Assembly: GCA_963715985.1 (NCBI GenBank)
Contig: CAVQSP010000017.1
Location: 1 to 64,000, forward strand
Direction: 5' to 3'
DNA from: an uncultured Thermoleophilia bacterium
GTDB taxonomy: Bacteria > Actinomycetota > Thermoleophilia > UBA2241
Length of the DNA stretch: 64,000 nt
Made by a program: the position numbers and the translations under genes. This document shows positions 1-64,000 of the stretch, in pieces. The notes below the pieces were generated by a model, which was not told the origin of the DNA, made no database searches, and was given only the letters and a program-made list of their open reading frames with translations. The stretch's first letter is position 1. Every line of letters begins with the position of its first letter.

Positions 1-110
1 TGGTAGGCTCAACCGCGACGTCCAGCGGCGGTCCGACGCGCGCCGGCCCAGTGCGCGGTGCGCACCGGCCGGTCGCGCGACCTGAGGTCAGGTCGGACAG
101 GGAGAGACAG

Positions 111-1919
111 ATGCGATCCGAGAAGGCCGGGGGATCCGGCAGGCCCTCTGCGGCGGTCGCGGTCTCGCGAACGCTCGTGAGTCTGCGCGTCCCGGCCGCC
201 GCCCAGTGGGTCGCCGCCCTCACGTTCGCGGTCGCCGCCCTGGTGCTGCTCGCCGCGGCCGGCGCCGCGCACGCCACGCTGTGGGTCATCCCGGCCACCG
301 ATCGCGCCTTTCCCGGGACGCCGCCGGGCACCGCCCAGGCCATCGCCATCGAGGCCGCGCAGAACGAGTACGAGGGCGCGCAGGTCGTGCTCAGCGGCAA
401 CGGCGATCGTCTGGGTCTCGTTCACCTGGGGCGCCGGCAGCGATCCGCTGATCACCGGGAACACGGTCCTGCGTCAGGTCTACTACGTCAACGTGACGCA
501 GCCGACGACCGGTCTGCGTACCGGCCCCGGCCTGTATCCGGACCCACTGGTGCCCAAGGAGTTCGGGGCGCAGCTCCAGGTGCCCGCACAGACCACCTCG
601 TTCTACGTGCTGACTCACGTGCCGCCCGGCACACCGGCCGGTGACTACAGCGCCAGCCTCGTCGTGCAGGACGGTGTCGAGCTTCACGAGGTGCCGTTCA
701 CCCTGCACGTGTGGCGGTTCGGCTGGGCGCGGCTGACCACACGCACCGGCTTCTACGTGAACACCAACAATCTAGGGCGCAGCCTCGCCGGCTCCGGCCT
801 GGATTGGAACGACGCGGAGGCTCGCCGAAGGGTCGTGCTGGCGACGTACGGCATGCTGGCGCAGCACGGCATCAGCTCGCTCGCTCCCCTCGAGCAGCCG
901 ACGCCCGCGCCCGACGGGAGCTTCAACGCAGGCGCGTTCGCGTCTCCCTGGCGCCGTACCTCGACGCCGACGGCCTCGGTCTCACGGCCACGCGGACCCC
1001 GTGGGTCAAGTCCTGGCCGTGGAGCTTCGACAGCGCCTACAGCCCCTCGAGCCCGCAGCTCATGACGTACCTCACTGAGCTGTCCTCCGTGTACAAGCAG
1101 TACGGGTGGCAGGACAAAGCCTACGCCTACATCATGGACGAGACCACGAAGCAGGCCGACGAGAGGACGGCCGAGCTCTACACCCGCGTCCTTCACGCCG
1201 CCTCGGCCAGGGCCAGCTACCGCCTCGCCTTCCTGCTCACCGACGACCCGCGGCCCTTCGACCTCGGGGGCATCGAGCAGGCGAACACGTTCCTCTTCGA
1301 CGACGTCGACATCTGGGGCGTGCGGTACTTCTACTTCTTCGGGCGCGTCCCCGCCCTGCGTGCGGAACAGGCGAACGGCAAGCAGGTCTGGTGGTACCCC
1401 TACTACAACGGCCAGGTGGCCGAGCTCCCCAACTTCGTCATCGAGAAGCCCAACACCGATCAGCGGGTCTGGGGCTGGCTCATGGAGCAGTGGGACGTGG
1501 ACGGGCTGATCGACTGGGCGCTCAACCGCTGGGTGTCCGCGACGAGCCCTTCCACCTACCGCGACCCCTATCAGGAGCCTCTCACCTGGAGCACCGCGGC
1601 CCGCCAGGCCAACGGCGACAGCTCGCTGATCTATCCCGGCTACTATCCGGCCTACGGGCTCACCGACCCCTACGCGCCGCCGGTCTCGTCACTGCGCCTG
1701 GAGGCCCTGCGCGACGGTCTCGAAGACAGGGAGTACCTGCGCCTGGCCAAGCAACTGCCCGGGGGCGGCCAGGTGGCGGCCTGGGAGCTCGCGACGATCA
1801 CGCAGTTCCCGTACACGATCGAGCAGAAGAACGTCTTCCACTTTCCCACGTACTCGGACGACCCGCGGGCCTACGAGGAGGCGCGGTACACGCTGGCGCA
1901 GTTCATCGAGGCGCCGTAA
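111..1919 (+). CDS. Secreted DUF4091 / glycoside hydrolase family 123-like protein (split over three frames)
   Basis: GGAGAG RBS before ATG 111; hydrophobic signal peptide; N-terminal AAQNEYEGAQVVL; C-terminal NGDSSLIYPG...SSLRLEALRDGLEDREYL typical of DUF4091 proteins; stitched from ORFs 51-644, 493-1065, 711-1919. Confidence 0.7.
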
Positions 1920-3537
1920 TGTCGTTCGGCCCCCGCGCTGAAGGGCCGCCGCTAGTGGCCCTCCGGTCGTGCCACCTGCACCGCGTGCTCGTGCTGGCCG
2001 GCGCTCTGCTCGCCGCCTCGGCGGTCCTTGCCCCGGGCGCGCCGGCCGCTGCTGCCCGCACGCTTCCGGGGCCGCCGGCGCTGCTGGCGCTACAGGACGC
2101 CGAGCTCAGCGACGGCCAGCCGGCCCCCTACGAGGACTTCGGATGCGCGGTGGCGCTCGACGGCGACACCGCGCTCGTCGGCGCCGGCTACAAGACGATC
2201 GGCGCCCAGGCCTATGCCGGCGCCGTCTTCGTGTACGTCCGTTCAGGCACGGGCTGGTCGCTGCAGGCGGCCCTGATGGATCCGGGGGCCCTGGCCGGCG
2301 ACGGGTTCGGCGGCGCGGTCGCCCTCGACGGCGACACGGCTCTCATCGGCGTCGACAACAGGACGGTGGACGGGCAGGGCCACGCCGGCGCCGCATATGT
2401 GTACGTCCGCTCCGGCGGGATCTGGTCGCTGCAGGCGGAGCTGACCGCTGCTGCGCCTGCCGCAAACGATTGGTTCGGCTCGTCGATCGCCCTCGACGGC
2501 GACACCGCGCTCGTCGGCGCCGGGGGCAGGACGGTCGGCGGCCAGCACTACGCCAGCACCGCCTTCGTGTTCGCTCGTTCGGGCACGGGCTGGTCGCTGC
2601 AGGCGGAGCTGACCGCCGCCGGCGGGGCGGCCGGTGACGGGTTCGGCCACGCGGTAGCGCTGTCCGGGGAGACGGCACTTGTGGGCGCCGAGAACAGGAG
2701 CGTGGGCGGCGCCTCCGGCGCCGGCGCCGCGTCCGTGTTCGCCCGTTCGGGCGCCGGCTGGTGGCAGCAGGCCGAGCTCACCGCCCCCGATGCGGCGGCC
2801 CGCGCCGGGTTCGGCTCCTCGCTCGATCTCTCCGGCGACACGGCCCTGATCGGCGCCGGCGGCGCGCCGGCCGGCGGGCGGCTCAACGCCTGCGGCCTAC
2901 GTCTACGCGCGGAGCGGCACCACCTGGGCGCAGCAGGCCGAGCTCACGGACCCCGACGGGGCGGCCGGCGACTGGTTCGGCTCCTCGGTGGCGCTCTCCG
3001 GCGACAGGGCGCTGTCGGCGCCTGGGGCGCGACCGTCGGGGGCAAGAGCGAGGCCGGCGCCGCCTACGTCTTCGGGCGCGGCGGCACCGGCTGGATGCAG
3101 CTTGCCAGAGCCACAGCCTCGGACGCGGCCTACGGCGACAACCTGGGCACGTCACTGGACCTCGCCGGCGACACGGCGCTGGTGGGCGCTCCCGGTAAGA
3201 GGTCGGCGGGCAGCCTCTTGCCGGCGCCGCCTATGTGTTCAGTCTCGTCCCCGCTCCCTCGGTGAGCCTCACGGCGTTCCCGACCGCGACGAAGCGGGGC
3301 CGCCCTGTGACGTTGAGCGGTGTGGTCCGCAACGCGGTCGCCGACTCCCCGTCGTCGCCATCCGGCGCAGGGTAGGGGAGAGGCTGGTTCTGCTCAAGCA
3401 GCTGAGGCTTTCGAGCAGCGGCTCCTTCGCTTGGACCATGCCGGTCCCGAAGGCCGGCAAGCAGGTCATGGTCGCGACGTACTCGGCCGGAGGCGTGAGC
3501 TCCAGAGCGCGCCGGTGCCGTCATCGCGCGCAAGTAG
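1919..3537 (+). CDS. FG-GAP repeat (beta-propeller) surface protein, frameshifted; end approximate
   Basis: ATG overlaps upstream TAA; signal peptide; about 7 repeats of FGxxVALDGDTALVGA...GAAYVY/F...W.LQAEL. Confidence 0.8.
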
Positions 3538-3625
3538 GGAGCGCGTGCGAGTCCGCCGCGAGGACCGGTTCGCGCTCCCTTCCCTCGGGCAGACTGGAAG
3601 GGAGGCGTAACGACGGGAGGCCGCG

Positions 3626-3856
3626 ATGACGGGTTCGGATCCCCAGCACATCAAGCCGGAGGATGCGGGCACCGAGTCACGCGAAGCCAGGTCCGCTTAC
3701 ACCGGCGGGGGTCAGTTCCAGCCCTACCTGTCAGCGTCCCGATTCGGCTCCGCCAACGAGGGGTCGCGTCGCCGCAAGCGGCCCTGGGTCTGGGCGTTGG
3801 CCTGGTTCATCGGCCTCGTTGTCGTGATCGCGGTCCTCATCCTGATCCTGCGCTGA
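3626..3856 (+). CDS. Small membrane-anchored hypothetical protein
   Basis: GGAGG RBS, ATG 3626, basic patch then C-terminal hydrophobic helix. Confidence 0.55.
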   Translation: MTGSDPQHIKPEDAGTESREARSAYTGGGQFQPYLSASRFGSANEGSRRRKRPWVWALAWFIGLVVVIAVLILILR

Positions 3857-3963
3857 GCCGGCATCACGGGCAGTGCGCCGACGCGACGCAGCGGAGCCTG
3901 GGGACATCCAGGCGCTTGTCCCGTCGCCTCGTCCGCTGGGGATGGACCGATGAAGGGAGCATC

Positions 3964-4237
3964 ATGACGCGCATGCTCATCTGGTCCGCCGTGGGAGTCG
4001 CTCTGCTCGCCGCCGTCGTGATCGCCCTCGCCCTTGCCCCGAAGGTGGCGGTCCTGTTCATCGTCGCTGTGGGCATCCTCGCCCTTGTCATCCGCGTGGC
4101 TCTCTGGATCGGTCGGCGAGGCTCTTCGGACGGTGAGTCTAACGCGACCGGCGACGACCGTCGAGCGTGGCGAAGCGATGCAGACCTTCCAGCGCGACAA
4201 AGCTCGTCACACGGGCCCTGGACCCTGGGGATCCTGA
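3964..4237 (+). CDS. Small two-TM hypothetical protein (3' end uncertain)
   Basis: AAGGGAG RBS, ATG 3964, two hydrophobic helices; the long ORF running through the tRNA is probably a frameshift artefact. Confidence 0.45.
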
Positions 4238-4452
4238 CCCGGCTCGACACGCTGCCCGCAGGAGGGGTCCTGCGTCGCGGATGCGGTCTCTTCGGAGCGT
4301 GCTGCCCTGAATCCCGCGTCGATCTGCGTCCCCACGGCTTCGCCCCTGCCCGCCACCATGCCCATCTGCAGCCCCTCCGCAACCCGGATCTCCGTGACTC
4401 GAAAGGGCCGGCGGGGCTTTCCGGTCTTCCACGCTCTCCTAATGCCCTTCGT

Positions 4453-4528
4453 GGGCCGCCGGCTCAGTTGGGAGAGCGTCGCCGGTGCACGGCGGAGGTC
4501 AGGGGCTCGAATCCGCTGCGGTCCACCA
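4453..4528 (+). tRNA. tRNA-Ala(TGC), full length but degenerate (possible pseudo-tRNA)
   Basis: 76-nt cloverleaf: acceptor GGGCCGC/GCGGTCC with G3:U70 Ala determinant, D arm GCTC-AGTTGGGA-GAGC, anticodon TGC, encoded CCA; non-canonical C8, G33, C54 and a G:G mismatch in the T stem. Confidence 0.85.
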
Positions 4529-4555
4529 AGCCCACTGCACCCGCCGATGCCGGCC

Positions 4556-5460
4556 CTACCCGGTGCTCGCGAACGAGCCGGACACCCACTCCCGCGACAG
4601 GTCGACGGCGAGTCGCTGCAGGGTCGTCCACGCCTCCGGCCCCTGCTCCGCCTCTGACAGGCGCACGCCGACCAGGCGGAAGTCGCTGCGCAGGTCGCGC
4701 AGGACGTCCGACGCCTTGACGTTCCGCGCCCTCGCCGGCATCGTTTCGGTTCCGCGAAGGCCCGCCATAGATCTTCCAGGGTGCGAAAGACGCTGCTCCA
4801 CGCGGGATAGGAGCTCGGCAGGCCGCCCGGCAGGGCCGTGAGCCACCCGGCGTCTGAGGAGGCCGTAGAGCCGCTGGTTCCGCAGTGCATGGATCTCCAG
4901 GAGACCGGCCATGCGCAAGGCCTCCAGGGCCTCCGCGATGTTGCGCTTGGTGTAGCCCGCATCGGCCGCTATGTCGGCAGCCGAGAGTCGCGCCGACGGA
5001 TCGGCGAGAAAGGCGCGCACGACCTCGGCGCGCGCCCCCACGCCGAACAGGGCGCGCAGACGCATCACGATGAGGGACGGGGGCGCTGAAGTCGGCGACG
5101 GCGGAGCGCCTCGTGCGCTGGAAAGGGACGGGCCTGAGTCGCGCCGGGCCAGCGCAGGCCCGAGTTGGCGTTGACCGTCGCCGCCGTCTGGCCGAATGCA
5201 GCCTGTGCCTCCGGCGTCTCGGCAGCGAGCAGGTTCCTCAATCGGGTCACCGACACGTAGCGTCCGTAGGTGATGCACCAATCGGTCGCTTCGTCGCGCA
5301 GGCGAGGGTCGGTGTCGCCGAGGGACGCGGTGAAGAGGATCAGGCGCTCGGGGTCGATGACGTGCGAGGAGTGACAGCGCTGCCAGCCCGAGACGCCCAG
5401 CTCGGCCCACAGGCTCCATGCGAGAGCCTGTGGCGTCTCGGTGAGTTGCTCGCTAGTGTC
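4556..5460 (-). CDS. Winged-HTH-containing protein, putative antitoxin/regulator (frameshifted)
   Basis: Stitched: LAWSLWAELGVSGW...IDPERLIL...DPRLRDEATDWC...LRALFGVGARAEVVRAFL...LSAADIAADAGYTKRNIAEALEAL (HTH). Confidence 0.65.
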
Positions 5461-6033
5461 GGCGCCGCTGACCTCCACGCCGAGCATGATGAGGGTCGCC
5501 ACGGGCTCGTCACGGTAGCCATCTGAGGGGTCGTGTGTGCGGCTCCAGCGAGCCGCGGTCAGGAGTTCCTCTCGTGTCGGCTTCAGCCTCCGCAAGTCTG
5601 CCGAGTGCTTGCTCCCCGGGTCCCTGATCGACCCCGGCGTACAGCTTGAAGCAGACCTGGTCCAGGCGTCCCGCTAGCATGCACTGTCAGGCTCCCATAC
5701 CGTCTGCGCTCGACGCGCCCCTCGAAGCCCTCGGGCAGGCCGAAGCGGAGGAGCTCGGCGGGCCCGGATTGAGCCAGTCATCCGAGAGCCCCACGGTCCG
5801 GGCGACGCTCACGACCGCGTCCATGAGGGGAGGCGGGAGAGGGTCGGCGGAGATGTAGCCGCCGTCTTCCACAAGTGCGAGTGCATAGAGGTCTCTCGTG
5901 GGGCGGCTCACCAGCCCCATAGCATGAGGGCGCTGCCGCCGATGGCGACGATCTCATACGTCAGTCCACGAGCCTCAAGGACCTCCCCCAAGGTCTTGAG
6001 AGCCTCGTCCAGCAGTTGTCCATCCATGTCCAT
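5450..6033 (-). CDS. DUF6036-like nucleotidyltransferase (putative type IV TA toxin), frameshifted
   Basis: Manual translation MDMDGQLLDEALKTLGEVLEARGLTYEIVAIGGSALML-GLVSRPTRDL...DDWLNPGP...KLYA: GG-S/A plus RxTxDxD-type NTase motifs (second Asp reads Tyr here). Confidence 0.7.
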
Positions 6034-6049
6034 GTGAACATGTTACATG
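6031..6049. promoter_or_regulatory. Imperfect palindrome overlapping the NTase start, candidate autoregulatory operator
   Basis: CATGTGAACATGTTACATG versus its reverse complement CATGTAACATGTTCACATG. Confidence 0.4.
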
Positions 6050-6134
6050 CTCGATACGCGAAAGCAACATGGAAATCTCGACGAGGTATCCTAAGTCGAT
6101 CGCGCCGTGGGCAGACGCGAGGTCCTGCGACCCC

Positions 6135-6168
6135 GAGGTCAGGGGTTCGACTCCCCTGCGGTCCACCA
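6135..6168 (+). repeat. tRNA-Ala 3' fragment (att-like direct repeat, copy B)
   Basis: GAGGTCAGGGGTTCGACTCCCCTGCGGTCCACCA matches the 3' end of 4453-4528 and has an intact T arm. Confidence 0.85.
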
Positions 6169-6419
6169 ACGTTGTCGTAATGACAACGTTTCTCCTGTAA
6201 ATGAACCACTTCTGGTGTCCGGTCGCCCACCCCATCGCTCTCGCGCCTCTCTACGCCTCTTCCGTGAGCGCGAGACCGCACATACTGCAGCAGGGGAGAC
6301 CCAGGATCGTCTGGCCGTACCGCGCAGGTTCGAGCTTGGTCTAGGTTGGGCCCGCCGGCGGCGTTGTCAGCGTCGTACGGCATGACCAAGCGCCGCGACG
6401 CGCTGGGAACGGGCATGCG

Positions 6420-6936
6420 AGCTTCGCCTCGCCTCTACGATTTCGTCGACGACAATCCGTTGATCAGCATGTTTCCGGTGAGCTACACGGACAAGCCCTC
6501 CGTCATCGCTCAAAACGACAACGTGGTCTCCATCAACTCGGCGCTGCAGGTAGACCTGATGGGACAGGTCGTGGCCGACACCATGGGCCCCGGCAGTACA
6601 CCGGCGTCGGCGGTCAGCGTCGACTTCGTCCGCGTTGCCGCGGCCAGCAAGGGTGGACGCGCGATCATCGCTCTGCCGTCGACCGCGAAGAACGGTGCGG
6701 TCAGCCGGATCGTCACCAAGATGAGTGATGGCGCTGCGGTCACCACCATGCGCGCCGACATCGACTACGTGGTCACGGAGCAAGGCGTGGCGCATCTCAA
6801 GGGCAAGACCTTGCGGGAGCGTCGCCGCGAGCTGCTCGCCATCGCCCAGCCCGAGTTCCGGGGTCTCATCGAGGATGACTACGGCGCACTCTGCTGCGCA
6901 GCCACGGCTCCGTCTCCGGCGTCGGCCGGTGGATGA
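6420..6936 (+). pseudogene. Acetyl-CoA hydrolase/4-hydroxybutyrate CoA-transferase C-terminal fragment
   Basis: LYDFVDDNP...SINSALQVDLMGQV...DFVR...GGRAIIALPST...DYVVTEQGVAHLKGKTLRER; N-terminal half absent. Confidence 0.75.
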
Positions 6937-7206
6937 AGCGGGTATCACCCCGGCGTGGTATTCACGTGAGCTCTGCGCCACCCTGCTCGCTGGGCTACGT
7001 GACGCTCGAAGAGTAGGCCGCCCACGGCCAGCGCTGCTGCTGCGGGCGAATCGCCTGTCACGCACATGTGAAACGGCAGTGAGAGCTGGCGTCACACATT
7101 GGACATTGCGGTCGCTTCTGCTGTCGTCGAGTCTTAGACCGGTGAGAGCGAGCATCACTCTTGCCCGTGTCTGCCTGACGGCCACTGCTCTCCAGGAGGA
7201 CGGACA

Positions 7207-8558
7207 CTGACGGCGATCGCATTCCGCGATCTGGACCGGCTGACCGGTCATGGCCGCTGCGAACTACGTCGCGATGCGCTGGCGATCGCCGCCGCGGGCG
7301 TTGCTGCGGCCGATCCGGCGGCGGCGTTCGTGCGCTCGGTCACCCTCGATGGCAACGTCTTGAGGGCCGGCCGCGAGGCCTTCGATCTCTCAGGCCGCGA
7401 TGTGTTCGTGGTCGGGGCGGGAAAAGCGACGATCGGCATCGCCGCCGCGCTCGATGGACTGCTCGGCTCGCGCATCCGCGACGGGGCGGTGGCGGTCAAG
7501 CACGGACAGGCTCGGCCGCTGGACCACATCGAGGTCCTCGAAGCCGCGCACCCCGTGCCCGACGAGGGGAGCGCTGCCGCTGGAGACCGGCTCCTGGCCA
7601 TCGCCAGGATGGCCCGGCCCGGCGATCTGCTGATCGCCATCTTCACCGGCGGCAGTTCGGCTCTCGCGGTGGCGCCGGCCGAGGGGCTCACCTTGGCCGA
7701 CAAAGTCGCCACCGGCCAGGTGCTCCTCGCCTCCGGCGCCGACATCGTCAGCATGAACAACGTACGCAAGCACCTGTCGCGGCTGAAGGGAGGGCGACTA
7801 GGCGCGGCTTGCCGCTGCACCATCCTCAACTTCAGCGTCTCAGACGTGGTCGGAGACCCGCCGCACGTCTTCACGAATCCGACGGTCCCCGACCCATCCA
7901 CTTTCGCCGACGCGCAGGAGGCGTGCGACCGCTTCGGCCTTTGGGATGAGCTGCCTTCGCCGGTCGCGGCGCATCTGCGTCGTGCGGACCCGGCGGCCGA
8001 GACGGTGCGGGAACTCGCCGATGTGCACACCCACGTGCTCGCGACTTCGGCCACGATGTGTTCGGCAGCGCTCGCCGCTGCTTCGAGCTCGGCTACGCAC
8101 CGGAGCTGTTGACGCTGGAGCTCGAGGGCGACAGCGCCGCGGCGGGGCGGCTGCTCGCGCGCTCGGCTCACGCGCTCGGACCCGGCTGCGCTCTCGTCGC
8201 AGGCGGCGAGACCGTCGTCGCGCTCGGATCGGCGCCGCACGGCCTCGGCGGTCCGAGCCAGGAGGCCGCGGTGGCCGCCGCCATCGAGCTCGCCGGCGGT
8301 GGCCCGGCCTGTGCTTTGTGCCTCGACTCGGACGGCAGCGACGGCCCCACCGATGCCGCGGGCGGAATCGTTGACGACTTGACGGTCGCCGAGCTGGCCG
8401 CTCAGGGCGTCGACCCCATGAGCGCTCTTGCGGGACACGCCGCCTACGACCTGCTCGCGGCTACCGGCAACCTCCTGGTGACGGGCCCCACCGGCACCAA
8501 CGTCAACGACCTGCGCCTCGTACTCACCGGCCGCTCGGAGCGGTCGGGAAGGGCGTAG
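7207..8558 (+). CDS. Glycerate 2-kinase / hydroxypyruvate reductase (DUF4147+MOFRL, TtuD-like), frameshifted
   Basis: GGAGGA RBS; GAGKA, AAHPVPD, TGGSSAL, NNVRKHLSRLKGG, SDVVGD, GGETVV, SDGSDGPTDAAGG, TGPTGTNVND motifs. Confidence 0.85.
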
Positions 8559-8661
8559 ACTCCGGCCGGGCGATCCTCGGTAGTGTCCCGGGGCACCTTG
8601 CCAGAGGAATGCGGGCTTGCTCAGGCGTCCATCGGGGACGCCTCTGAACGTGGAGACGAAC

Positions 8662-9646
8662 ATGTTCGACGGCTTCGAGATCAGCGATGATCGAGACGAG
8701 CACCGGGGTGATACGGGCCCGCTCTGCGGGCGACGGCCCTCCGCTCTTGCTCTTGCACGGCCATCCCGAGACGCACGTCATGTGGCACAAGGTCGCCCCG
8801 CTGCTGGCTCGGGAGTTCACCGTCGTCGCCAGCGACCTGACCGGCTACGGGCAGAGCTGCAAGCCCGAGGCGGCTGCCGACCACAGCCCCTACACCAAAC
8901 GGGCGATGGCCACGACGCAGATCGAGGTCATGCGGAGTCTGGGCCACGAGCAGTTCTTTGTGGTCGGCCACGATCGCGGGGCGCGCGTCGGGTATCGCAT
9001 GGCCCTAGACCACCCAGAGCGAGTGCGGAAGCTCGCGGTGCTTGACATCGTGCCGACCAGCGAGGCCTTCGATCGCGCGGACCACGCCTTCGGGATGGCG
9101 TACTGGCACTGGTTCTTCCTGTCCCAGCCGTACCCGTTCCCGGAGCGGGTGCTGGAGGCCGATCCGCGTGCCTTCTACGCCCGGCTGATGGCCGACTACA
9201 TCTCAGACGAAGCGCGGGCGGACTACTTCGAGGCGCTGGAAGACCCCGCCACGATCCACGCGATCTGCGAGGACTACCGCGCGGCCGAGACGACGGACTG
9301 CGCGTTGGACCACGCCGATCGCGGAAAGCGGTCGATCAGCTGCCCGCTCCTGGTCCTCTGGGGTGAACGAGGTCACCTGGAGTCACTGTACGACGTGCTG
9401 GCCATCTGGAACGACTGGGCCGACGATGTGCGCGGGCGGGCGCTGCCCTGCGGGCATCATCTGCCGGAAGAAGCGCCCGACGAGACCTATGGCGCTCTCT
9501 CGTCCTTCTTCGCGAGCCTGAGGTTCAGCGGACCGTCAACTCGTCCAGCGCATCGCGGTCGAGCTCGAGTCCGAGTCCTGGACCGGCTGGGACGTCGACG
9601 AGCCCATCATGCGCCACGGGATAGCCGCCGACGAAGATCTCCCTGA
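8662..9646 (+). CDS. Haloacetate (fluoroacetate) dehalogenase-like alpha/beta hydrolase
   Basis: LLHGHPETH, GHDRGAR, LDIVPT, YWHWFF, CEDYRA, GHHLPEE motifs; early frameshift; true stop probably near 9530. Confidence 0.8.
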
Positions 9647-10649
9647 GCGGATTGGACACGATCATGTACTCGATGGGGCTGAGCGTGGGCGAGGCTGCAC
9701 CGATGTGAAGGGCCGCCAGCTGGGACACACCGCCCGACAGCCCGGTGTGCGGAGCCAGGGCGAGATTCGCGGCGTAGGTCAGGGTCGACGCCTGCCATGC
9801 ACCCGTGATGCCTCCGCAGCGACCCACATCAGGCTGGATGACGTCGATGAGCCGGCGTTCGATGAGTTCGCGGAAGCCGAAGACCGAGAACACCGTCTCG
9901 CCGGCGGCGAGCGGGACCGAGGTCGCCGCATGCACACGCTCGTAGCCTGCAAGATCGTCCGGCGGGACGGGCTCCTCGAAGAACCCGACGTCGCAGTCTT
10001 CCAGCCCGCGGGCCACGCGGATGGCCGATGCGGCGTCGTAGGCGCCGTTCGCGTCCACATACAGGTCGACGTCCGGTCCGACCGCGTCGCGCACGGCCGC
10101 GACGGCCCGGACATCGGCCCTCATGCCGCCTTGCTCCTGACGGCGACCGATCTTCATCTTGAGCGCAGTGAAGCCGCGAGCCACTTGCTCCCTCGCCTGC
10201 GTCCGGACGGCCTCGTCATCCGCCATGGCCAGCGCTGAGGCATAACACGGCAGTTGTCGCCGCCCCTCGCCGTAGAGCAGCTCCCAGATCGGCTTGCCTT
10301 CGTGTCTGCCCACGAGATCCCAGAGGGCCGTGTCGACGCCGCTGACGGCCTCCATCACGACCCCTGTGCTGTGGCCCCAGCGACGCAGGCGGTCGATCAT
10401 GGCCACCCAGTGATGCCCTATCTTCCGCGGGTCCTCGCCGATCACGACGGGTGCGAGCAGTGATTCCACTGCCGCCCTTGCCATCTCCGGGGCGCGGCGC
10501 ACGATGGCCTCACCGTAGCCGATGAGGCCGTCGTCGGACTCCACCTCGACCAGTACACAGGAGTACGCGGAGAAGTCGGCGATCGAGAAGGCGAATGCGC
10601 CGCCGACATCGGCCGAGAGCACGCGCGCACGCACCTTGGCTATCCTCAC
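9525..10649 (-). CDS. Mandelate racemase/muconate lactonizing enzyme family protein
   Basis: SGVDTALWDL, KMKIG, VDANGAY, FEEP, AAGE, QPDVGRCGGIT, GPGLG; GTG start overlaps the PucR stop. Confidence 0.9.
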   Translation of the reverse strand: MRIAKVRARVLSADVGGAFAFSIADFSAYSCVLVEVESDDGLIGYGEAIVRRAPEMARAAVESLLAPVVIGEDPRKIGHHWVAMIDRLRRWGHSTGVVMEAVSGVDTALWDLVGRHEGKPIWELLYGEGRRQLPCYASALAMADDEAVRTQAREQVARGFTALKMKIGRRQEQGGMRADVRAVAAVRDAVGPDVDLYVDANGAYDAASAIRVARGLEDCDVGFFEEPVPPDDLAGYERVHAATSVPLAAGETVFSVFGFRELIERRLIDVIQPDVGRCGGITGAWQASTLTYAANLALAPHTGLSGGVSQLAALHIGAASPTLSPIEYMIVSNPLREIFVGGYPVAHDGLVDVPAGPGLGLELDRDALDELTVR

Positions 10650-12349
10650 TGGGAACCGCCTTTCCTGGGGCCGTGCAGATACTCGATCGCGTCGTCGGGC
10701 CGACGACGGCGAAGCAGATCCAAGGCGCTGAGGGCAAGCCATAGGCGATGGCGTGTCTCCTCGTCGCCGAGGTCCCGACCCATGGTCTGCTCCAGGCGCG
10801 TCAGACGGTGGTAGACGGACCGCCGTTCGATGGACAGGCGGCGCGCGGCTTCGCTCTTCCGGCCACCGCATTCGATGAACGCTCGCAGGGTGGGAAGCAG
10901 GGGGGACCTGCCGCGCGCGTCATGCTCCAGCAGTGGGCCCAGCTCCGACTCGACGTAGCGTGCCAGCTCGGGACCTTCCGCGAGGCGCAGCAGGAGGTGG
11001 CTCGGCCCCAGGCTGTCGAAGTGCGTGACCAGGGGCCCCTCGTCCGAGGCCGCGTGGAAGTCGGCGGCCTCGTAGGCGTTCCTCAGGGCCTTGAGGAGCG
11101 AATGTGGTGAGGTCTGCCCGCTCACACCAGCTCTCGGTCTGAGGTCGTCGTAGCGTCGGGCAACGCGCGAGGCCGCTTTCGTCCCGATCTCGTCGAGCGT
11201 CTGCTCGAGGTCCCGGCGCGGATCGACCCCGACGATCGCGACGACCCGGTCGCCGTCGAGGCCGCACAGGCCGCGGCAGCCGCTGTCACGCACGGCCTCA
11301 CGGACGTCGGACAAGATCGACGTCCGCACCGCTTGGCGCTCGTGCTCCTCGAGCCCCTGGCGTGCCGCTCTGCTCGCCAGGCCGTGTGGAATGACGACGA
11401 GCACGGCAAGGTTCTTGCCCTCAAGCTCCACCCTGCACGTCGAGCATCGCCGGTAGAACTCCGCCGGCTCCTGCAGCCGGCCGCCGAGGACATCCGCGAT
11501 CAGGGCGTTGCAGGCATGGTCGGCGAGGTGTCTGGCTTCGGAGCGGCCGAGCAGCGTGAGCGCCACAGCGGTGGCCGCGCGATCCACTGTCAGATGGTCG
11601 ATCTCGCTGAACGGGTGGAGGACGGCCAGCACGTGGAGGCGCCCCACCAGATCGCCGCGCACCACGATGTCCGCCCACAGGCACTCCGGTGACGATCGGG
11701 GCGAGCTGGACCTCTCCGTCGGACGAGCGGCCGTGACCTTCGCGCGAATGCAGCTCCCATGTGTCTGCAGAACGTCCTCGACGGAGGCTGCGTGTGCGGC
11801 GTACTCGACGACCTGGTGCGCAGGATCCTCGAGAACCACCGGGTTCTCGACCGTCGCGGCGAGTCGCTCGAGGATGAGCGGAAGGTCGCCGCCTCCAGTG
11901 ACCAGGCGGTTGAAGTCCCGGGCGATCATCTCCGCCTGCTCGATCAGCTGGAACTGCTCGCCGATGATCAGGCTGTGGACCTGCTCTGTGAGGTGGATCG
12001 CTCCTATGCGGCGACGGAGCACGATCAGCGGCAGGCCTTGAGCTTTGGCCTCGGCGATCATCCCGCGTGGTACCTCGGGGAAGTCCTCTCCGAGACGGAT
12101 CATCAGGCCTGCCGCGTTGACGCCCGCCAGATCGCGCACGTACCGGCGCTGCTTGCGAGGGTGGCGCGCAAGCTCCATGCCGGTCATGACGAGAAGCTCC
12201 CCTCCCTTGAGGAAGGGGGCGATGTCCAGCCGCTCCGAGATGCCCACCCACCGGATCGCGCGCGCGAGGCTCTCATGGCCGGCGAGCACGACCGCGTCGC
12301 CTTCGCGGACGTCCGGCAGAGCGAGAAAGTCGATGACCTTGAACGTCAT
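10646..12349 (-). CDS. PucR family transcriptional regulator
   Basis: N-terminal purine-catabolism-type sensor (LKGGELLVMTG); C-terminal LLPTLRAFIECGGRKSEAARRLSIERRSVYHRL HTH. Confidence 0.9.
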   Translation of the reverse strand: MTFKVIDFLALPDVREGDAVVLAGHESLARAIRWVGISERLDIAPFLKGGELLVMTGMELARHPRKQRRYVRDLAGVNAAGLMIRLGEDFPEVPRGMIAEAKAQGLPLIVLRRRIGAIHLTEQVHSLIIGEQFQLIEQAEMIARDFNRLVTGGGDLPLILERLAATVENPVVLEDPAHQVVEYAAHAASVEDVLQTHGSCIRAKVTAARPTERSSSPRSSPECLWADIVVRGDLVGRLHVLAVLHPFSEIDHLTVDRAATAVALTLLGRSEARHLADHACNALIADVLGGRLQEPAEFYRRCSTCRVELEGKNLAVLVVIPHGLASRAARQGLEEHERQAVRTSILSDVREAVRDSGCRGLCGLDGDRVVAIVGVDPRRDLEQTLDEIGTKAASRVARRYDDLRPRAGVSGQTSPHSLLKALRNAYEAADFHAASDEGPLVTHFDSLGPSHLLLRLAEGPELARYVESELGPLLEHDARGRSPLLPTLRAFIECGGRKSEAARRLSIERRSVYHRLTRLEQTMGRDLGDEETRHRLWLALSALDLLRRRRPDDAIEYLHGPRKGGSQ

Positions 12350-12385
12350 CGGCTACACAGTGTGAGAGAGGAAGCGAGGGTTCGT

Positions 12386-12411
12386 GTCATGGTCTGTGCA
12401 TTGTACTGCAC
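12386..12411. promoter_or_regulatory. Candidate PucR/CdaR-type operator in the divergent promoter
   Basis: Inverted repeat GTGCA-TTGTAC-TGCAC (12396-12411) between the regulator and the operon. Confidence 0.4.
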
Positions 12412-12458
12412 TGTGGCCGTGACTAGCATCGGCGAATCCCGAGCCTGATGGAGGGGCA

Positions 12459-13541
12459 ATGAAGCGCATCGCGGTGATTCCCGGAGACGGGGTAGGTCCC
12501 GAGGTCGTCCGAGAGTCGGAGAAGGTGCTCCGCATGGTCGGAACGATGGACCCGGCCGTCGAGCTGGCCTTCGACCACTACGAGTGGGGCACCGACAACT
12601 ACCTCAGTACCGGCGAGATGATGCCGGAGGACGCCCTCGACATCCTGCAGCGACTACGACGCCCTTCTCTTCGGCGCGGTCGGCTCGCCTGCCGTCAAGG
12701 ACCACGTCACCCTCAGGGACCTCCTGCTCAAGATCCGCTTCGGATTCGACCTCTACGTGAATCTGCGGCCGGTGAAGCTGCTCGACGGCGTTGAGACGCC
12801 TCTTGCGCAACGCCAAGCAGGCCGATGTCGACATGGTGTTCGTTCGCGAGGGCACCGAGGGCGAGTACGCGGGCGTCGGTGACCGCATCTACAGAGGGGA
12901 CCTCGCGAGAGGTCGCACTGCAGACGGCGGTCTTCAGCCGGAGAGGCACCGAGCGCGTCATCCGCTGGGCCTTCGAGCTCGGCAGACGCGAGAGCCGCTC
13001 GGTGACGAGCGTGAGCAAGGCCAACGCGCTCAACTACTCCGCCGTCCTCTGGGACGAGGTCTTCGACGAGATCGCCCTGGAATACCCGGATGTGCCGGCG
13101 CAGAGGCTCCTGGTCGACGCCGCCGCGATGTTCATGGTCATGGAGCCCGAGCGGTTCGGCGTCGTCGTGGCCTCCAACCTGTTCGCCGACATCCTCACCG
13201 ATCTCGGCGCCGCGATCATGGGAGGCATGGGCCTGGCGCCGAGCGCCGGCCTCAATCCGGAGCGCATCTACCCCTCCATGTTCGAGCCGATCCACGGCTC
13301 GGCGCCCGAGATCGCCGGCAGGGGCGAGGCGAATCCGATCGGCTCGATCTGGAGCGCCGCCCAGATGCTCGACCACCTCGGGTTCCCAGCATGGAGCGCG
13401 GAGATCCTGCGGTCCATCAACGAGGTCCTCAGAGCGGGCGTCGTCCGCACTCCAGACCTGGGCGGCGCGTCGTCGACCGTAGAGATGGGAGACGCCATCG
13501 CTGCTGCGCTCACGCAGCCGAAGGTGGCGACTCGGGCGTGA
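12459..13541 (+). CDS. Tartrate/D-malate dehydrogenase (decarboxylating), IDH/IPMDH family, frameshifted
   Basis: IAVIPGDGVGPEV, SKANAL, VVASNLFADILTDL, PSMFEPIHGSAPEIAG, ANPIGSIWSAAQMLDHLG, TPDLGG. Confidence 0.8.
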
Positions 13542-13724
13542 CGCGCGTGCTCCAGGTCAGTCTCCAGTTCGCAATCACCCGCACATGCCCGATACTCGAC
13601 GTCAGGGAAGCTCGTGGCGGTCGAGACGGGTGCGGGTCTGCGCCACCCACACGCGCCGACTTCGGAGGCGCATCGTAGTCGTCGGATAGCGCTCGCGTAC
13701 CACGAATCGTCAGGGGGAAACGAC

Positions 13725-15434
13725 ATGAAGCAGAGAGTGGCCAAGAACCGAGGGGGCGGGGCAGCTGGGTGGTCGCGGCCCTGCTTCTCACGGCAGCCGT
13801 CATCGTGGTGGCCGGTTGCGGAAGCACCTCGGGGACATCGTCGTCCGGGGGCAGCGGCAGCTCCGCGCAGCCGGTGTTCCGCCTGGGCGTGCAGAGCGGC
13901 ACCATTCAAACGCTCAACCCGTTCATGGGCAGCTACACGTCCGATCAAGTCGCCACGAACATGCAGTATCCGCTGCTCATCCAGTACTCCCAGGACCTCG
14001 AGGTGCAGCCGGACCTGGCGGAGTCATGGACGACCAGTCCGGACGGCAAGACCTGGACGTTCAAGCTCAAGTCGGGCGCCGTGTGGACCGACGGGAAGCC
14101 GATCACCGCGCAGGATGCCGCCTTCACGATCAACGAGGTGCTCAGGCTCGCGGACGGCGTCGGGGCGTCGCTCAGCATCTATCTCGTCGGCGTGAAGTCC
14201 GCCAAGGCCGTGGACGCGACCACGCTGGACGTCAAGCTGTCGAGTCCTCAGGCTCCGTTCCTCTCCAATATCCAGGGGCTGCCGATCCTCCCCGAGCACG
14301 TCTGGGCGCCTCTGACGGCGGGCGAGGGCGGCAAGGTCAAGACGTTCACGGGCGACCCGGCGAAGGGTCCCGTGGTGGTCGCCGGTCCGTTCGCCGTGCA
14401 GAAGTGGGAGACGAACGGCACGACCATCTTCAAGCGCGTCGACACGTACTATGGTCCGAAGTCCCTGATCGACACGTGGGGCTGGCAGGTGTTCTCGAAC
14501 GCCGACGCCGGCATCCAGGCACTGAAGGCCGGCGACATCGACTGTCTCGCAGGCATCCCCGCCACCAGCGTCGATGCGCTCGAGGGCGCGCCGGGCATCC
14601 AGGTGGAGGGCTTCGGCCAAGGCAAGCTCCTCATCGGCCTGCTCTACAACAAGGGCGTCTCGGCTCACCCTGAGCTCGGCGATCCCAAGGTGCGCGAGGC
14701 GCTGAACGCGGCCATCAACCGTCAGGCGATCGTCGACTCGGCGTTCCGCGGCTTCGGGAACGCCGATGGCTCGCTCTTCATGCCCCAGTTCGTGCCCCAG
14801 TTCATGACCTCTCCGGTGCCCGTGCCGGCGTTCGACGCCGCCAAGGCGAACCAGATCCTCGACGACCTGGGATTCGCCAAGGGCAGTGACGGCATCCGCG
14901 TCGCCAACGGCGCCAGGATGTCCTACAAGATGGCGGGTCTCACTGCGCGCAAGGCGACCTACGGGCGTGCTGCGGACGCGATCAGGCAGGACCTCGCCGC
15001 GATCGGCGTGGACTTCACGGTCGCCTGGGTCGACGATCCCGTCGGCGCGCTGATCGGGACCGAAGCAGGACTACGACAACGGCTACCAGGGCTACTTCGG
15101 TGGCATCGGTCTTATGCCGGATCCCGACTGGTCGCTGTACGTCTTCGATTCGGAGATGCTCGGCGTCTACAACATGTTCGGCTACTCCAATCCGGCGTAC
15201 GACAAGCTGTACACCGCCCAGGCGACCGAGATGGACGCCGACAAGCGCAAGGCGCTCATCGACCAGGCCGTCGCCATCCTCCAGAAGGACCAGGTCGAGA
15301 TCGGGGTGCTTTCCCAAGCCGCGATCGTGGCCTGGAACAGCCACTGGCAGAACATCCCGGACGCGGCGTACATCGGCGGTTGGCTCGGCTATCTCAACCA
15401 GGATCAGCTCAGCAGGATCTCGTACCAGAAGTAG
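13725..15434 (+). CDS. Peptide/nickel-type ABC transporter substrate-binding lipoprotein (family 5), frameshifted
   Basis: Lipobox VAGC; PDLAESWTTSPDGKTWTFKLKSGAVWTDGKPITAQDAAFT. Confidence 0.9.
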
Positions 15435-15479
15435 CAGGGAGCCGACCTCGACAATGCCGGCACTCACTGTGAAGCAACC

Positions 15480-16445
15480 GTGAGCAAGCGCCAACGCTTC
15501 ATCCTTCGCCGGGCAGGGACCGCGGTGGTCATCGCCCTGGTGGCCACCCTGTTCAGCTTCGTGCTGTTCCGGGCCCTGCCCGGCGATGCCGTGACCAACA
15601 TCGCCCAATCGCCGCGGATCACGCCGGAGGTCCAGGCGGCGCTGCGTCACAACTTCGGCCTCGACAGGCCGTTGTGGACCCAATACGCGCTCTACATGCG
15701 CGAGCTCGCGAAGGGCAACCTCGGAGTGTCGTTCACCGATGCACAACCCGTCAGAGACAAGATCGTCGAGGCCGCCAAGAACACCATCCCCATGGCCTTG
15801 CTCGGCACGATGATGGGGATGATCATCGGCACGATCATCGGCGTCAATGCCGCCTACAGGCAGGGCAGTGCTCGCGACCGTGTGATCACGGGTTCGGCCA
15901 TGATCCTGTACTCCCTTCCCGTCCAGTGGATCGGCCTCCTGATGCTCGTCTGGTTCGCGGGTGTGCTCCCGACGTCGGGCATGAGCGACCCCTATCTCGT
16001 CGACGCCGGCTTCTGGGCCACCGCGGAGGACCGGCTCCTGCACATGCTGCTGCCGGCGACCTGCGTCGCTCTGCTGCTCTTCGGCGCATTCGCCCTGGTC
16101 GTCCGGTCTTCGCAGCTCGAGGCGCTCTCCGACGACCACGTGCTGACGGCGCGCGCCAAGGGGTACGGGAACCGCCGCGTCGTCTGGCGCGAAGCGTTTC
16201 GCTCAGCGATGTTGCCCCTCGTCTCGCTCTCCACGCTCACGCTCGGCTTCCTCATCGGCGGTGGCATCCTTGTCGAGACGGTGTTCGGGTGGCCGGGAGT
16301 CGGCCGGCTCACCGTTCAGGCGGTCGGGGCTCGGGACTATCCCCTGCTTCAGGGGCTCTTCCTGGTGATCACCCTCTCTGTCGTGGCCTTCAACTTCCTC
16401 GGCGATGTCCTGCACGCCGTCCTCGACCCGAGGGTGGCGGAGTGA
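15480..16445 (+). CDS. ABC transporter permease (DppB/OppB-like)
   Basis: LPGD, FGLDRPLWTQY, TARAKG, VETVFGWPGVG, RDYPLLQG, LDPRV. Confidence 0.9.
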   Translation: MSKRQRFILRRAGTAVVIALVATLFSFVLFRALPGDAVTNIAQSPRITPEVQAALRHNFGLDRPLWTQYALYMRELAKGNLGVSFTDAQPVRDKIVEAAKNTIPMALLGTMMGMIIGTIIGVNAAYRQGSARDRVITGSAMILYSLPVQWIGLLMLVWFAGVLPTSGMSDPYLVDAGFWATAEDRLLHMLLPATCVALLLFGAFALVVRSSQLEALSDDHVLTARAKGYGNRRVVWREAFRSAMLPLVSLSTLTLGFLIGGGILVETVFGWPGVGRLTVQAVGARDYPLLQGLFLVITLSVVAFNFLGDVLHAVLDPRVAE

Positions 16446-17329
16446 GCCTCTTCCGCCGCGTGCTGCACAAGCCGACGGTCGTGGCCGGGGCCGCGATCAT
16501 CACCCTGTTCGCCCTCGTCGGCGTGTTCGCGCCGGTCCTCGAGCCCTATTCTCCCTACGTGCCCAGCGGGCCGACGTTCGCGCCGCCCTCGTGGTCCCAT
16601 CTCCTGGGCACCGATGACGCCGGCGTCGACATGCTCAGCCTGGTGATCGCCGGGACGCAGAACTCGATGATGGTGGGGTTCGCGGCCGCGGCGGTCGCGG
16701 TCATCATCGGCGGCACCCTTGGGATCGTCTCCGGGTATCGGGGCGGCTGGGGTGAGACGGCAGTGGTCGGAGTCACGGACTTCTTCCTCGTGATCCCGGC
16801 CCTGCCGCTGATGATCGTGCTGGCGGCTCTGTTCGGCCAGACCATCTTCCAGATCGTCATCATCATCGCGCTGCTCGCGTGGATGAACGTGACGTACGTG
16901 GTGCGCGCCCAGGTGCACACGCTCAGAGAGCGTGGCTTTGTGGCGCGGGCGCGCAGCCTCGGCGCCGGTGACATGTACATCATCCGGCGCCACATCCTCC
17001 CCCATGTGGCGCCACTGCTGGTCGCTCAGACCGTGCTTACGGTCGCGACCGCGGTGTTCGCCGAGGCTGCGCTTGCCTTCATCGGGCTGGGCGACCCGCG
17101 CCGGATCTCCTGGGGCATCATCATCCAGAACGCGTTCGACCGCACCGCCGTGTCCGCCGGCGCCTGGTGGGCGATCGTGCCTCCAGGCGTGTGCATCGCG
17201 CTGCTCGTGCTCGGCTGCTTCCTGGTCGGTCAGGGCATCGAAGAGGCCATGAACCCCCGGCTCGGCAGCGCCCACGTCTCGCCGCGTTCGTTCCGCTTGA
17301 GGCGGCCGACGCCGGAGGACGTCCAGTGA
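16442..17329 (+). CDS. ABC transporter permease (DppC/OppC-like)
   Basis: HLLGTDDAGVD, ARSLGAG, RHILPH, AFIGLG, SWG, WWAIVPPG. Confidence 0.9.
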   Translation: MSLFRRVLHKPTVVAGAAIITLFALVGVFAPVLEPYSPYVPSGPTFAPPSWSHLLGTDDAGVDMLSLVIAGTQNSMMVGFAAAAVAVIIGGTLGIVSGYRGGWGETAVVGVTDFFLVIPALPLMIVLAALFGQTIFQIVIIIALLAWMNVTYVVRAQVHTLRERGFVARARSLGAGDMYIIRRHILPHVAPLLVAQTVLTVATAVFAEAALAFIGLGDPRRISWGIIIQNAFDRTAVSAGAWWAIVPPGVCIALLVLGCFLVGQGIEEAMNPRLGSAHVSPRSFRLRRPTPEDVQ

Positions 17330-18281
17330 GCGTGCTCGAGATGCAGGATCTGCACGTCTGGTTCGACGCACCCGACGGAACCTCGGCGCACGCCGTGCGC
17401 GGTGTGGACCTTGCCGTGGACGTCGGCGAGCGCGTCGGGGTGCTCGGCGAGTCGGGCTGCGGCAAGACCACGGCGATCCTCGCCGCCATGGGTCTCTTGC
17501 CCTCGTTCGCGAGCGTCGGCGGCAGCGTGCGCATCGACGGCGTCGACGTACTCGCAGGCGGGGAGAAGAGCGCGCGTTCGGTGCGCTGGACGCACGCCGC
17601 CATGATCTTCCAGGGTGCGATGAGCGCCATGAACCCGGTGCACCGTATCGGCAAGCAGATCGCCGATCCCATGGTCTTCCACAAGCAGTGCAGTCCTTCC
17701 GCCGCGCGCGAGCGCACGCGCAAGGTGCTCGAGCTCGTGGGCCTTCCTGCGAGCGTCGCCCAACGCTATCCGCACGAGCTCTCTGGAGGCATGCGCCAGC
17801 GTGCCGGGATCGCCATGGCGGTCGCCTGCGAGCCCAAAGTGCTGTTCGCCGACGAGCCTACGACGGCTCTCGACGTGGTGGTGCAGGCGCAGATCGGCGA
17901 TCTCCTCAGCGAGCTGACCGAGCGCCTTGGGCTCGCTCTCGTCATGGTGACGCACGACATCGGCATGATCGCAGAGACCACCGAGCGCGCGGTGGTCATG
18001 TACGCCGGGGTCATCGTGGAGGACGGCCGACGTTCGACGTGCTCACGGCTCCGCGTCATCCGTACACGCGATTGCTCCTCGAAGCCACGCCGGTGGTGAA
18101 CCGGGATCGCCCTTTGGTCAGCATTCCCGGGACGCCGCCGCGCCTCGATGAGGCGATCCGCGGCTGCGCCTTCGCGGCCCGCTGCCCGCAGGCGTTCGAA
18201 GTCTGCACCACGCGGCCGGCGCTCCTAGGCGAGGCCCATCGTGTCGCCTGCCATGCAGTCGAGAAGGGGAGGCTCTCGTGA
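17326..18281 (+). CDS. ABC transporter ATP-binding protein (DppD-like), frameshifted
   Basis: GESGCGKT, YPHELSGGMRQR, DEPTTALD, HPYT and C-terminal Cys motif. Confidence 0.9.
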
Positions 18282-19345
18282 ACGCGGCGGCGCCTTCCCC
18301 TGAGAGTGGACCCGGGCACCTCCTCGAGGTCCGTGACCTCGCCGTGCACTTCGCTTTGAAGCGCTCGCTGCGGGACCGCATGGCCCGTCGCAGCGGCAAG
18401 ACGGCGCTCGCCGTCGACGGCGTCTCGCTCGCGGTCGACGCCGGCGAGCTCCTCGCTCTGGTCGGCGAGTCGGGCAGCGGCAAGACCACCCTGGCGCTCG
18501 CCGCGCTGCGCCTCCTCGACCCGACCGCCGGCAGCGTGCACTTCGAGGGCGCCGACGTGACGCGTCTTTCGCGTCACCAGATGCGGCCGCTTCGCCGGCG
18601 CGCTCAGCTGATCCACCAGGATCCCGTACGCTGCTCTCGATGCGCGTCTCCGGATCCGGGACTCCGTCGCCGAGGGCCTGCGCATCCACGGGGTCACGCA
18701 GTCGAGGGACGAGGAACGCAGGCTCGTCTGCGATGCCCTCGAGAGGGTCGGCCTCACGCCGGTCGAGGCCTTCGCCGAGCGCTATCCTCATCAGCTTTCG
18801 GGCGGTCAGCGACAGCGGGTGGCCATAGCCGGCAGCCTCGTGCTGCGGCCTTCGCTCCTGGTAGCGGATGAGCCGGTGTCGATGCTCGACGTCTCGGTGC
18901 GCGCCGGCATCCTCGATCTGCTGGACCGCCTTCGCCGGGACGACGACGTGGGGATCCTCATGATCACCCATGACCTTGCCACGGCCGCGCACGTCTCCGA
19001 CCGCGTCGCGGTCATGTACCACGGGAATCTGGTGGAAATCGGCGTCGCGCACACCGTGATCGACAGGCCTCAGCACCCCTACACGCAAGCGCTCATCTAC
19101 GCGGTGCCGCGCGTGCACCGCGATGAGCAGCGCCAGCGCACGCTTCCGGGAGATCCGCCCGACGCCTCTCACGTCCCGTCCGGGTGCAGGTTCCACCCGC
19201 GCTGTGCGATCGCCGTCGAGCGCTGCAAGTCGGAGGTCCCTCGCCTGCTGCCGGCGACGGACGAGAGCGGCACCATGGTCGCGTGTCATCTGCGCTCCGT
19301 GCCGCCTGACGACCGCGGGCCAGACGTGAGTGGTCGCGAGCTTCG

Positions 19346-19349
<4 letters not shown>
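18278..19349 (+). CDS. ABC transporter ATP-binding protein (DppF-like), frameshifted
   Basis: GESGSGKT, ADEPVSMLD, HPYTQAL, GCRFHPRC. Confidence 0.9.
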
Positions 19350-22363
<3,014 letters not shown>

Positions 22364-22367
<4 letters not shown>

Positions 22368-22984
22368 CGGCCGGCCGGCGATGGGCTGCAGGTTGCGCGA
22401 CGTGCGGAAGCGATCGAAGGTGCCGGCGGACCGACGACGTCTGTGCCGTGAGCCGCTCTGCGTGCCAGATCGACGCTCTCGCAGCGTATGAGGATCCGCA
22501 GGTCCTCGAGATGGCCCGCGTCGCCGCCCAAGTCGAGGCGACCGGCTACGAGCGGTGGGACCGCGCGACGGAGACCATCGAGTTCGCCCACCGAATGGGG
22601 TACCGACGGGTGGGGCTCGCCTTCTGCCTTCGTCTCAGCGACGAAGCGTCGGCCTATCATCGCCGGCTCGAGCGGGAGGGTTTCGACGTGGTCTCCGCGA
22701 TGTGCAAGGCCGGCGCGGTCCCCAAGGAGTCGATCCTCGGCCTCCGCGAGGACGAGAAGGTCCGCCCAGGGTCGCCCGAGGCGATGTGTAACCCCGTCGC
22801 CCAAGCACGGCTGCTGGCAGACGCGGAGGTCGACCTGAACATCGTGATCGGCCTGTGCGTCGGGCACGACGCGCTCTTCATTCAGCACTCCCGCGGCCCG
22901 GTGACCGTCCTGGTCGCCAAGGACCGCGTCTTCGACAACAAGCCCGTGCTGGGTCTCAGGGGCGAATCGGACTCTGCGGAATGA
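22364..22984 (+). CDS. DUF1847 domain Cys-rich metal-binding protein
   Basis: [48 protein letters not shown]. Confidence 0.85.
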
Positions 22985-24122
22985 GTTTCGCCGCGCCTGA
23001 AGAGCGCGTGGAGCGGCGGCGCACGGGGAGCGCCAAGTGGGACCGGTTCCCCGACGACGTCCTGCCGCTCTGGGTCGCGGACATGGACTTCCCGTCGCCG
23101 CCCTCGGTCGTCGCGGCACTCGAGAGTCCGCGCCGCCCACGGCGTGTACGGCTATCAGAGCGTTCACGAGCCCTTCGTCGACGCTCTTCGAGGCCACCTT
23201 CTGTCGCACTACGCCTTCGACGTGAGCCCCGACTGGCTGGTCTGGCTGCCGGGAGTCGTCAGCGGGCTCAACCTGGCTTGCGCGGCCTACGCCGGTCCCG
23301 GTGACGAGGTCCTCACCATCGCGCCCGCCTATCCGCCGTTCCTGCGCGCTCCATCCAACCAGGGTCGGCGCCTTGTCACGGTAGCGGCCGCCGACATCGA
23401 CGGCCGCTGGCGGTTGCCGATCGACGAGCTTGAGGAGGCGGTCACCGACCGGACGCGCCTGCTGCTGCTGTGTCATCCGCACAACCCCCTGGGTCGAGTC
23501 TGGGACCGCGACGAACTCCGCTCGATCGTGGCGCTCTGCGAGCGGCGCGATCTCGTGCTCTGCTCGGACGAGATCCACTGCGACCTGGTGCTCGACGACA
23601 TGGCCCACGAACCAGTCGCGACTCTCGGGCCCGCCGCCGCGGCCCGGACAGTCACGTTCATGTCGCCGAGCAAGACCTTCAATCTGCCCGGACTCAACTT
23701 CGCGTTCGCGGTGATCCCGGACGAGGCGCTGAGAAGGCGCTTCTGCGCTGCTGCCGAGGGCCTGCTCCCGCATCCGGGCTGTTTCGCCGTCGCCGCCGCA
23801 GAGGCCGCCTACCGGGATGGCGAAGCGTGGCTGAGCGGTCTGCTGGACTATCTCCGGGCGAATCGCGACCTGCTCGAGCGCTTCGTCGCCGGATCGATGC
23901 CGGCTGCCAGCATGAACCATGTGGAAGGAACCTACCTGGCCTGGCTCGATGCCCGCGCTGCAGGGCTGGACGACCCCTGGGATGCCTGTCTGCGAGCCGG
24001 TGTGGCACTGGGCGAGGGCAGTCAGGTTCGGTGCGCCGGGCTTCCTTCGTCTCAACTTCGCGTGCTCGCGCTCGACACTCGCGGAGGCGCTGGAGCGCCT
24101 GCGTCCCGTGCTGAGCGGGTGA
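22981..24122 (+). CDS. patB: MalY/PatB family PLP-dependent C-S lyase, frameshifted
   Basis: [58 protein letters not shown]. Confidence 0.85.
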
Positions 24123-24252
24123 CGCACGTAGTCACCCGGACGAGGAACGACTGTGTCGCGCCGACCACGCTCAGGCGCGTGAGCCGGGCAGGGCGAGCGG
24201 CGCGGAGCGTGTCTGTCGGGTCCAGTCTCGTGAGGGAGAAAGCACGGTGGGT

Positions 24253-25251
24253 ATGAAGGTTGCTCAGACGGACTGGCGGCTCGTGGCGAGACTGACGGAG
24301 GCGCCGGACGTCGCCGTCCCCTGGCTGGACCGCTTCTATGAGCCGGGCGAGGTCGCCATTCTCAGGGAGCTCGCTGAGGGCGGCCTGTCGGCAGATGAGC
24401 TGAGGCGCCGGCTTCGCGCGGGAGCACGCGTCGCCGCCGCCGATGTCGCCCAGTGCGTCGAGCGTGCCTATCGGCGCGTGGTCATCGCGCGCTCCAAGAC
24501 GGCGAGCACACGCCGGCGCCGTTCGTGGAACGGTTCATGTCGTGGGCGCTCTTCGAGGGGTGGGGCGACCTCCCGGCCAAAGCGCAAGAGGACCTTCGCG
24601 CATGGCGACTCGCGTGGCGGACGGACGCGGTGCGGAGCGACGTCGATGCCATCCGTCGACGGGCGGGCATTCGATGCCGCCAGGGACGGGACCTATCTGC
24701 TGCTTCATGAGGCGGAAGAGGCGCTCGGAGAGTGGTCGCACATCTACCTCTTCCCGTGCGGATGCCGAGCCATCATGCAGGGGTGCGCCAAGCCGACTCT
24801 GAACTGCCTCTGCAGTTACGACTGGCACGACCGGGGGTGGGAGATCTCCTTGAGTCGCGCCGTCGACATCGTCCGCGAAGCCAACAGGCGTGGTCTCATG
24901 CAGACCGGCCATCTGCCTGGAGCGTCACGCAATTCCATCTGCAACTGCTGCAACGATTGCTGCTTCCCGATGCTCGTCTCCGAGCGCCTTGATGCTGCCC
25001 GGCTCTATCCGAGGACTCGCTACCTCGCCGAGATCCGTCCTGCCGCGTGCGATGGGTGTCTGCGCTGCGTCGCGCGCTGTCCCTTCGGCGCCATCTCGTC
25101 TCAGGCGACGGGGCATGGCGCCGACGATGGTTCCGCGCCTCCGCTCGTCGATCCGACGCTCTGCAGAGGCTGCGGCCTGTGTGCGACGGGGTGTCGCCGC
25201 GGGAGCATCGAGATGCTGCCGCTCGCGCAGTCTGGAGCGGCATCGGTGTGA
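24253..25251 (+). CDS. 4Fe-4S dicluster-binding protein
   Basis: CGCR, ICNCCNDCC, CDGCLRCVARCPFGA, CRGCGLCATGC. Confidence 0.85.
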   Translation: MKVAQTDWRLVARLTEAPDVAVPWLDRFYEPGEVAILRELAEGGLSADELRRRLRAGARVAAADVAQCVERAYRRVVIARSKTASTRRRRSWNGSCRGRSSRGGATSRPKRKRTFAHGDSRGGRTRCGATSMPSVDGRAFDAARDGTYLLLHEAEEALGEWSHIYLFPCGCRAIMQGCAKPTLNCLCSYDWHDRGWEISLSRAVDIVREANRRGLMQTGHLPGASRNSICNCCNDCCFPMLVSERLDAARLYPRTRYLAEIRPAACDGCLRCVARCPFGAISSQATGHGADDGSAPPLVDPTLCRGCGLCATGCRRGSIEMLPLAQSGAASV

Positions 25252-25312
25252 GCAGCCCGGCGAGGCCATGCGACGCCCCCCATCTCCTGGAGCGCGCTCC
25301 GGAGGCCGGCGA

Positions 25313-26641
25313 ATGAGCGCGATCCACACCGCCACCACCAACGCCGCGCGCACGCTCGTCGACAGCACGTTCAGGTCACTCAGGATCCGCAACTACCGCC
25401 TGTGGTTCGTCGGCCAGGGCATCTCACAGTGTGGAACATGGATGCAGACGGTGGCCCAAGGCTGGCTCGTGCTGCAGTTGTCGGGCAGCGCGCTGGACCT
25501 GGGGATCGCTGTCGCCCTGCCGTTCCTGCCCGTGCTCCTGTTCGGGACGTGGGGCGGGTTGATCGCGGATCGCGCCGACAAGCGTAAGGTGCTGATCGCC
25601 TGCCAGATCGCGTTTCTTCTGCAGGCGACGCTTCTCGCCGCGATCGTGATCGCGGGCGTGACCCAGGTCTGGATGGTCTGGGCCCTGGCGTTCCTGATGG
25701 GACTGGTGCTGGTCGTGGATACGCCTACCCGTCTGAGCTTCGTGTCCGAGATGGTGGACTCAGACAACGTGGCGAACGCCGTCGGGCTGAACAGCGTCCT
25801 GATCACGCTGGCGCGCATCGTAGGTCCCGGGCTGGCCGGTGTTCTCATTGCCGTCGTCGGCTTGCCGCTGACATTCTCCCTGAACCCCATCCTGAAGTTG
25901 GCCGTCATCGTGAGCCTGCTCAGGATGCGCCCCGCGGACCTTCATCGGCAGCCGCCTGCCGGACGCGAACCCGGCCAGGTGGTCGCCGGTCTGCGCTACG
26001 CGTGGCGCGACCCGGGACTGCGGACCCCGCTCCTTCTCGTGGCCATCCTGGGCACGTTCTCCTACAACTTCACGGTGCTGCTCCCCTTGTTCGCCGTGGA
26101 TGTGCTGCATCAAGGCGGCGGTACCTATGGCGCGATGACCGCGGTGATGGGTGCGGGGGCGCTGATGGGGGCGCTGATCGCCGCGACCAGGCGCCGTCCC
26201 GGCGATCGCCTGCTTCTGTCGGCGGCGGTGATCCTGGGGGTCTCCAGCGTAGCCGTTGCCGCGTCGTCGACGCTGCCGGTCGCCCTTCTCGCCCTGCTGC
26301 CGCTGGGCGCGGCCGGCACGCTGTTCACGTCGGTCTCCGTGTCGGTGATCCAGCTGCGATCGGCCCTCGTCATGCGTGGACGCGTCATGGCGGTGGTCTC
26401 CGTCGTGTTCTACGGGTCCATGCCGATCAGCGGACCTCTCGGCGGCATGCTTGCGGCTCGCTTTGGTCCTGCGGCAGCACTGGCGTTCGGCGGCGCCGCA
26501 GCGCTCCTCGGGGCTGCGGGCGCGGCGATAGCGCTGCGCCGTTCTCGATCCTCGAGGCCGGCCCAGACGCCGCCGGTCGGCGACAGCGAGTGTCCCCCTG
26601 GCTTCCCACAGGCGGAGAGCCGCAGCAATCTGCCAATCTAG
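25313..26641 (+). CDS. MFS transporter
   Basis: FRSLRIRNYRLWFVGQGIS, GGLIADRADKR, multiple hydrophobic helices. Confidence 0.9.
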   Translation: MSAIHTATTNAARTLVDSTFRSLRIRNYRLWFVGQGISQCGTWMQTVAQGWLVLQLSGSALDLGIAVALPFLPVLLFGTWGGLIADRADKRKVLIACQIAFLLQATLLAAIVIAGVTQVWMVWALAFLMGLVLVVDTPTRLSFVSEMVDSDNVANAVGLNSVLITLARIVGPGLAGVLIAVVGLPLTFSLNPILKLAVIVSLLRMRPADLHRQPPAGREPGQVVAGLRYAWRDPGLRTPLLLVAILGTFSYNFTVLLPLFAVDVLHQGGGTYGAMTAVMGAGALMGALIAATRRRPGDRLLLSAAVILGVSSVAVAASSTLPVALLALLPLGAAGTLFTSVSVSVIQLRSALVMRGRVMAVVSVVFYGSMPISGPLGGMLAARFGPAAALAFGGAAALLGAAGAAIALRRSRSSRPAQTPPVGDSECPPGFPQAESRSNLPI

Positions 26642-26650
26642 GGAGTGAAC

Positions 26651-28649
26651 ATGGAAAGCACTACAGCGAAGCCCGTCAGTCCCGACGACTTCTTTCGTCT
26701 GGCGTTCATCCAGAGCGGCGCACCTGCGCGGGGACGGCGAGACGGTCGTGTACGCCCTGGCGTGCGTGGACGCGCCCGGATCGGCCGACGAGTTCGAGCG
26801 CGTCAACCTGTGGCTCGTCGACGCGACGACGCGCTCGCCGCGGCGGCTTACCGACGGCCGGTGGCGGGACGGCTCGCCCGCATGGTCGCCGGATGGAAGC
26901 TCGATCGCCTTCATCAGCGATCGATCCGGCACGCCCCAGCTCTGGATCATGTCCGCGGACGGTGACGGCGTTCGACAGCTCACGTGGGCCGATCACGGCG
27001 TCGGCGGCCGGCCGCTGTGGTCGCCGCGCGGCGACGTGATCGCCTGCTCGACCTGCCGCCGCCCCACGGACCTGACGAAGCCCTACCGCGTGCGGCGGGC
27101 CGTACCTTGGGCCGACGGTGTCGGGTTCGTCGACGACGCCATCAAGGGGATCATGATCGTCCCCTTGGCCGGCCGGTCGCCGTTCGTACTCGCTGAGGAT
27201 GATCTCAACTACGGGCTGCTGGCCTGGGCGCCGGATGGTTCGGAGTTGTACGCGAGCACGGGATTCGATCCGGACGACCGCATGCTCCGTATGGGCATCA
27301 CTGCGTTCGCCATGAGCGGCGAGCGACGCCTGATCCCAGGACAGTGGGAACGGCTGTCGTCCGGTGTGCTGAGCGCCGACGGTCGCTATCTCGTTTGCGT
27401 CGGTGCGCCCGCCTCGGACCAGCCCTTTGCCGCGGTGATGGGGTTGTGGCGCGTCGATGCGGAGGGACGCGAGGCGCTCCTGCCGCTCTCATCTGGAATC
27501 CGGGGGACCGCAGGCGGACTTCTCCAGTGTGACATGCCCTGCCTTGACGAGGCATGGACTTCTCCGGCCCTGCTGCTGAGTGGCGACGGTCTTTCGGTGT
27601 ACTGCCAGGTGGAGATCGGTGGGACGGTCCAGATCTGGCGATTCGCGGTGAATGGAGACATGCCCGCTGAGCCCGTGGTGGCTGGGGACAGGACATGCGT
27701 TCCCATCAACGCCGCCAGCGGGCGTCTTCTCATCGGCGTGAGCACGCTGAACGACCCGCTTGAGCTCTCTGTGGTCGACATGGCGAGCAGGGACGAGAAG
27801 CAGATCACGACCGTCAACGGCGACGTCCTGCGCACACTGATCCAGCCGGCGGTAGAGACGCTTCAGTTCGCGAGTGTCGATGGCACTGCCGTGGAGGGCT
27901 GGTTCCTTCGGCCGCCTACGGGCGAACCTCCCTACCCGACCGTTCTCTACATCCACGGTGGCCCGGCGACCGGGTTCGGGCACATCTACTCGTTCGACTT
28001 CCAGATGCTGGCGGCAGCCGGCATGGCAGTGCTTGCCGTCAATCAACGCGGTTCGTTGGGCTATGGCGCCGAGTTCAGCAGCCGGATCGTCGGCGACTGG
28101 GGCAATCTGGACGCGTTCGACTTGCTGGCGGGACTGGACGAAGCGGTGTCCGCGGGTCTCGCCGACCCAGAGAGACTCGGCAGCTGCGGACTCTCCGGCG
28201 GCGGCTATCTCACGTGTTGGCTGGTCTCCAACAGCCGGCGGTTCCGGGCCGCGGTTGCCGAGAACCCGGTGACCAACTTCGTCAGCCTGCACGGCATTTC
28301 GGATGTCGGGCCCAAGTTCGTGAGTCAATGGCTGGGAGGCGCCCCGTGGGAACTGCCGGACGTATTCCGGCGTAGTTCGCCGATCCACGCTGCTCACCAG
28401 TGCACCACCCCCACGCTCCTGCTTGTCGGCGAATCCGATCACAGGTGCCCTCCGGAGCAGGCCGAGCAGTTCTACGGTGTTCTCAAGTCGGTGGGATGCG
28501 TGGTCGAAATGGTGCGCTTCCCCGGCGCCAGTCACGATGGTTCGGCCTACGGTGACCTGGCGACGCGTCGGGCCCAGAACGAGGCGCTCGTCGGTTGGAT
28601 GCGCCGGTACCTGCTGGAGGACGGAGCCGTTGCGACGGACCAGGCGTGA
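26651..28649 (+). CDS. S9 family (acylaminoacyl) peptidase with beta-propeller, frameshifted
   Basis: PAWSPDG repeats, IHGGP, GLSGGG nucleophile, GESDHRCP, FPGASH. Confidence 0.9.
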
Positions 28650-29360
28650 ACTCAGCCCTGCCGGCGTGGATCGGCTTCTGAGATCGCGCGGAGTCGATGC
28701 GTGGGGCGTGGCCTCGAACGAGCCGCGGCTCCCGCTCGCTCCTCCGCTGCCGCGCGCCGTCTCGCTGCTCATGCGACCGACGGACGCGGAGATGCAGGGC
28801 GTCGAGGCGGGTCCCACCCCGCGCTACTACCCGGCTACCGGCGTTTGAACGCGGCTCTGGCTGAGGCGTCGCATGCGCTGGCGGAGGCTCTCCTCGGAGC
28901 CGGGTTCGCCTGCGAGGTCGTCGCGCCCACCGGCACCACGACAGGTGATCGACTCGCCGCCGGCACGTTTGCGCACAAGACCGCGGCCACTCAGGCTGGC
29001 CTCGGCTGGATCGGGAAGACTGCCCTGCTGGTCTCGCCGGAATTCGGCCCGCGCATTCGGTTGGCGACCATCTTCACCGACATGCCGCTCGCTCCGGGCG
29101 CGCCCACCGTCGTCGGCAGATGTGGAAAGTGCCGCGCCTGCGTGGATGCATGTCCCGCCGGCGCCGGCCGGGACGTTCGGTGGCAGGCAGGGATGTCGCG
29201 AGACGAGCTGCTCGATGCTCGAGCCTGCATGGAGTCGGACTCGAGGGTGACGGATTGGCCGGTGGAGCCTCCAGACTTCGCGGGCTGCGTGTGCGGCATC
29301 TGCGTCGCGGTGTGTCCGTTCGGCCGAGCGGCGGATCACCGAGGGGCGTCTCGCCCTTAG
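28630..29360 (+). CDS. Epoxyqueuosine reductase/reductive-dehalogenase-like 4Fe-4S double-cluster protein, frameshifted
   Basis: FAHKTAATQAGLGWIGKTALLVSPEFGPRIRLATIFTD, CGKCRACVDACP, CGICVAVCPFG. Confidence 0.8.
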
Positions 29361-29433
29361 CTTGCCGGCGCGGCCACAAGCGCTGCATCGAGCTTGGCCG
29401 CCGCCTTCTTATGCATGTGCGGGGCGACGTGCA
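29357..29433 (-). pseudogene. Probable C-terminal tail of a tyrosine integrase
   Basis: HVAPHMHKKAAAKLDAALVAAPAS* resembles the YSHVLPxMQxxAAxxLDxxL tail that follows the catalytic Tyr. Confidence 0.5.
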
Positions 29434-29669
29434 CGAGCCAAGGCCGTTGCCGGCCTCGACGAGGTGACGCGGGCCGCGCTCGAGGCAGCCGAGGAGCGCG
29501 TCCTCGAGGATGCCCGTCCGACTCGCGGCAACGTCGTCGCGCTCTCAAGTCGCCGCCGCTGACGTCTTACACTCCTCTGACATTGCTCTGACCGCATGCC
29601 GACCCTGCGTGTCGAGACTTGGTGCTGTTGTTAGCATGGCGGACGGGGATTCGACCGACGGGGGCAAAG

Positions 29670-30335
29670 GTGGCCACGGTACTTGTGATCGAGGACGAGC
29701 GGCACATCGCCGACATCGTCCGCATCGCCCTGGAGCGCGACGGGCATCGCGCCATCTGCGTCCGCACCGGCGAGGAGGGCCTCGCCGAGCTGCCCCGCCA
29801 TCAGATCGCGCTCGTCGTCCTCGACATCGGCCTCCCCGGCATCGACGGCATCGAGGTCTGTCGACGGATTCGCAGCGTCTCTCAATTGCCGCTGATCATG
29901 CTCACCGCCCGCGACGAGGAGTCCGACCGCGTCGCCGGCCTCGAGCTCGGGGCCGACGACTACGTCTCCAAGCCGTTCAGCCCGCGGGAGCTCGCGGCCC
30001 GCGTGAAGGCGGTGCTGCGACGCACCGGTGCCCGCCCGGCCGAGGCCGCCGTCCAGATCGGTGACGTGGCGCTCAGCCGTGCCCGTCACGACGTCACCGT
30101 CGCCGATGAGCCGGTCGCCCTGACAGCCACCGAGTTCGAGCTGCTGGCGTTCCTCATGGAGAACCCGGGCCTCCTGTTCAGCCGCGAGGCCCTGCTCGAG
30201 CGCGTCTGGGGGCTTGAGTTTCCCGGCGGCACGCGCACGGTGGATCAGCACGTCGCCCAGGTGCGAGCCAAGCTCGGCCGGCCGGCGCTCATCGAGACCA
30301 TCCGCGGCGCCGGCTACCGCGCGCGGAAGGCCTGA
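29670..30335 (+). CDS. OmpR-family response regulator
   Basis: VIEDE, LDIGLPGIDG, MLTARD, GADDYVSKPF, LTATEFELL, RTVDQHV, TIRGAGY. Confidence 0.95.
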   Translation: MATVLVIEDERHIADIVRIALERDGHRAICVRTGEEGLAELPRHQIALVVLDIGLPGIDGIEVCRRIRSVSQLPLIMLTARDEESDRVAGLELGADDYVSKPFSPRELAARVKAVLRRTGARPAEAAVQIGDVALSRARHDVTVADEPVALTATEFELLAFLMENPGLLFSREALLERVWGLEFPGGTRTVDQHVAQVRAKLGRPALIETIRGAGYRARKA

Positions 30336-30338
30336 GCC

Positions 30339-32246
30339 ATGCCCTGGCTCGGGTTCCTCATCTTGCTTGCGGTCGCCGGCATCGCCGTCTATCTCCTCGT
30401 CTTGACCCTGCGCCCTCGCGTCCGTGGCTTCCGCCAGGGCCCGCGCGGTGATGACCACGCGGAACGGCCGACCCTGCGCAGCGTCCTCTTCGGCACCGTC
30501 CTCCTCACGCTGCTCGTGTTCTTCCTCCTCGGGACCGCGCTTCTCGCACACAGCCAGCGGGATCAGCAATGGCCCGTGAGCGAGGGCATGGCCCAGCTGA
30601 GGGTCGCACAGAACAATGGCGCTACCTGGCTTGACCAGGAGGCGCAGACCGCGATCGAAGCGGCGCTGCGGAAGGGCGTTGGCGGGAACCCCGGCGTTGA
30701 GGGTAGCCTCAACCTCACCGCGTCGGGCGTGGTGGCGGGCAGTCCCCTGTCCCCCTCCGCCAGCGCCACGCTGCAACGCCAGGGCTGGGTCGTCGGCAAT
30801 GCCCGGATCACTGGCGAGGAGCAGCACTTCGTCGCCTGGCGGACGACGAAGAATGACGCCATCTTTTACTACTACGTCGTGCCGGCGTGGTACTGGAGCT
30901 TGCTTCAGTACCTGTGGACGCTCGCGCTCGGCGTCGCCATCCTGTCTCCGTTCGCCGCCGTTGCGGCCTGGTACCTGAACAGGCGGATCGTGAAGCCGGT
31001 GCAGCAAGTCGCAGAGGCCAGCGTCGTCCTGGCGGAGGGGGGCCAGCCGATGCCGATCCCGACGAAGGCGCCCCGTGAGCTCTCCGTCCTCGCCGGCTCC
31101 TTCAACGACATGGCCGTGAGGCTTCGCCGGGCGCAGGACACCGAGCGCGACTTCCTCCTCTCTGTCGGCCACGAGCTCAAGACGCCGCTCACTGCCATCG
31201 ACGGCTATGCTGAGCTGCTCGCGGATGGGGCTGTGGAGCCCCGACAGGCGGCCGAGGTTCTGGGCCTCGAGTCGGCTCGTCTGCGCCGCCTGATTGGCGA
31301 CCTGCTCGACCTGGCGCGCATCGGCCGCTCCGAGTTCAGCGTGCTCGACGAGCCGGTCGACCTCGCCGTGACCGCCGCTGAAGTGACGGAGCGCTTCGAG
31401 ACCCTCGCGACCACGCTGGGCGTCACGCTCCAGATCGATGCCCCCGAGCCGGCCCTGGGCCGTGGTGACGGCGGCCGCCTCCTCCAGGTCGCCTCGAACC
31501 TCGTCGAGAACGCGCTGCGCGTCACGCCGGGCGGCGGCCAGGTGCGCGTTGTCGCCCGGCCCGGCCTGCTGGAAGTGAGCGACACCGGTCCGGGGCTGGA
31601 CGCTGATGACCTCGAGCATGCCTTCGAGCGCTTCTACTTGCATCGCAAGTACAGCGGACCTGAGGTCGGATCCGGCCTAGGCCTCGCCATCGTCAAGAAT
31701 CTGGTGGAGGCCATGGGCGGCAGCGTCGACGTGGTCAGCGAACCGGGAACGGGCAGCACCTTCCGGGTGCGGCTGAGAGCTGCGAACACCGAGCTGCTTC
31801 CGGAGGGAAGGAGCGCCATGAGCCAAGCGCATTCAGAGATCCCGCTGTCGCCGGCCCTGAGGAGCGAAGCCGGCCACGCTTGGGCTTGGTTCGCAGTCTG
31901 GCTCGTCGTCGGCGGGGCGCTTGCCTTCTCCATCGTGGACGGCCTGGCCTTCGGCCTTGTCGTGCTCCCTTTCGCCGTCGCCGCTATGGTGCTGCTCATC
32001 GTGCGCCACCACTTCGATCGCTCCGCCTGGGGTCTGCTGTGCGGAACCGCGCTCTTGTCGCTCTACGTCGCCTATGTGCAGCGCAAAGGACCGGGCACAG
32101 TGTCCTGGCACACGGCCACGGCGAGTGGCTCGAGCACCTACATGGACCCCCGCCCCTGGCTGGTCGCCGGCTTGCTGCTCATTGTGGTCGGCGTCGCTGC
32201 CTTTCTCTGGCGCGGGCGCAGCGTTAGCGACAACGCAGCGAGGTAG
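30339..32246 (+). CDS. HAMP sensor histidine kinase, in-frame with a C-terminal small membrane protein (own start at 31818)
   Basis: HELKTPLT, NLVENALR, DTGPG, FERFY, GSGLGLAIVK; extension begins AAGGAG...ATG MSQAHSEI. Confidence 0.9.
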   Translation: MPWLGFLILLAVAGIAVYLLVLTLRPRVRGFRQGPRGDDHAERPTLRSVLFGTVLLTLLVFFLLGTALLAHSQRDQQWPVSEGMAQLRVAQNNGATWLDQEAQTAIEAALRKGVGGNPGVEGSLNLTASGVVAGSPLSPSASATLQRQGWVVGNARITGEEQHFVAWRTTKNDAIFYYYVVPAWYWSLLQYLWTLALGVAILSPFAAVAAWYLNRRIVKPVQQVAEASVVLAEGGQPMPIPTKAPRELSVLAGSFNDMAVRLRRAQDTERDFLLSVGHELKTPLTAIDGYAELLADGAVEPRQAAEVLGLESARLRRLIGDLLDLARIGRSEFSVLDEPVDLAVTAAEVTERFETLATTLGVTLQIDAPEPALGRGDGGRLLQVASNLVENALRVTPGGGQVRVVARPGLLEVSDTGPGLDADDLEHAFERFYLHRKYSGPEVGSGLGLAIVKNLVEAMGGSVDVVSEPGTGSTFRVRLRAANTELLPEGRSAMSQAHSEIPLSPALRSEAGHAWAWFAVWLVVGGALAFSIVDGLAFGLVVLPFAVAAMVLLIVRHHFDRSAWGLLCGTALLSLYVAYVQRKGPGTVSWHTATASGSSTYMDPRPWLVAGLLLIVVGVAAFLWRGRSVSDNAAR

Positions 32247-32362
32247 TAAGTCCAAGCGGAGTGATTCCGATGGAGGCGTGACCGAGCCTCTCAGAGAAGA
32301 CCTCTAGGTGCACGCCGGTACACACCAGCATCGTGGCATGGTCGTGGCACAGGTCACGGGCG
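32245..32362 (-). pseudogene. Tyrosine recombinase/integrase relic (catalytic box II)
   Basis: RDLCHDHATMLVCTGVHLEVFSERLGHASIGIT, a decayed HDLRHTHAT...GVHPKVVSERLGHASIxITLDxY motif. Confidence 0.75.
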
Positions 32363-32386
32363 ACGCTCAGAGTGAGTCCGGCTCGT

Positions 32387-32406
32387 CGGCAAACGCCCGG
32401 CAAACG
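32387..32406. repeat. 11-bp-period direct repeat CGGCAAACG-CC-CGGCAAACG (candidate integrase arm site)
   Basis: Lies between the integrase relic and tRNA fragment C. Confidence 0.45.
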
Positions 32407-32524
32407 AACGCAACGCCACTCCGCAGTCCTCACCATCACTTGCTGACACTCCGGCCCTGCTCCCCACGCTCAGGATGGCATTCAGCGGCACTTCGCGGTA
32501 CCTCCTAACACATTAGTGGACGCG

Positions 32525-32569
32525 TTTGCACGGCGGAGGTCAGGGGTTCGACTCCCCTGCGGTCCACCA
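32525..32569 (+). repeat. tRNA-Ala 3' half from anticodon loop to CCA (att-like, copy C)
   Basis: TTTGCACGGCGGAGGTCAGGGGTTCGACTCCCCTGCGGTCCACCA; no 5' half upstream. Confidence 0.9.
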
Positions 32570-32710
32570 CTGATTCTCAAGGAAATCGTCGCCTGTAAGC
32601 CCCCCGCGCGACCCGCGTACCCGCCGTCTGCCACCATTCTGCAACCCAGAACCGTGCGTAGGGTTGGCGTGCTTGGACGTGCGCCTGGATGGCACGCATT
32701 GGGACGCCTT

Positions 32711-32935
32711 GGGACGAAACGGGACTACTCCCCCACCTGGCGGGTATCGCCAAGAGACACGCGACTCCTGACATGAGCGATGCTCAACACGGGAGGCTCT
32801 GGTCCGCCGGCGGCACGTTGCGGCCACCGCAGTCCGGCGGGGAGCCACCGGCAGGCTGGTCCGCTGGCCGGTCTTCGTTCTTGCCGGGACCGGGCCCTAT
32901 GGGGCCGAGGGGCCAGAGGGACAGAAGGGGGTGCC
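32711..32935 (+). repeat. Conserved structured leader of about 225 bp, copy 1
   Basis: Aligns with 35904-36127 (GGGACGAAACGGGACTACTCCCCC...GGGGAGCCAC...GAAGGGGG). Confidence 0.85.
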
Positions 32936-33260
32936 GCTTGGGAGAGCCCATCGCGTCAACCTGATGAGCCGTGTCCCTGCGGCACACCGCTCGTGGCCCG
33001 CCTGCGGTGGCAAGCCGGCTCGTGCTGCCCGCGTCGCCCTCGACGGCCGCTGTCGACGATGCCCAGCCTCCCGGCACCGCGCCCTTGGAGAAGGCCGAAA
33101 GCTGCGGTCTGGCGCCGAGCAGAGCGAGAGAGGACAGCACGACACGCGAGCCGGCGGCGCCCTTGGCCGAGCGTTCCCGATCATCGCGCCATCGCTGCCC
33201 AGGCTTCTGAGAGCCGCTCGCGACGAATCATGTGGGAGCCATGCAGAAGGGGGAGACGAC

Positions 33261-35485
33261 ATGAAGAAGCCAAGCGAGAAGCCGAGCCTGCTGACGGTGC
33301 TGGCATTGGCGCTGGCTGCGGCGCTGCTGGTACTCGCCATCGCGGCGCCGCGGGCGGCCGCGGGTCCGGAACTCCGCGCGGCGCCGCTGAATCCGGCCTT
33401 CCTGCGGTCCCTGGTCAGTCCGCCCGTCGGTGCGCCGTGGAGCGCAGCCGGCGGCCACGGCTTCGGCGAAACGCCCGGCCCGCAGGACATGTCCTACACC
33501 CGCGGGATGCAGGTGTCCGGCGCGAGCGAGCTCGGGACGCCGCCGGCGACCTACGACCTGCGCACGCTGGGCAGGGTCACCACGGTGAAGGACCAGGACC
33601 CGCACGGCACCTGCTGGGCGTTCGCCTCATTGGGCTCGCTTGAGTCCTGCCTCCTGCCCGGCGAGACCTCGGACTTCTCCGAGGACAACATGATCCTCCA
33701 GAGCGGCTTTGACGCCGGTGGTGACCCCTATGAGCACGGCGGCCAGCTCTGGAAGGCCACCGCCTACCTGGTCCGTTGGGGCGGCCCTGTGAACGAGAGC
33801 GAGGACGCCTATGGGGACCGCACTACGCCGCCAGGCCTGACCCCGCGCAAGCATGTGCAGGAGGTCGCCTGGATCCCCCTTCGTGGCTCGGCGCTCGACA
33901 ACGACAATGTCAAGAACGCGATCATGCGGTACGGCGGCGTCCATGTCTCGATGAGCTGGCCCGGCAGCACCGCGGGCGACTCCTCCTACAACCCTGCGAC
34001 GGCGAGCTACTACTACAACGGCAGCTCGGGCATCGACCACTCAGTCCTCATCGTCGGCTGGGACGACAACTACTCGGCCGCCAACTTCGCCACCACGCCG
34101 CCGGGCAACGGTGCCTTCATCGTCAAGAACAGCTGGGGCGCAGGGTGGGGCAGCAACGGCTACTTCTACGCCTCCTACTACGATTCCAGGTTCGGCCGCG
34201 AACAGCTCATGGCCGTGTACAACAGCGCGGAGCCCACCAGCAACTACACCGGCATCTACCAGTACGACCCCCTGGGTGACTGCAGCGAGATAGGGTATTC
34301 GAGCTCCACCGGGTGGTTCGCCAACGTCTTCACCGCCCAGACGACTGCAAGCCTGAGCGCCGTCGGCTTCTACACCCTGTCTCCGGGCACGAGCTATGAG
34401 GTCTACTCCGGCGCCAGCCTCGCGACCAAGACGCTGCGCACGAGCGGCACGCTGGCCTACATGGGCTACCACACCGTGACCCTGCCCTCAGCGGTGGGCA
34501 TCACCGACGGCCAGTCCTTCGTCGTCGCCGTGAAGGTCACGTCGCCCGGAACGACCTATCCGATCGCCTTTGAAGTCCCGATCGCCGGCTACGACTCCAG
34601 TGCCGCCACGGCGCAAGCCGGGCAGAGCTACGTGAGCTCGACCGGCTCGACGCTGGACGGACCTGACGACCCGCCACAGCAATGCCAACGTCTGCCTCAA
34701 GGCGTACACGACCGGGTCGGGCCCGCCCCGACGCCCACGCCCACGCCGACACCCACGCCCACGCCGACACCCACGCCGACCCCACGCCGACGCCCACGCC
34801 CACGCCGACGCCCACGCCGACGCCGGGCAGCGACGACGACATTCCCGGAGTGGCCATCCCATCGTCGCCGTTCACCGGGACCGTCTCCCGGGACGCTGAC
34901 CTGGACGACGTCTACGAACTCACGCTCAACAGCGGACAGACGCTGGAAGCGAGTATCAAAGGGCCCGCCGGCAGTGATCTTCGTCTCTATCTGTACGCGC
35001 CCGGCTCGGCGAGCGTCAAAGACCCAGACACGCCCTACGTGGCGGTGGCCCACGGCGCTTATCCCTGCAGCTTCACGTACAAGGCCACCCAGAGCGGCGC
35101 CTACTACCTCGACGTCTACGACTACGCGGGCGCGGGAGGCTACACGGTGACCTACTCCGTCACCTCGCCCACGCCCGGCGACACTGTCGGTCCCGTGTGT
35201 GCCGCGAAGAACGTCATCGTCAAGCGCGGCAAGACCTGCAAGATCTACTTCAAGGTGCGTGACGCGCTCAGCATGCTGGTGACGACTCATGTCGCCATCA
35301 CCACCGACTCCGGGATCGTCAAGAAGAGCTGGTCGTGGGGCTACGGCGTGAACTCCGTCGACTGGCGGTGGGCCAACTACACCTGCCGACTCGCCAAAGG
35401 CACCTACCACATCGTCGTCACGGGTGAGGACCTCGCCGGCAACAGGGCCAGCGTGGTCGGACGGGCCACGCTGAGGGTGAGGTAG
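33261..35485 (+). CDS. Secreted papain-family (C1) cysteine peptidase with lectin-like domain, Pro-Thr linker and PPC-like domain, frameshifted
   Basis: Signal peptide; KDQDPHGTCWAF (Gln/Cys), IDHSVLIVGWDD (His), IVKNSWG (Asn), IYQYDPLG lectin-like start. Confidence 0.9.
34725..34825 (+). repeat. Tandem repeat encoding a (Pro-Thr)n linker
   Basis: CCGACG/CCCACG units. Confidence 0.85.
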
Positions 35486-35903
35486 GGGACGTGCGCCAAG
35501 GCGGGCGGGGCAGACGCAGGGGTCGCCCGCCCGGGGCGGAGGTGGGGGGTCTTCGAGAGTCGGGTCACCGGCCCTTGGGGAACGGCCCGGGTCGCCCCTG
35601 CCGAGCACATGAGCGAGATTCGTGTGACGCGAGTGCCGCGCACGAAGCCGGTGACTGACGCCCACGGATCCCCCCGAGGGACTCGGAGATGGTTCTCGCC
35701 AGCCACCAGGCCGAGCTCACCCAGGGTAGGGCGAGGGGCGCCGCCGATCACGAGGTGCGCGTCAACACGGGCAGCACGCTGCTGCTCGAGAAGACCGTCC
35801 TCACGAAGCGCTCGTGGAAGAGCAGCGCGGCGCTGCCCACGAACGTCGCTCTCCTGGAGGGTGCGGGCCGGAAACGTCGCCGGCGATGCCGGGGGGTCTC
35901 GTG

Positions 35904-36127
35904 GGGACGAAACGGGACTACTCCCCCGCCTGCCGGGTATCGCCAAGAGATACGAGATTCCTGACATGAGCGGCGCTCAGTACGGGAGGCTCTGATCCGC
36001 CGCCGGCACTTTGCGGCCACCTTCATCCGGCGGGGAGCCACTGGTGAGGCCCGCGGGCGGGCCGGTCTTCGTGCCTTCCAGGACCGACAGCCCGGGGGGC
36101 CAAGGGGCAGCTGAGGAAGGGGGCTGC
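35904..36127 (+). repeat. Conserved structured leader, copy 2, ending in the RBS of the SRPBCC gene
   Basis: Homologous to 32711-32935; ends AGGAAGGGGG just before ATG 36133. Confidence 0.85.
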
Positions 36128-36132
36128 GCGGG

Positions 36133-36570
36133 ATGACCAGGATCGAGAGGACCATCGAGATCGAGGCTCCGGTAGAGGAGGTCTTTGATTTCGTCGCTGA
36201 CTGGCGCAACAAATCGAACTGGTACGTAGGAGTGCTCGATTGGAGACCCACGACCGAGCAAACAAGGGGAGTGGGTGCACGGTTTGTCTTCAAGACGAAG
36301 TTCATGGGCATGCACCCCGAGACAGAAATGGAGACCCGCGCCTTCGTCGACAACCAGAACATCGAATACGTGTCGATCAGGGGCACCGACTTGAAGCGCC
36401 AGGTGCTGTTCGTGTCCCTGGACAACCGCACAGAGGTCACGGACATCTCCGAGTACAGGCTCCCGATGTCTCTCCTGGGTGACTTGATAGATGCGCTGTC
36501 GTTCCGGCGCCGGCAGGAGCGGCGCGCCGAGGAGTCCCTGCAGAAACTGAAGAGGCTGACGGAACACTAG
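36133..36570 (+). CDS. SRPBCC/polyketide cyclase-like family protein
   Basis: MTRIERTIEIEAPVEEVFDFVADW...GVGARF; visibly lower GC than its neighbours. Confidence 0.8.
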   Translation: MTRIERTIEIEAPVEEVFDFVADWRNKSNWYVGVLDWRPTTEQTRGVGARFVFKTKFMGMHPETEMETRAFVDNQNIEYVSIRGTDLKRQVLFVSLDNRTEVTDISEYRLPMSLLGDLIDALSFRRRQERRAEESLQKLKRLTEH

Positions 36571-37125
36571 ACTGCTCTTTCGCCCCGCGGTCGCGATACT
36601 CGACGGTTCCGTGTCTCATCGAAAGGGGCCGACGCATCCTTTCGGGCGGCGGCCTGCAGCGTCACCGAGGCGGGCGTCGCCGCCCCGCCCGCCGGTTCTC
36701 TCTGAGCTCCGCGTCGATCCTCGCCGCGGCGACCGAAGCGACGAAGGCGACCGATCCCGCCGACCCCTCCGTTCGTGTGAAGGGACACGGGCGGAAAACC
36801 ACGTGTCGCGGCACCCGGACCGTGTCCCGGGCCTCCCGCATTGGGTCTCGGGCACAGGCGTGACCCCCAAGACAGAATCGACAGACCCGACGATCCGATC
36901 CGATCTGTGGCCTCCCGGCGATGCTGTCACCGACTCGCCAGAGCCGCCGTCAGCTCGTGTCGACCTTCTGCGCGGCTTCCCATGTCTCCGCGCCGCGCCG
37001 CACGCAGCCAGCAGGCGCCCGTTGCGCCGGCCGCTCGTCGGCGTCCAACGGCCACGGCGAAGAAACGCCCCCCTCGCTCAGTCTGTAGTGGCGGAGAGGT
37101 ATCTCCAACGACACGGGGAGGGGAC

Positions 37126-37989
37126 ATGGATGCCACGCAGTCCACCGAGCGGCGTTCCGCCGCAGGCACCTGGACGATCGCGCTCGTCGTCCTGCTTCTG
37201 CTGTGCGCGAGCGCGCTCGTGACCGCCTGCGGCGGCTCCGGCGGACAGGCAATGGGTTCGGCGCCTCCGGCAGCTTCGCCGAGCACGGCCCAGTGGGACT
37301 ACGTCGTGCTGGGGGACTCCGCCTTCGCCGCGCCGGACGGCTCGACGACGGTGGCGCACGCCCAAGCGCGGCTGATCAAGCGCGACCTCGGCGTGGACAC
37401 GAAGGTCTACTGGGCCTACTACCCGGGCACGACCAGCGCGCGCATTGCTGACGAGCTGCGCTACGACAAGCGGCTGCGCGAGGCGATCCGCACGGCCGAG
37501 GTGGTGCTCTTCGACGTGCCCGTCGGCGAGCTGAAGCAGACCGTCCCCTTCGACATGACGGCGTACCAGCCCCTCCCCGGAAGCCCGGAGAGGTACCGCA
37601 AGGGCATGGCGCGGATGCTGGTGGACTACCGCAGGGACGCAAGGGCGATCGTCAACGCGATCGTCTCCCTGCGCAGCCCCGACGAGGCGAGCATCCGGGC
37701 GATCGACCTCTGGCAGCTGGGCTACCCGGGGTTTCGCAAGATGGGCCTTGGCGCCGTCATGCGCACGGCCTGGCTCCGCATGAACAGGGCCGTCGACGAG
37801 GCGTGCGCGGCGCAGGGCGTGACGGTGGTCGACGCCTATGCGGCGTTCATGGGGCCTGACGGCAGGACGGACCCGGTCGCCGCCGGCAACATCCTGCCCG
37901 ACCAGATGCACCTGACGGACAAGGGCATGGCCACGCTCGCGGAGCTGCTCAACGAAGCAGGCTACGCGGAGATCGCCCCGACGCCGTAG
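37126..37989 (+). CDS. SGNH/GDSL hydrolase lipoprotein
   Basis: Lipobox VTAC; YVVLGDS block I; PDQMHLTDKG (DxxH). Confidence 0.8.
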   Translation: MDATQSTERRSAAGTWTIALVVLLLLCASALVTACGGSGGQAMGSAPPAASPSTAQWDYVVLGDSAFAAPDGSTTVAHAQARLIKRDLGVDTKVYWAYYPGTTSARIADELRYDKRLREAIRTAEVVLFDVPVGELKQTVPFDMTAYQPLPGSPERYRKGMARMLVDYRRDARAIVNAIVSLRSPDEASIRAIDLWQLGYPGFRKMGLGAVMRTAWLRMNRAVDEACAAQGVTVVDAYAAFMGPDGRTDPVAAGNILPDQMHLTDKGMATLAELLNEAGYAEIAPTP

Positions 37990-38031
37990 GCCAAGGGACG
38001 CCTCCTGGAAGGCCTGCCATACCTCAAACCG

Positions 38032-38073
38032 GCACGGCGGATGTCGGCGGTTCGAACCCCATGCGGTCCACCA
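38032..38073 (+). repeat. tRNA-Ala 3' half, diverged (copy D), followed by sequence homologous to that after copy C
   Basis: GCACGGCGGATGTCGGCGGTTCGAACCCCATGCGGTCCACCA then CTGATTCTCA...AAGCCCCC...CCATTCTGCAACCCAGA. Confidence 0.8.
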
Positions 38074-38299
38074 CTGATTCTCAGGGTGATCGTCACCTGC
38101 AAGCCCCCGCGAGACCCCCGAGCCGGCCGTCTGCAGCCATTCTGCAACCCAGATCCGTGCGCCTGGGTGGGAGTAGCTGGCGCTCGCTGCGGCCAAACGG
38201 GACTACTCTGGCGCCCGCGGGGAACCCCATTCGAAGTACGCGACTCCTCAGGTGGTCGTCCATCCCAGGGGTCACGGGCCACGGAGCTGGGGGTGGGTC

Positions 38300-38941
38300 A
38301 TGGCGAGCCTCACGAAGGCCAGCCGAGAGGTCGCAGCTGTCGTCGCCCTGGCACTGAGCCTGGTGCTCTCTGGCCGCCTGCGGTGACTCGGGCAGCCCGA
38401 CCCCGACCCGCCCCTCGACCTTGCCGACGCGGAGCACCCCCGTCCCGGCCTATTCGTTCGACCCTGGGTCCGGCACCACCGCGGGCCTTCAGTAAGAGCA
38501 CGGACGGCCTGGAGTTCGTGCCCTGGGTCGACATGGAGGTCAGTGCGCTTGGCTACTGCGACGCCGGTGGGGACGGGCTCCTGAACTCGCACACGGTCGG
38601 CATCTTCGACACCGACACCAAGGAGCTCGTCACGCCCACCGTCGTCGTCGACAGCGAGAGCGTTCTGGACGGCTCCTACCGCTACGAGCCCATCACGCCG
38701 GTGGTCTTGAAGGAGGGCAGGTCCTACATGGTGGCCGGCGACTCTGAGCCACCCTTCGACCCTGTGGCTTTCGACCCTGTGGCGGGGGGCGGGAGCCGCA
38801 ACTGGGCGCCCGAGATGCGGTTCGTCGGGCACAGCGAGAGCTATGGCGACTTCGAGTTCCCAGGGTACGCGGAACCGGTACTTGTGGATGGCCCCCAACT
38901 TCAAGTTCATGCCGGTCCCGGCCGCCTCGCCCGCGCAGTAG
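38300..38941 (+). CDS. Exported DUF4082-like protein, frameshifted
   Basis: Signal-like N-terminus; GLEFVP...VSALGY.D.GGDGLLNSHTVGIFD...YRYEPITPVVLKEGRSY...GPNFKF. Confidence 0.6.
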
Positions 38942-38989
38942 GCAGTCGCTGGCCGACCGGCGCATCCGCGCTCTTGTCCCGACGGTGCC

Positions 38990-39030
38990 GCACGGCGGAG
39001 GTCAGGGGTTCTACCACCTGCGGTCCACCA
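38990..39030 (+). repeat. tRNA-Ala 3' half, diverged (copy E)
   Basis: GCACGGCGGAGGTCAGGGGTTCTACCACCTGCGGTCCACCA. Confidence 0.85.
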
Positions 39031-39336
39031 GCACTTGCAGGTACATCGCGTCCTGTGGGCCTGCCGGGAGGCCCCCGCAACGGCCCTTTGCGACCATCCT
39101 GCATCCCAACGCCGGTCGGGAAGGCGCCTTCGTCTCGGCGATGTCCTATCCGTCGGCGTGCCCGGAGATCGGCAGAGTGATGGTAAGAACGTCATCGCGA
39201 TGGTGCGTTGCTCAGGCCACGCCGGCCTCTCCAGCCGATGCCACTTCGACGGCCGTCCCGTTGCCATTCCAACCGCGCATTCACTTCCTCCTGTAGGGTA
39301 GCTGGGTAGCGGGCTCCGAGTGAGATCGGACTGCGT

Positions 39337-40200
39337 ATGAGCACTCATGGCTTCGGCAGTGCCATCATCCACGTGGACCACCTCTCCAAGCACTACGGCG
39401 ACGTGCGTGCGGTCGACGATGTCAGCTTCGACGTGGCCGAGGGCGAGATCCTGGGACTCCTCGGCCACAACGGCGCCGGCAAGACGACGACCATCCGCAT
39501 GTTGACCGGGCGCGTCCGGCCGACAAGCGGCCACGCACGCATCGCCGGCCACGACATCATGCGCGAGCGTGAGCACGTGAAGCCGCTCATCAATCTGGTG
39601 TTCGAAGAGCAGAATCTCTACGAGCGTCAAACGGGCCGCGAGAACCTGGAGCTGTTCGCCAAGCTCTACGGCGCGCCGTCGGCTCGCGTCCCGGAGCTTC
39701 TCGAGCGCGTCGGCCTGACGGACGCCGCATCCCGCAAGGTCAGGACCTACTCCAGCGGCATGAAGCAGCGGCTGCTCATCGTCCGCGCGTTGGTGAACGA
39801 TCCTCGCGTCTTGTTTCTCGACGAACCGACCAAGGGCCTGGACCCGTCATCGGCCCGTGACGTGCGTGGCATCATCCGCGACCACGCGCGCGCCGGTGCC
39901 ACCATCTTCCTCACCACGCACTACATGGAAGAGGCGGACGAGCTGTGCGACCGCGTCGCCTTCCTGGCAGCGGGCGTGATCGTGGCGCTGGACACGCCGC
40001 GTGAGCTCAAGCTCCGTTATGGCGAGCGCACCGCCACCGTCCTTCTGCGCGACCGGTCGGAGCACGAGATCCGTCTTGACGACGGCGGGGACGCAGCCCG
40101 TCTCGAGGCGTGGATGGCCGCCGGTGAGGTGCTCACCGTGCACTCCAACGAGGGCACCCTCGAGGATGTCTTCGTGAATCTGGCCGGGAGGCCCCTGTGA
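39337..40200 (+). CDS. ABC-2 type exporter ATP-binding protein
   Basis: GHNGAGKT, YSSGMKQR, LDEPTKGLD, TTHYMEEA. Confidence 0.95.
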   Translation: MSTHGFGSAIIHVDHLSKHYGDVRAVDDVSFDVAEGEILGLLGHNGAGKTTTIRMLTGRVRPTSGHARIAGHDIMREREHVKPLINLVFEEQNLYERQTGRENLELFAKLYGAPSARVPELLERVGLTDAASRKVRTYSSGMKQRLLIVRALVNDPRVLFLDEPTKGLDPSSARDVRGIIRDHARAGATIFLTTHYMEEADELCDRVAFLAAGVIVALDTPRELKLRYGERTATVLLRDRSEHEIRLDDGGDAARLEAWMAAGEVLTVHSNEGTLEDVFVNLAGRPL

Positions 40201-41288
40201 ACGTCGCGCGCGTCAACGCCATCTACCGCAAGGATCTGCGCGATGCGCTGCGTGACTCGCGCCTCATCATGGCCATCGTCATGCCGTTGCTCATCGGCCT
40301 CCTCTACAGCTTCATGTTCAAGGACGACACGAGGCCGGCGGCCAAGCTCGGCGTCGTCGCGTCGACGTCGACGCGGTTGCCCGTCGCTCTTCAGGCGGCG
40401 ACGAAGGCGGCCCTCCAGTTGAAGGTCCAGTCCTTTGGCGATGCAGCGGCACTGACCCAGCAGGTACGAGACGAGAACGTGGACGTCGGGCTGATCATCC
40501 CGGACGGCTTCGACGCGGCGCTGACGAGCGGCGCGTCGCCGAAGCTCACCGTGATCCTGCCGGCCTCGCCGAGCTTCGGCGGTGACTACGTGGCGGCGGT
40601 CCTCGACCGGGTGACGCAGGCGCTCGCGGGGCAGGTGCCGGCGGCGACCATCGCGCGGGTAGTGCTCCCCGCCAGGGCCGGGACCTCTGCATCAGCATTC
40701 GAGACGCTCGGCGCGCGGAAGGGCTTCGTGCTCGTCGCCGTCATCCTCATGCTCGCCATGATCGCCGTCTACGCGCTGCCCGCCGTGCTCACCGAGGAGA
40801 CCGAGAAACGCACCGTGGAGGCGCTCACTCTCATCGCTTCCGACGCCGAAGTGATCATCGCCAAGTCGCTGTTCGGCCTCACGTACTGCCTGATCTCCGT
40901 GCCGCTGATGCTCGTGATCACCCGCGTGGTCCCCGAGAACGTCCTGCTCTTCGTCGTGGACGTCGTGCTGACGTCGGTGGCCCTGGTCGGCCTTGGTCTG
41001 CTGCTGGGTGGGCTCATGCGGACGCAGACGCAGCTCAACACCTGGAGCAGCGTCGCCTTGATCCCCCTGATCGTCCCGGCCATCATCGTCGGGCTGCCCG
41101 TGCCCGGCTGGGTCGAGGCCATCGTGTCCGTGCTGCCCACGGCGCAGACGATGCGGCTTGGGGTGAACGCGCTGGCGGGCCGCCAGCTGTTTGGCGCGGA
41201 GTGGCTCTCGATCGCGATCATCGTCGGCTGGGCGGTCGCCGCCTACGGCCTCGTCTGGTGGCGGCTGTCGCGCCAGGAGGCGGCCTGA
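40197..41288 (+). CDS. ABC-2 type exporter permease
   Basis: TM, extracellular loop, EETEKRTVEAL, further TMs. Confidence 0.85.
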   Translation: MNVARVNAIYRKDLRDALRDSRLIMAIVMPLLIGLLYSFMFKDDTRPAAKLGVVASTSTRLPVALQAATKAALQLKVQSFGDAAALTQQVRDENVDVGLIIPDGFDAALTSGASPKLTVILPASPSFGGDYVAAVLDRVTQALAGQVPAATIARVVLPARAGTSASAFETLGARKGFVLVAVILMLAMIAVYALPAVLTEETEKRTVEALTLIASDAEVIIAKSLFGLTYCLISVPLMLVITRVVPENVLLFVVDVVLTSVALVGLGLLLGGLMRTQTQLNTWSSVALIPLIVPAIIVGLPVPGWVEAIVSVLPTAQTMRLGVNALAGRQLFGAEWLSIAIIVGWAVAAYGLVWWRLSRQEAA

Positions 41289-41424
41289 CGGCCTTGCCTC
41301 GGCGATCGTGTGACTGGCACGCCAGGGCCGATGCGCGGCTCGCAGCAGGCGGTCCTCAGCATGAACGTTGGAATCGAGCATCAGCTTGGGAACACTCCAT
41401 GCGTCCAGCGCGAAGGAACGGACA

Positions 41425-42234
41425 GTGAGAGAGCTACGACTCGGCGGCCTGCGGATCGCCTACACGCAGGCGGGTGACGGCCCGCCACTCGTCCTGCTGC
41501 ATGGCGGCATGGAGGACAGCCGCACGTGGCGCCGGCAGGTGGACGGTCTCGCGGACGAGTTCACCGTGCTGGCCTGGGACGCGCCCGGCTGCGGCCGATC
41601 CTCGGATGTGCAGGAGAGCTGGCGTATGCCTGAGTATGCGGACGCGCTGGCCTCGTGGCTCCGCGCCACGGGGATCGAACGCCCACACGTCCTCGGCCTC
41701 TCCTGGGGAAGCTCCCTGGCGCTCGAGCTGTACCGGCGGCATCCGCACGTGCCTGCGTCGCTCATCCTGGCCTCGGCCTATGCAGGATGGGCGGGCTCCC
41801 TCTCTGCGGAAGAGACCGCGGGACGCCTCGAGGGCATCCTCGCCGTGGCCGACCTGCCACTCGAGGAGGTGCTCGAGGCAGTCCCCGGGGTGCTCAGCGC
41901 CGGTGCCCCATCGGGCCTGCTTGAAGAGCTGACGGCCATGTGGGCGGACAACACGGGCAGCAGGAAGCCCGGCGGATTCCGGGCCATGGCGCACGCGATG
42001 GCGGAGGCGGACCTCCGCGACGTCCTTCCCCGGATCGAGGTCCCGGTGCTCCTGCTGTACGGAGAGCTCGATCAGCGATCGCCGCTGAAGGTCGCCCACG
42101 AACTCAACGAGCGGATCCCCGCGTCGAAACTCGTCATCATCAGGGGCGTCGGTCACGCGGCGAACGTGGAGGCACCGGAGGAGTTCAACGCACACGTGCG
42201 GACGTTCATCCGGTCGGTCATTCGGAGCCCGTGA
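41425..42234 (+). CDS. Alpha/beta fold hydrolase
   Basis: LLHGG, WDAPGCGRS, GLSWGS, GELDQR, GVGHAANVE. Confidence 0.9.
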   Translation: MRELRLGGLRIAYTQAGDGPPLVLLHGGMEDSRTWRRQVDGLADEFTVLAWDAPGCGRSSDVQESWRMPEYADALASWLRATGIERPHVLGLSWGSSLALELYRRHPHVPASLILASAYAGWAGSLSAEETAGRLEGILAVADLPLEEVLEAVPGVLSAGAPSGLLEELTAMWADNTGSRKPGGFRAMAHAMAEADLRDVLPRIEVPVLLLYGELDQRSPLKVAHELNERIPASKLVIIRGVGHAANVEAPEEFNAHVRTFIRSVIRSP

Positions 42235-42638
42235 TCCCTGGGCTGCAGTCCATATGGTGTCGGCTCTGCCGCCGGCATCTGCGCCGACGCACAAGCTGGG
42301 CTACCGGATCGAGGGACGGGAAGCAGCGAGGCGAGGAGGGTCAGGAGCTCGCTGCGGCACGGGCAGCAGGCGCCACAGGCAGGCGACTGGCCTGGTCCAC
42401 GGACCACGCCGCACCGACAAACAGCCGCCGCCGTGTGTTCGAGGCGTCGGTGGGTTGGTCGCCCGAGCCGGACCGGCGATCAGGTGTGGTCCGTCAGCGG
42501 CCGCCGACGTTGCCGACGGCCGAGGCCGAGGGCGCTGGATGACTTCCAGACGCCCTCGGCCTCGGCGGCTTCTCGGTGGTCGCGACTCTCAGGCCGCGGA
42601 CACGACGCATGTCCGCGCGGCCCGCGGCCCGACGCTTG

Positions 42639-43373
42639 TCACGCCGCCGGTCGCAGCTCGCTCTTGGGAGCGGTCGTGGAGGCGGGCTCGACGGACTTGA
42701 CGGGCTCGAAGCCGAGCTGCCGCAGACCAGCCGCCCGGAACCCCTTGACGACGAGGTAGACGCCCAGCGAGAACTCCCACACAGCGATCGGGAGTGCGCC
42801 GAGCCCCGACAACCCGGAGCCATACTCGTTGTAGCCGAACAACGTGGCCATGGTTGACGCGATGAGCAGCGGCGCGCCGATGAAGCCCAGCACGGGAAGG
42901 ATGCGCGGGACGAGGCGCGACTGGTAGAGCAGGGAACCGAGCAGCAGCGCGTTCACGGCCGGGATGAGACTCTGTGAGAGGGTGAACGTCCAGTCATGCA
43001 GGCCGACCAGCGTCTGGCCGGTGGCCAGCGCACTCGCCCCGGCTCCGGCCTGCCGCAGGGTCACGACCGCGAGGAGGACGAAGACGCCGGCGAAGATGGC
43101 GCCGGCCTCCAGGGTGCGGGTGGCGACGAAGCCCAGCGCGACCCCTTCGTTCTGCCGTTTGACCACCGGGAAGAGCGCGACGGCGGTGCCGATGCCGGCG
43201 AGCGCCACGATGATCTCCAGGACGCTGCCGACGTACACGCTGGTGTCCGGCCCGGAGCCGACGATGTAGTTCGCCCCACGCACGGCGTTGTAGAGAAACA
43301 GGGTCGGGATCGAGACGAAGGTGAGCAGGTAGAGCAAGCCCGCGGTCAGCGAGATCTTTCTGGTCGAAGTCAT
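42639..43373 (-). CDS. DUF4386 family membrane protein
   Basis: AGLLYLLTFVSIP, IGTAVALFPVVKRQNEGVALGFVATRTLEA, LYQSRLVPR, PIAVWEFSLGVYLVVKGF. Confidence 0.85.
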   Translation of the reverse strand: MTSTRKISLTAGLLYLLTFVSIPTLFLYNAVRGANYIVGSGPDTSVYVGSVLEIIVALAGIGTAVALFPVVKRQNEGVALGFVATRTLEAGAIFAGVFVLLAVVTLRQAGAGASALATGQTLVGLHDWTFTLSQSLIPAVNALLLGSLLYQSRLVPRILPVLGFIGAPLLIASTMATLFGYNEYGSGLSGLGALPIAVWEFSLGVYLVVKGFRAAGLRQLGFEPVKSVEPASTTAPKSELRPAA

Positions 43374-43453
43374 CTTGATCAACTCCCACGATCGGCTCTT
43401 GATCGAGCCGACGATTGCGATAATCGAACATACTGTGATATTAGGACATATAG

Positions 43454-43469
43454 TGGAGGAAAACCCCCA
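43454..43469. promoter_or_regulatory. Imperfect inverted repeat in the AT-rich promoter of the DUF4386 gene
   Basis: TGGAGG-AAAA-CCCCCA. Confidence 0.3.
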
Positions 43470-43689
43470 AAGTACTCGGGGATAGTTCAGCGTGCCCCGT
43501 GTGACACACGCCGAACCCAACGGGCGGTATGTGGGGATGGCCCGCCGCATTCCTTGACAGCCGCTGGCCTCGAGTCCCCGCAACAGGATCGCACGCGCTC
43601 GGGGACGGCAAGGAGAGGCGATACCCTGTTCCAAGTACGACTCTCGTCCGTCGGCGCCGCCCGACCCGAGCCTCACGCAACCGGCCCGG

Positions 43690-43925
43690 TGGTGGATCTG
43701 CGCGACGAGCTCGACGGCCACACCGTGAGCTCCACATCGCCCCTCGAGGACATCGACGCGACGCCCTTCATGAAGGGGCTTCCGGACGATCGCTGCCGGT
43801 GCCCGCCTTGGGGCTGCGTCTTCATGGGCAAGATGACTGCTCGGCACGCCGACCGCGAGGAGGTCTACGAGGCCGGCGACGAGTTCTTGTGGTTCAGCCC
43901 CAGCGAAGAGCTGCGCGCGGCCGAG
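43690..43925 (+). pseudogene. Cupin-like protein relic with internal deletion
   Basis: ELDGHTVS...DIDATPFMKGLPDDRCRCPPWGCVFMGKMTARHADREEVYEAGD fused directly to EFLWFSPSEEL; no proper start. Confidence 0.55.
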
Positions 43926-44023
43926 GGCCCGAGCCTTCACGCCTCGCTCTCATGCAGCGGACCTGCGCCTGCCGCCGGTGGCCGTTGCGTCCCTGTCGTC
44001 TTCCGCGTCAGCGTGACGCGGTC

Positions 44024-44066
44024 CTCACCCCGGAGGTCAGTGGTTCGGATCCACGTACGCCCACCA
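44024..44066 (+). repeat. Degenerate tRNA 3' half, probably tRNA-Val derived (copy F)
   Basis: CCTCACCCCGGAGGTCAGTGGTTCGGATCCACGTACGCCCACCA: GGTTCG T arm, CGCCC-A-CCA end, CAC-like anticodon. Confidence 0.55.
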
Positions 44067-44165
44067 GCACGGCCGGCCCGCCGGCCGAGCATGGCGCACG
44101 TTTCCCGGGCTCTCGTCGGTGGAACGTGACGTGTGACGGCACCAGCGCGAAGACGGAGGGCTCTG

Positions 44166-45395
44166 GTGGAGTACTACCAAGTGGCGGTCGTGGGCGCCGG
44201 GCAGGCGGGCTTGGCCGTGAGCCACGAGCTCACCCTCGCGGGCGTCCATCACGTCGTGCTCGAGCGAGGGCGCATCGGCGATACCTGGCGCCACCGCTGG
44301 GACAGCTTCTGTCTCGTGACGCCCAACTGGAGCGTTCAGCTCCCCGGCTTCCCTTACGACGGGGACGACCCCGATGGGTTCATGGTGCGCGACGACATCG
44401 TCGCGTACCTGGAACGCTACGCGCGCGACTTCGGCGCTCCGGTGCGTGAGGGCGTCGAGGTCGACTCGGTGAGGCGCCGGGCGGGGGGTGGCTTCATCCT
44501 GCACACGAGCTCCGGGTCTCTGAGCGTCGCCACGCTCGTGCTCGCGACCGGTGCCTATCAGCGGCCGCACCGTATCGCCGGGGCGGAGTCGCTGCCGCCC
44601 GGCCTGCTGCAGCTGGACGCCGCGGGCTACAGCGATCCCGGCGCCCTGCCGGCCGGCGACGTCCTGGTGGTCGGCAGCGGCCAGACGGGCGCGCAGCTCG
44701 CGGAGGAGCTGCACGCGGCGGGACGCCGCGTGTACCTCTCGTGTGGTCGTGCGCCGTGGGCCGCACGGCGACTGGCGGGTCGAGACATCGTCTGGTGGCT
44801 GGTGGAGTCCGGCTTCATGGATCAGTCGCCGGCGGCGCTGCCGTCGCCGGCCGCGCGGCTCATCTCGAACCCGCTCGCGACCGGCCATGACGGTGGCCAT
44901 GACCTCGACCTGCGCACGCTGCGCGCGATGGGCGTGACGCTGACCGGGCGCTTCCTGGGAGCGAACGGACGTGAGGCACGGTTCGCGCCCGACCTGCCCG
45001 AGAGCGTCGCCTGGGGGGACGCGCGCCATCGCGAGCTGATGGACCTCTTCCGCAGGACCGCGGCGGAGCGCGGCGTCGAGCCGCCGCCGGTCGCTGACCC
45101 CGAGCCGTTCGATCCCTCAGCGCCGGAGCGCGTCGACCTGTCCGGCTTCGGCGCCGTCATCTTCACGGGCGGCTTTCGCCCGGACTACCGCTCCTGGCTG
45201 CCCTGGCCGGACGCGTTCGACGATCTCGGCTTTCCCCTCCAGCGTGACGGCGAGAGCACGACGATCCCCGGGCTCTTCTTCCTCGGCGTCCACTTCCTGC
45301 GCAAACGCAAGTCCGCGCTGCTCCTGGGCGTCGGCGAGGATGCCTCGGTCGTCGCCGGGCGCATCGCACTGCGCGGCGAGCCAAGCTCGAGCTGA
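44166..45395 (+). CDS. Flavin-dependent oxidoreductase (FMO/CzcO-like)
   Basis: VVGAGQAGLA, WRHRWDSFCLVTPNW, VLATGAY, VVGSGQTGAQLAEEL, TGGFRPD. Confidence 0.85.
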   Translation: MEYYQVAVVGAGQAGLAVSHELTLAGVHHVVLERGRIGDTWRHRWDSFCLVTPNWSVQLPGFPYDGDDPDGFMVRDDIVAYLERYARDFGAPVREGVEVDSVRRRAGGGFILHTSSGSLSVATLVLATGAYQRPHRIAGAESLPPGLLQLDAAGYSDPGALPAGDVLVVGSGQTGAQLAEELHAAGRRVYLSCGRAPWAARRLAGRDIVWWLVESGFMDQSPAALPSPAARLISNPLATGHDGGHDLDLRTLRAMGVTLTGRFLGANGREARFAPDLPESVAWGDARHRELMDLFRRTAAERGVEPPPVADPEPFDPSAPERVDLSGFGAVIFTGGFRPDYRSWLPWPDAFDDLGFPLQRDGESTTIPGLFFLGVHFLRKRKSALLLGVGEDASVVAGRIALRGEPSSS

Positions 45396-45692
45396 CGGGC
45401 GCGCGAGGATCTCTGCGTCGCCGACGAGCGGCCTGCGCTCATCGAGGATGACGGATCCGAGCTCACCTTCGTGGAGACTGCCCCGCGGGCAGACGCCCCT
45501 CCGACGGGCTACTCCGTGCGGTGGCCGTAGCCGGTACCTGGTGCCGCGGCCCCGCCTTCTACCCTCGCCCTCCTCGCCAAGCCCCGCGCCATCGCGATAT
45601 GGTGCCCTCATGCCCGCCGACCTGATACCAGTCGAGGTCCGCGGCCTGACTGTGGTACGCCGGCTGTACGGCGACGGACGCCGGCGTCGGAG

Positions 45693-46208
45693 ATGAGTCG
45701 GCGCTTCTCACGAACCTCGTCTCGCCGCGCGCTGCGATGGCCCGCCGGGCGGGCGGCGGCCACGAGGCTGCTCGTTGCGATGCTGGCGCCGGTCTTGCTT
45801 GTCTCGCTGGCAGGTTGCGGCGGCGCGACGCCGGGCGACGAGGCCGCGAGCGGCGGTGAGGTGGCGCCGGGTGAAGGTGACGCGAAGCTGGCCACGGCCT
45901 TCAGAGACCGCCTCAACGACCTGCAGGTGCGGGGCCGCGGCACCGTGGTGAGAGTGCTCGACGACGACACCGATGGCGACCGCCACCAGCGCTTCATCCT
46001 CCGTCTGGAGTCCGGTCAGACCCTGCTCGTGGCGCACAACATCGACGTGGCGCCGCGCGTCGACGGCCTGTATCTGGGCGACAGCGTCTCCTTCTGCGGG
46101 GTCTACGAGTGGAGCGCCGAGGGAGGCACCGTCCACTGGACCCATCACGACCCCGACGGCATGCACGCGCCCGGGTGGCTCTTCCACGGCGGGGAGACCT
46201 ACCAGTAG
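45693..46208 (+). CDS. DUF3465 domain lipoprotein
   Basis: Lipobox LAGC; DGDRHQRFILRL, AHNIDVAPRV, GVYEW, HWTHHDPDG.H..GWL. Confidence 0.85.
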   Translation: MSRRFSRTSSRRALRWPAGRAAATRLLVAMLAPVLLVSLAGCGGATPGDEAASGGEVAPGEGDAKLATAFRDRLNDLQVRGRGTVVRVLDDDTDGDRHQRFILRLESGQTLLVAHNIDVAPRVDGLYLGDSVSFCGVYEWSAEGGTVHWTHHDPDGMHAPGWLFHGGETYQ

Positions 46209-46412
46209 GCACGCAGCGGGCGGCCGATCGGTGTGCTCTTACCGGGTCGGCTTGATCGAGGTGCGGGCCGTCCGCCGCGGCGCCATATCCCCGGTCCTCC
46301 GAGCGCACGCACTTGCCCGAGCTCGCGGCGCGCGCTACGCTCCGATGACCCCGGCGCGCACACGTGGCCGGCAGACCCGAACCGCGCTCGGTCCGCCGGC
46401 GGCGGACGCGCG

Positions 46413-47669
46413 ATGAGCCTCCTGGGTGAAGGGAAGACGGTGCAGGCCGGAGCCCGCAGCGATCTCGACGTCGCTACCGAACGCTTTGCCTTGGCCAAGG
46501 TCCTGGTCGCCAACCCGAACATGCTTCGCGTGAAGCCCGGGGCCGGCCTCTTCCTCGCCCGCTACATGCGCCGCTTCGAGGTCAAGCGGGTGGGACGCAA
46601 CCTGATCCTGCATTCGCACCTGCCGCCGCTCACCAGTGCGGCATACTCGCGCTTTGTCGCGGAGCATCTGGTGGCACGCGTGCCCGGCCCCTCGCACGCG
46701 CAAGTCGGGCTCACCAACGCGTGCCCCCAGGACTGCGAGTACTGCTACAACAAGCAGCGTGACGGCCGGCCGATGGACACGAGCACCATCCTGGGGGTCA
46801 TCGACGACCTCAAGAGGATGGGGGTCGTTTGGCTGGGATTCACGGGCGGAGAGCCCCTTCTGAACCCCGACATCGTCAAGATCACGGCGCACGCCGCAGG
46901 CGACTGCGCGGTCAAGCTCTTCACCACGGGGTGCGGGCTCACTCCCGAGCTGGCGCGGGAGCTGGCCGAGGCCGGCATGTTCTCCGTCGCCGTCAGCCTC
47001 GACCACTGGGAAGCGGCACGACATGATGCGGCGCGCCGCTACGCCGGCGCCTTCGAGACTGCCCTGCGCGCCATCGCGATGTTCAAGCGGGTGCCCGGTC
47101 TGCACGTGAGCGTGTCGGCCGTCGTGAGTCGCGAGATGATCCACAACGGCGACGTCGCGCGACTCCTCGCCTTCCTTCAGTCGCTCGCCGTCGACGAGGC
47201 CTGGCTCAGCGAAGTGAAGCCCTCCATCGAGGCACTGTGGCGCGACGAGCTGGTGATCACCGAGGAGGAGCGGCTGCTGCTGGCCGCGATGCAGGACGCC
47301 TACAACCGTCGCGGCGGCATGACCGTGAACTACCTCGGCCACTTCGAAGGGGCCGAGACGTTCGGCTGCAACGCCGGCTGCAAGATGGTGTACGTCGACG
47401 CCTTCGGTGACGTCAGCCCCTGCGTGTTCCTGCCCATGGTGTTCGGCAACGTGCGTGAACGTCCGCTCGCCGACCTCGTGGGCGAGATGCGCGCCTCGTT
47501 CCCGGGCGAAGCCCGCTGCTTCATGAACAAGAACTTCCGCCACCTGGGCCAGGCCGGTGGCACGCTGCCACTCGATGGCGAGCGCTCTCGCGCGGTGCTC
47601 CGAGGTGTCACGTTCGGGTCGCCGTCGGCGTTCAACCAGAGGCTGTTCGGTGCTCGGAGCGGGTCATAG
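46413..47669 (+). CDS. Radical SAM protein with SPASM/twitch-like C-terminus
   Basis: CPQDCEYC, FTGGEPLL, GCNAGCKMVYVDAFGDVSPC. Confidence 0.9.
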   Translation: MSLLGEGKTVQAGARSDLDVATERFALAKVLVANPNMLRVKPGAGLFLARYMRRFEVKRVGRNLILHSHLPPLTSAAYSRFVAEHLVARVPGPSHAQVGLTNACPQDCEYCYNKQRDGRPMDTSTILGVIDDLKRMGVVWLGFTGGEPLLNPDIVKITAHAAGDCAVKLFTTGCGLTPELARELAEAGMFSVAVSLDHWEAARHDAARRYAGAFETALRAIAMFKRVPGLHVSVSAVVSREMIHNGDVARLLAFLQSLAVDEAWLSEVKPSIEALWRDELVITEEERLLLAAMQDAYNRRGGMTVNYLGHFEGAETFGCNAGCKMVYVDAFGDVSPCVFLPMVFGNVRERPLADLVGEMRASFPGEARCFMNKNFRHLGQAGGTLPLDGERSRAVLRGVTFGSPSAFNQRLFGARSGS

Positions 47670-47687
47670 ACGTGCTGGGCGAGGATC

Positions 47688-48108
47688 GTTGACCCGGCTT
47701 CGGCTCGTGCGGGTCTCCGGGGCCGGCCTCGCGGTCACGTTCGCGGTGGTGGGCGTGCTCTTCCTGCTCATCCCTACGGGCGTGCTTGCCGCCTTCAACT
47801 GGCTGGCCCGTCAGTTGGGCTGGCCGGAGACGACGACCGAGCCGTACACGCTCTATCTCGCCTTGGCGCTCGCCTACATGTACGTGGTCACGGTGCTGGC
47901 CCTGCAGATGGCGCGCCATCCTGCGGAGCGCATCTATCCGTGGGTGCTCGTGCAGGCTAAGGCCGCCAGCGCACTGATCTGCATCGGTCTCTTCGCGCTG
48001 CAGGCGCACTATGTGATCTACCTCGCCAACTTCCTCGTCGACGGCGCGATCGCGGCGTTTGTGTGGTGGCTGTGCCTCAGAGGAGAGGCCGTCGAGGAAG
48101 TGTCGTGA
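47688..48108 (+). CDS. Four-TM hypothetical membrane protein
   Basis: Hydrophobic helices; within the radical SAM operon; start approximate. Confidence 0.65.
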
Positions 48109-48112
48109 CGCG

Positions 48113-48664
48113 ATGACGCTTCGCCTGGCTCTGGTCAAGCACGTCGCGCCCGAGCGCCTCAAGATGAGCTTGCTCGATGAGCTGGCGCTCGTCACCGCCG
48201 ATGGCTTCGGCTGTGCGCGGCCGCCGTGGACGGGCGAACGGTTCCAGGCGCGTCTGAGTGAGTACGCAAGGTTCACCGCGACAACTGCGGAGGACCTGTT
48301 GGCGGAGCACGACGCGGCCGCCATGGACGCCGTCAGGCAGCGACTGCGGAGAGGCGCTGCGCGACTCGGCGGCAAGCTGCGGCGGCAGCTGGGAGTGCGT
48401 AGTCACGACGACGCCGTCGACGCGCTGGCCGTGCTCTACCACCATCTCGGCATAGAGATGAAGGCGGGCCGCCCCGGCGAGATCGTCGTCACCAGGTGCC
48501 GGTTCTCCGGCGCCTTCAGCGAGGCTGTCTGTCGCCTGGTGGCCGGGCTCGACGAGGGCATGGCTGCCGGCCTCTCCGGCGGCGGCAGGCTCGAGTTCGT
48601 CGAGCGCATCTCGGCCGGCAGCCCGTGCTGCCGAGCGCGCTTCCTGCCTGCCGGCCGGCCGTGA
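48113..48664 (+). CDS. ATC-hydrolase/V4R-like Cys-containing protein
   Basis: VTRCRFS...VCRLVAGLDEG...RISAGSPCC pattern. Confidence 0.55.
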   Translation: MTLRLALVKHVAPERLKMSLLDELALVTADGFGCARPPWTGERFQARLSEYARFTATTAEDLLAEHDAAAMDAVRQRLRRGAARLGGKLRRQLGVRSHDDAVDALAVLYHHLGIEMKAGRPGEIVVTRCRFSGAFSEAVCRLVAGLDEGMAAGLSGGGRLEFVERISAGSPCCRARFLPAGRP

Positions 48665-49965
48665 AGACCGCGATCGTCGTCGGCAGCGGAGCCGGCGGAG
48701 CCACGGCGGCCCGCGAACTGCAGGGTGCTTTCGACGTGACGGTCGTGGAGGAAGGCCCCGAGTTCCGCCCGTTCGAGCGCGACCTGGCTCGCCTCGAACG
48801 CCTGCGCGCCACACGGCTGTTTCTCGACGAGCGCATGATCCGCCTGCTCTTCCCCGCGATGCACGTGACTATGGCGGCGGATCACATGAGCCTCGTCACC
48901 GGCGTCGCCACCGGCGGCACGACGACGCTGGCCACCGGCAACGCGCTGCGCTGTGACGAAGCGCTTCGCGATCTCGGCATCGATCTCGACGCCGAGTTCG
49001 CGGAGTTGCAGGCGGAGTTACCGATCTCCACGGCGCACGAGGGCCGCTGGCGCCCCGCGACCAGGGATCTGTTCGCGGCCTGCGAAGCGCTCGGTCTCGG
49101 GCCTCAGGTGACGCCCAAGCTGGTCGACTACGGCCGTTGCAGGCGCTGCGGGCGATGTGTGCTCGGCTGTCCGAGCGGGGCCAAATGGGACAGCCGAGCG
49201 CTGCTGTCGCAAGCCGTAGCCGGAGGCGCGCACCTCGTCACGCGCTCGCGAGTGGAGCGTCTTGCCGTAGCGCCCGGCGCACCGGGTCGGTCGCGCGTGA
49301 CGGGCGTGTACGTGCGTCGGCGTGGCAAGAAGGAGTTGCTGCCGGCTGACCTCGTGGTCCTCGCGGCCGGGGGACTCGGCACTCCCGCGATCCTGGAGCG
49401 TTCGGGCATTCGCACCGAGAACCGCTTGTTCGTCGATCCGGTCCTCTGCGTCGCCGCGGCTCTCCCCGAGAGTGGTCTCGATCGCGAGTTCCCCATGCCG
49501 TTCTACATCGAGCGGGACGGCTACATCGTCTCGCCGTACTTCGACTACCTGAGCTTCTTCTTCGACCGCCGCTGGATGCGACCCGGCCGCGACATCGTGT
49601 CTCTCATGATCAAGCTCGCCGACACCGAGCTCGGCGTTGTCGACGGTGGTGGTGTGCACAAGGGTCTCACGGCCGGCGACCGCTTGCGTCTCCGCGAGGC
49701 CGGCGGACTCTGCACGGAGATCCTCGGGCGGCTTGGGGTGCAGCCCCGCGACGTGTTCCTCGGGTCTCTGAACGCGGGACACCCCGGCGGGACGCTACCG
49801 TTGACCGGCGAGGAGCGGGATGCTCTTCACGACGACCGCCTTCCGGCCAACCTGTACGTGGCCGACTCCTCACTGCTGCCGCGGTCGCTCGGCAGGCCGC
49901 CGATGCTCACGATCATGGCGCTCTCGCGCCGTGTAGGGCGCATGTGCCGCGAGCGCTTCGGCTGA
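48661..49965 (+). CDS. GMC-family FAD oxidoreductase with a 4Fe-4S motif
   Basis: IVVGSGAGGATAA, GGTTTL, CRRCGRCVLGCP, VVLAAGGLGTPAIL, HPGGT, LYVADSSLLP, PPMLTIMAL. Confidence 0.85.
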   Translation: MKTAIVVGSGAGGATAARELQGAFDVTVVEEGPEFRPFERDLARLERLRATRLFLDERMIRLLFPAMHVTMAADHMSLVTGVATGGTTTLATGNALRCDEALRDLGIDLDAEFAELQAELPISTAHEGRWRPATRDLFAACEALGLGPQVTPKLVDYGRCRRCGRCVLGCPSGAKWDSRALLSQAVAGGAHLVTRSRVERLAVAPGAPGRSRVTGVYVRRRGKKELLPADLVVLAAGGLGTPAILERSGIRTENRLFVDPVLCVAAALPESGLDREFPMPFYIERDGYIVSPYFDYLSFFFDRRWMRPGRDIVSLMIKLADTELGVVDGGGVHKGLTAGDRLRLREAGGLCTEILGRLGVQPRDVFLGSLNAGHPGGTLPLTGEERDALHDDRLPANLYVADSSLLPRSLGRPPMLTIMALSRRVGRMCRERFG

Positions 49966-50072
49966 GCTGTGACTGTTGTCGTGCGCGACCCGAGCTACGC
50001 CCGGGCTGTGTGAAGCCGGGTCTCGCGCGCGACACCCGCTGTGCGCAGCGGTCTTACGGCCGGCCGGGCGCG

Positions 50073-50615
50073 TCAGTGCCCGTCAAGCGCGGCCTTCGCC
50101 GCGGCGCGGCGCAGGCCGTCACGGCGCCTGACGAGCGCCTCGCGATGCCATCTGATGCCGCAATCCTCGTCGTCTACGAGGCCGAGGTAGGTCGCAGACT
50201 CGATCTCCTCGAGGGCCTCGTCCATCCGGCCGTCGCTCCGCAGAACGAGGCTGAGGCGGTCGAAGGCACGCTGCAGGTCGCTCCGCACGTCCTGGCTGTC
50301 CAGCGGGATCTCGCTCGACTCCAGAAGCTCGAGGATGGTCTGGCGATAGAGCGCGATGGCGTGGGGCGCGTCGGTCTTCTCGCAACGACGTGCCTCTGAC
50401 TCATGGCGGGCGGCGGCGCCGACCCCGCGCGATGGCTCCGCACGTGGCGAACGCACCTCCTGGGGAGACACTACGACTGCCTGCTCGCTCTCGACCGACG
50501 CCGGTGGGGCCGCGGTCGTCGGCGAGGCTTCCCATGGGCGGGCGACGGTGCCGCAGACCGTGCAGAACGTCGCCGTGTCGCCCATCGAAAGGCCGCACTG
50601 TCGGCATGCTCTCAT
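50073..50615 (-). CDS. Zinc-ribbon protein with helical (TPR-like) C-terminus
   Basis: CRQCG...FCTVCG; AIALYRQ..., RLSLVLRSDGRMDEALEEIE. Confidence 0.65.
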   Translation of the reverse strand: MRACRQCGLSMGDTATFCTVCGTVARPWEASPTTAAPPASVESEQAVVVSPQEVRSPRAEPSRGVGAAARHESEARRCEKTDAPHAIALYRQTILELLESSEIPLDSQDVRSDLQRAFDRLSLVLRSDGRMDEALEEIESATYLGLVDDEDCGIRWHREALVRRRDGLRRAAAKAALDGH

Positions 50616-50824
50616 GGTTGCTCCTGTGGTCACCCTGCCAGTATCGGCACGAAATCGAAAATGAAAAGCACGAACGCCTGGGCGAGGCTGAAGCCGAGCC
50701 GTCCTCCGGCCGCCGCAGCCTCCTTCCGCGTGCACGCGTGCAGACGTCGTCGCCGGGGAGAACTGAGGGTGGTTACAGCGATCGAAGCGGGTCCTTGCCT
50801 CTTCTTCCTCCACTCAGCTGCTGC

Positions 50825-51313
50825 GTGACGCAGGACAGCTCTCGTCAGTCGACAGGGAGGAAGAAGTGGTCTCCCGTGGCTGCCGCGCACCGACTTCGCC
50901 TCTCCGTACCCTCCGAGGCATCCCGGCTGCCGGCGGTGCGCCGTCAGGTGACGCTCTTCTTGCGCCTCCACGGAGTCCATGTGGAGGCGATCGATGACGT
51001 CGTGATCTGCGTGCACGAGGCCTGCGCCAACGCCGTGCACCACAGCAAGAGCCGCGCCGACGTCGTCATCGAGATGGCTCTCGACGCGAGGAGCGTCGAG
51101 GTCGTCGTCAGCGACAGCGGTTGCGGCCTCGATCTGGAGCAGTGCGACCCGCTGCGCGTGCCGGAGCTCCTCCGCCTGCGTGGTCGGGGCCTGTACCTGA
51201 TGGCCAAGCTCATGGACGAGTTCGAGATCAGCATCGACGGTGGCACCGAGATCCGCATGCGCAAGCGCCTGCCGCGCAGTGACGCGCGCGAGGGCTCGCC
51301 GGCAGACGCCTGA
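50825..51313 (+). CDS. RsbW-like anti-sigma factor / HATPase_c Ser/Thr kinase
   Basis: VHEACANAVHH, VSDSGCG, GRGLYLMAKLMD, GTEIRMRK. Confidence 0.85.
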   Translation: MTQDSSRQSTGRKKWSPVAAAHRLRLSVPSEASRLPAVRRQVTLFLRLHGVHVEAIDDVVICVHEACANAVHHSKSRADVVIEMALDARSVEVVVSDSGCGLDLEQCDPLRVPELLRLRGRGLYLMAKLMDEFEISIDGGTEIRMRKRLPRSDAREGSPADA

Positions 51314-51365
51314 ACGAGCGAGCGGACATCGCAGGCTCGTGGTGTCCGGCGCGCCAGAACACCCC

Positions 51366-52628
51366 TCAGGCCGCGTGCACCTCATCGTGCGGCTGCGCGG
51401 CGGGCTCCGTCGGCTTCGCCTTCTCCGCCCGCCTCGCCACCGCGAGGAGCGGGACCCCCACTGCTTGCGTGAGGCCGCCGACCAGCCATGCGGCCGGGAT
51501 CGAGACGGCCTGGGAGAGCCAGCCCAATCCGACCTGGCCCACGGTCGAACCTGCGTCGCCGAACAGCGCGTCCAGGGAGATGATCGTGGCGCGCTCCTCC
51601 GACGGGATGTGCGCGTTGAGCCATCCCTGCTTCACCGGCATCGCGATCCCGAACGCCGCGGTCGAGAGCAGGTAGAGCGGCACCGCGATCCAGAACTGCT
51701 GCACGAGCGCGGCGCCGATGATCGCCGCCGTCGAGACACCGGTACAGACCATGAGGATCAGCCCGCGATCGGAGACCCGTCTGGTGAGGGGTCCGACCAG
51801 GGCGTTGCCGAGGATCTGCGTCAGCCCGACCAGCGCGGCGATGACCCCGGTCACCCACACGAGGTCCTGCCCGAGCAGGTCGAGGAAGTACTTCTGCCAC
51901 GAGTAGAAGCCGTACATGAAGAAGACGCTCTGCACCAGCGTCGCCAGCATGATGAAGCGCACCACGCGGTCGCGCAGGCCATACGTGACGCCCGCCGTGG
52001 CGATGCGGCGCGTCTCGTGAGCGAAGCTCCCGAGCGTGAGCTCTCGGCCTGCGAACCCCAGATCGCGCATCACCAGCAGACCGAGAAGGAAGGCGGGGAC
52101 GAGGACGGCGGCCCGCGCCGCGTACAGGATCCAGAGGTCGATCTGCCCCAGGAAGCCGCCCACGGTGGTGCCGACGAGCATGAAGGCGCCGAAGACCATG
52201 CCGTAGCGGGCGAAGATGGGCTCGAGCTTGCCCGGATAGTCGACCGACTGCAGGGCGTCGACCATCCACGCGTCCACGGCGCCGGTGTAGAAGGTGTAGC
52301 CGATGCCGAGCAGGGCCGAGGCGACGGCGAACGGCCCGACTCCCAGGCCGGCCAGTCCGAACCACATGTACAGGAGCGTCGAGAGGAAGATGATGCCGAC
52401 GGCGAGCAGGTACGACACGCGACGCCCCAGCGTGTCCGCGACCACCCCGGTCGGCACCTCGAAGAACGCCTGCGTGACGGTGTAGGCGGCGTTCACGAGC
52501 ATGACCTGGAAGATGTCGAGGCCGACGGACAGCAGGAAGAGGGTGTTGATGCCCCAGATCAGCGACTGCGCCAGCGTCGTGCTGGCGGCGATGCCGAGGT
52601 AGGTACGGATGATGCGGCGTGCGGTCAT
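51366..52628 (-). CDS. MFS transporter
   Basis: LIWGINTLFLL, FEVPTGVVADTLGRR, GAVDAWMVDAL, RATIISLD. Confidence 0.9.
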   Translation of the reverse strand: MTARRIIRTYLGIAASTTLAQSLIWGINTLFLLSVGLDIFQVMLVNAAYTVTQAFFEVPTGVVADTLGRRVSYLLAVGIIFLSTLLYMWFGLAGLGVGPFAVASALLGIGYTFYTGAVDAWMVDALQSVDYPGKLEPIFARYGMVFGAFMLVGTTVGGFLGQIDLWILYAARAAVLVPAFLLGLLVMRDLGFAGRELTLGSFAHETRRIATAGVTYGLRDRVVRFIMLATLVQSVFFMYGFYSWQKYFLDLLGQDLVWVTGVIAALVGLTQILGNALVGPLTRRVSDRGLILMVCTGVSTAAIIGAALVQQFWIAVPLYLLSTAAFGIAMPVKQGWLNAHIPSEERATIISLDALFGDAGSTVGQVGLGWLSQAVSIPAAWLVGGLTQAVGVPLLAVARRAEKAKPTEPAAQPHDEVHAA

Positions 52629-52774
52629 GGTCTGGTGTTCCCGCACGCCCCCGAACCCTACCGGCGCGCACACAGGCATCACCAACGCGCAGTAAGGGAA
52701 CAAAGGCCTACCGGTACCGGGCAGGGCCTCGCCGGCCGCCGGGGAGCGTAGCCATGGCCAGGCGGGAGGTGTCC

Positions 52775-56403
<3,629 letters not shown>

Positions 56404-56407
<4 letters not shown>

Positions 56408-57414
56408 GCCGGCTGGCCACGACCTACCTCGGCCTCGAGTTGCGCAGCCCGCTCGTGGCCTCCGCGAGTCCGTTCACCCGGCAACCGGAGAGCGCCCTGC
56501 GGCTGCAGGAGGCAGGCGCCGCCGCCGTCGTCCTGCCGTCGCTCTTCGAGGAAGAGGTCGTGAGCGAGGAGCTCGAGCTCAGCCGGGCGCTCGAGCAGGG
56601 CGCCGAGAACTTCGCCGAGGCGCTCGACTACTTCCCGGCGGTGGACGCCTTCGAGAGCACCGCCGACCGCTACCTCGCGAACATCGGCAAGACGAAGGAG
56701 CGGCTGGACGTGCCCGTCATCGCCAGCCTCAACGCGACCTCGAGCGGCGGCTGGGTGCGCTACGCGAGGCTGATCGAAGAAGCCGGAGCCGACGCGCTGG
56801 AGCTGAATCTCTACAGGCTCGCGGCCGACCCCGCGCGTTCCGGGACGGCGATGGAGGCCGGCGACCTCGAGGTGATCCGGCGTGTGAGGGAGTCGACCGG
56901 ACTGCCGCTCGCGGTGAAGATCTCGCCCTACTACTCGGCCCTGGCCAACTTCGCCCTCGGCGTGGCGGACGCGGGGGCGGACGGACTCGTGCTCTTCAAC
57001 CGCTTCTACCAGCCGGACCTCGACGCCGATGCTCGCGAAGTCGTGCCGCGGCTCGAGCTCAGCCAGCCGTGGGAGCTGCGGCTGCCGCTGCGCTGGATCG
57101 CCATCCTGCGCTCGCACCTCGCCGGACGCGCCTCCCTCGCCGCGTCGAGCGGTGTCGGCACCGGCATCGACGCGGCCAAGGCGCTGCTGGTGGGCGCCGA
57201 CGTGGCGATGATGACGTCGGCCGTCCTCCGCCACGGGCGCGAGCATTTCTCGACGGTGGAGAATGAGCTCGTGCAGTGGATGGACGCCAACGAGTACGCC
57301 TCGGTCGAGGAGCTCCGCGGCAGCGTGAGCTATGCCGCCAGCGACGACCCGTCGGCCTTCGAGCGCGCCAACTACCTCAAGACGCTGCACTCCTGGAACC
57401 CGACGCAAGCATGA
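56404..57414 (+). CDS. Dihydroorotate dehydrogenase-like flavoprotein (PFOR-associated)
   Basis: TYLGLELRSPLVASASP, SLFEEE, IASLN, ALELN, VKISPY, LFNRFYQPD, FERANY. Confidence 0.9.
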
Positions 57415-57699
57415 CGGCTCGTTCAGCTGCCGACCCCTGGGCTCGCCCGCCTCGCCGGCACCACGCACGGCGTCACGTGGCAGCAGCCGCTGCTCTGAGT
57501 TCGGCCCGCTTGGCGGCGTCATCCGCGCAGCCGGCCGACCGGGCGTCCTCGGTCGGGCGGCCGCCCCAACGCTCGGGACCCCCCCGGTCCAAGCCTGGAC
57601 CGTTGTCACACGGGACTCCTGAGACGCGCAGGCGGGCACACCGGCGGCGAGGCGATGACGAACGTCGGCAACCGCTCACGCTGAGGGTCGTGGATGGGA

Positions 57700-57890
57700 T
57701 CAGTCCCGGCGTCTACGCCCGCCCGCATGGCACGTGATGCAGTCCGTGAGCCGGGAGAGCGACAGACTTGCCGTCGTGCTCGGACTGCACGCCGGCTGGT
57801 GTGTGGGCGTGACAGCCGAGGCAGGCGGAGGTGCTGGTGCCGTCGGGGTGACACGTCTGGCAGGTGGCCTTACGCTGATCGTTGTCGTGA
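57700..57890 (-). pseudogene. Multiheme c-type cytochrome C-terminal fragment
   Basis: CQTCH, CLGCH and, after a frameshift, CITCH; no N-terminal part. Confidence 0.6.
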
Positions 57891-57996
57891 CGACCCCCCA
57901 CCGACGGCGTCACCAAGGTGCGGGGCGCGTGGGGATGCTGTCCTATAGATCTCGCACCCGGCTCGCGTGAGGCGGTCGGGCGATCAAGGAGAGGAC

Positions 57997-58335
57997 ATGG
58001 CGCTTCTCAAGGCAGCCGTTGAGGCGGACGTCCCGATCCGGTTCGCCGACGAGGTGTGGAGCGAGTTCATCCGGCGCTCCACGTACGGAAGCTACGCCAA
58101 GGGTTTTGCCGATGTGGCCGCGGCGCTGTCCGAGATCGACGCCGAGGACGGGACAGTGACGTTCGAGACCGCGACTGACCGGCTGGTCAGGGTCTCGGTC
58201 GAGCTCGAGTACGTACCCCGCGCCGGCGGTGGCGCCGCCGCGGAGATCGCCCGGGCACAGACGGTCCTGGAGCACGACCTCGAGAACTACCGCGTCTTCC
58301 TCATGCGGCGATGGGACCAGGAGACCTCTCGGTAG
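57997..58335 (+). CDS. Small hypothetical protein (cyclase/SRPBCC-like)
   Basis: GGAGAGG RBS; AVEADVPIRFADEVWSEF...RVSVELEY...LEHDLENYRVF. Confidence 0.6.
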   Translation: MALLKAAVEADVPIRFADEVWSEFIRRSTYGSYAKGFADVAAALSEIDAEDGTVTFETATDRLVRVSVELEYVPRAGGGAAAEIARAQTVLEHDLENYRVFLMRRWDQETSR

Positions 58336-58947
58336 ACCCGGACGATCACCGACCTGCCACGCTGGGCGTCACGGTTCGGCGACCGTCTGAGTGGGTGCGG
58401 GTCGCTGTCTGGTCTGGAGCCGCAGTCGGCGCTGAATGGTGGACCCGAGCGCAGGCGCGTCTACACTCGCGCCCGGCGATGCGCGCGCGGGGCCTTGGCG
58501 GTGACCTGCGGCAGGGCCATCGGGCGCCGCGCGCCAGACTCGCAGTGATGAGCCAGAGCGGCGCGACGACCGCCAGGCCGGCGATGCCGCCACCGATGAT
58601 GGCGGCCGACTTGCCCATCCGGCCCGTTTCGTTCGCGCTCATGAGTCCCCCTCGATGATCCCGTCTCCGCGTGGCGGCGCCGCGCGATGGAGTCATCACG
58701 GACGACCCTCCGAGGGCATCATTGCGCTCGGGCCGGCGTCGTCTCGCGGCCGACTCTGCCCAAGCCGTGTGAGCATCCGGTCACCTCCGTCGGCCCCAAT
58801 CCGTCCGGGCGACTGCGGTCACATCGGCACATCGCCCGCAACGAGGCTGGCGGCTGCCTCCGAAGAGGGGTGGGCAGGCTGGTCAGGCATGCCGTCTCCT
58901 CAGACCCGTGGCGAGATGTCTGCCTGCACCGCGTCAGACCCGCGCGG

Positions 58948-59685
58948 TCACTCTGCCGTGCCGGCCGCCATGGCGCGGAAGATCGGCCAGACTTCCGCAA
59001 ACGCCTCGTCGGCGCGTTGCTCGATCTCGGCGACGCGCCGACGCATCTCCGTGACTCCGGAGTCCTCGTTCAGGTACTTGAGATTGACCGCGACATCGAC
59101 GTCTCCGCCGCGCACGCCGGTCATGGCCGTCTGCACGGCGACGGCAAGCTCGCTCGCGGCGGCGGCGTTGAAGCCGGCGCTGAGCGCGCGCGCCAGCTCG
59201 AGGACTTCGAGACAGGCCTGCGCGGCGGCAAGCGGCACGTGCGCCGCCCTCAGTCTGGCCGCGGCGATGGCGGCATCGCGCGCCGCGATCTGCTCCGCGG
59301 TATCCTTGGGCAGATGGTGGGCCTCGGCGACGGCGAGATAGGCGTCGGTGTCGGCGTCGACGGCCCTGAGTAGCCTCGCCCTCAGCATCTCGGCGGCAAC
59401 ACAGGTGGACTCCAGCTCCTGCCCGGCGCCCACGACGCCGACCTTGGCGACCGTCAGCCGGCACACCATGCCGACGAGCGCGGCGGCCATCGCGCCCGAG
59501 TAGGCGGCGACGCTTCCGCCTCCGGCTCGCGGCAGTGGTTCCCCGACCTGGTCCGCGAAATCGCTCAGCGTGAGGTCGACCAGTCTCGCCTCGGCAAGGT
59601 CCGCCGCCGGCTCGGCCGTAGGATCCAGCCGGTCCGCAGCGATCTCGTCTCTGTCCGCTCTGACTCCGCGCATCATGGGCTCCAT
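58948..59685 (-). CDS. Formiminotetrahydrofolate cyclodeaminase/cyclohydrolase family (FTCD_C)
   Basis: GGGSVAAYSGAMAAALVGMVCRLT, VDADTDAY, LPKDT, VAVNL; start may lie downstream. Confidence 0.85.
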   Translation of the reverse strand: MEPMMRGVRADRDEIAADRLDPTAEPAADLAEARLVDLTLSDFADQVGEPLPRAGGGSVAAYSGAMAAALVGMVCRLTVAKVGVVGAGQELESTCVAAEMLRARLLRAVDADTDAYLAVAEAHHLPKDTAEQIAARDAAIAAARLRAAHVPLAAAQACLEVLELARALSAGFNAAAASELAVAVQTAMTGVRGGDVDVAVNLKYLNEDSGVTEMRRRVAEIEQRADEAFAEVWPIFRAMAAGTAE

Positions 59686-59687
59686 GC

Positions 59688-59960
59688 TCAGCGCACATCG
59701 CGCGTGGTGCCGTCAACCGAGTATGTACCCGCGCGGGAGATGATCGCCTCACACCTGGTCGGCGGCCACAAACGTGTGCAGCTGCCGGCCTCGGCAGCGG
59801 GTGCGGGGTCGGAGCGAAGGATCGCGTGGCTCGCGGGCCCTGGAAGGGCCGCGGGCGCGTCCACGTCGTGCGAGGCCGAGGAGTGGAGCATCGTGGCGCC
59901 GATCGTCGGATGCGCGAGCTCCAGCACCTCAGGCGGAAGCGGCAGCAACGGCGGCGGCAT
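59688..59960 (-). CDS. Small hypothetical protein
   Basis: ATG between Hsp20 and the cyclodeaminase on the same strand; no recognisable motif. Confidence 0.35.
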   Translation of the reverse strand: MPPPLLPLPPEVLELAHPTIGATMLHSSASHDVDAPAALPGPASHAILRSDPAPAAEAGSCTRLWPPTRCEAIISRAGTYSVDGTTRDVR

Positions 59961-60033
59961 GGGTGGGGGGCAGCTCCGGACGGGACGCCTCTGGGTCGAT
60001 CGGCGAACGCGTCTCCTCGAGCGCGCGGCTCCG

Positions 60034-60483
60034 TCAGGTCGCTTGTCCAGTGTCGATCGCGCTGCGCTCGCCCTTCGCCTTGAGCTCGATCCGCTGCGGT
60101 TCGACCTCTGCGGCCTTGGGCACGCGCACTTCGACCACGCCGTCTTCGTAGGTCGCCTCGATGTCGTCGCGCTTCACGCTGCGGGGCAATGAGATGCTGC
60201 GCTGGAACGCGCCGTAGTGCCACTCCGTGCTCTGGTACTGCTCCGTGTCGAGCGTCTCGTCCTGGTGCCGCTCGCCCTTGATCGTGAGCACATCGTCTTC
60301 GAGCTCGACGTGCACGTCCTCAAGCTTCATGCCGGCCAGCTCCACCTTCAGCACGTAGGCTGCGGGCGTGTCGATGATGTCGACCGCCGGCATCCAGCTG
60401 CGCTCGATGGCCGAGCCGAACATGCGGTAGAGACGCTGAAGGCTCGCAGCATCCTGGTACGGTTCCCACCTGACGACTGGCAT
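60034..60483 (-). CDS. Hsp20/alpha-crystallin small heat-shock protein
   Basis: AAGGAGG RBS; WMPAVDI, ELAGMK, LTIKGER, YGAFQRSISLP, ATYEDGVVEVRVPK. Confidence 0.95.
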   Translation of the reverse strand: MPVVRWEPYQDAASLQRLYRMFGSAIERSWMPAVDIIDTPAAYVLKVELAGMKLEDVHVELEDDVLTIKGERHQDETLDTEQYQSTEWHYGAFQRSISLPRSVKRDDIEATYEDGVVEVRVPKAAEVEPQRIELKAKGERSAIDTGQAT

Positions 60484-60579
60484 GTCAGATCCTCCTTCTC
60501 GTTTCACTTTCGCGTGTGCGTTGTCGCGACGGTCCTTGCCTCATGCAAGGGCGCGCCGAGTCCGGACTGAGACCGATCC

Positions 60580-60921
60580 TCAGCTCCGCGGCGTGCGCGT
60601 GCGCCAGTGGAACAGCGCCCCGAGGGCCATGCCGAGGAGCATGCCGAGGACGGCGGAGAAGATCACCAGCCAGACCAGCGAGACCGACGAGGAACCGACG
60701 ACCCAGCTGACGTCGACGCGGCCCGTGTTGGCGATCACGAGCGCGATCAGGACCACAAGCAGGCCGACCGCCAGACCTGCGTAGAGGTAGAGGCGAGTCC
60801 GATGCGCCTTGCGGGCGAAGCGCGCGCCACGCGACTCGCCCGTGGGCTCTGCAGCGACGACGGCTACTGCTGGACGATCGGCCGCGTACGGCTGGGCGGT
60901 GAGTGGTTCAGTGATCTCCAT
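60580..60921 (-). CDS. LapA/DUF1049 family small membrane protein
   Basis: LIALVIANTGRVDVSWVVGSSSVSLVWLVI. Confidence 0.75.
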   Translation of the reverse strand: MEITEPLTAQPYAADRPAVAVVAAEPTGESRGARFARKAHRTRLYLYAGLAVGLLVVLIALVIANTGRVDVSWVVGSSSVSLVWLVIFSAVLGMLLGMALGALFHWRTRTPRS

Positions 60922-61149
60922 CTTCCCCTCCATCTGGGGTGACTGCGACGGTGCCCACAGCGAAGAAGGGAGAAGCATCAGGTGGTATGCGGTGATGCCG
61001 TCCGGTGCCGCGAGACCGTCTCATGGGGGTAGGGCCGGGACAGCGTCACGAGAGGCAGCCGACGTCATCGGGGGCGGGCGAGAACCCGTATACAGGACCT
61101 TCCCCTGCACGCAGAAGCTCAACCGCGTTGGCACGCACCCGCCGGCGCG

Positions 61150-62019
61150 TCATTCTCTCGATGCGGCCTTCCGAAGACGCTCGCGGAAGCGCAGGACCTG
61201 GGCTGGCCCCCAGTCGCCGTGGTCGTTGGTCCAGCCCTCCAGATCCATGAAGTAGCGTGATGCGTCGGCGGTCCCGTGTCCGGCGACGTCACCGATGGGG
61301 ATGTCGAAGCGATACTGAAGCCAGCGGACGAGATCTACGCCGGCGTCGATCTGTCGCCGGCGGCCGAAGATGTGGTCCACCGCAGCCGCGTCGCCGCCGG
61401 TTCCCTCCTCGACGAACTCGATGCCGATGGCGACGTGGTTGAGGCCGATGGTGTGTCGGCCGCGCACGTCCAGAGGTAGCAGCTGGTAGATGGTCCCGTC
61501 CTTGTCGATGATGAAGTGCGTCACCGTGCCGGGAAGCTCGCCGACGTTGGGCTGGTTCGACGCGAACGTGTCCCAGGCCGCCTGCATGGTGCCGCCCGCG
61601 GTGTAGTGCAGAACGATGGCCCTGGGCGCCAGGACGGTGCTGTAGTCGCCGTAGTGGCGCTGCGAGTAGGCGGCCATCTGCTGCAGGCGCTCGGCGCCGA
61701 GGTGGATAGGCTTCTGAACGATGGCCGGGCGCGGCGGGGCGCCGGGCGACGTATCGTCGGTCGGCGCAGCGACGGGCGAAGCTGCCGCGACGGTCGGAGA
61801 CGGCAGCCAAGCGGGACTCGAGGGCGCGGGCGTGGCCGATGGCGAGACCCTGACGGCCGAGGCGGTCGGCTTCTCACCACCCCGCAGCGCCGGGATCACG
61901 GCGAAGTAGAAGAGCAGGAAGCTGAGGCAGCCGGCGCCGATCACCAGGGCGATGAGCCGTTGTTGCCGTACGTGCGCGCGCACAGCCTCCCTGCGCTCGT
62001 CCCGGTCGTCGTCGCGCAC
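61150..62019 (-). CDS. Membrane-anchored N-acetylmuramoyl-L-alanine amidase (Amidase_2)
   Basis: TM plus Pro-rich linker; IVLHYT, HFIIDKDGTIYQL, RHTIGLN, IGIE, VAGH. Confidence 0.85.
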   Translation of the reverse strand: MRDDDRDERREAVRAHVRQQRLIALVIGAGCLSFLLFYFAVIPALRGGEKPTASAVRVSPSATPAPSSPAWLPSPTVAAASPVAAPTDDTSPGAPPRPAIVQKPIHLGAERLQQMAAYSQRHYGDYSTVLAPRAIVLHYTAGGTMQAAWDTFASNQPNVGELPGTVTHFIIDKDGTIYQLLPLDVRGRHTIGLNHVAIGIEFVEEGTGGDAAAVDHIFGRRRQIDAGVDLVRWLQYRFDIPIGDVAGHGTADASRYFMDLEGWTNDHGDWGPAQVLRFRERLRKAASRE

Positions 62020-62045
62020 GTCTGCTCCTCAGCCGTCCACGTGGT

Positions 62046-63056
62046 TCAGATGTCGCCGACCGTCCAGTCGTGACGCAGGCCAAAGCGGGCCGCCAGCGGG
62101 TTGAAGCTGTTCACGAAGCGGCCCTTCCAGGCGCCCGCGCGGTCGTTGTCCGGTCCGGCAGCGCTCTGGCTGCCCGACCCGTTGACCCAGTCGAGGTAGT
62201 GCTCGTCGGCGGCGATCGAGTACTGCATCGCCTTGATGAACGCGGCGCGGCTGCGCCGCGCCGCGCCGTCGCTCGTCTGGGGAAGTGCCTGAAGCCGTTC
62301 CAGCACGCTCTGCCGGTTGTCGATCACGTCCTGGATCGTGGCAGCGGCCTCGCTGCGGGACATGGTGTGGTCACCGTAGCCGGTGGTAGCCCGGGCGATA
62401 CCGTGCCTGCCCTTCCCGGCCTGCCGCGCCAGGTCTTCCAGGTTCTGCACCAAAGCCGGTAGTCCGGAGTCGCTCGAGGGGGTGGGTGAGGGGGTCGGCG
62501 AGGGAGTGGGCGACGCCGAGGAAGGCGTCGGGGACGGCGTTGTGCTGGGTGTCGGCGTGGGTGTGAGAGAGAGATCGCCGGTCGTCCCGGGAGGCACGCC
62601 GCCGTCGTGGAGCAGCAGGAAGGCCAGGCCGCCGCCCACCGCCAGGGCGGCGAGGAGGGCGAGAACCAGGAGCAGTGGACGCCCACGGGAGCGACCCGCC
62701 GGGGGGTCGCCGGCGCTCGGCGATGGGGGCACCGAGGCGGACGGCGGAGGGGACGCGGACGCGTGGGTGCCGGGCGGCGCCGGGCCATGAACGGCGGGAC
62801 CGGACGGCGACGGGCCGACAGCGGAGCGACCCCGCGGGACGACAACGGTCGCGGCCGGCTCAGGCCTGAGCGATCCGCAGCCGTGACAGAATCGGATGGC
62901 ACCACTGTTCTGAACGCCGCAGGCGGCGCACGTCCAGGGCTCGGGGGGCGGCGCCGGAGGCTCAACGGCGGTCGCGTCACGGACGGCGGCGCCGCAATGG
63001 ATGCAGTGCGCCGCGTCGACGGGCACTGCGCTCCCACAGGCGTGACAGACCGCCAT
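62046..63056 (-). CDS. Double zinc-ribbon, single-TM protein with Pro/Ser/Thr linker
   Basis: CHACG..CIHCG, WTCAACG..FCHGCG; TM helix; (PT/PS)n. Confidence 0.75.
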   Translation of the reverse strand: MAVCHACGSAVPVDAAHCIHCGAAVRDATAVEPPAPPPEPWTCAACGVQNSGAIRFCHGCGSLRPEPAATVVVPRGRSAVGPSPSGPAVHGPAPPGTHASASPPPSASVPPSPSAGDPPAGRSRGRPLLLVLALLAALAVGGGLAFLLLHDGGVPPGTTGDLSLTPTPTPSTTPSPTPSSASPTPSPTPSPTPSSDSGLPALVQNLEDLARQAGKGRHGIARATTGYGDHTMSRSEAAATIQDVIDNRQSVLERLQALPQTSDGAARRSRAAFIKAMQYSIAADEHYLDWVNGSGSQSAAGPDNDRAGAWKGRFVNSFNPLAARFGLRHDWTVGDI

Positions 63057-63352
63057 GGCGCCTCCAGAGAGGAAGGTGGACCTCCTCTTCTACGGTACTC
63101 TCGCGCGGGGCCGGACACTAGTGGCGGGACTGCCTACTACTACGCATCGTGGCACTGGGAGTTCCTGCCGAGGGTCTCGGCCTTGCCGTCATCCGTCGAC
63201 GGGATCGCCAGATCCGACGAGTCCACCCCTGATCTGTCGGCTCTGGCGATCCTGACAGTGGTCTGCCGTTCGCGTCGCATCCACCACGGCCCGGAGTCAC
63301 TGAGTCGAACCTGGGCGGAATCGCGATCGCCGGGAAAGGGGTATGTGTGCGC

Positions 63353-63742
63353 ATGGATCTCGATAGCCGTACAGCTCAGCTCTGCCTTGAAGGCACCCAG
63401 GCCGAGTTCGAGCGTCGCATCGACGATGCCCGCGGGCTGTTCCTGGCCGCGTGGGAGGCCCGCGCCGATGACTACGACGCGGCGATGGCCGCGCACTACG
63501 TCGCCCATCTCGAGTCAGATCCCGACGAAGCTCTGCGCTGGCACCTCCTCGCGCTCGGACATGCGCAGATGGACGAGCGCTCGGCGGAGTTCATGGGTTC
63601 GCTCCTCGTGAGCCTCGGCGGCGCGTATGAGGCGATCGGCGACGCCGCCGAGGCCAAGCGCTTCTTCGAGCTCGCGTCGCACCACGGCGTGCAGCACGTC
63701 GCGGGAGAGCAGCCGGCCGTGGCGCATCCGCCCAACAGGTGA
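63353..63742 (+). CDS. TPR-like hypothetical protein
   Basis: ARGLFLAAWEARADDYDAAMAAHYVA...SLLVSLGGAYEAIGD. Confidence 0.7.
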   Translation: MDLDSRTAQLCLEGTQAEFERRIDDARGLFLAAWEARADDYDAAMAAHYVAHLESDPDEALRWHLLALGHAQMDERSAEFMGSLLVSLGGAYEAIGDAAEAKRFFELASHHGVQHVAGEQPAVAHPPNR

Positions 63743-63786
63743 TCGTGTCCCAGAGGCTGCTGCGTTGTGTATCGACTGGAAGGGAC

Positions 63787-64000
63787 TCAGGAGGTCCGCG
63801 CGGGGCAATCAGGAGCCGCGGAGTCGCTCAGGGCGCGCTCCCACAGGTCCCAGCGCTTGACCACCCTCATCCCCACGCGCCGGTAGAGTGCGGTGGCCCC
63901 CGTCGCGTTCTCCGCGTCGACGGCCAGGACCACGTGCCGGACCCCGCGAGCGGCGAACGCGGCGAACGCGTGGCGAAGGAGGGCCGCTCCGATCCCGCGG
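63787..64000 (-). CDS. GNAT acetyltransferase, C-terminal part (truncated by window edge)
   Basis: Manual translation RGIGAALLRHAFAAFAARGVRHVVLAVDAENATGATALYRRVGM. Confidence 0.8.
   Translation of the reverse strand, partial: RGIGAALLRHAFAAFAARGVRHVVLAVDAENATGATALYRRVGMRVVKRWDLWERALSDSAAPDCPARTS

Follow-up and report, generated by a model that had tools for sequence, protein, structure and literature searches.

The locus analysed here raises the question of how fragments of one tRNA gene came to divide a stretch of bacterial DNA into blocks of small genes, and whether these blocks move in the manner of integron cassettes, as the initial annotation proposed. The window, the whole 64,000-nucleotide stretch that was analysed, contains six to seven tRNA-derived units on the same strand. 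In uncultured actinobacteria of soils and wetlands, mobile DNA has long inserted at a tRNA-Ala gene, and the window covers one flank of this site, which is typical for one genus of uncultured Thermoleophilia. Every insertion left half a tRNA behind as a scar, and small blocks of accessory genes, mostly without an integrase of their own, accumulated in a cassette-like fashion. The tRNA-Ala(UGC) gene is the probable centre of an integration hotspot, of which the window shows only the part lying downstream, on the 3′ side; the array was likely built by serial site-specific integration through tyrosine integrases, the genes for which were then lost.

tRNA-derived units in the window

The units, all on the + strand, are as follows.

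4453–4528, + strand: unit A, a full-length, decayed tRNA-Ala(UGC) pseudogene, 89% identical to a relative's intact gene
6135–6168, + strand: unit B, T arm and acceptor end of tRNA-Ala, 34/34 identical to unit C
32525–32569, + strand: unit C, tRNA-Ala 3′ half from anticodon loop to CCA, 45/45 identical to relatives' intact gene
38032–38073, + strand: unit D, tRNA-Ala 3′ half, 86% identical to C
38990–39030, + strand: unit E, tRNA-Ala 3′ half, 93% identical to C, T arm one base short
41330–41362, + strand: unit E′, internally deleted leftover of a 3′ unit, comprising the upstream-arm word GATGCGC and ..GGCGGTCCTCAGCA (acceptor-end remnant)
44033–44066, + strand: unit F, 3′ fragment of tRNA-Ile(GAT), 32/35 identical to the intact gene on contig C10

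A 34-nt T-arm/acceptor pattern (up to three mismatches) matches A, B and C, where none was expected from 100 shuffles. The genome-wide count of copies and orientations agrees with the same-strand arrangement first described: a profile built from 28 3′ halves recovered eight copies (E ≤ 3e-4), each of them on the + strand of the contig that carries it. Six lie on the window's contig (4486, 6135, 32526, 38031, 38990 and 94731, the copy at C17:94731 being a degenerate 3′ unit) and the other two on C10; within the bin, such arrays are present on three contigs.

The initial coordinates of units A to E hold, as does the observation that tRNA likeness in C, D and E begins inside the anticodon loop (TTTGCAC or GCAC). 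Unit F, originally called Val-like, best matches the 3′ part of the genome's own tRNA-Ile(GAT), and that label was rejected. In B and F likeness begins at GAGGTC (variable loop/T stem), outside the anticodon loop, and the two have an upstream arm of ∼20 nt in common (∼6113–6134 in front of B); B is followed by a hairpin and T run (6170–6196). Unit A, described as full, is full length but decayed, and was rejected as a working tRNA or functional target gene. ARAGORN detected no tRNA in the window, while Rfam gave no tRNA at gathering score across the window and, over 4300–4700, nothing that matches the tRNA model at E ≤ 10; relative to the relatives' intact gene, A displays changes at C8, G9, G32, G33 and C54 together with a broken T-stem pair. 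A promoter-like stretch (4385–4452) precedes it. As A is dead and ARAGORN found no tRNA-Ala(UGC) in this genome's assembly, the window's array is without its expected live target.

Unit E′ had been overlooked. It is more complete in related strains, and contigs of runs X1 and X2 join position 41343 to a tRNA-Ala 3′ half. Its presence means that block E–F is two blocks. The junction between the gene of block D–E and unit E is spanned by a short-read contig from another data set (38802–39055).

Arm repeats and shared arms

Repeats of the form CTGCAACC-N3-CTGCAACC accompany the units at set distances, mostly 65–71 nt upstream of 5′ units and 57–59 nt downstream of 3′ halves. The copies in the window, together with a direct repeat in the upstream arm of C, are listed below.

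4366–4384, + strand: CTGCAGCC-CCT-CCGCAACC, repeat copy, 68 nt upstream of A
32388–32406, + strand: GGCAAACG-CCC-GGCAAACG direct repeat, within the ∼170-nt upstream arm of C-type 3′ units
32628–32646, + strand: CTGCCACC-ATT-CTGCAACC repeat, 58 nt downstream of C
38131–38149, + strand: CTGCAGCC-ATT-CTGCAACC repeat, 57 nt downstream of D
39086–39106, + strand: CTTTGCGACC-AT-CCTGCATCC, a degenerate copy downstream of E

Among the fetched loci 21 of the 38 5′ fragments have the repeat within 160 nt, as do 8 of the 13 full copies. In the arm behind the 5′ half a second repeat lies ∼70 nt further on. The repeat is missing from the 20-kb loci of G007 and G010, two genomes without a 5′ array, which indicates that it is part of the elements and not of the native gene. 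The view that the elements share one recombination end proved incomplete, as C-type units also have a ∼170-nt upstream arm in common with each other and with units of other genomes.

Architecture across the genus

The layout typical of the genus consists of units comprising a promoter and tRNA-Ala 5′ half, then usually one intact tRNA-Ala(UGC), then 3′ halves, all co-oriented. In 9 of the 11 relatives' loci fetched first there is one intact tRNA-Ala(UGC), with 5′ fragments upstream only and 3′ fragments downstream only, again co-oriented; 17 of 24 same-genus genomes have at least two matches to unit C plus its arm. The breakpoints lie in the anticodon loop (TTGCAC), 5′ units being identical through ..TTGCACG(GC) and C-type 3′ units from ..TTGCACGG.

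The blocks are modular. Their presence and absence, compared across relatives, varies with breakpoints at or near units. In G013 the tRNA is followed directly by a flank that in G011 (94–95% identical) comes after four blocks bounded by 3′ fragments (28 kb). A one-gene 0.7-kb block is found in G006, G011 and G021 with different neighbours, and another, placed on the 5′ side in G011, is inverted and on the 3′ side in G015. The array of G006 packs 19 5′ fragments and the tRNA into 33.5 kb, with blocks of 566–3679 nt. Of its 33 called proteins 20 were tested; none is a recombinase, and they represent small accessory functions (GNAT, MarR with DJ-1, PadR with ABC, SDR, EamA and methyltransferase). 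Genes in this array run in the same direction as the tRNA in 21 of 34 cases. Solitary 5′ units with both repeats also occur beyond the tRNA-Ala locus, at G013:C2 near 338.7 kb (in a tRNA-Glu(CTC) array), G015:C4 and G056:C3.

Cargo blocks

The genes and leaders assigned to the blocks are listed below.

32783–32868, + strand: c-di-GMP-II-GAG-like riboswitch aptamer (RF03169), 23.2 bits, below the gathering score of 40
32931–35150, + strand: papain-family cysteine protease with lectin-like domain (PF00112 1e-22, PF18560 6e-40), coding call
35894–36110, + strand: second leader copy, 86% identical to 32701–32916 (families D4 and D18)
36133–36570, + strand: SRPBCC/polyketide-cyclase-like protein (Pfam), cargo
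36841–37989, + strand: GDSL-like lipase, both GDSL matches under the Pfam curated cut-offs (30.8 against 32.9 and 23.3 against 23.6 bits)
38300–38941, + strand: putative lipoprotein, sole gene of block D–E, signal peptide ending ..LLAAC, frameshifted in the assembly
39337–40200, + strand: ABC transporter ATPase, cargo of block E–E′
40197–41288, + strand: ABC-2 permease, cargo of block E–E′
41368–42234, + strand: alpha/beta hydrolase, cargo
42639–43940, − strand: DUF4386 protein, cargo

The description of each block as carrying unrelated cargo needs qualification for the 26-kb block B–C, which contains several truncated genes and is not clean cargo. The first aptamer leads the protease gene and is accompanied by a terminator-like hairpin (32853–32874). 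Homologous aptamer copies score 40.0 and 33.6 bits against RF03169, the one in the second leader (35976–36060) giving 40.0 bits and E 1.5e-6. The true start of the protease may lie later, near 33261.

Of the block divisions originally drawn, D–E stands, and it is indeed a single gene: applying five small differences found in short-read contigs (one base omitted at 38237, 38368, 38486 and 38866, and six at 38396) yields one open frame. The single-base differences are probably assembly errors. The uncorrected frames had no match in Pfam. Likeness to other genomes extends over 39223–41286, where it stops at the block end, and resumes in the next block from 41345. Blocks D–E and E–E′ are too small to hold an integrase.

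Integrase remnants

The window contains no intact integrase, as first reported, although two pseudogene fragments had been missed.

32260–32418, − strand: tyrosine-integrase pseudogene fragment (..ARDLCHDHATMLVCTGVHLEVFSERLGHASIGIT..) at the right end of block B–C (tblastn)
58380–58532, − strand: second integrase pseudogene fragment with an in-frame stop, beyond 4453–44066 (tblastn E 4e-7)

Seven of eight integrases of the genus match the first fragment in tblastn (E 3e-9 to 3e-8). It lies ∼105 nt upstream of unit C, a layout matched at G000:C8 and G014:C112, so that integrase pieces are found ∼105 nt upstream of three 3′ halves, C included. C-terminal integrase tails, antisense, also adjoin the repeat at C8:174470–174628 and near C8:179169. 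The neighbour of the second fragment (gene 57997–58335) is 84% identical to DNA behind a 3′ fragment in G015. The position of the pieces upstream of 3′ halves indicates that at least some blocks arrived with their own integrase and lost it later, which modifies the view of the blocks as non-autonomous, accurate in that most are without an integrase.

An intact integrase beside the functional tRNA-Ala, expected under the initial reading, was not seen: in 742 kb of array DNA none is linked to any tRNA-Ala unit. Nineteen integrase loci occur in this DNA; six are at least 1.1 kb, and none of the six is at the expected position. PF00589 had no match near the arrays in any of the five genomes checked, and no candidate trans-acting integrase is associated with the arrays.

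Mechanism and alternative explanations

In the proposed mechanism the elements would recombine with the tRNA gene within the anticodon loop, with TTGCAC as overlap and the strands of the anticodon stem on both sides; an overlap between two stem strands is the usual layout of a tyrosine integrase site. One kind of element would bring its own 3′ half and a downstream arm with CTGCAACC-N3-CTGCAACC repeats, displacing the old 3′ half downstream. The other would bring the repeat, a tRNA promoter and a 5′ half, displacing the old promoter and 5′ half upstream. Repeated rounds would stack blocks on either side of one intact gene. The integrase genes, presumably at the right-hand element end, antisense and adjoining the site, would mostly have been deleted to short pseudogene pieces, and the cargo partly decayed. 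Small blocks such as D–E and E–E′ would now be formed like cis-mobilizable elements, their integrase either lost or supplied by a sister element at arrival.

Serial integration is favoured with reasonable confidence by the in-phase breakpoints, the genus layout, the fixed repeat distances and the integrase remnants in the expected place. The presence/absence relation between G013 and G011, the block likeness that ends at units and the fuller E′ of related strains likewise make it the probable history. Known tRNA-gene islands point the same way, as anticodon-centred sites are common among them and some leave a 5′ fragment. Repeated site-specific insertion with crossover in the anticodon loop, the core of the initial proposal, is thus retained, with the units as its scars. 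Against it stand the lack of an intact integrase tied to a tRNA-Ala unit in the 742 kb, the dead full-length copy A of the window's array and the different starting point of likeness in B and F. The 19 integrase-free blocks of G006, with apparently complete small operons, are hard to obtain by deletion alone. A simple push-outward model predicts that the identity of 5′ units falls with distance from the tRNA, and the fall was not significant (rho −0.30, p 0.21). The circular junctions anticipated initially did not appear either: four contig sets (contigs only) held no circular, excision or cassette-loss junction.

Several of these points bear on the possibility, which we hold to be real if rather unlikely, that the locus is an active integron-like platform in which integrase-less blocks of one to few genes are the mobile units. 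Each block would carry an attP-like site of ∼300 bp (repeat, promoter, 5′ half, TTGCAC and an arm with the second repeat, or the 3′-half equivalent), and blocks would be inserted and excised in trans by a tyrosine integrase whose gene lies elsewhere or in rare autonomous members. The second repeat past the 5′ half makes junctions resemble complete sites, and if every array junction is formed like a full attP, blocks could be excised and reshuffled; the captured tRNA promoter could then drive cargo. The dense, recombinase-free array of G006, the 0.7-kb block with its differing neighbours, the block that is inverted between G011 and G015, and the lack of room for an integrase in D–E and E–E′ are consistent with such a platform. 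Integron cassettes have near-uniform gene orientation, whereas G006 genes do not (21/34). The integrase pieces beside some units indicate that deletion does occur, no candidate integrase accompanies the arrays, the contigs contain no excised-block junction, and many units are decayed, as are the truncated genes of block B–C.

The idea, raised at the outset, of a dispersed tRNA-derived repeat (MITE- or SINE-like) that transposes and is clustered here by chance holds in a weak sense for the solitary 5′ units elsewhere, such as that in the tRNA-Glu array, and perhaps for the degenerate unit at C17:94731. As an account of the arrays it is disfavoured and very improbable, since these copies are co-oriented with the intact gene and sorted into 5′ pieces upstream and 3′ pieces downstream, break at a single place in the anticodon loop, adjoin integrase remnants and, by eye rather than formal search, have no terminal inverted repeats or target duplications around them. 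Chimeric joining at conserved tRNA sequence during metagenome assembly is scarcely credible, even though the genome, a bin with 88.8% completeness and 7.29% contamination, has arrays on three contigs and probable single-base errors in the D–E gene: the same architecture recurs in numerous genomes of the genus that were assembled separately, an independent short-read contig crosses the junction at unit E, and the units are halves with element-specific arms, where a repeat-induced misjoin would yield whole tRNAs.

Comparison with known systems

Like integrons, the arrays consist of small units of one to few genes that have a conserved recombination site at the end and no recombinase of their own, and a platform promoter could drive cargo. 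Unlike in integrons, there is no intI by the array, tRNA halves with arm repeats take the place of folded attC sites, orientation is mixed, and insertion occurs on both sides of a gene that needs to stay intact. In Streptococcus thermophilus, Pavlovic et al. in 2004 reportedly showed mobilisation of cis-mobilizable elements and their accretion; those elements are said to resemble the present blocks in being flanked by attachment sites, in lacking recombination and transfer functions and in lying in tandem with related elements. Host, site and scale differ, and mobilisation, experimental there, is here a candidate property only.

Among known systems, tandem tRNA-gene islands, the Dehalococcoides ssrA islands and tycheposon-built islands come closest. 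The Islander collection (Hudson, Lau and Williams 2015, PMC4383910) maps 3919 tRNA-gene islands, of which 2083 have a site centred on the anticodon; 3′ fragments number 3760 and 5′ fragments 159. Tandem arrays exist, and island ends are marked, as here, by an intact gene and co-oriented displaced fragments. The collection requires an integrase per island, applies a 2-kb length filter and contains only four arrays of three or more, whereas the present arrays are long, with six to seven units in the window and 19 in G006, flank a single gene on either side and consist of blocks that nearly all are without an integrase and many of which are under 2 kb.

The tycheposon islands of Prochlorococcus (Hackl et al., bioRxiv 10.1101/2020.12.28.424599) similarly grow by repeated integration at a full-length tRNA, newcomers displacing older elements inward, with partial tRNAs and fragmented integrases strewn through the islands and niche-adaptive genes as cargo. 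The likeness is one of island anatomy, whereas what defines a tycheposon is an integrase clade and replication genes of its own; two-sided arrays with units of promoter and 5′ half are a feature of the present locus that the portion of that account used here does not mention.

At the ssrA gene of Dehalococcoides (McMurdie et al. 2011, PMC3146451) many islands likewise stand in tandem downstream of a single small-RNA gene, a direct repeat of the gene's 3′ end bounding each island, with further conserved bases adjoining the repeat. There, 16 islands have an integration module and 15 do not, and the latter were proposed to be cis-mobilizable elements moved by accretion. That system uses a CcrB-like serine recombinase and a tmRNA T-loop site with a 20 bp repeat, in 3′-side arrays only, whereas the present one has tyrosine integrase remnants, a site in the anticodon loop of tRNA-Ala and a second, promoter-bearing 5′ array.

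tRNA-derived units in the window

The array in the window is real, and belongs to a kind of two-sided tandem array, for the most part lacking integrases, that stands at tRNA-Ala in uncultured Thermoleophilia. The window is bases 1-64000 of contig C17, in a bin of 22 contigs and 4.35 Mb. All six same-strand tRNA-derived units proposed in the initial annotation are present, together with a further remnant, E', and the intervening blocks are named after the units that bound them:

4453-4528, + strand, unit A, full-length tRNA-Ala pseudogene
6135-6168, + strand, unit B, tRNA-derived fragment
32525-32569, + strand, unit C, tRNA-Ala 3' half
38032-38073, + strand, unit D, tRNA-Ala 3' half
38990-39030, + strand, unit E, tRNA-Ala 3' half
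41330-41362, + strand, unit E', internally deleted unit
44033-44066, + strand, unit F, tRNA-Ile(GAT) 3' end

These units are far beyond chance: a 34-nt word from the T-arm and acceptor, allowing up to three mismatches, matches A, B and C, with 0.00 matches expected (100 shuffles). A genome-wide search with a profile of 28 3' halves returned eight copies at E ≤ 3e-4, every one on the + strand of its own contig. Comparison of the sequences bore out the proposal that the tRNA-Ala likeness of C, D and E starts in the anticodon loop, while that of B and F to a tRNA begins at GAGGTC, these two sharing an upstream arm. Unit F, previously read as Val-like, is instead the 3' end of tRNA-Ile(GAT) (32/35 identical). 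Unit A had been taken for a full tRNA gene but is a pseudogene. ARAGORN and Rfam detect no tRNA in the window, and around A none even at E ≤ 10; the unit is altered at U8, A9, U33 and T54, and one T-stem pair is broken. A contig from each of two wetland runs connects position 41343 to a fuller tRNA-Ala 3' half, indicating that E' is a decayed unit.

Downstream of A and in its orientation, B, C, D and E are displaced, co-oriented end fragments on the correct side in the sense of Islander. The intact target gene and the tyrosine integrase in each island, for which Islander also looks, are absent from the window. No tRNA-Ala(UGC) is among the ARAGORN calls for the whole assembly (54 tRNAs, 1 tmRNA), so the live target gene of the arrays is either unassembled or located elsewhere. 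The same calls include a tRNA-Pyl(cta) at C13:555126-555198 and a tRNA-SeC at C13:139538-139635, on another contig of the genome. Directly upstream of the array, the open frame 1955-3265 encodes a repeat-domain protein, in which at least six tandem 168-nt (56-codon) copies, mutually 66-77% identical, occupy 2099-3181.

The same structure in the genome and genus

Contig C10 of the same genome carries an intact tRNA-Ile(GAT) (C10:289850) with the same downstream arm, followed by two tRNA-Ala 3' halves. Towards its end (307678) lie three units consisting of the promoter and tRNA-Ala 5' half, each followed by unrelated DNA:

C10:305105-305144, promoter and tRNA-Ala 5' half
C10:305679-305710, promoter and tRNA-Ala 5' half
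C10:307389-307412, promoter and tRNA-Ala 5' half

This contig end carries the structure's upstream half and may adjoin the start of the window. More units, and three integrase fragments, are found on contig C8.

Across 24 genomes of the genus, unit C with its arm was matched in 21, at least twice in 17 of them. The intact target gene of the Islander criterion is present in the relatives: in nine of the 11 loci fetched first, a single intact tRNA-Ala(UGC) is preceded by 5' fragments and followed by 3' fragments, every one co-oriented. The balance of the two sides varies among the genomes:

G021, six 5' units, gene, one 3' unit
G011, five 5' units, gene, four 3' units
G006, 19 5' fragments over 33.5 kb ahead of the gene
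G007, gene with no fragment within 10 kb; no CTGCAACC repeat in the 20-kb locus
G010, one 3' fragment; no CTGCAACC repeat in the 20-kb locus

In a species-representative collection the exact promoter plus 5'-half word occurs in 25 stretches, all from records whose titles name uncultured Thermoleophilia or Actinomycetes metagenome-assembled genomes. A 20-kb stretch of another relative (G064:C4:1161719-1181012; loci L094-L095) contains three full-length tRNA-Ala(tgc) ARAGORN calls, the 3' halves of two being diverged (86-89% identical), which shows that redundant full-length copies like A occur elsewhere.

Arms, repeats and riboswitch leaders

C, D and E have in common approximately 170 nt 3' of the CCA. 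Within this downstream arm, 57-58 nt past the tRNA end, is the direct repeat CTGCAACC-N3-CTGCAACC. Upstream of C, approximately 170 nt that include GGCAAACG-N3-GGCAAACG are common to 3' units of five relatives (G019, G011, G015, G017 and G006). In the fetched loci, which hold 38 5' fragments, 29 3' fragments and 13 full copies, the CTGCAACC repeat lies no more than 160 nt upstream of 21 of the 5' fragments, chiefly at 65-71 nt, and downstream of nine of the 3' fragments, chiefly at 57-59 nt. Two other roles for the repeat were rejected. It does not open a conserved reading frame running through the 3' half, as spacer lengths differ by non-multiples of three and the frames vary among copies; nor is it part of the native tRNA promoter, being missing from the 20-kb loci of G007 and G010.

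The repeat also occurs 3' of tRNA-Glu(CTC), tRNA-Ile(GAT) and tRNA-Ala(CGC) genes (G013:C2:338692-338735, L089; G060:C5, L055-L056). Downstream of tRNA-Glu(CTC) there are repeat arrays, one with a tRNA-Ala 5' unit and then an ABC transporter 79% identical to that of the window. Several tRNA genes seem to be used by related elements.

The downstream arm of C, and a second internal copy at 35894-36110, continue as a leader with a match to the model of the c-di-GMP-II-GAG riboswitch (RF03169, gathering score 40). Copies of the leader, 75-87% identical, are present in many genomes of the genus, and a terminator-like hairpin follows that of C (32853-32874). The matches in this genome are as follows:

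35976-36060, 40.0 bits (unlisted in the gathering run), precedes an SRPBCC protein and a GDSL-like lipase
32783-32868, 23.2 bits (under the gathering score), precedes a papain-like protease with a lectin domain
C10:295399-295486 (L038:7721-7808), 33.6 bits (under the gathering score), precedes a 376-aa protein

A candidate recombination site

The 5' units match the gene through ..TTGCACG(GC), after which come a hairpin, a conserved CAAGACGCAAGAGACG word and, approximately 70 nt on, a second CTGCAACC repeat. In the C-type 3' units their own arm (..GATGCGC) gives way to the gene at ..TTGCACGG. To judge from sequence, TTGCAC with the flanking anticodon-stem strands would have the form of a tyrosine-recombinase core, and the direct repeats on the arms fit predicted arm-type binding sites. 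The -10 box and discriminator, TATACTTGTCCCC(C/T)TCGT, are identical across species and copies in genomes with 5' arrays and different in G007, G010, G015 and G020, which fits a promoter supplied by the element.

Two types of element could produce such a structure. One would restore the 3' half and leave the old 3' half downstream, while the other would restore the promoter and 5' half and leave the old ones upstream. Were an element of the latter type to insert into a 3' half already displaced, a superfluous full-length copy would result. This would explain why unit A is full-length yet dead and has the repeat 68 nt ahead of it, and why ARAGORN makes three tRNA-Ala calls within a single G064 stretch.

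Integrases and their remnants

The initial annotation held that no intact integrase is present in the window, and indeed C17 has no match to the tyrosine-recombinase domain (PF00589), which is also lacking near the C10 array and near the arrays of five out of five relatives. Only pseudogene pieces were detected in the window:

32260-32418, opposite strand, integrase fragment just past the upstream arm of C (tblastn E ~3e-9, seven of eight query integrases)
58380-58532, - strand, integrase fragment with an in-frame stop

The gene adjoining the second piece (57997-58335, + strand) is 84% identical to DNA after the third 3' fragment in G015; together, the piece and its neighbour suggest that the hotspot may reach past F. 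A possible integrase tail upstream of A (~4300-4365; ..IDAGFRAA..), seen by eye only and unmatched in tblastn, is a hint.

When 742 kb of array DNA was searched by tblastn with eight integrases of the genus, 19 integrase loci were recovered, of which 13 were fragments of at most 666 nt and six extended over at least 1.1 kb. Three fragments sit approximately 105 nt upstream of a 3' half (that at C, C8:179025 and one on G014:C112), and at two C8 sites integrase C-terminal tails (..HVMPGMQEEAAEKIDAGL*) are antisense and adjoin the repeat. Such remnants beside 3' halves or the repeat indicate that at least some elements once had an integrase at the right-hand end, since removed by deletion. The expected position of an integrase is taken as antisense, adjoining the repeat and a tRNA-Ala unit. 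None of the six longer loci is so placed, and no intact integrase was found there by PF00589 in this genome and five relatives, with the C8 fragment in 54 genomes of the genus, by tblastn of the array DNA or by reading five candidate loci. Frameshifts interrupt several of the near-full-length integrases, but where a bin comes from long reads these may be errors of assembly.

Cargo of the blocks

The cargo of the blocks in the window is ordinary:

B-C, two-component system, S9 peptidase, MFS transporter, aminotransferase and others
C-D, papain-like protease with a lectin domain, SRPBCC protein and GDSL-like lipase (both GDSL matches slightly under Pfam cut-offs)
D-E, one lipoprotein gene
E-E', ABC ATPase and permease
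E'-F, alpha/beta hydrolase and DUF4386 protein

Between C and F, seven of eight genes are on the + strand. D-E is, as first described, a single-gene block, with nothing else between its units. Its gene is frameshifted in the assembly. Relative to the window, short-read contigs from three to four wetland runs lack single bases at 38237, 38368, 38486 and 38866 and six bases at 38396, and applying these differences gives one frame with a lipoprotein signal; the frameshifts are therefore likely a long-read assembly error. Other frameshifts and 'truncated' genes in this bin may have the same origin. Three truncated genes are in B-C:

6346-6936, acetyl-CoA hydrolase/transferase, C-terminal domain only, directly after B
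7330-8112, DUF4147 piece
12825-13541, isocitrate/isopropylmalate dehydrogenase (Iso_dh), C-terminal half, profile positions 145-348

The protease gene contains, close to its 3' end, a repeat with a short period of about 12 (CCCACGCCGACG-like; 34705-34824) that is probably a low-complexity linker and has length variants in metagenome contigs.

Blocks as modules

Blocks recur in other genomes at other positions with 72-97% identity. In G002 a small C8 block is all that separates the gene from the first 3' unit, and in G017 it directly precedes a 3' unit; one G011 block, on the 5' side there, is on the 3' side and inverted in G015; and the neighbours of a 0.7-kb one-gene block differ among G006, G011 and G021. 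A flank 94-95% identical in G013 and G011 comes directly after the gene in the former and after four 3'-unit-bounded blocks (28 kb) in the latter. The likeness of window blocks to other genomes stops at the units, as seen for the ABC block (39223-41286) and the hydrolase block (from 41345). Block content thus differs among relatives, with breakpoints at the repeats, and the core of the original idea stands.

Junctions were sought in contigs of sequencing runs from wetland, soil and sediment, in which 0.23-0.37 of the sampled words occur, four of the runs being used for 28000-47000. No junction of a circle or bridging a lost block was seen in the short contigs of these four runs over that interval, which is no argument against mobility. 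Other contig joints, such as 30944 to 39900 and 29992 to 31673, were taken as spurious, their sides being 21-25 nt between paralogous domains.

Origin of the array

We consider it likely that tyrosine integrases built the array by inserting elements one after another, site-specifically, at the anticodon loop, and that integrase loss and decay came later. This explains why the breakpoints are in phase, and also the arms, remnants and polymorphism. It accounts poorly, however, for the G006 array, in which 19 consecutive integrase-free blocks hold complete small operons with no mobility gene among 20 tested proteins (33 called). The missing decay gradient (decay of the 5' units with distance from the tRNA was not significant) and the lack of a live tRNA-Ala(UGC) in the bin are also poorly explained. 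Nested 'Russian doll' insertion of whole-tRNA elements predicts equal numbers of 5' and 3' fragments and was rejected on the counts in G006 (19 versus 1) and G021 (6 versus 1).

It is also possible, if rather unlikely, that the integrase-less blocks are themselves mobilized in trans, like integron cassettes or cis-mobilizable elements, with which all the data are compatible. Cassette genes of integrons are nearly all co-oriented with the platform promoter, while gene orientation in the G006 5' array is mixed (21 of 34 co-oriented); nor is there a linked integrase, or an excision junction in the short contigs of the four runs, which are unable to show absence. A fuller form, likewise possible if rather unlikely, envisages a two-sided gene-cassette platform centred on, and made from, a tRNA gene and working as an integron does. 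Integrase-less blocks of one to a few genes would each bring a complete attP-like site, in which CTGCAACC arm repeats flank either the 3' half or the tRNA-Ala promoter with the 5' half; the blocks would be inserted, excised and reshuffled at the anticodon loop by a tyrosine integrase acting in trans; and those on the 5' side would be transcribed from the strong tRNA promoter that each imports. With serial integration and integrase loss as the preferred reading, the first interpretation, an integron-like capture system, holds for the scars and for modular blocks with breakpoints at the units, but not for A as a gene, and some blocks once had integrases.

Should the blocks still move, chromosomal cassette arrays would have a second mode of assembly, evolved independently, in a poorly known soil and wetland class of Actinomycetota, and the att sites could be put to direct use in genetic tools. 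If the blocks are immobile, the locus is a dated record of serial integration and of the fixation of accessory genes, namely transporters, hydrolases, small regulators and riboswitch-led secreted enzymes.

Comparison with known systems

Tandem islands at tRNA genes are textbook knowledge. Island catalogues do not report long arrays of tiny integrase-free blocks on both sides of one tRNA gene, and in the literature searched neither arrays on both sides of a gene with promoter-bearing 5' halves nor arrays of this type in Thermoleophilia are described. The signature used here is that of Islander (PMC4383910), which demands an integrase per island, whereas no intact one is present in the window. 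Of its 3919 islands, 2083 have an anticodon-centred site and 159 a 5' fragment; only four arrays comprise three or more islands, and integrase-less candidates are discarded. Island finders that demand an integrase will miss most DNA of this kind.

The tycheposon preprint (bioRxiv 10.1101/2020.12.28.424599) reports island growth next to tRNA genes, the islands being strewn with partial tRNAs and fragmented integrases. Tycheposons are defined by a tyrosine or serine recombinase of their own clade and a replication module; among the 50 frames scanned against Pfam, from the window and the G006 array, there were no primase, helicase or polymerase domains. The Dehalococcoides ssrA islands (PMC3146451) form long 3'-side arrays in which 15 of 31 lack an integration module and were suggested to be cis-mobilizable elements; their recombinase is a serine recombinase, while the remnants here are of tyrosine integrases. 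Integrons differ in having an intI integrase gene with attI and a promoter beside the array; here no tyrosine recombinase domain was found in the window or near the arrays of five out of five relatives. Their attC sites are folding imperfect inverted repeats, whereas the putative sites here, as read from their sequences, are tRNA halves with direct-repeat arms. Blocks D-E and E-E', lying between 3' units and free of any recombination or transfer module, fit the structural definition of a CIME.

Follow-up and report, generated by a model that had tools for sequence, protein, structure and literature searches.

Repeated leaders with a c-di-GMP-II-GAG (RF03169) aptamer precede unrelated genes in an uncultured Thermoleophilia bacterium

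Introduction

Canonical c-di-GMP-II riboswitches were reportedly described by Lee et al. in 2010 as ON switches in Clostridia, where they precede genes for surface proteins and pilins, and Weinberg et al. (PNAS 2017) reportedly put forward c-di-GMP-II-GAG as a variant class. In this GAG variant the binding-site letters that give it its name differ from those of the canonical class. Of relevance to this locus are also the pSAM2-type integrative elements of actinomycetes, whose identity segments begin in the anticodon loop and run to the 3' end, and the integrase-less cis-mobilisable elements of streptococci, which accrete beside integrative conjugative elements (ICEs). The variant is catalogued as Rfam RF03169 (clan CL00127) and the canonical class as RF01786, beside which a tandem-riboswitch review is cited (PMC9481103). 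In our literature search, no published ligand test came up for the GAG variant.

The present work concerns a stretch of 64,000 nucleotides (the window), in which a repeat unit of about 225 nt stands in front of different genes. A preliminary description considered this unit to be either a portable promoter/leader for captured genes or an undescribed cis-regulatory RNA. Our results indicate that it is a complete expression leader, that it belongs to one family, abundant in the genus, and that its structured core is the RF03169 aptamer. A cis-regulatory leader with an apparent promoter of its own in front of unrelated genes has been borne out, but the RNA class is already catalogued and not new. 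Very probably the unit is a leader of this kind, consisting of a promoter-like block, an RF03169 riboswitch and a terminator-like hairpin placed before a gene, and it likely works as the ON switch proposed below.

Leader copies and the genes behind them

The sequences 32701-32851 (copy 1) and 35894-36044 (copy 2) are 86% identical over 151 nt (direct-repeat family D4), and when copy 1 was compared with the whole genome by blastn, copy 2 was found with an E value of 6.8e-52, so the likeness noted earlier is far above chance. The tails of the long copies form a weaker repeat (D19; 32863-32916 vs 36057-36110, 70%). The partial third copy (38156-38248) was also confirmed, as its region 38156-38208 aligns with 32678-32730 of the copy 1 region at 72% (D20). 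In a three-way alignment, the elements common to copy 3 are the tRNA relic, a module of about 100 nt, the AACGGGACTAC block and ACGCGACTCCT; the homology ends after ACGCGACTCCT and the aptamer is absent, so that of the leader copy 3 retains the promoter block and the presumed start of the transcript. A full leader is present at the paralogous locus of copy 3 (C10:295334). As stated previously, both long copies terminate in GAAGGGGG. The copy ends, the genes behind them and the incomplete copies are as follows.

32924 to 32931, plus strand: copy 1 end GAAGGGGG (sequence reading), gene start 330 nt downstream
33261 to 35485, plus strand: cargo 1, an exported cysteine protease of the papain family, which also has lectin-like and PPC domains (Pfam PF00112, PF18560, PF04151; ORF list)
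36116 to 36123, plus strand: copy 2 ribosome-binding site GAAGGGGG, 9 nt before the SRPBCC gene's ATG at 36133
36133 to 36570, plus strand: cargo 2, SRPBCC / Polyketide_cyc2 protein (Pfam PF10604)
38196 to 38248, plus strand: copy 3, promoter-like block and TACGCGACTCCT only, without aptamer or terminator (loose motif match, alignment A2)
38300 to 38940, plus strand: ORF after copy 3 with a lipoprotein-like start (sequence reading), frame broken near 38368 in the assembly
57568 to 57623, plus strand: fourth copy, decayed, with promoter and 5' extension but no aptamer (motif match ACGGGACTCCTGA at 57610, sequence reading)

In these high-GC bacteria many unrelated genes stand behind the leader, mostly encoding exported proteins, and the first downstream ORF starts with a hydrophobic segment for 52 of the 74 collected leaders. 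Besides the papain-type protease and SRPBCC protein of the window, they include PD40, SnoaL-like, alpha/beta-hydrolase, solute-binding and ECF-sigma genes elsewhere. The frame of cargo 1 shifts within a Pro/Thr linker near 34640-34800, which may be an assembly error; at position 38368, one base is missing in all covering contigs of four runs. The GC content of cargo 2 is indeed lower (58.2% vs 68.9% for the window). The idea that leaders express captured genes finds a possible instance in this cargo: no homologue at E<=1e-10 was found in the 53 other genomes of the genus (1/54, its own genome), which would fit a gene acquired recently and placed behind a leader typical of the genus.

Identity and distribution of the aptamer

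The Rfam/Infernal search suggested in the preliminary description identified the core of both long copies.

32783 to 32868, plus strand: aptamer of copy 1, a degenerate c-di-GMP-II-GAG match (23.2 bits against a cut-off of 40)
35976 to 36060, plus strand: copy 2 aptamer, c-di-GMP-II-GAG (40.0 bits, E 2.7e-5, equal to the cut-off)

A decayed coding sequence was ruled out as the identity of the leader, as was an IS end. Like RF03169, the leaders match the full model length (positions 1-86), possess P2, P3 and the loop-to-3' pseudoknot as well as the conserved GGGAGGC..GA..GGGGAGCC..GGUGAGACCG blocks, and occur in many copies per genome ahead of genes for exported proteins. However, the outer P1 of the model is unformed in this genus, where about 4 bp (CGGG/CCCG) pair and the outer-P1 bases belong to a separate 5' hairpin (NC line of cmscan); a lineage-specific 5' stem and the promoter block also travel with the aptamer, and copy 1 lies under the cut-off with copy 2 exactly on it. 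A default Rfam scan of the window at the gathering threshold did not list copy 2. With canonical RF01786 the leaders share the clan, the overall fold, the placement in 5' leaders of surface or exported protein genes and, as the likely logic, a ligand-stabilised pseudoknot set against a terminator. Nevertheless, no place in the genome reaches the canonical cut-off of 53.5 bits, the same places giving 37.3, 35.2 and, for copy 2, 22.7 bits, all below their GAG-model scores.

The genome that holds the window has eight RF03169 matches at E<=10, of which three are over or at the cut-off (62.4, 58.9 and 40.0 bits); besides the two strong copies (C11:136856-136945 and C11:8727-8816), two weaker ones are present. 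RF03169 was found over the cut-off in 25 of 61 related genomes searched, with at most nine matches in one genome, and at E<=0.001 in 21 of 36 genomes of the same genus. The cmscan alignment of copy 2 has a 4-nt gap in the 3' strand of the pseudoknot and P1, and this copy is a borderline family member with that strand damaged. Copy 1 deviates at 7 of the 56 columns conserved at >=90% (median 1 over 49 sequences), including the near-invariant A of the GA after P2 and two pseudoknot positions; it is a degenerate family member, which may have lost ligand sensing. As ligand, c-di-GMP or a closely related molecule may be presumed. Matches in the same genome number 25 for GGDEF and 5 for EAL.

Structure of the leader and the proposed switch

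In a full leader, the promoter-like two-block motif is followed by the lineage-specific 5' stem with its hairpin, the aptamer with pseudoknot, a terminator-like hairpin, a purine-rich ribosome-binding region and the gene. In the long copies the elements not yet listed are these.

32718 to 32746, plus strand: copy 1 promoter-like two-block motif AACGGGACTA-N14-GGGTA (constant spacing among family members)
32759 to 32790, plus strand: copy 1 5' extension, ACGCGACUCCUGA, small hairpin GAGC/GCUC (32775-32785) and start of CGGGAG (motif match)
32853 to 32884, plus strand: copy 1 hairpin resembling a terminator and followed by a T-rich tail; it overlaps the 3' part of the aptamer (pattern scan 32853-32874, tail TCGTTCTTGC)
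35911 to 35939, plus strand: copy 2 promoter-like two-block motif (motif match)
35952 to 35983, plus strand: copy 2 5' extension, ACGAGAUUCCUGA and hairpin (motif match, MFE fold)
36048 to 36075, plus strand: copy 2 hairpin GGCCCG-CGGG-CGGGCC, then GGUCUUCGUGCC, a weaker terminator-like element (fold -14.4 kcal/mol)

The strict two-block pattern of the window's copies has six matches in the genome, five of them in front of leader copies; a looser pattern brings in copy 3, where GGGAA replaces GGGTA, for seven matches. From such features we infer that the motif would act as the leader's own promoter, and promoter activity, transcription start and termination are here read from the sequence. The conserved RNA 5' end AUACGAGACUCCUGA is followed by a small variable hairpin. 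The 5' extension motif occurs in 39 of 73 leaders, it can pair with CGGGAG in 37, and the inner hairpin is present in 33. This hairpin has at least two distinct sequences (GAGC/GCUC and GUGCA/UGCAC), which speaks for an RNA hairpin rather than a protein operator. Another upstream element (a TCACC..GGTGA palindrome) without the 5' extension is found in at least 15 of 74 leaders, placing this extension outside the sensing fold. Of three stems earlier said to be retained, the third (GGCTCT..CCGCCG...CGGCGG..GGAGCC) corresponds to aptamer P2 and P3, and the second (CTCCTG..hairpin..CGGGAG) is the one that can form in 37 of 73 leaders. The promoter-like block contains the first (GGGA-CTAC-TCCC), which by eye is missing from several family members, such as C11a, L066 and L044.

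In alignment A1 (49 of the 74 collected leaders), P1, P2, P3 and the pseudoknot have standard pairs in 95.4% of cells (slid partners 20-47%), pairing reaches 92.5% of cells for the 5' stem, P3 and the terminator hairpin and 93.2% for CUCCUG/CGGGAG, counts that express compatibility, not proof, as the structure was partly drawn from the same sequences. The covariation check proposed earlier gave a weak signal for the aptamer within the genus (five pairs, six cells changed on both sides), because the sequences are too alike; in L050, a double change disrupts one 5' stem pair. The pseudoknot joins the P3 loop (CGGCCACC) to GGUGAGACCG. A GC-rich hairpin (GACCGGCC/GGCCGGUC, then UUCGUGCUUU) uses for its 5' strand the same bases as the 3' strands of the pseudoknot and P1. 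A hairpin of at least 7 bp starting in the aptamer's AGACCGG folds in 62 of 73 leaders, with at least four T within the next 10 nt in 48 of 73. Among MFE folds of nine leaders, the 5' stem (present in copy 1) and the terminator hairpin each appear in five. Measured against textbook terminators, the T-rich tail is poor, and the pattern scan gave no excess of terminator-like sites over shuffles (2 vs mean 1.9).

This arrangement makes ligand-dependent antitermination, i.e. an ON switch, likely. With ligand bound, the GACCGGCCCG segment would be held by the pseudoknot and P1, the terminator would be blocked and transcription would proceed into the gene. The 5' stem can pair with the 5' strand of the aptamer, and with no ligand this P1/P2 strand (CGGGAG) would be paired to CUCCUG of the 5' extension, which would block the aptamer and let the terminator form. 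Ligand-dependent read-through would be expected at the GGCCGGUCUUCGUG site.

Alternative interpretations

It is possible, if somewhat doubtful, that the window's two long copies are decaying relics, which have kept a promoter and ribosome-binding site but lost the ligand response, their expression being constitutive or terminated by default. The low score and many deviations of copy 1 point in this direction, as do its separation from the gene by a 330-nt spacer (32936-33260) with an unrelated 47-nt repeat also present at other places in the genome, the 4 nt missing from copy 2, the non-exported and genus-unique cargo of the latter, and the persistence of the promoter block without an aptamer in copy 3 and at 57568-57623. 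However, copy 2 does reach the Rfam cut-off and retains P2, P3, the first half of the pseudoknot and a hairpin ahead of a T-rich run, the 5' stem is retained in both long copies, and as the assembly shows indel differences from related contigs, some defects may be errors. The aptamer-less promoter blocks (38196 and 57568) would also suit a reading, which we regard as unlikely, that the upstream part acts mainly on DNA, its AACGGGACTAGTCCC-like near-palindromes (elsewhere TCACCGGATTCCGGTGA) being transcription-factor operators and the 5' stem having no role in the switch. The perfect palindrome GGGACTAGTCCC in L047, the retention of GGGA..TCCC in several copies (GGAA..TTCC in L059) and the TCACC-palindrome class lacking the 5' extension agree with operators, but the palindrome is absent from C11a, L066 and L044, the inner hairpin changes in sequence while its pairing is retained, and CUCCUG is complementary to exactly those bases from which the aptamer builds P1 and P2.

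The placement of the leader before different genes would also be explained if tRNA relic, module, promoter-riboswitch leader and gene moved together as integrase-less, att-bounded cassettes, which we consider very improbable. Copies 1 and 3 do come after tRNA-like 3' fragments, as had been noted.

32528 to 32569, plus strand: tRNA-Ala(TGC) 3'-half relic C, anticodon loop to CCA (direct-repeat families D5/D6, blastn copies in the genome)
32570 to 32667, plus strand: repeated module of about 100 nt after relic C, direct repeats TCTGCAACC (D8)
38032 to 38175, plus strand: tRNA-Ala 3'-half relic D (38032-38073) and module (38074-38175) (direct repeats, blastn, alignment)

Copy 2 lacks a relic, and for 65 of the 74 leaders the 200 nt upstream contain neither a relic nor a module motif; such a motif is there in the other nine. 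No recombinase was seen among the scanned ORFs, nor an empty site or circular junction, the only joints being weak and on single contigs. As in tandem att-site arrays of tRNA-targeting elements, the tRNA 3'-half direct repeats begin in the anticodon loop and each is followed by conserved arm-like sequence with short direct repeats. In contrast to such arrays, integrase is absent from both contigs concerned (no Phage_integrase match on C17 or C10), the head of the window's array lacks an intact tRNA (ARAGORN found none in the window), and some intervals are down to 1 kb, although the spacing of relics, from 1.0 to 26 kb, is also a point in favour of cassettes. Also in favour, the order of relic, module and leader recurs at 32528, 38032, C10:295170 and C17:94726, and on contig G014:C246 modules alternate with leaders. 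The module, which is separate from the leader, is present in 13 of 54 genomes of the genus; as a further point for cassettes, it stands behind intact tRNA-Ile, tRNA-Ala or tRNA-Glu genes, depending on the genome.

Leader copies and their relation to the c-di-GMP-II-GAG aptamer family

The leader that is repeated in the window contains a structured RNA of a known Rfam family, viz. RF03169 (the c-di-GMP-II-GAG aptamer), and its copies are new members of this family, two of them damaged, which carry a lineage-specific 5' stem. The copies and matches found in this genome are as follows (C17 is the contig of the window; C4, C5, C8, C10, C11 and C13 are other contigs of the same genome):

32718-32931, copy 1
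35911-36123, copy 2
38196-38248, copy 3
C11:136856-136945, RF03169 match, 62.4 bits, clearly above the cut-off
C11:8727-8816, RF03169 match, 58.9 bits, clearly above the cut-off
C10:298257, RF03169 match, 36 bits
C10:295399, RF03169 match, 33.6 bits
C17:94809, truncated leader copy found by blastn

The repetition of the leader, as claimed in the preliminary description, is borne out by both a repeat finder and blastn. The repeat finder aligned 32701-32851 with 35894-36044 (86% over 151 nt), a weaker tail shared by copies 1 and 2 (32863-32916 and 36057-36110, 70%) and, on the side of copy 3, 32678-32730 with 38156-38208 (72%), and a genome-wide blastn search with copy 1 as query retrieved copy 2 at an E value of 6.8e-52. 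Both long copies terminate, as had been stated, in GAAGGGGG (32924-32931 and 36116-36123), and in copy 2 this sequence lies 9 nt 5' of the ATG of the lower-GC SRPBCC gene (58.2% GC; 68.9% for the window), in agreement with the role of ribosome-binding site (RBS) assigned to it. The source assembly comprises 4.35 Mb and is 88.8% complete and 7.3% contaminated. Metagenome contigs from four DNA runs covering the region showed indel differences and multi-copy depth at the leaders, and the joints between two leader copies that they contain are weak and seen in single contigs only. Another blastn match (C13:112225-112292) was rejected as a leader, as by eye it is an apparent coding region with a helix-turn-helix.

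A scan of the whole window at the default Rfam gathering threshold listed nothing. When the Rfam search suggested in the preliminary description was run by E-value on the region 32300-38500, the core of both long copies matched RF03169 over the full length of the model, for which the gathering score is 40 bits. The match of copy 2 (35976-36060) at 40.0 bits (E 2.7e-5) equals the gathering score, and this copy was flagged over the cut-off in the genome search, yet is absent from the default gathering scan; copy 1 (32783-32868) scored 23.2 bits, which is below the gathering score. The canonical c-di-GMP-II family (RF01786) differs in that its model scores lower than RF03169 at these loci. Its gathering score of 53.5 bits was reached nowhere in the genome, the scores at the RF03169 places being 37.3 (the best), 35.2 and 22.7 bits (copy 2), and copy 1 was not among the RF01786 matches at E<=10. 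Outside this genome, RF03169 exceeded its cut-off in 25 of the 61 genomes searched, with up to 9 matches in a single genome, and matches at E<=0.001 were present in 21 of 36 genomes of the same genus. The earlier interpretation is thus half right: the unit in front of different genes looks like a portable putative promoter plus leader, but the RNA is not an undescribed one, because the core belongs to a known family. A decayed coding sequence or the end of an insertion sequence was rejected, as the copies precede start codons and their conserved blocks fit a pseudoknotted RNA model. A hammerhead ribozyme, considered for GACGAAAC at 32712 and CTGATGAG at 32961, was likewise rejected, no ribozyme family being matched in Rfam even at E<=10.

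The GAG variant is named after three letters of the binding site. Our search of the literature retrieved no report of a specific ligand bound by the c-di-GMP-II-GAG variant. In the passage of one paper that names the family, it is only one name in a list of models, and the NAR 2017 paper does not take it up in its main text.

Fold of the aptamer and the 5' extension

For comparison 74 leaders were gathered, of which relatives contributed 68 and this genome the other 6, and when they are placed side by side the common sequence extends far beyond the 86-nt aptamer. An alignment (A1) was made of the 49 leaders which possess the 5' extension, and the 25 omitted were those with a palindrome-type upstream block and divergent outgroup copies. 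In A1, standard pairs occupy 95.4% of the cells in P1 (inner 4 bp), P2, P3 and the pseudoknot, and only 20-47% when the partners are slid by 1-3 columns; however, these counts should be interpreted as showing compatibility and not proof, because the structure was drawn partly from the same sequences and the sequences are too alike, and the proof of the predicted fold rests on the Rfam model. For the individual helices of RF03169 the paired cells amount to 94.9% (inner 4 bp of P1), 95.2% (P2) and 93.9% (P3), and for the two pseudoknot helices, in which CGGCCACC of the P3 loop pairs with GGUG-AGA-CCG, to 97.3% and 97.9%. The outer P1 present in the RF03169 model is, in contrast, not formed by the copies of this genus (NC marks in the covariance-model alignment), and at one pseudoknot pair the genus has A-U where the RF03169 consensus has G-C. 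Covariation of the aptamer within the genus is slight (5 pairs, with 6 cells changed on both sides), because the sequences are too alike.

Upstream of the aptamer, a conserved AUACGAGACUCCUGA starts about 7 nt 3' of the -10-like block in 39 of the 73 leaders that could be scored (one of the 74 being too short) and is followed by a short hairpin and then by CGGGAGGC of the aptamer. Pairing of CUCCUG with CGGGAG, i.e. the 5' stem, is possible in 37/73 leaders, and an inner hairpin of 4 bp or more is present in 33/73. The sequence of this hairpin varies, GAGC-N3-GCUC and GUGCA-N4-UGCAC being among its forms, and the retention of the structure while the sequence has changed speaks for an RNA element. 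Within A1 the 5' stem is paired in 93.2% of cells, with both-side changes in just 2 pairs, and in one locus from a relative (L050) a double change disrupts one of its pairs. The 5' stem and the aptamer are mutually exclusive, as CGGGAG is also needed for the 5' strand of both P1 and P2. Leaders with a palindrome-type block are without the 5' extension, and due to this the extension should be regarded as an accessory of one lineage and not as part of the sensing fold. These leaders constitute a second RF03169 class (L083, L085, L089, L090, L092 and others from relatives), in which a conserved (A/G)ATCACCGGATTCCGGTGAAGACA palindrome upstream replaces the ACGAGACUCCUGA extension; this palindrome may act as an operator or form a different 5' hairpin.

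Putative terminator and proposed switch mechanism

Immediately 3' of GGUGAG, ACCGGCC pairs with GGCCGGU to form a hairpin of 7-9 bp, which is followed by CUUCGUGCUUU. A terminator-like hairpin of this kind is present in 62/73 leaders, and in 48/73 the 10 nt that follow it contain 4 or more T; the site in copy 1 was also detected by a pattern scan. The bases making up the 5' strand of the hairpin are shared with the pseudoknot (its second half) and with P1 (its 3' strand). A GC-rich hairpin with a U-rich run, overlapping strands of the aptamer, has the features of an intrinsic terminator, and a putative terminator function is thus assigned to it from its sequence. Minimum free energy (MFE) folding of nine leaders gave the 5' stem in 5 and the terminator hairpin in 5, and both appeared together in the ligand-free folds of two leaders on C11 (C11a and C11b) and one from a relative (L065).

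The simplest reading of this arrangement, inferred throughout, would be an ON switch. The ligand-bound aptamer would hold the 5' strand of the terminator, and the free RNA would fold into the 5' stem and the terminator, with GGCCGGUCUUCGUG as the putative site of ligand-relieved termination. The start codon is separated from the terminator by a purine-rich stretch in which GGGAGCC and GGGGCC blocks recur. A c-di-GMP system is present in the genome, as indicated by 25 matches to GGDEF and 5 to EAL, some of which are pieces of the same ORF.

Promoter-like blocks

Script patterns flagged at least four kinds of block upstream of the 74 leaders:

Kind 1, AAACGCTTGAC-N17-G(C/T)GTAGAC, close to a sigma-70-type -35/-10 pair
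Kind 2 (that of the window), AACGGGACTA-N14-GGGTA, flagged in 13 leaders
Kind 3, GTAACAC...GGGTAGCG, flagged in 8 leaders
Kind 4, TCACC..GGTGA palindrome, flagged in 15 leaders

By eye, kinds 1 and 2 match base for base around AACG and GAC, and due to this alignment the kind present in the window looks like a variant of kind 1 with a poorer -35; TTGAC-N17-TAGAC of sister leaders is in the same register as GGGACT-N18-TATCGC of the window. Promoters of the sigma-70 family have -35 and -10 hexamers spaced by 16-18 nt, and a scan of 32400-38400 with the sigma-70 consensus gave no site. The two-block motif is a putative promoter, with a predicted transcription start near the A of AGACACGCGACUCC. 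In its strict form the motif has 6 sites in the genome, five at leaders (copies 1 and 2, C10:295334, C11:8662 and C17:94827) and the sixth at C5:19804, and a looser form adds copy 3. A genome-wide sigma regulon was considered for this class-B motif and rejected, as it occurs only at leader copies save for C5:19804.

State of the copies in the window

Among the 56 aptamer columns with a conservation of 90% or more, copy 1 deviates at 7, against a median of 1 for the 49 sequences. The deviations affect, among others, the near-invariant A in the GA that follows P2 and two positions of the first pseudoknot helix, and the pseudoknot has lost 2 of its 7 pairs; in the terminator, three of the changes lead to G-U wobbles. 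Between copy 1 and its gene there are 330 nt, within which lies a hairpin-capable repeat of 47 nt (32965-33011) that is also found at C17:263006 and 263057 (in tandem), C11:629713 and C4:41110. This gene starts at 33261, and its product is a protease of the papain family that has a signal peptide in addition to lectin-like and PPC domains; there are frame changes in the Pro/Thr linker (34640-34800).

In copy 2, 4 nt are absent from GAGACCGGCCCG and the second half of the pseudoknot is lost or shifted, which forces P1 and the second pseudoknot helix into competition for one set of bases; a shorter hairpin of 6 bp is kept before GGUCUUCGUG. The place of the deletion is bridged with a single gap by one metagenome contig of 172 nt, and therefore the deleted form is probably real. 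For the downstream gene (Polyketide_cyc2/SRPBCC), a search of 53 other genomes of the genus gave no homologue at E<=1e-10, and a related-locus search with its protein gave no relative.

Copy 3 retains the relic (a 3' half of a tRNA), the module of about 100 nt that follows such relics, the promoter-like block (with GGGAA for GGGTA) and TACGCGACTCCT, beyond which it diverges, leaving a leader of about 50 nt and then an ORF with a lipoprotein-like start at 38300. This ORF has a frame change within 38360-38390, and in each of the four runs a single base is missing from related wetland-metagenome contigs at 38368 and at 38866; the broken frames here and in the protease gene may be assembly errors. 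In the paralogous region C10:293.7-296.7 kb the gene order is as at copy 3 and the leader is complete. The paralogous segments (36805-39000 and C10:293724-296700) consist of an upstream spacer, a gene (encoding an SGNH lipase in the window and a PD40 protein in the segment on C10), a tRNA relic, the module, and a promoter or leader with a lipoprotein gene, and a DDE transposase and IS3 fragments are found near that on C10. A fourth, decayed copy (57568-57623) has the promoter-like block and ACGGGACTCCTGAGACG, no aptamer, and lies about 375 nt 5' of a small ORF starting at 57997.

Genes downstream of the leaders

A first ORF could be called for 70 of the 74 leaders, and by a crude test (at least 9 of 12 residues hydrophobic within the first 50) 52 of these 70 have a hydrophobic N-terminal segment, many with a lipobox. 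Of 31 ORFs with long flanks and a length of 60 aa or more, 23 were submitted to Pfam, omitting five that were short or doubtful and three already examined, and 11 of the 23 gave matches, namely PD40 (three), SnoaL-like (two), PQQ propeller, alpha/beta hydrolase, solute-binding protein, Big_13, DUF3592 and ECF sigma factor. This points to a cell-surface and secretion regulon in this lineage which is controlled by a second messenger. The leaders do not alter what is known of riboswitch classes; they add unannotated members to a catalogued, apparently untested variant, which in one uncultured high-GC lineage takes the form of a complete module, from putative promoter to RBS, ahead of numerous genes whose products are exported proteins, lipoproteins and hydrolases. 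For a ligand test the strong copies (62 and 59 bits) would be well suited, and the degraded pair, the promoter-only copies and the cargo unique in the genus form a small natural series of leader gain, reuse and loss.

tRNA relics and the associated module

The tRNA fragments reported earlier 5' of copies 1 and 3 are indeed tRNA-like 3' fragments. They open with GCACGGCGG, end with CCACCA and, by comparison with a tRNA-like sequence at 4452-4528, represent the 3' half of tRNA-Ala(TGC) from the anticodon loop onwards. The sequence at 4452-4528 is nearly whole, degenerate, with the anticodon loop GGUGCAC, and was rejected as a functional tRNA, there being no Rfam tRNA match at E<=10 and no ARAGORN call; ARAGORN found no tRNA gene in the window. 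The relics and modules are:

4486 (within 4452-4528), 6135-6168, 32528-32569, 38032-38073 and 38990-39031, relics in the window
C17:94726, C10:295170 and C10:301760, relics outside the window
32570-32667, 38074-38175 and 39032-39127, modules in the window
C10:289927-290015, 295212-295311 and 299434-299506, and C8:178874-178991, modules on other contigs

The relics at 32528, 38032, 38990, C10:295170 and C10:301760 are followed by the module, which contains TCTGCAACC direct repeats. The module is also found 3' of intact tRNAs, viz. tRNA-Ile(GAT) at C10:289850 and tRNA-Ala(TGC) in a related genome (G077), and of a tRNA-Glu in another (G020), and it is present in 13 of 54 genomes of the genus. A relic or module motif lies at most 200 nt upstream in 9 of the 74 leaders, and the relic/module arrangement is separate from the leader itself.

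Direct repeats of a tRNA 3' part, which are shared with integrative elements bounded by tRNA-derived att repeats, are present here. Such elements also contain an integrase and have an intact tRNA at one of their ends, whereas the window is without an intact tRNA and neither C17 nor C10 has a match to Phage_integrase (PF00589), the one nearest to any module being situated on C8 at a distance of about 4 kb. The arrangement resembles att-site relics or satellites devoid of an integrase, and the module may be the arm of such a satellite or of an integrative element. We consider it very improbable that the tRNA-Ala half-site, the TCTGCAACC module and the promoter-riboswitch leader together make up an integrase-less, att-bounded gene-cassette system, in which genes for exported proteins would be shuffled from genome to genome by a recombinase whose gene lies elsewhere; if this were true, each newcomer gene would be placed directly under second-messenger control. 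Elsewhere in the window, tandem repeats of about 168 nt (2099-3238; 6 or more units, 66-77% alike) adjoin a GH123-like gene and are probably a coding region for repeat domains.
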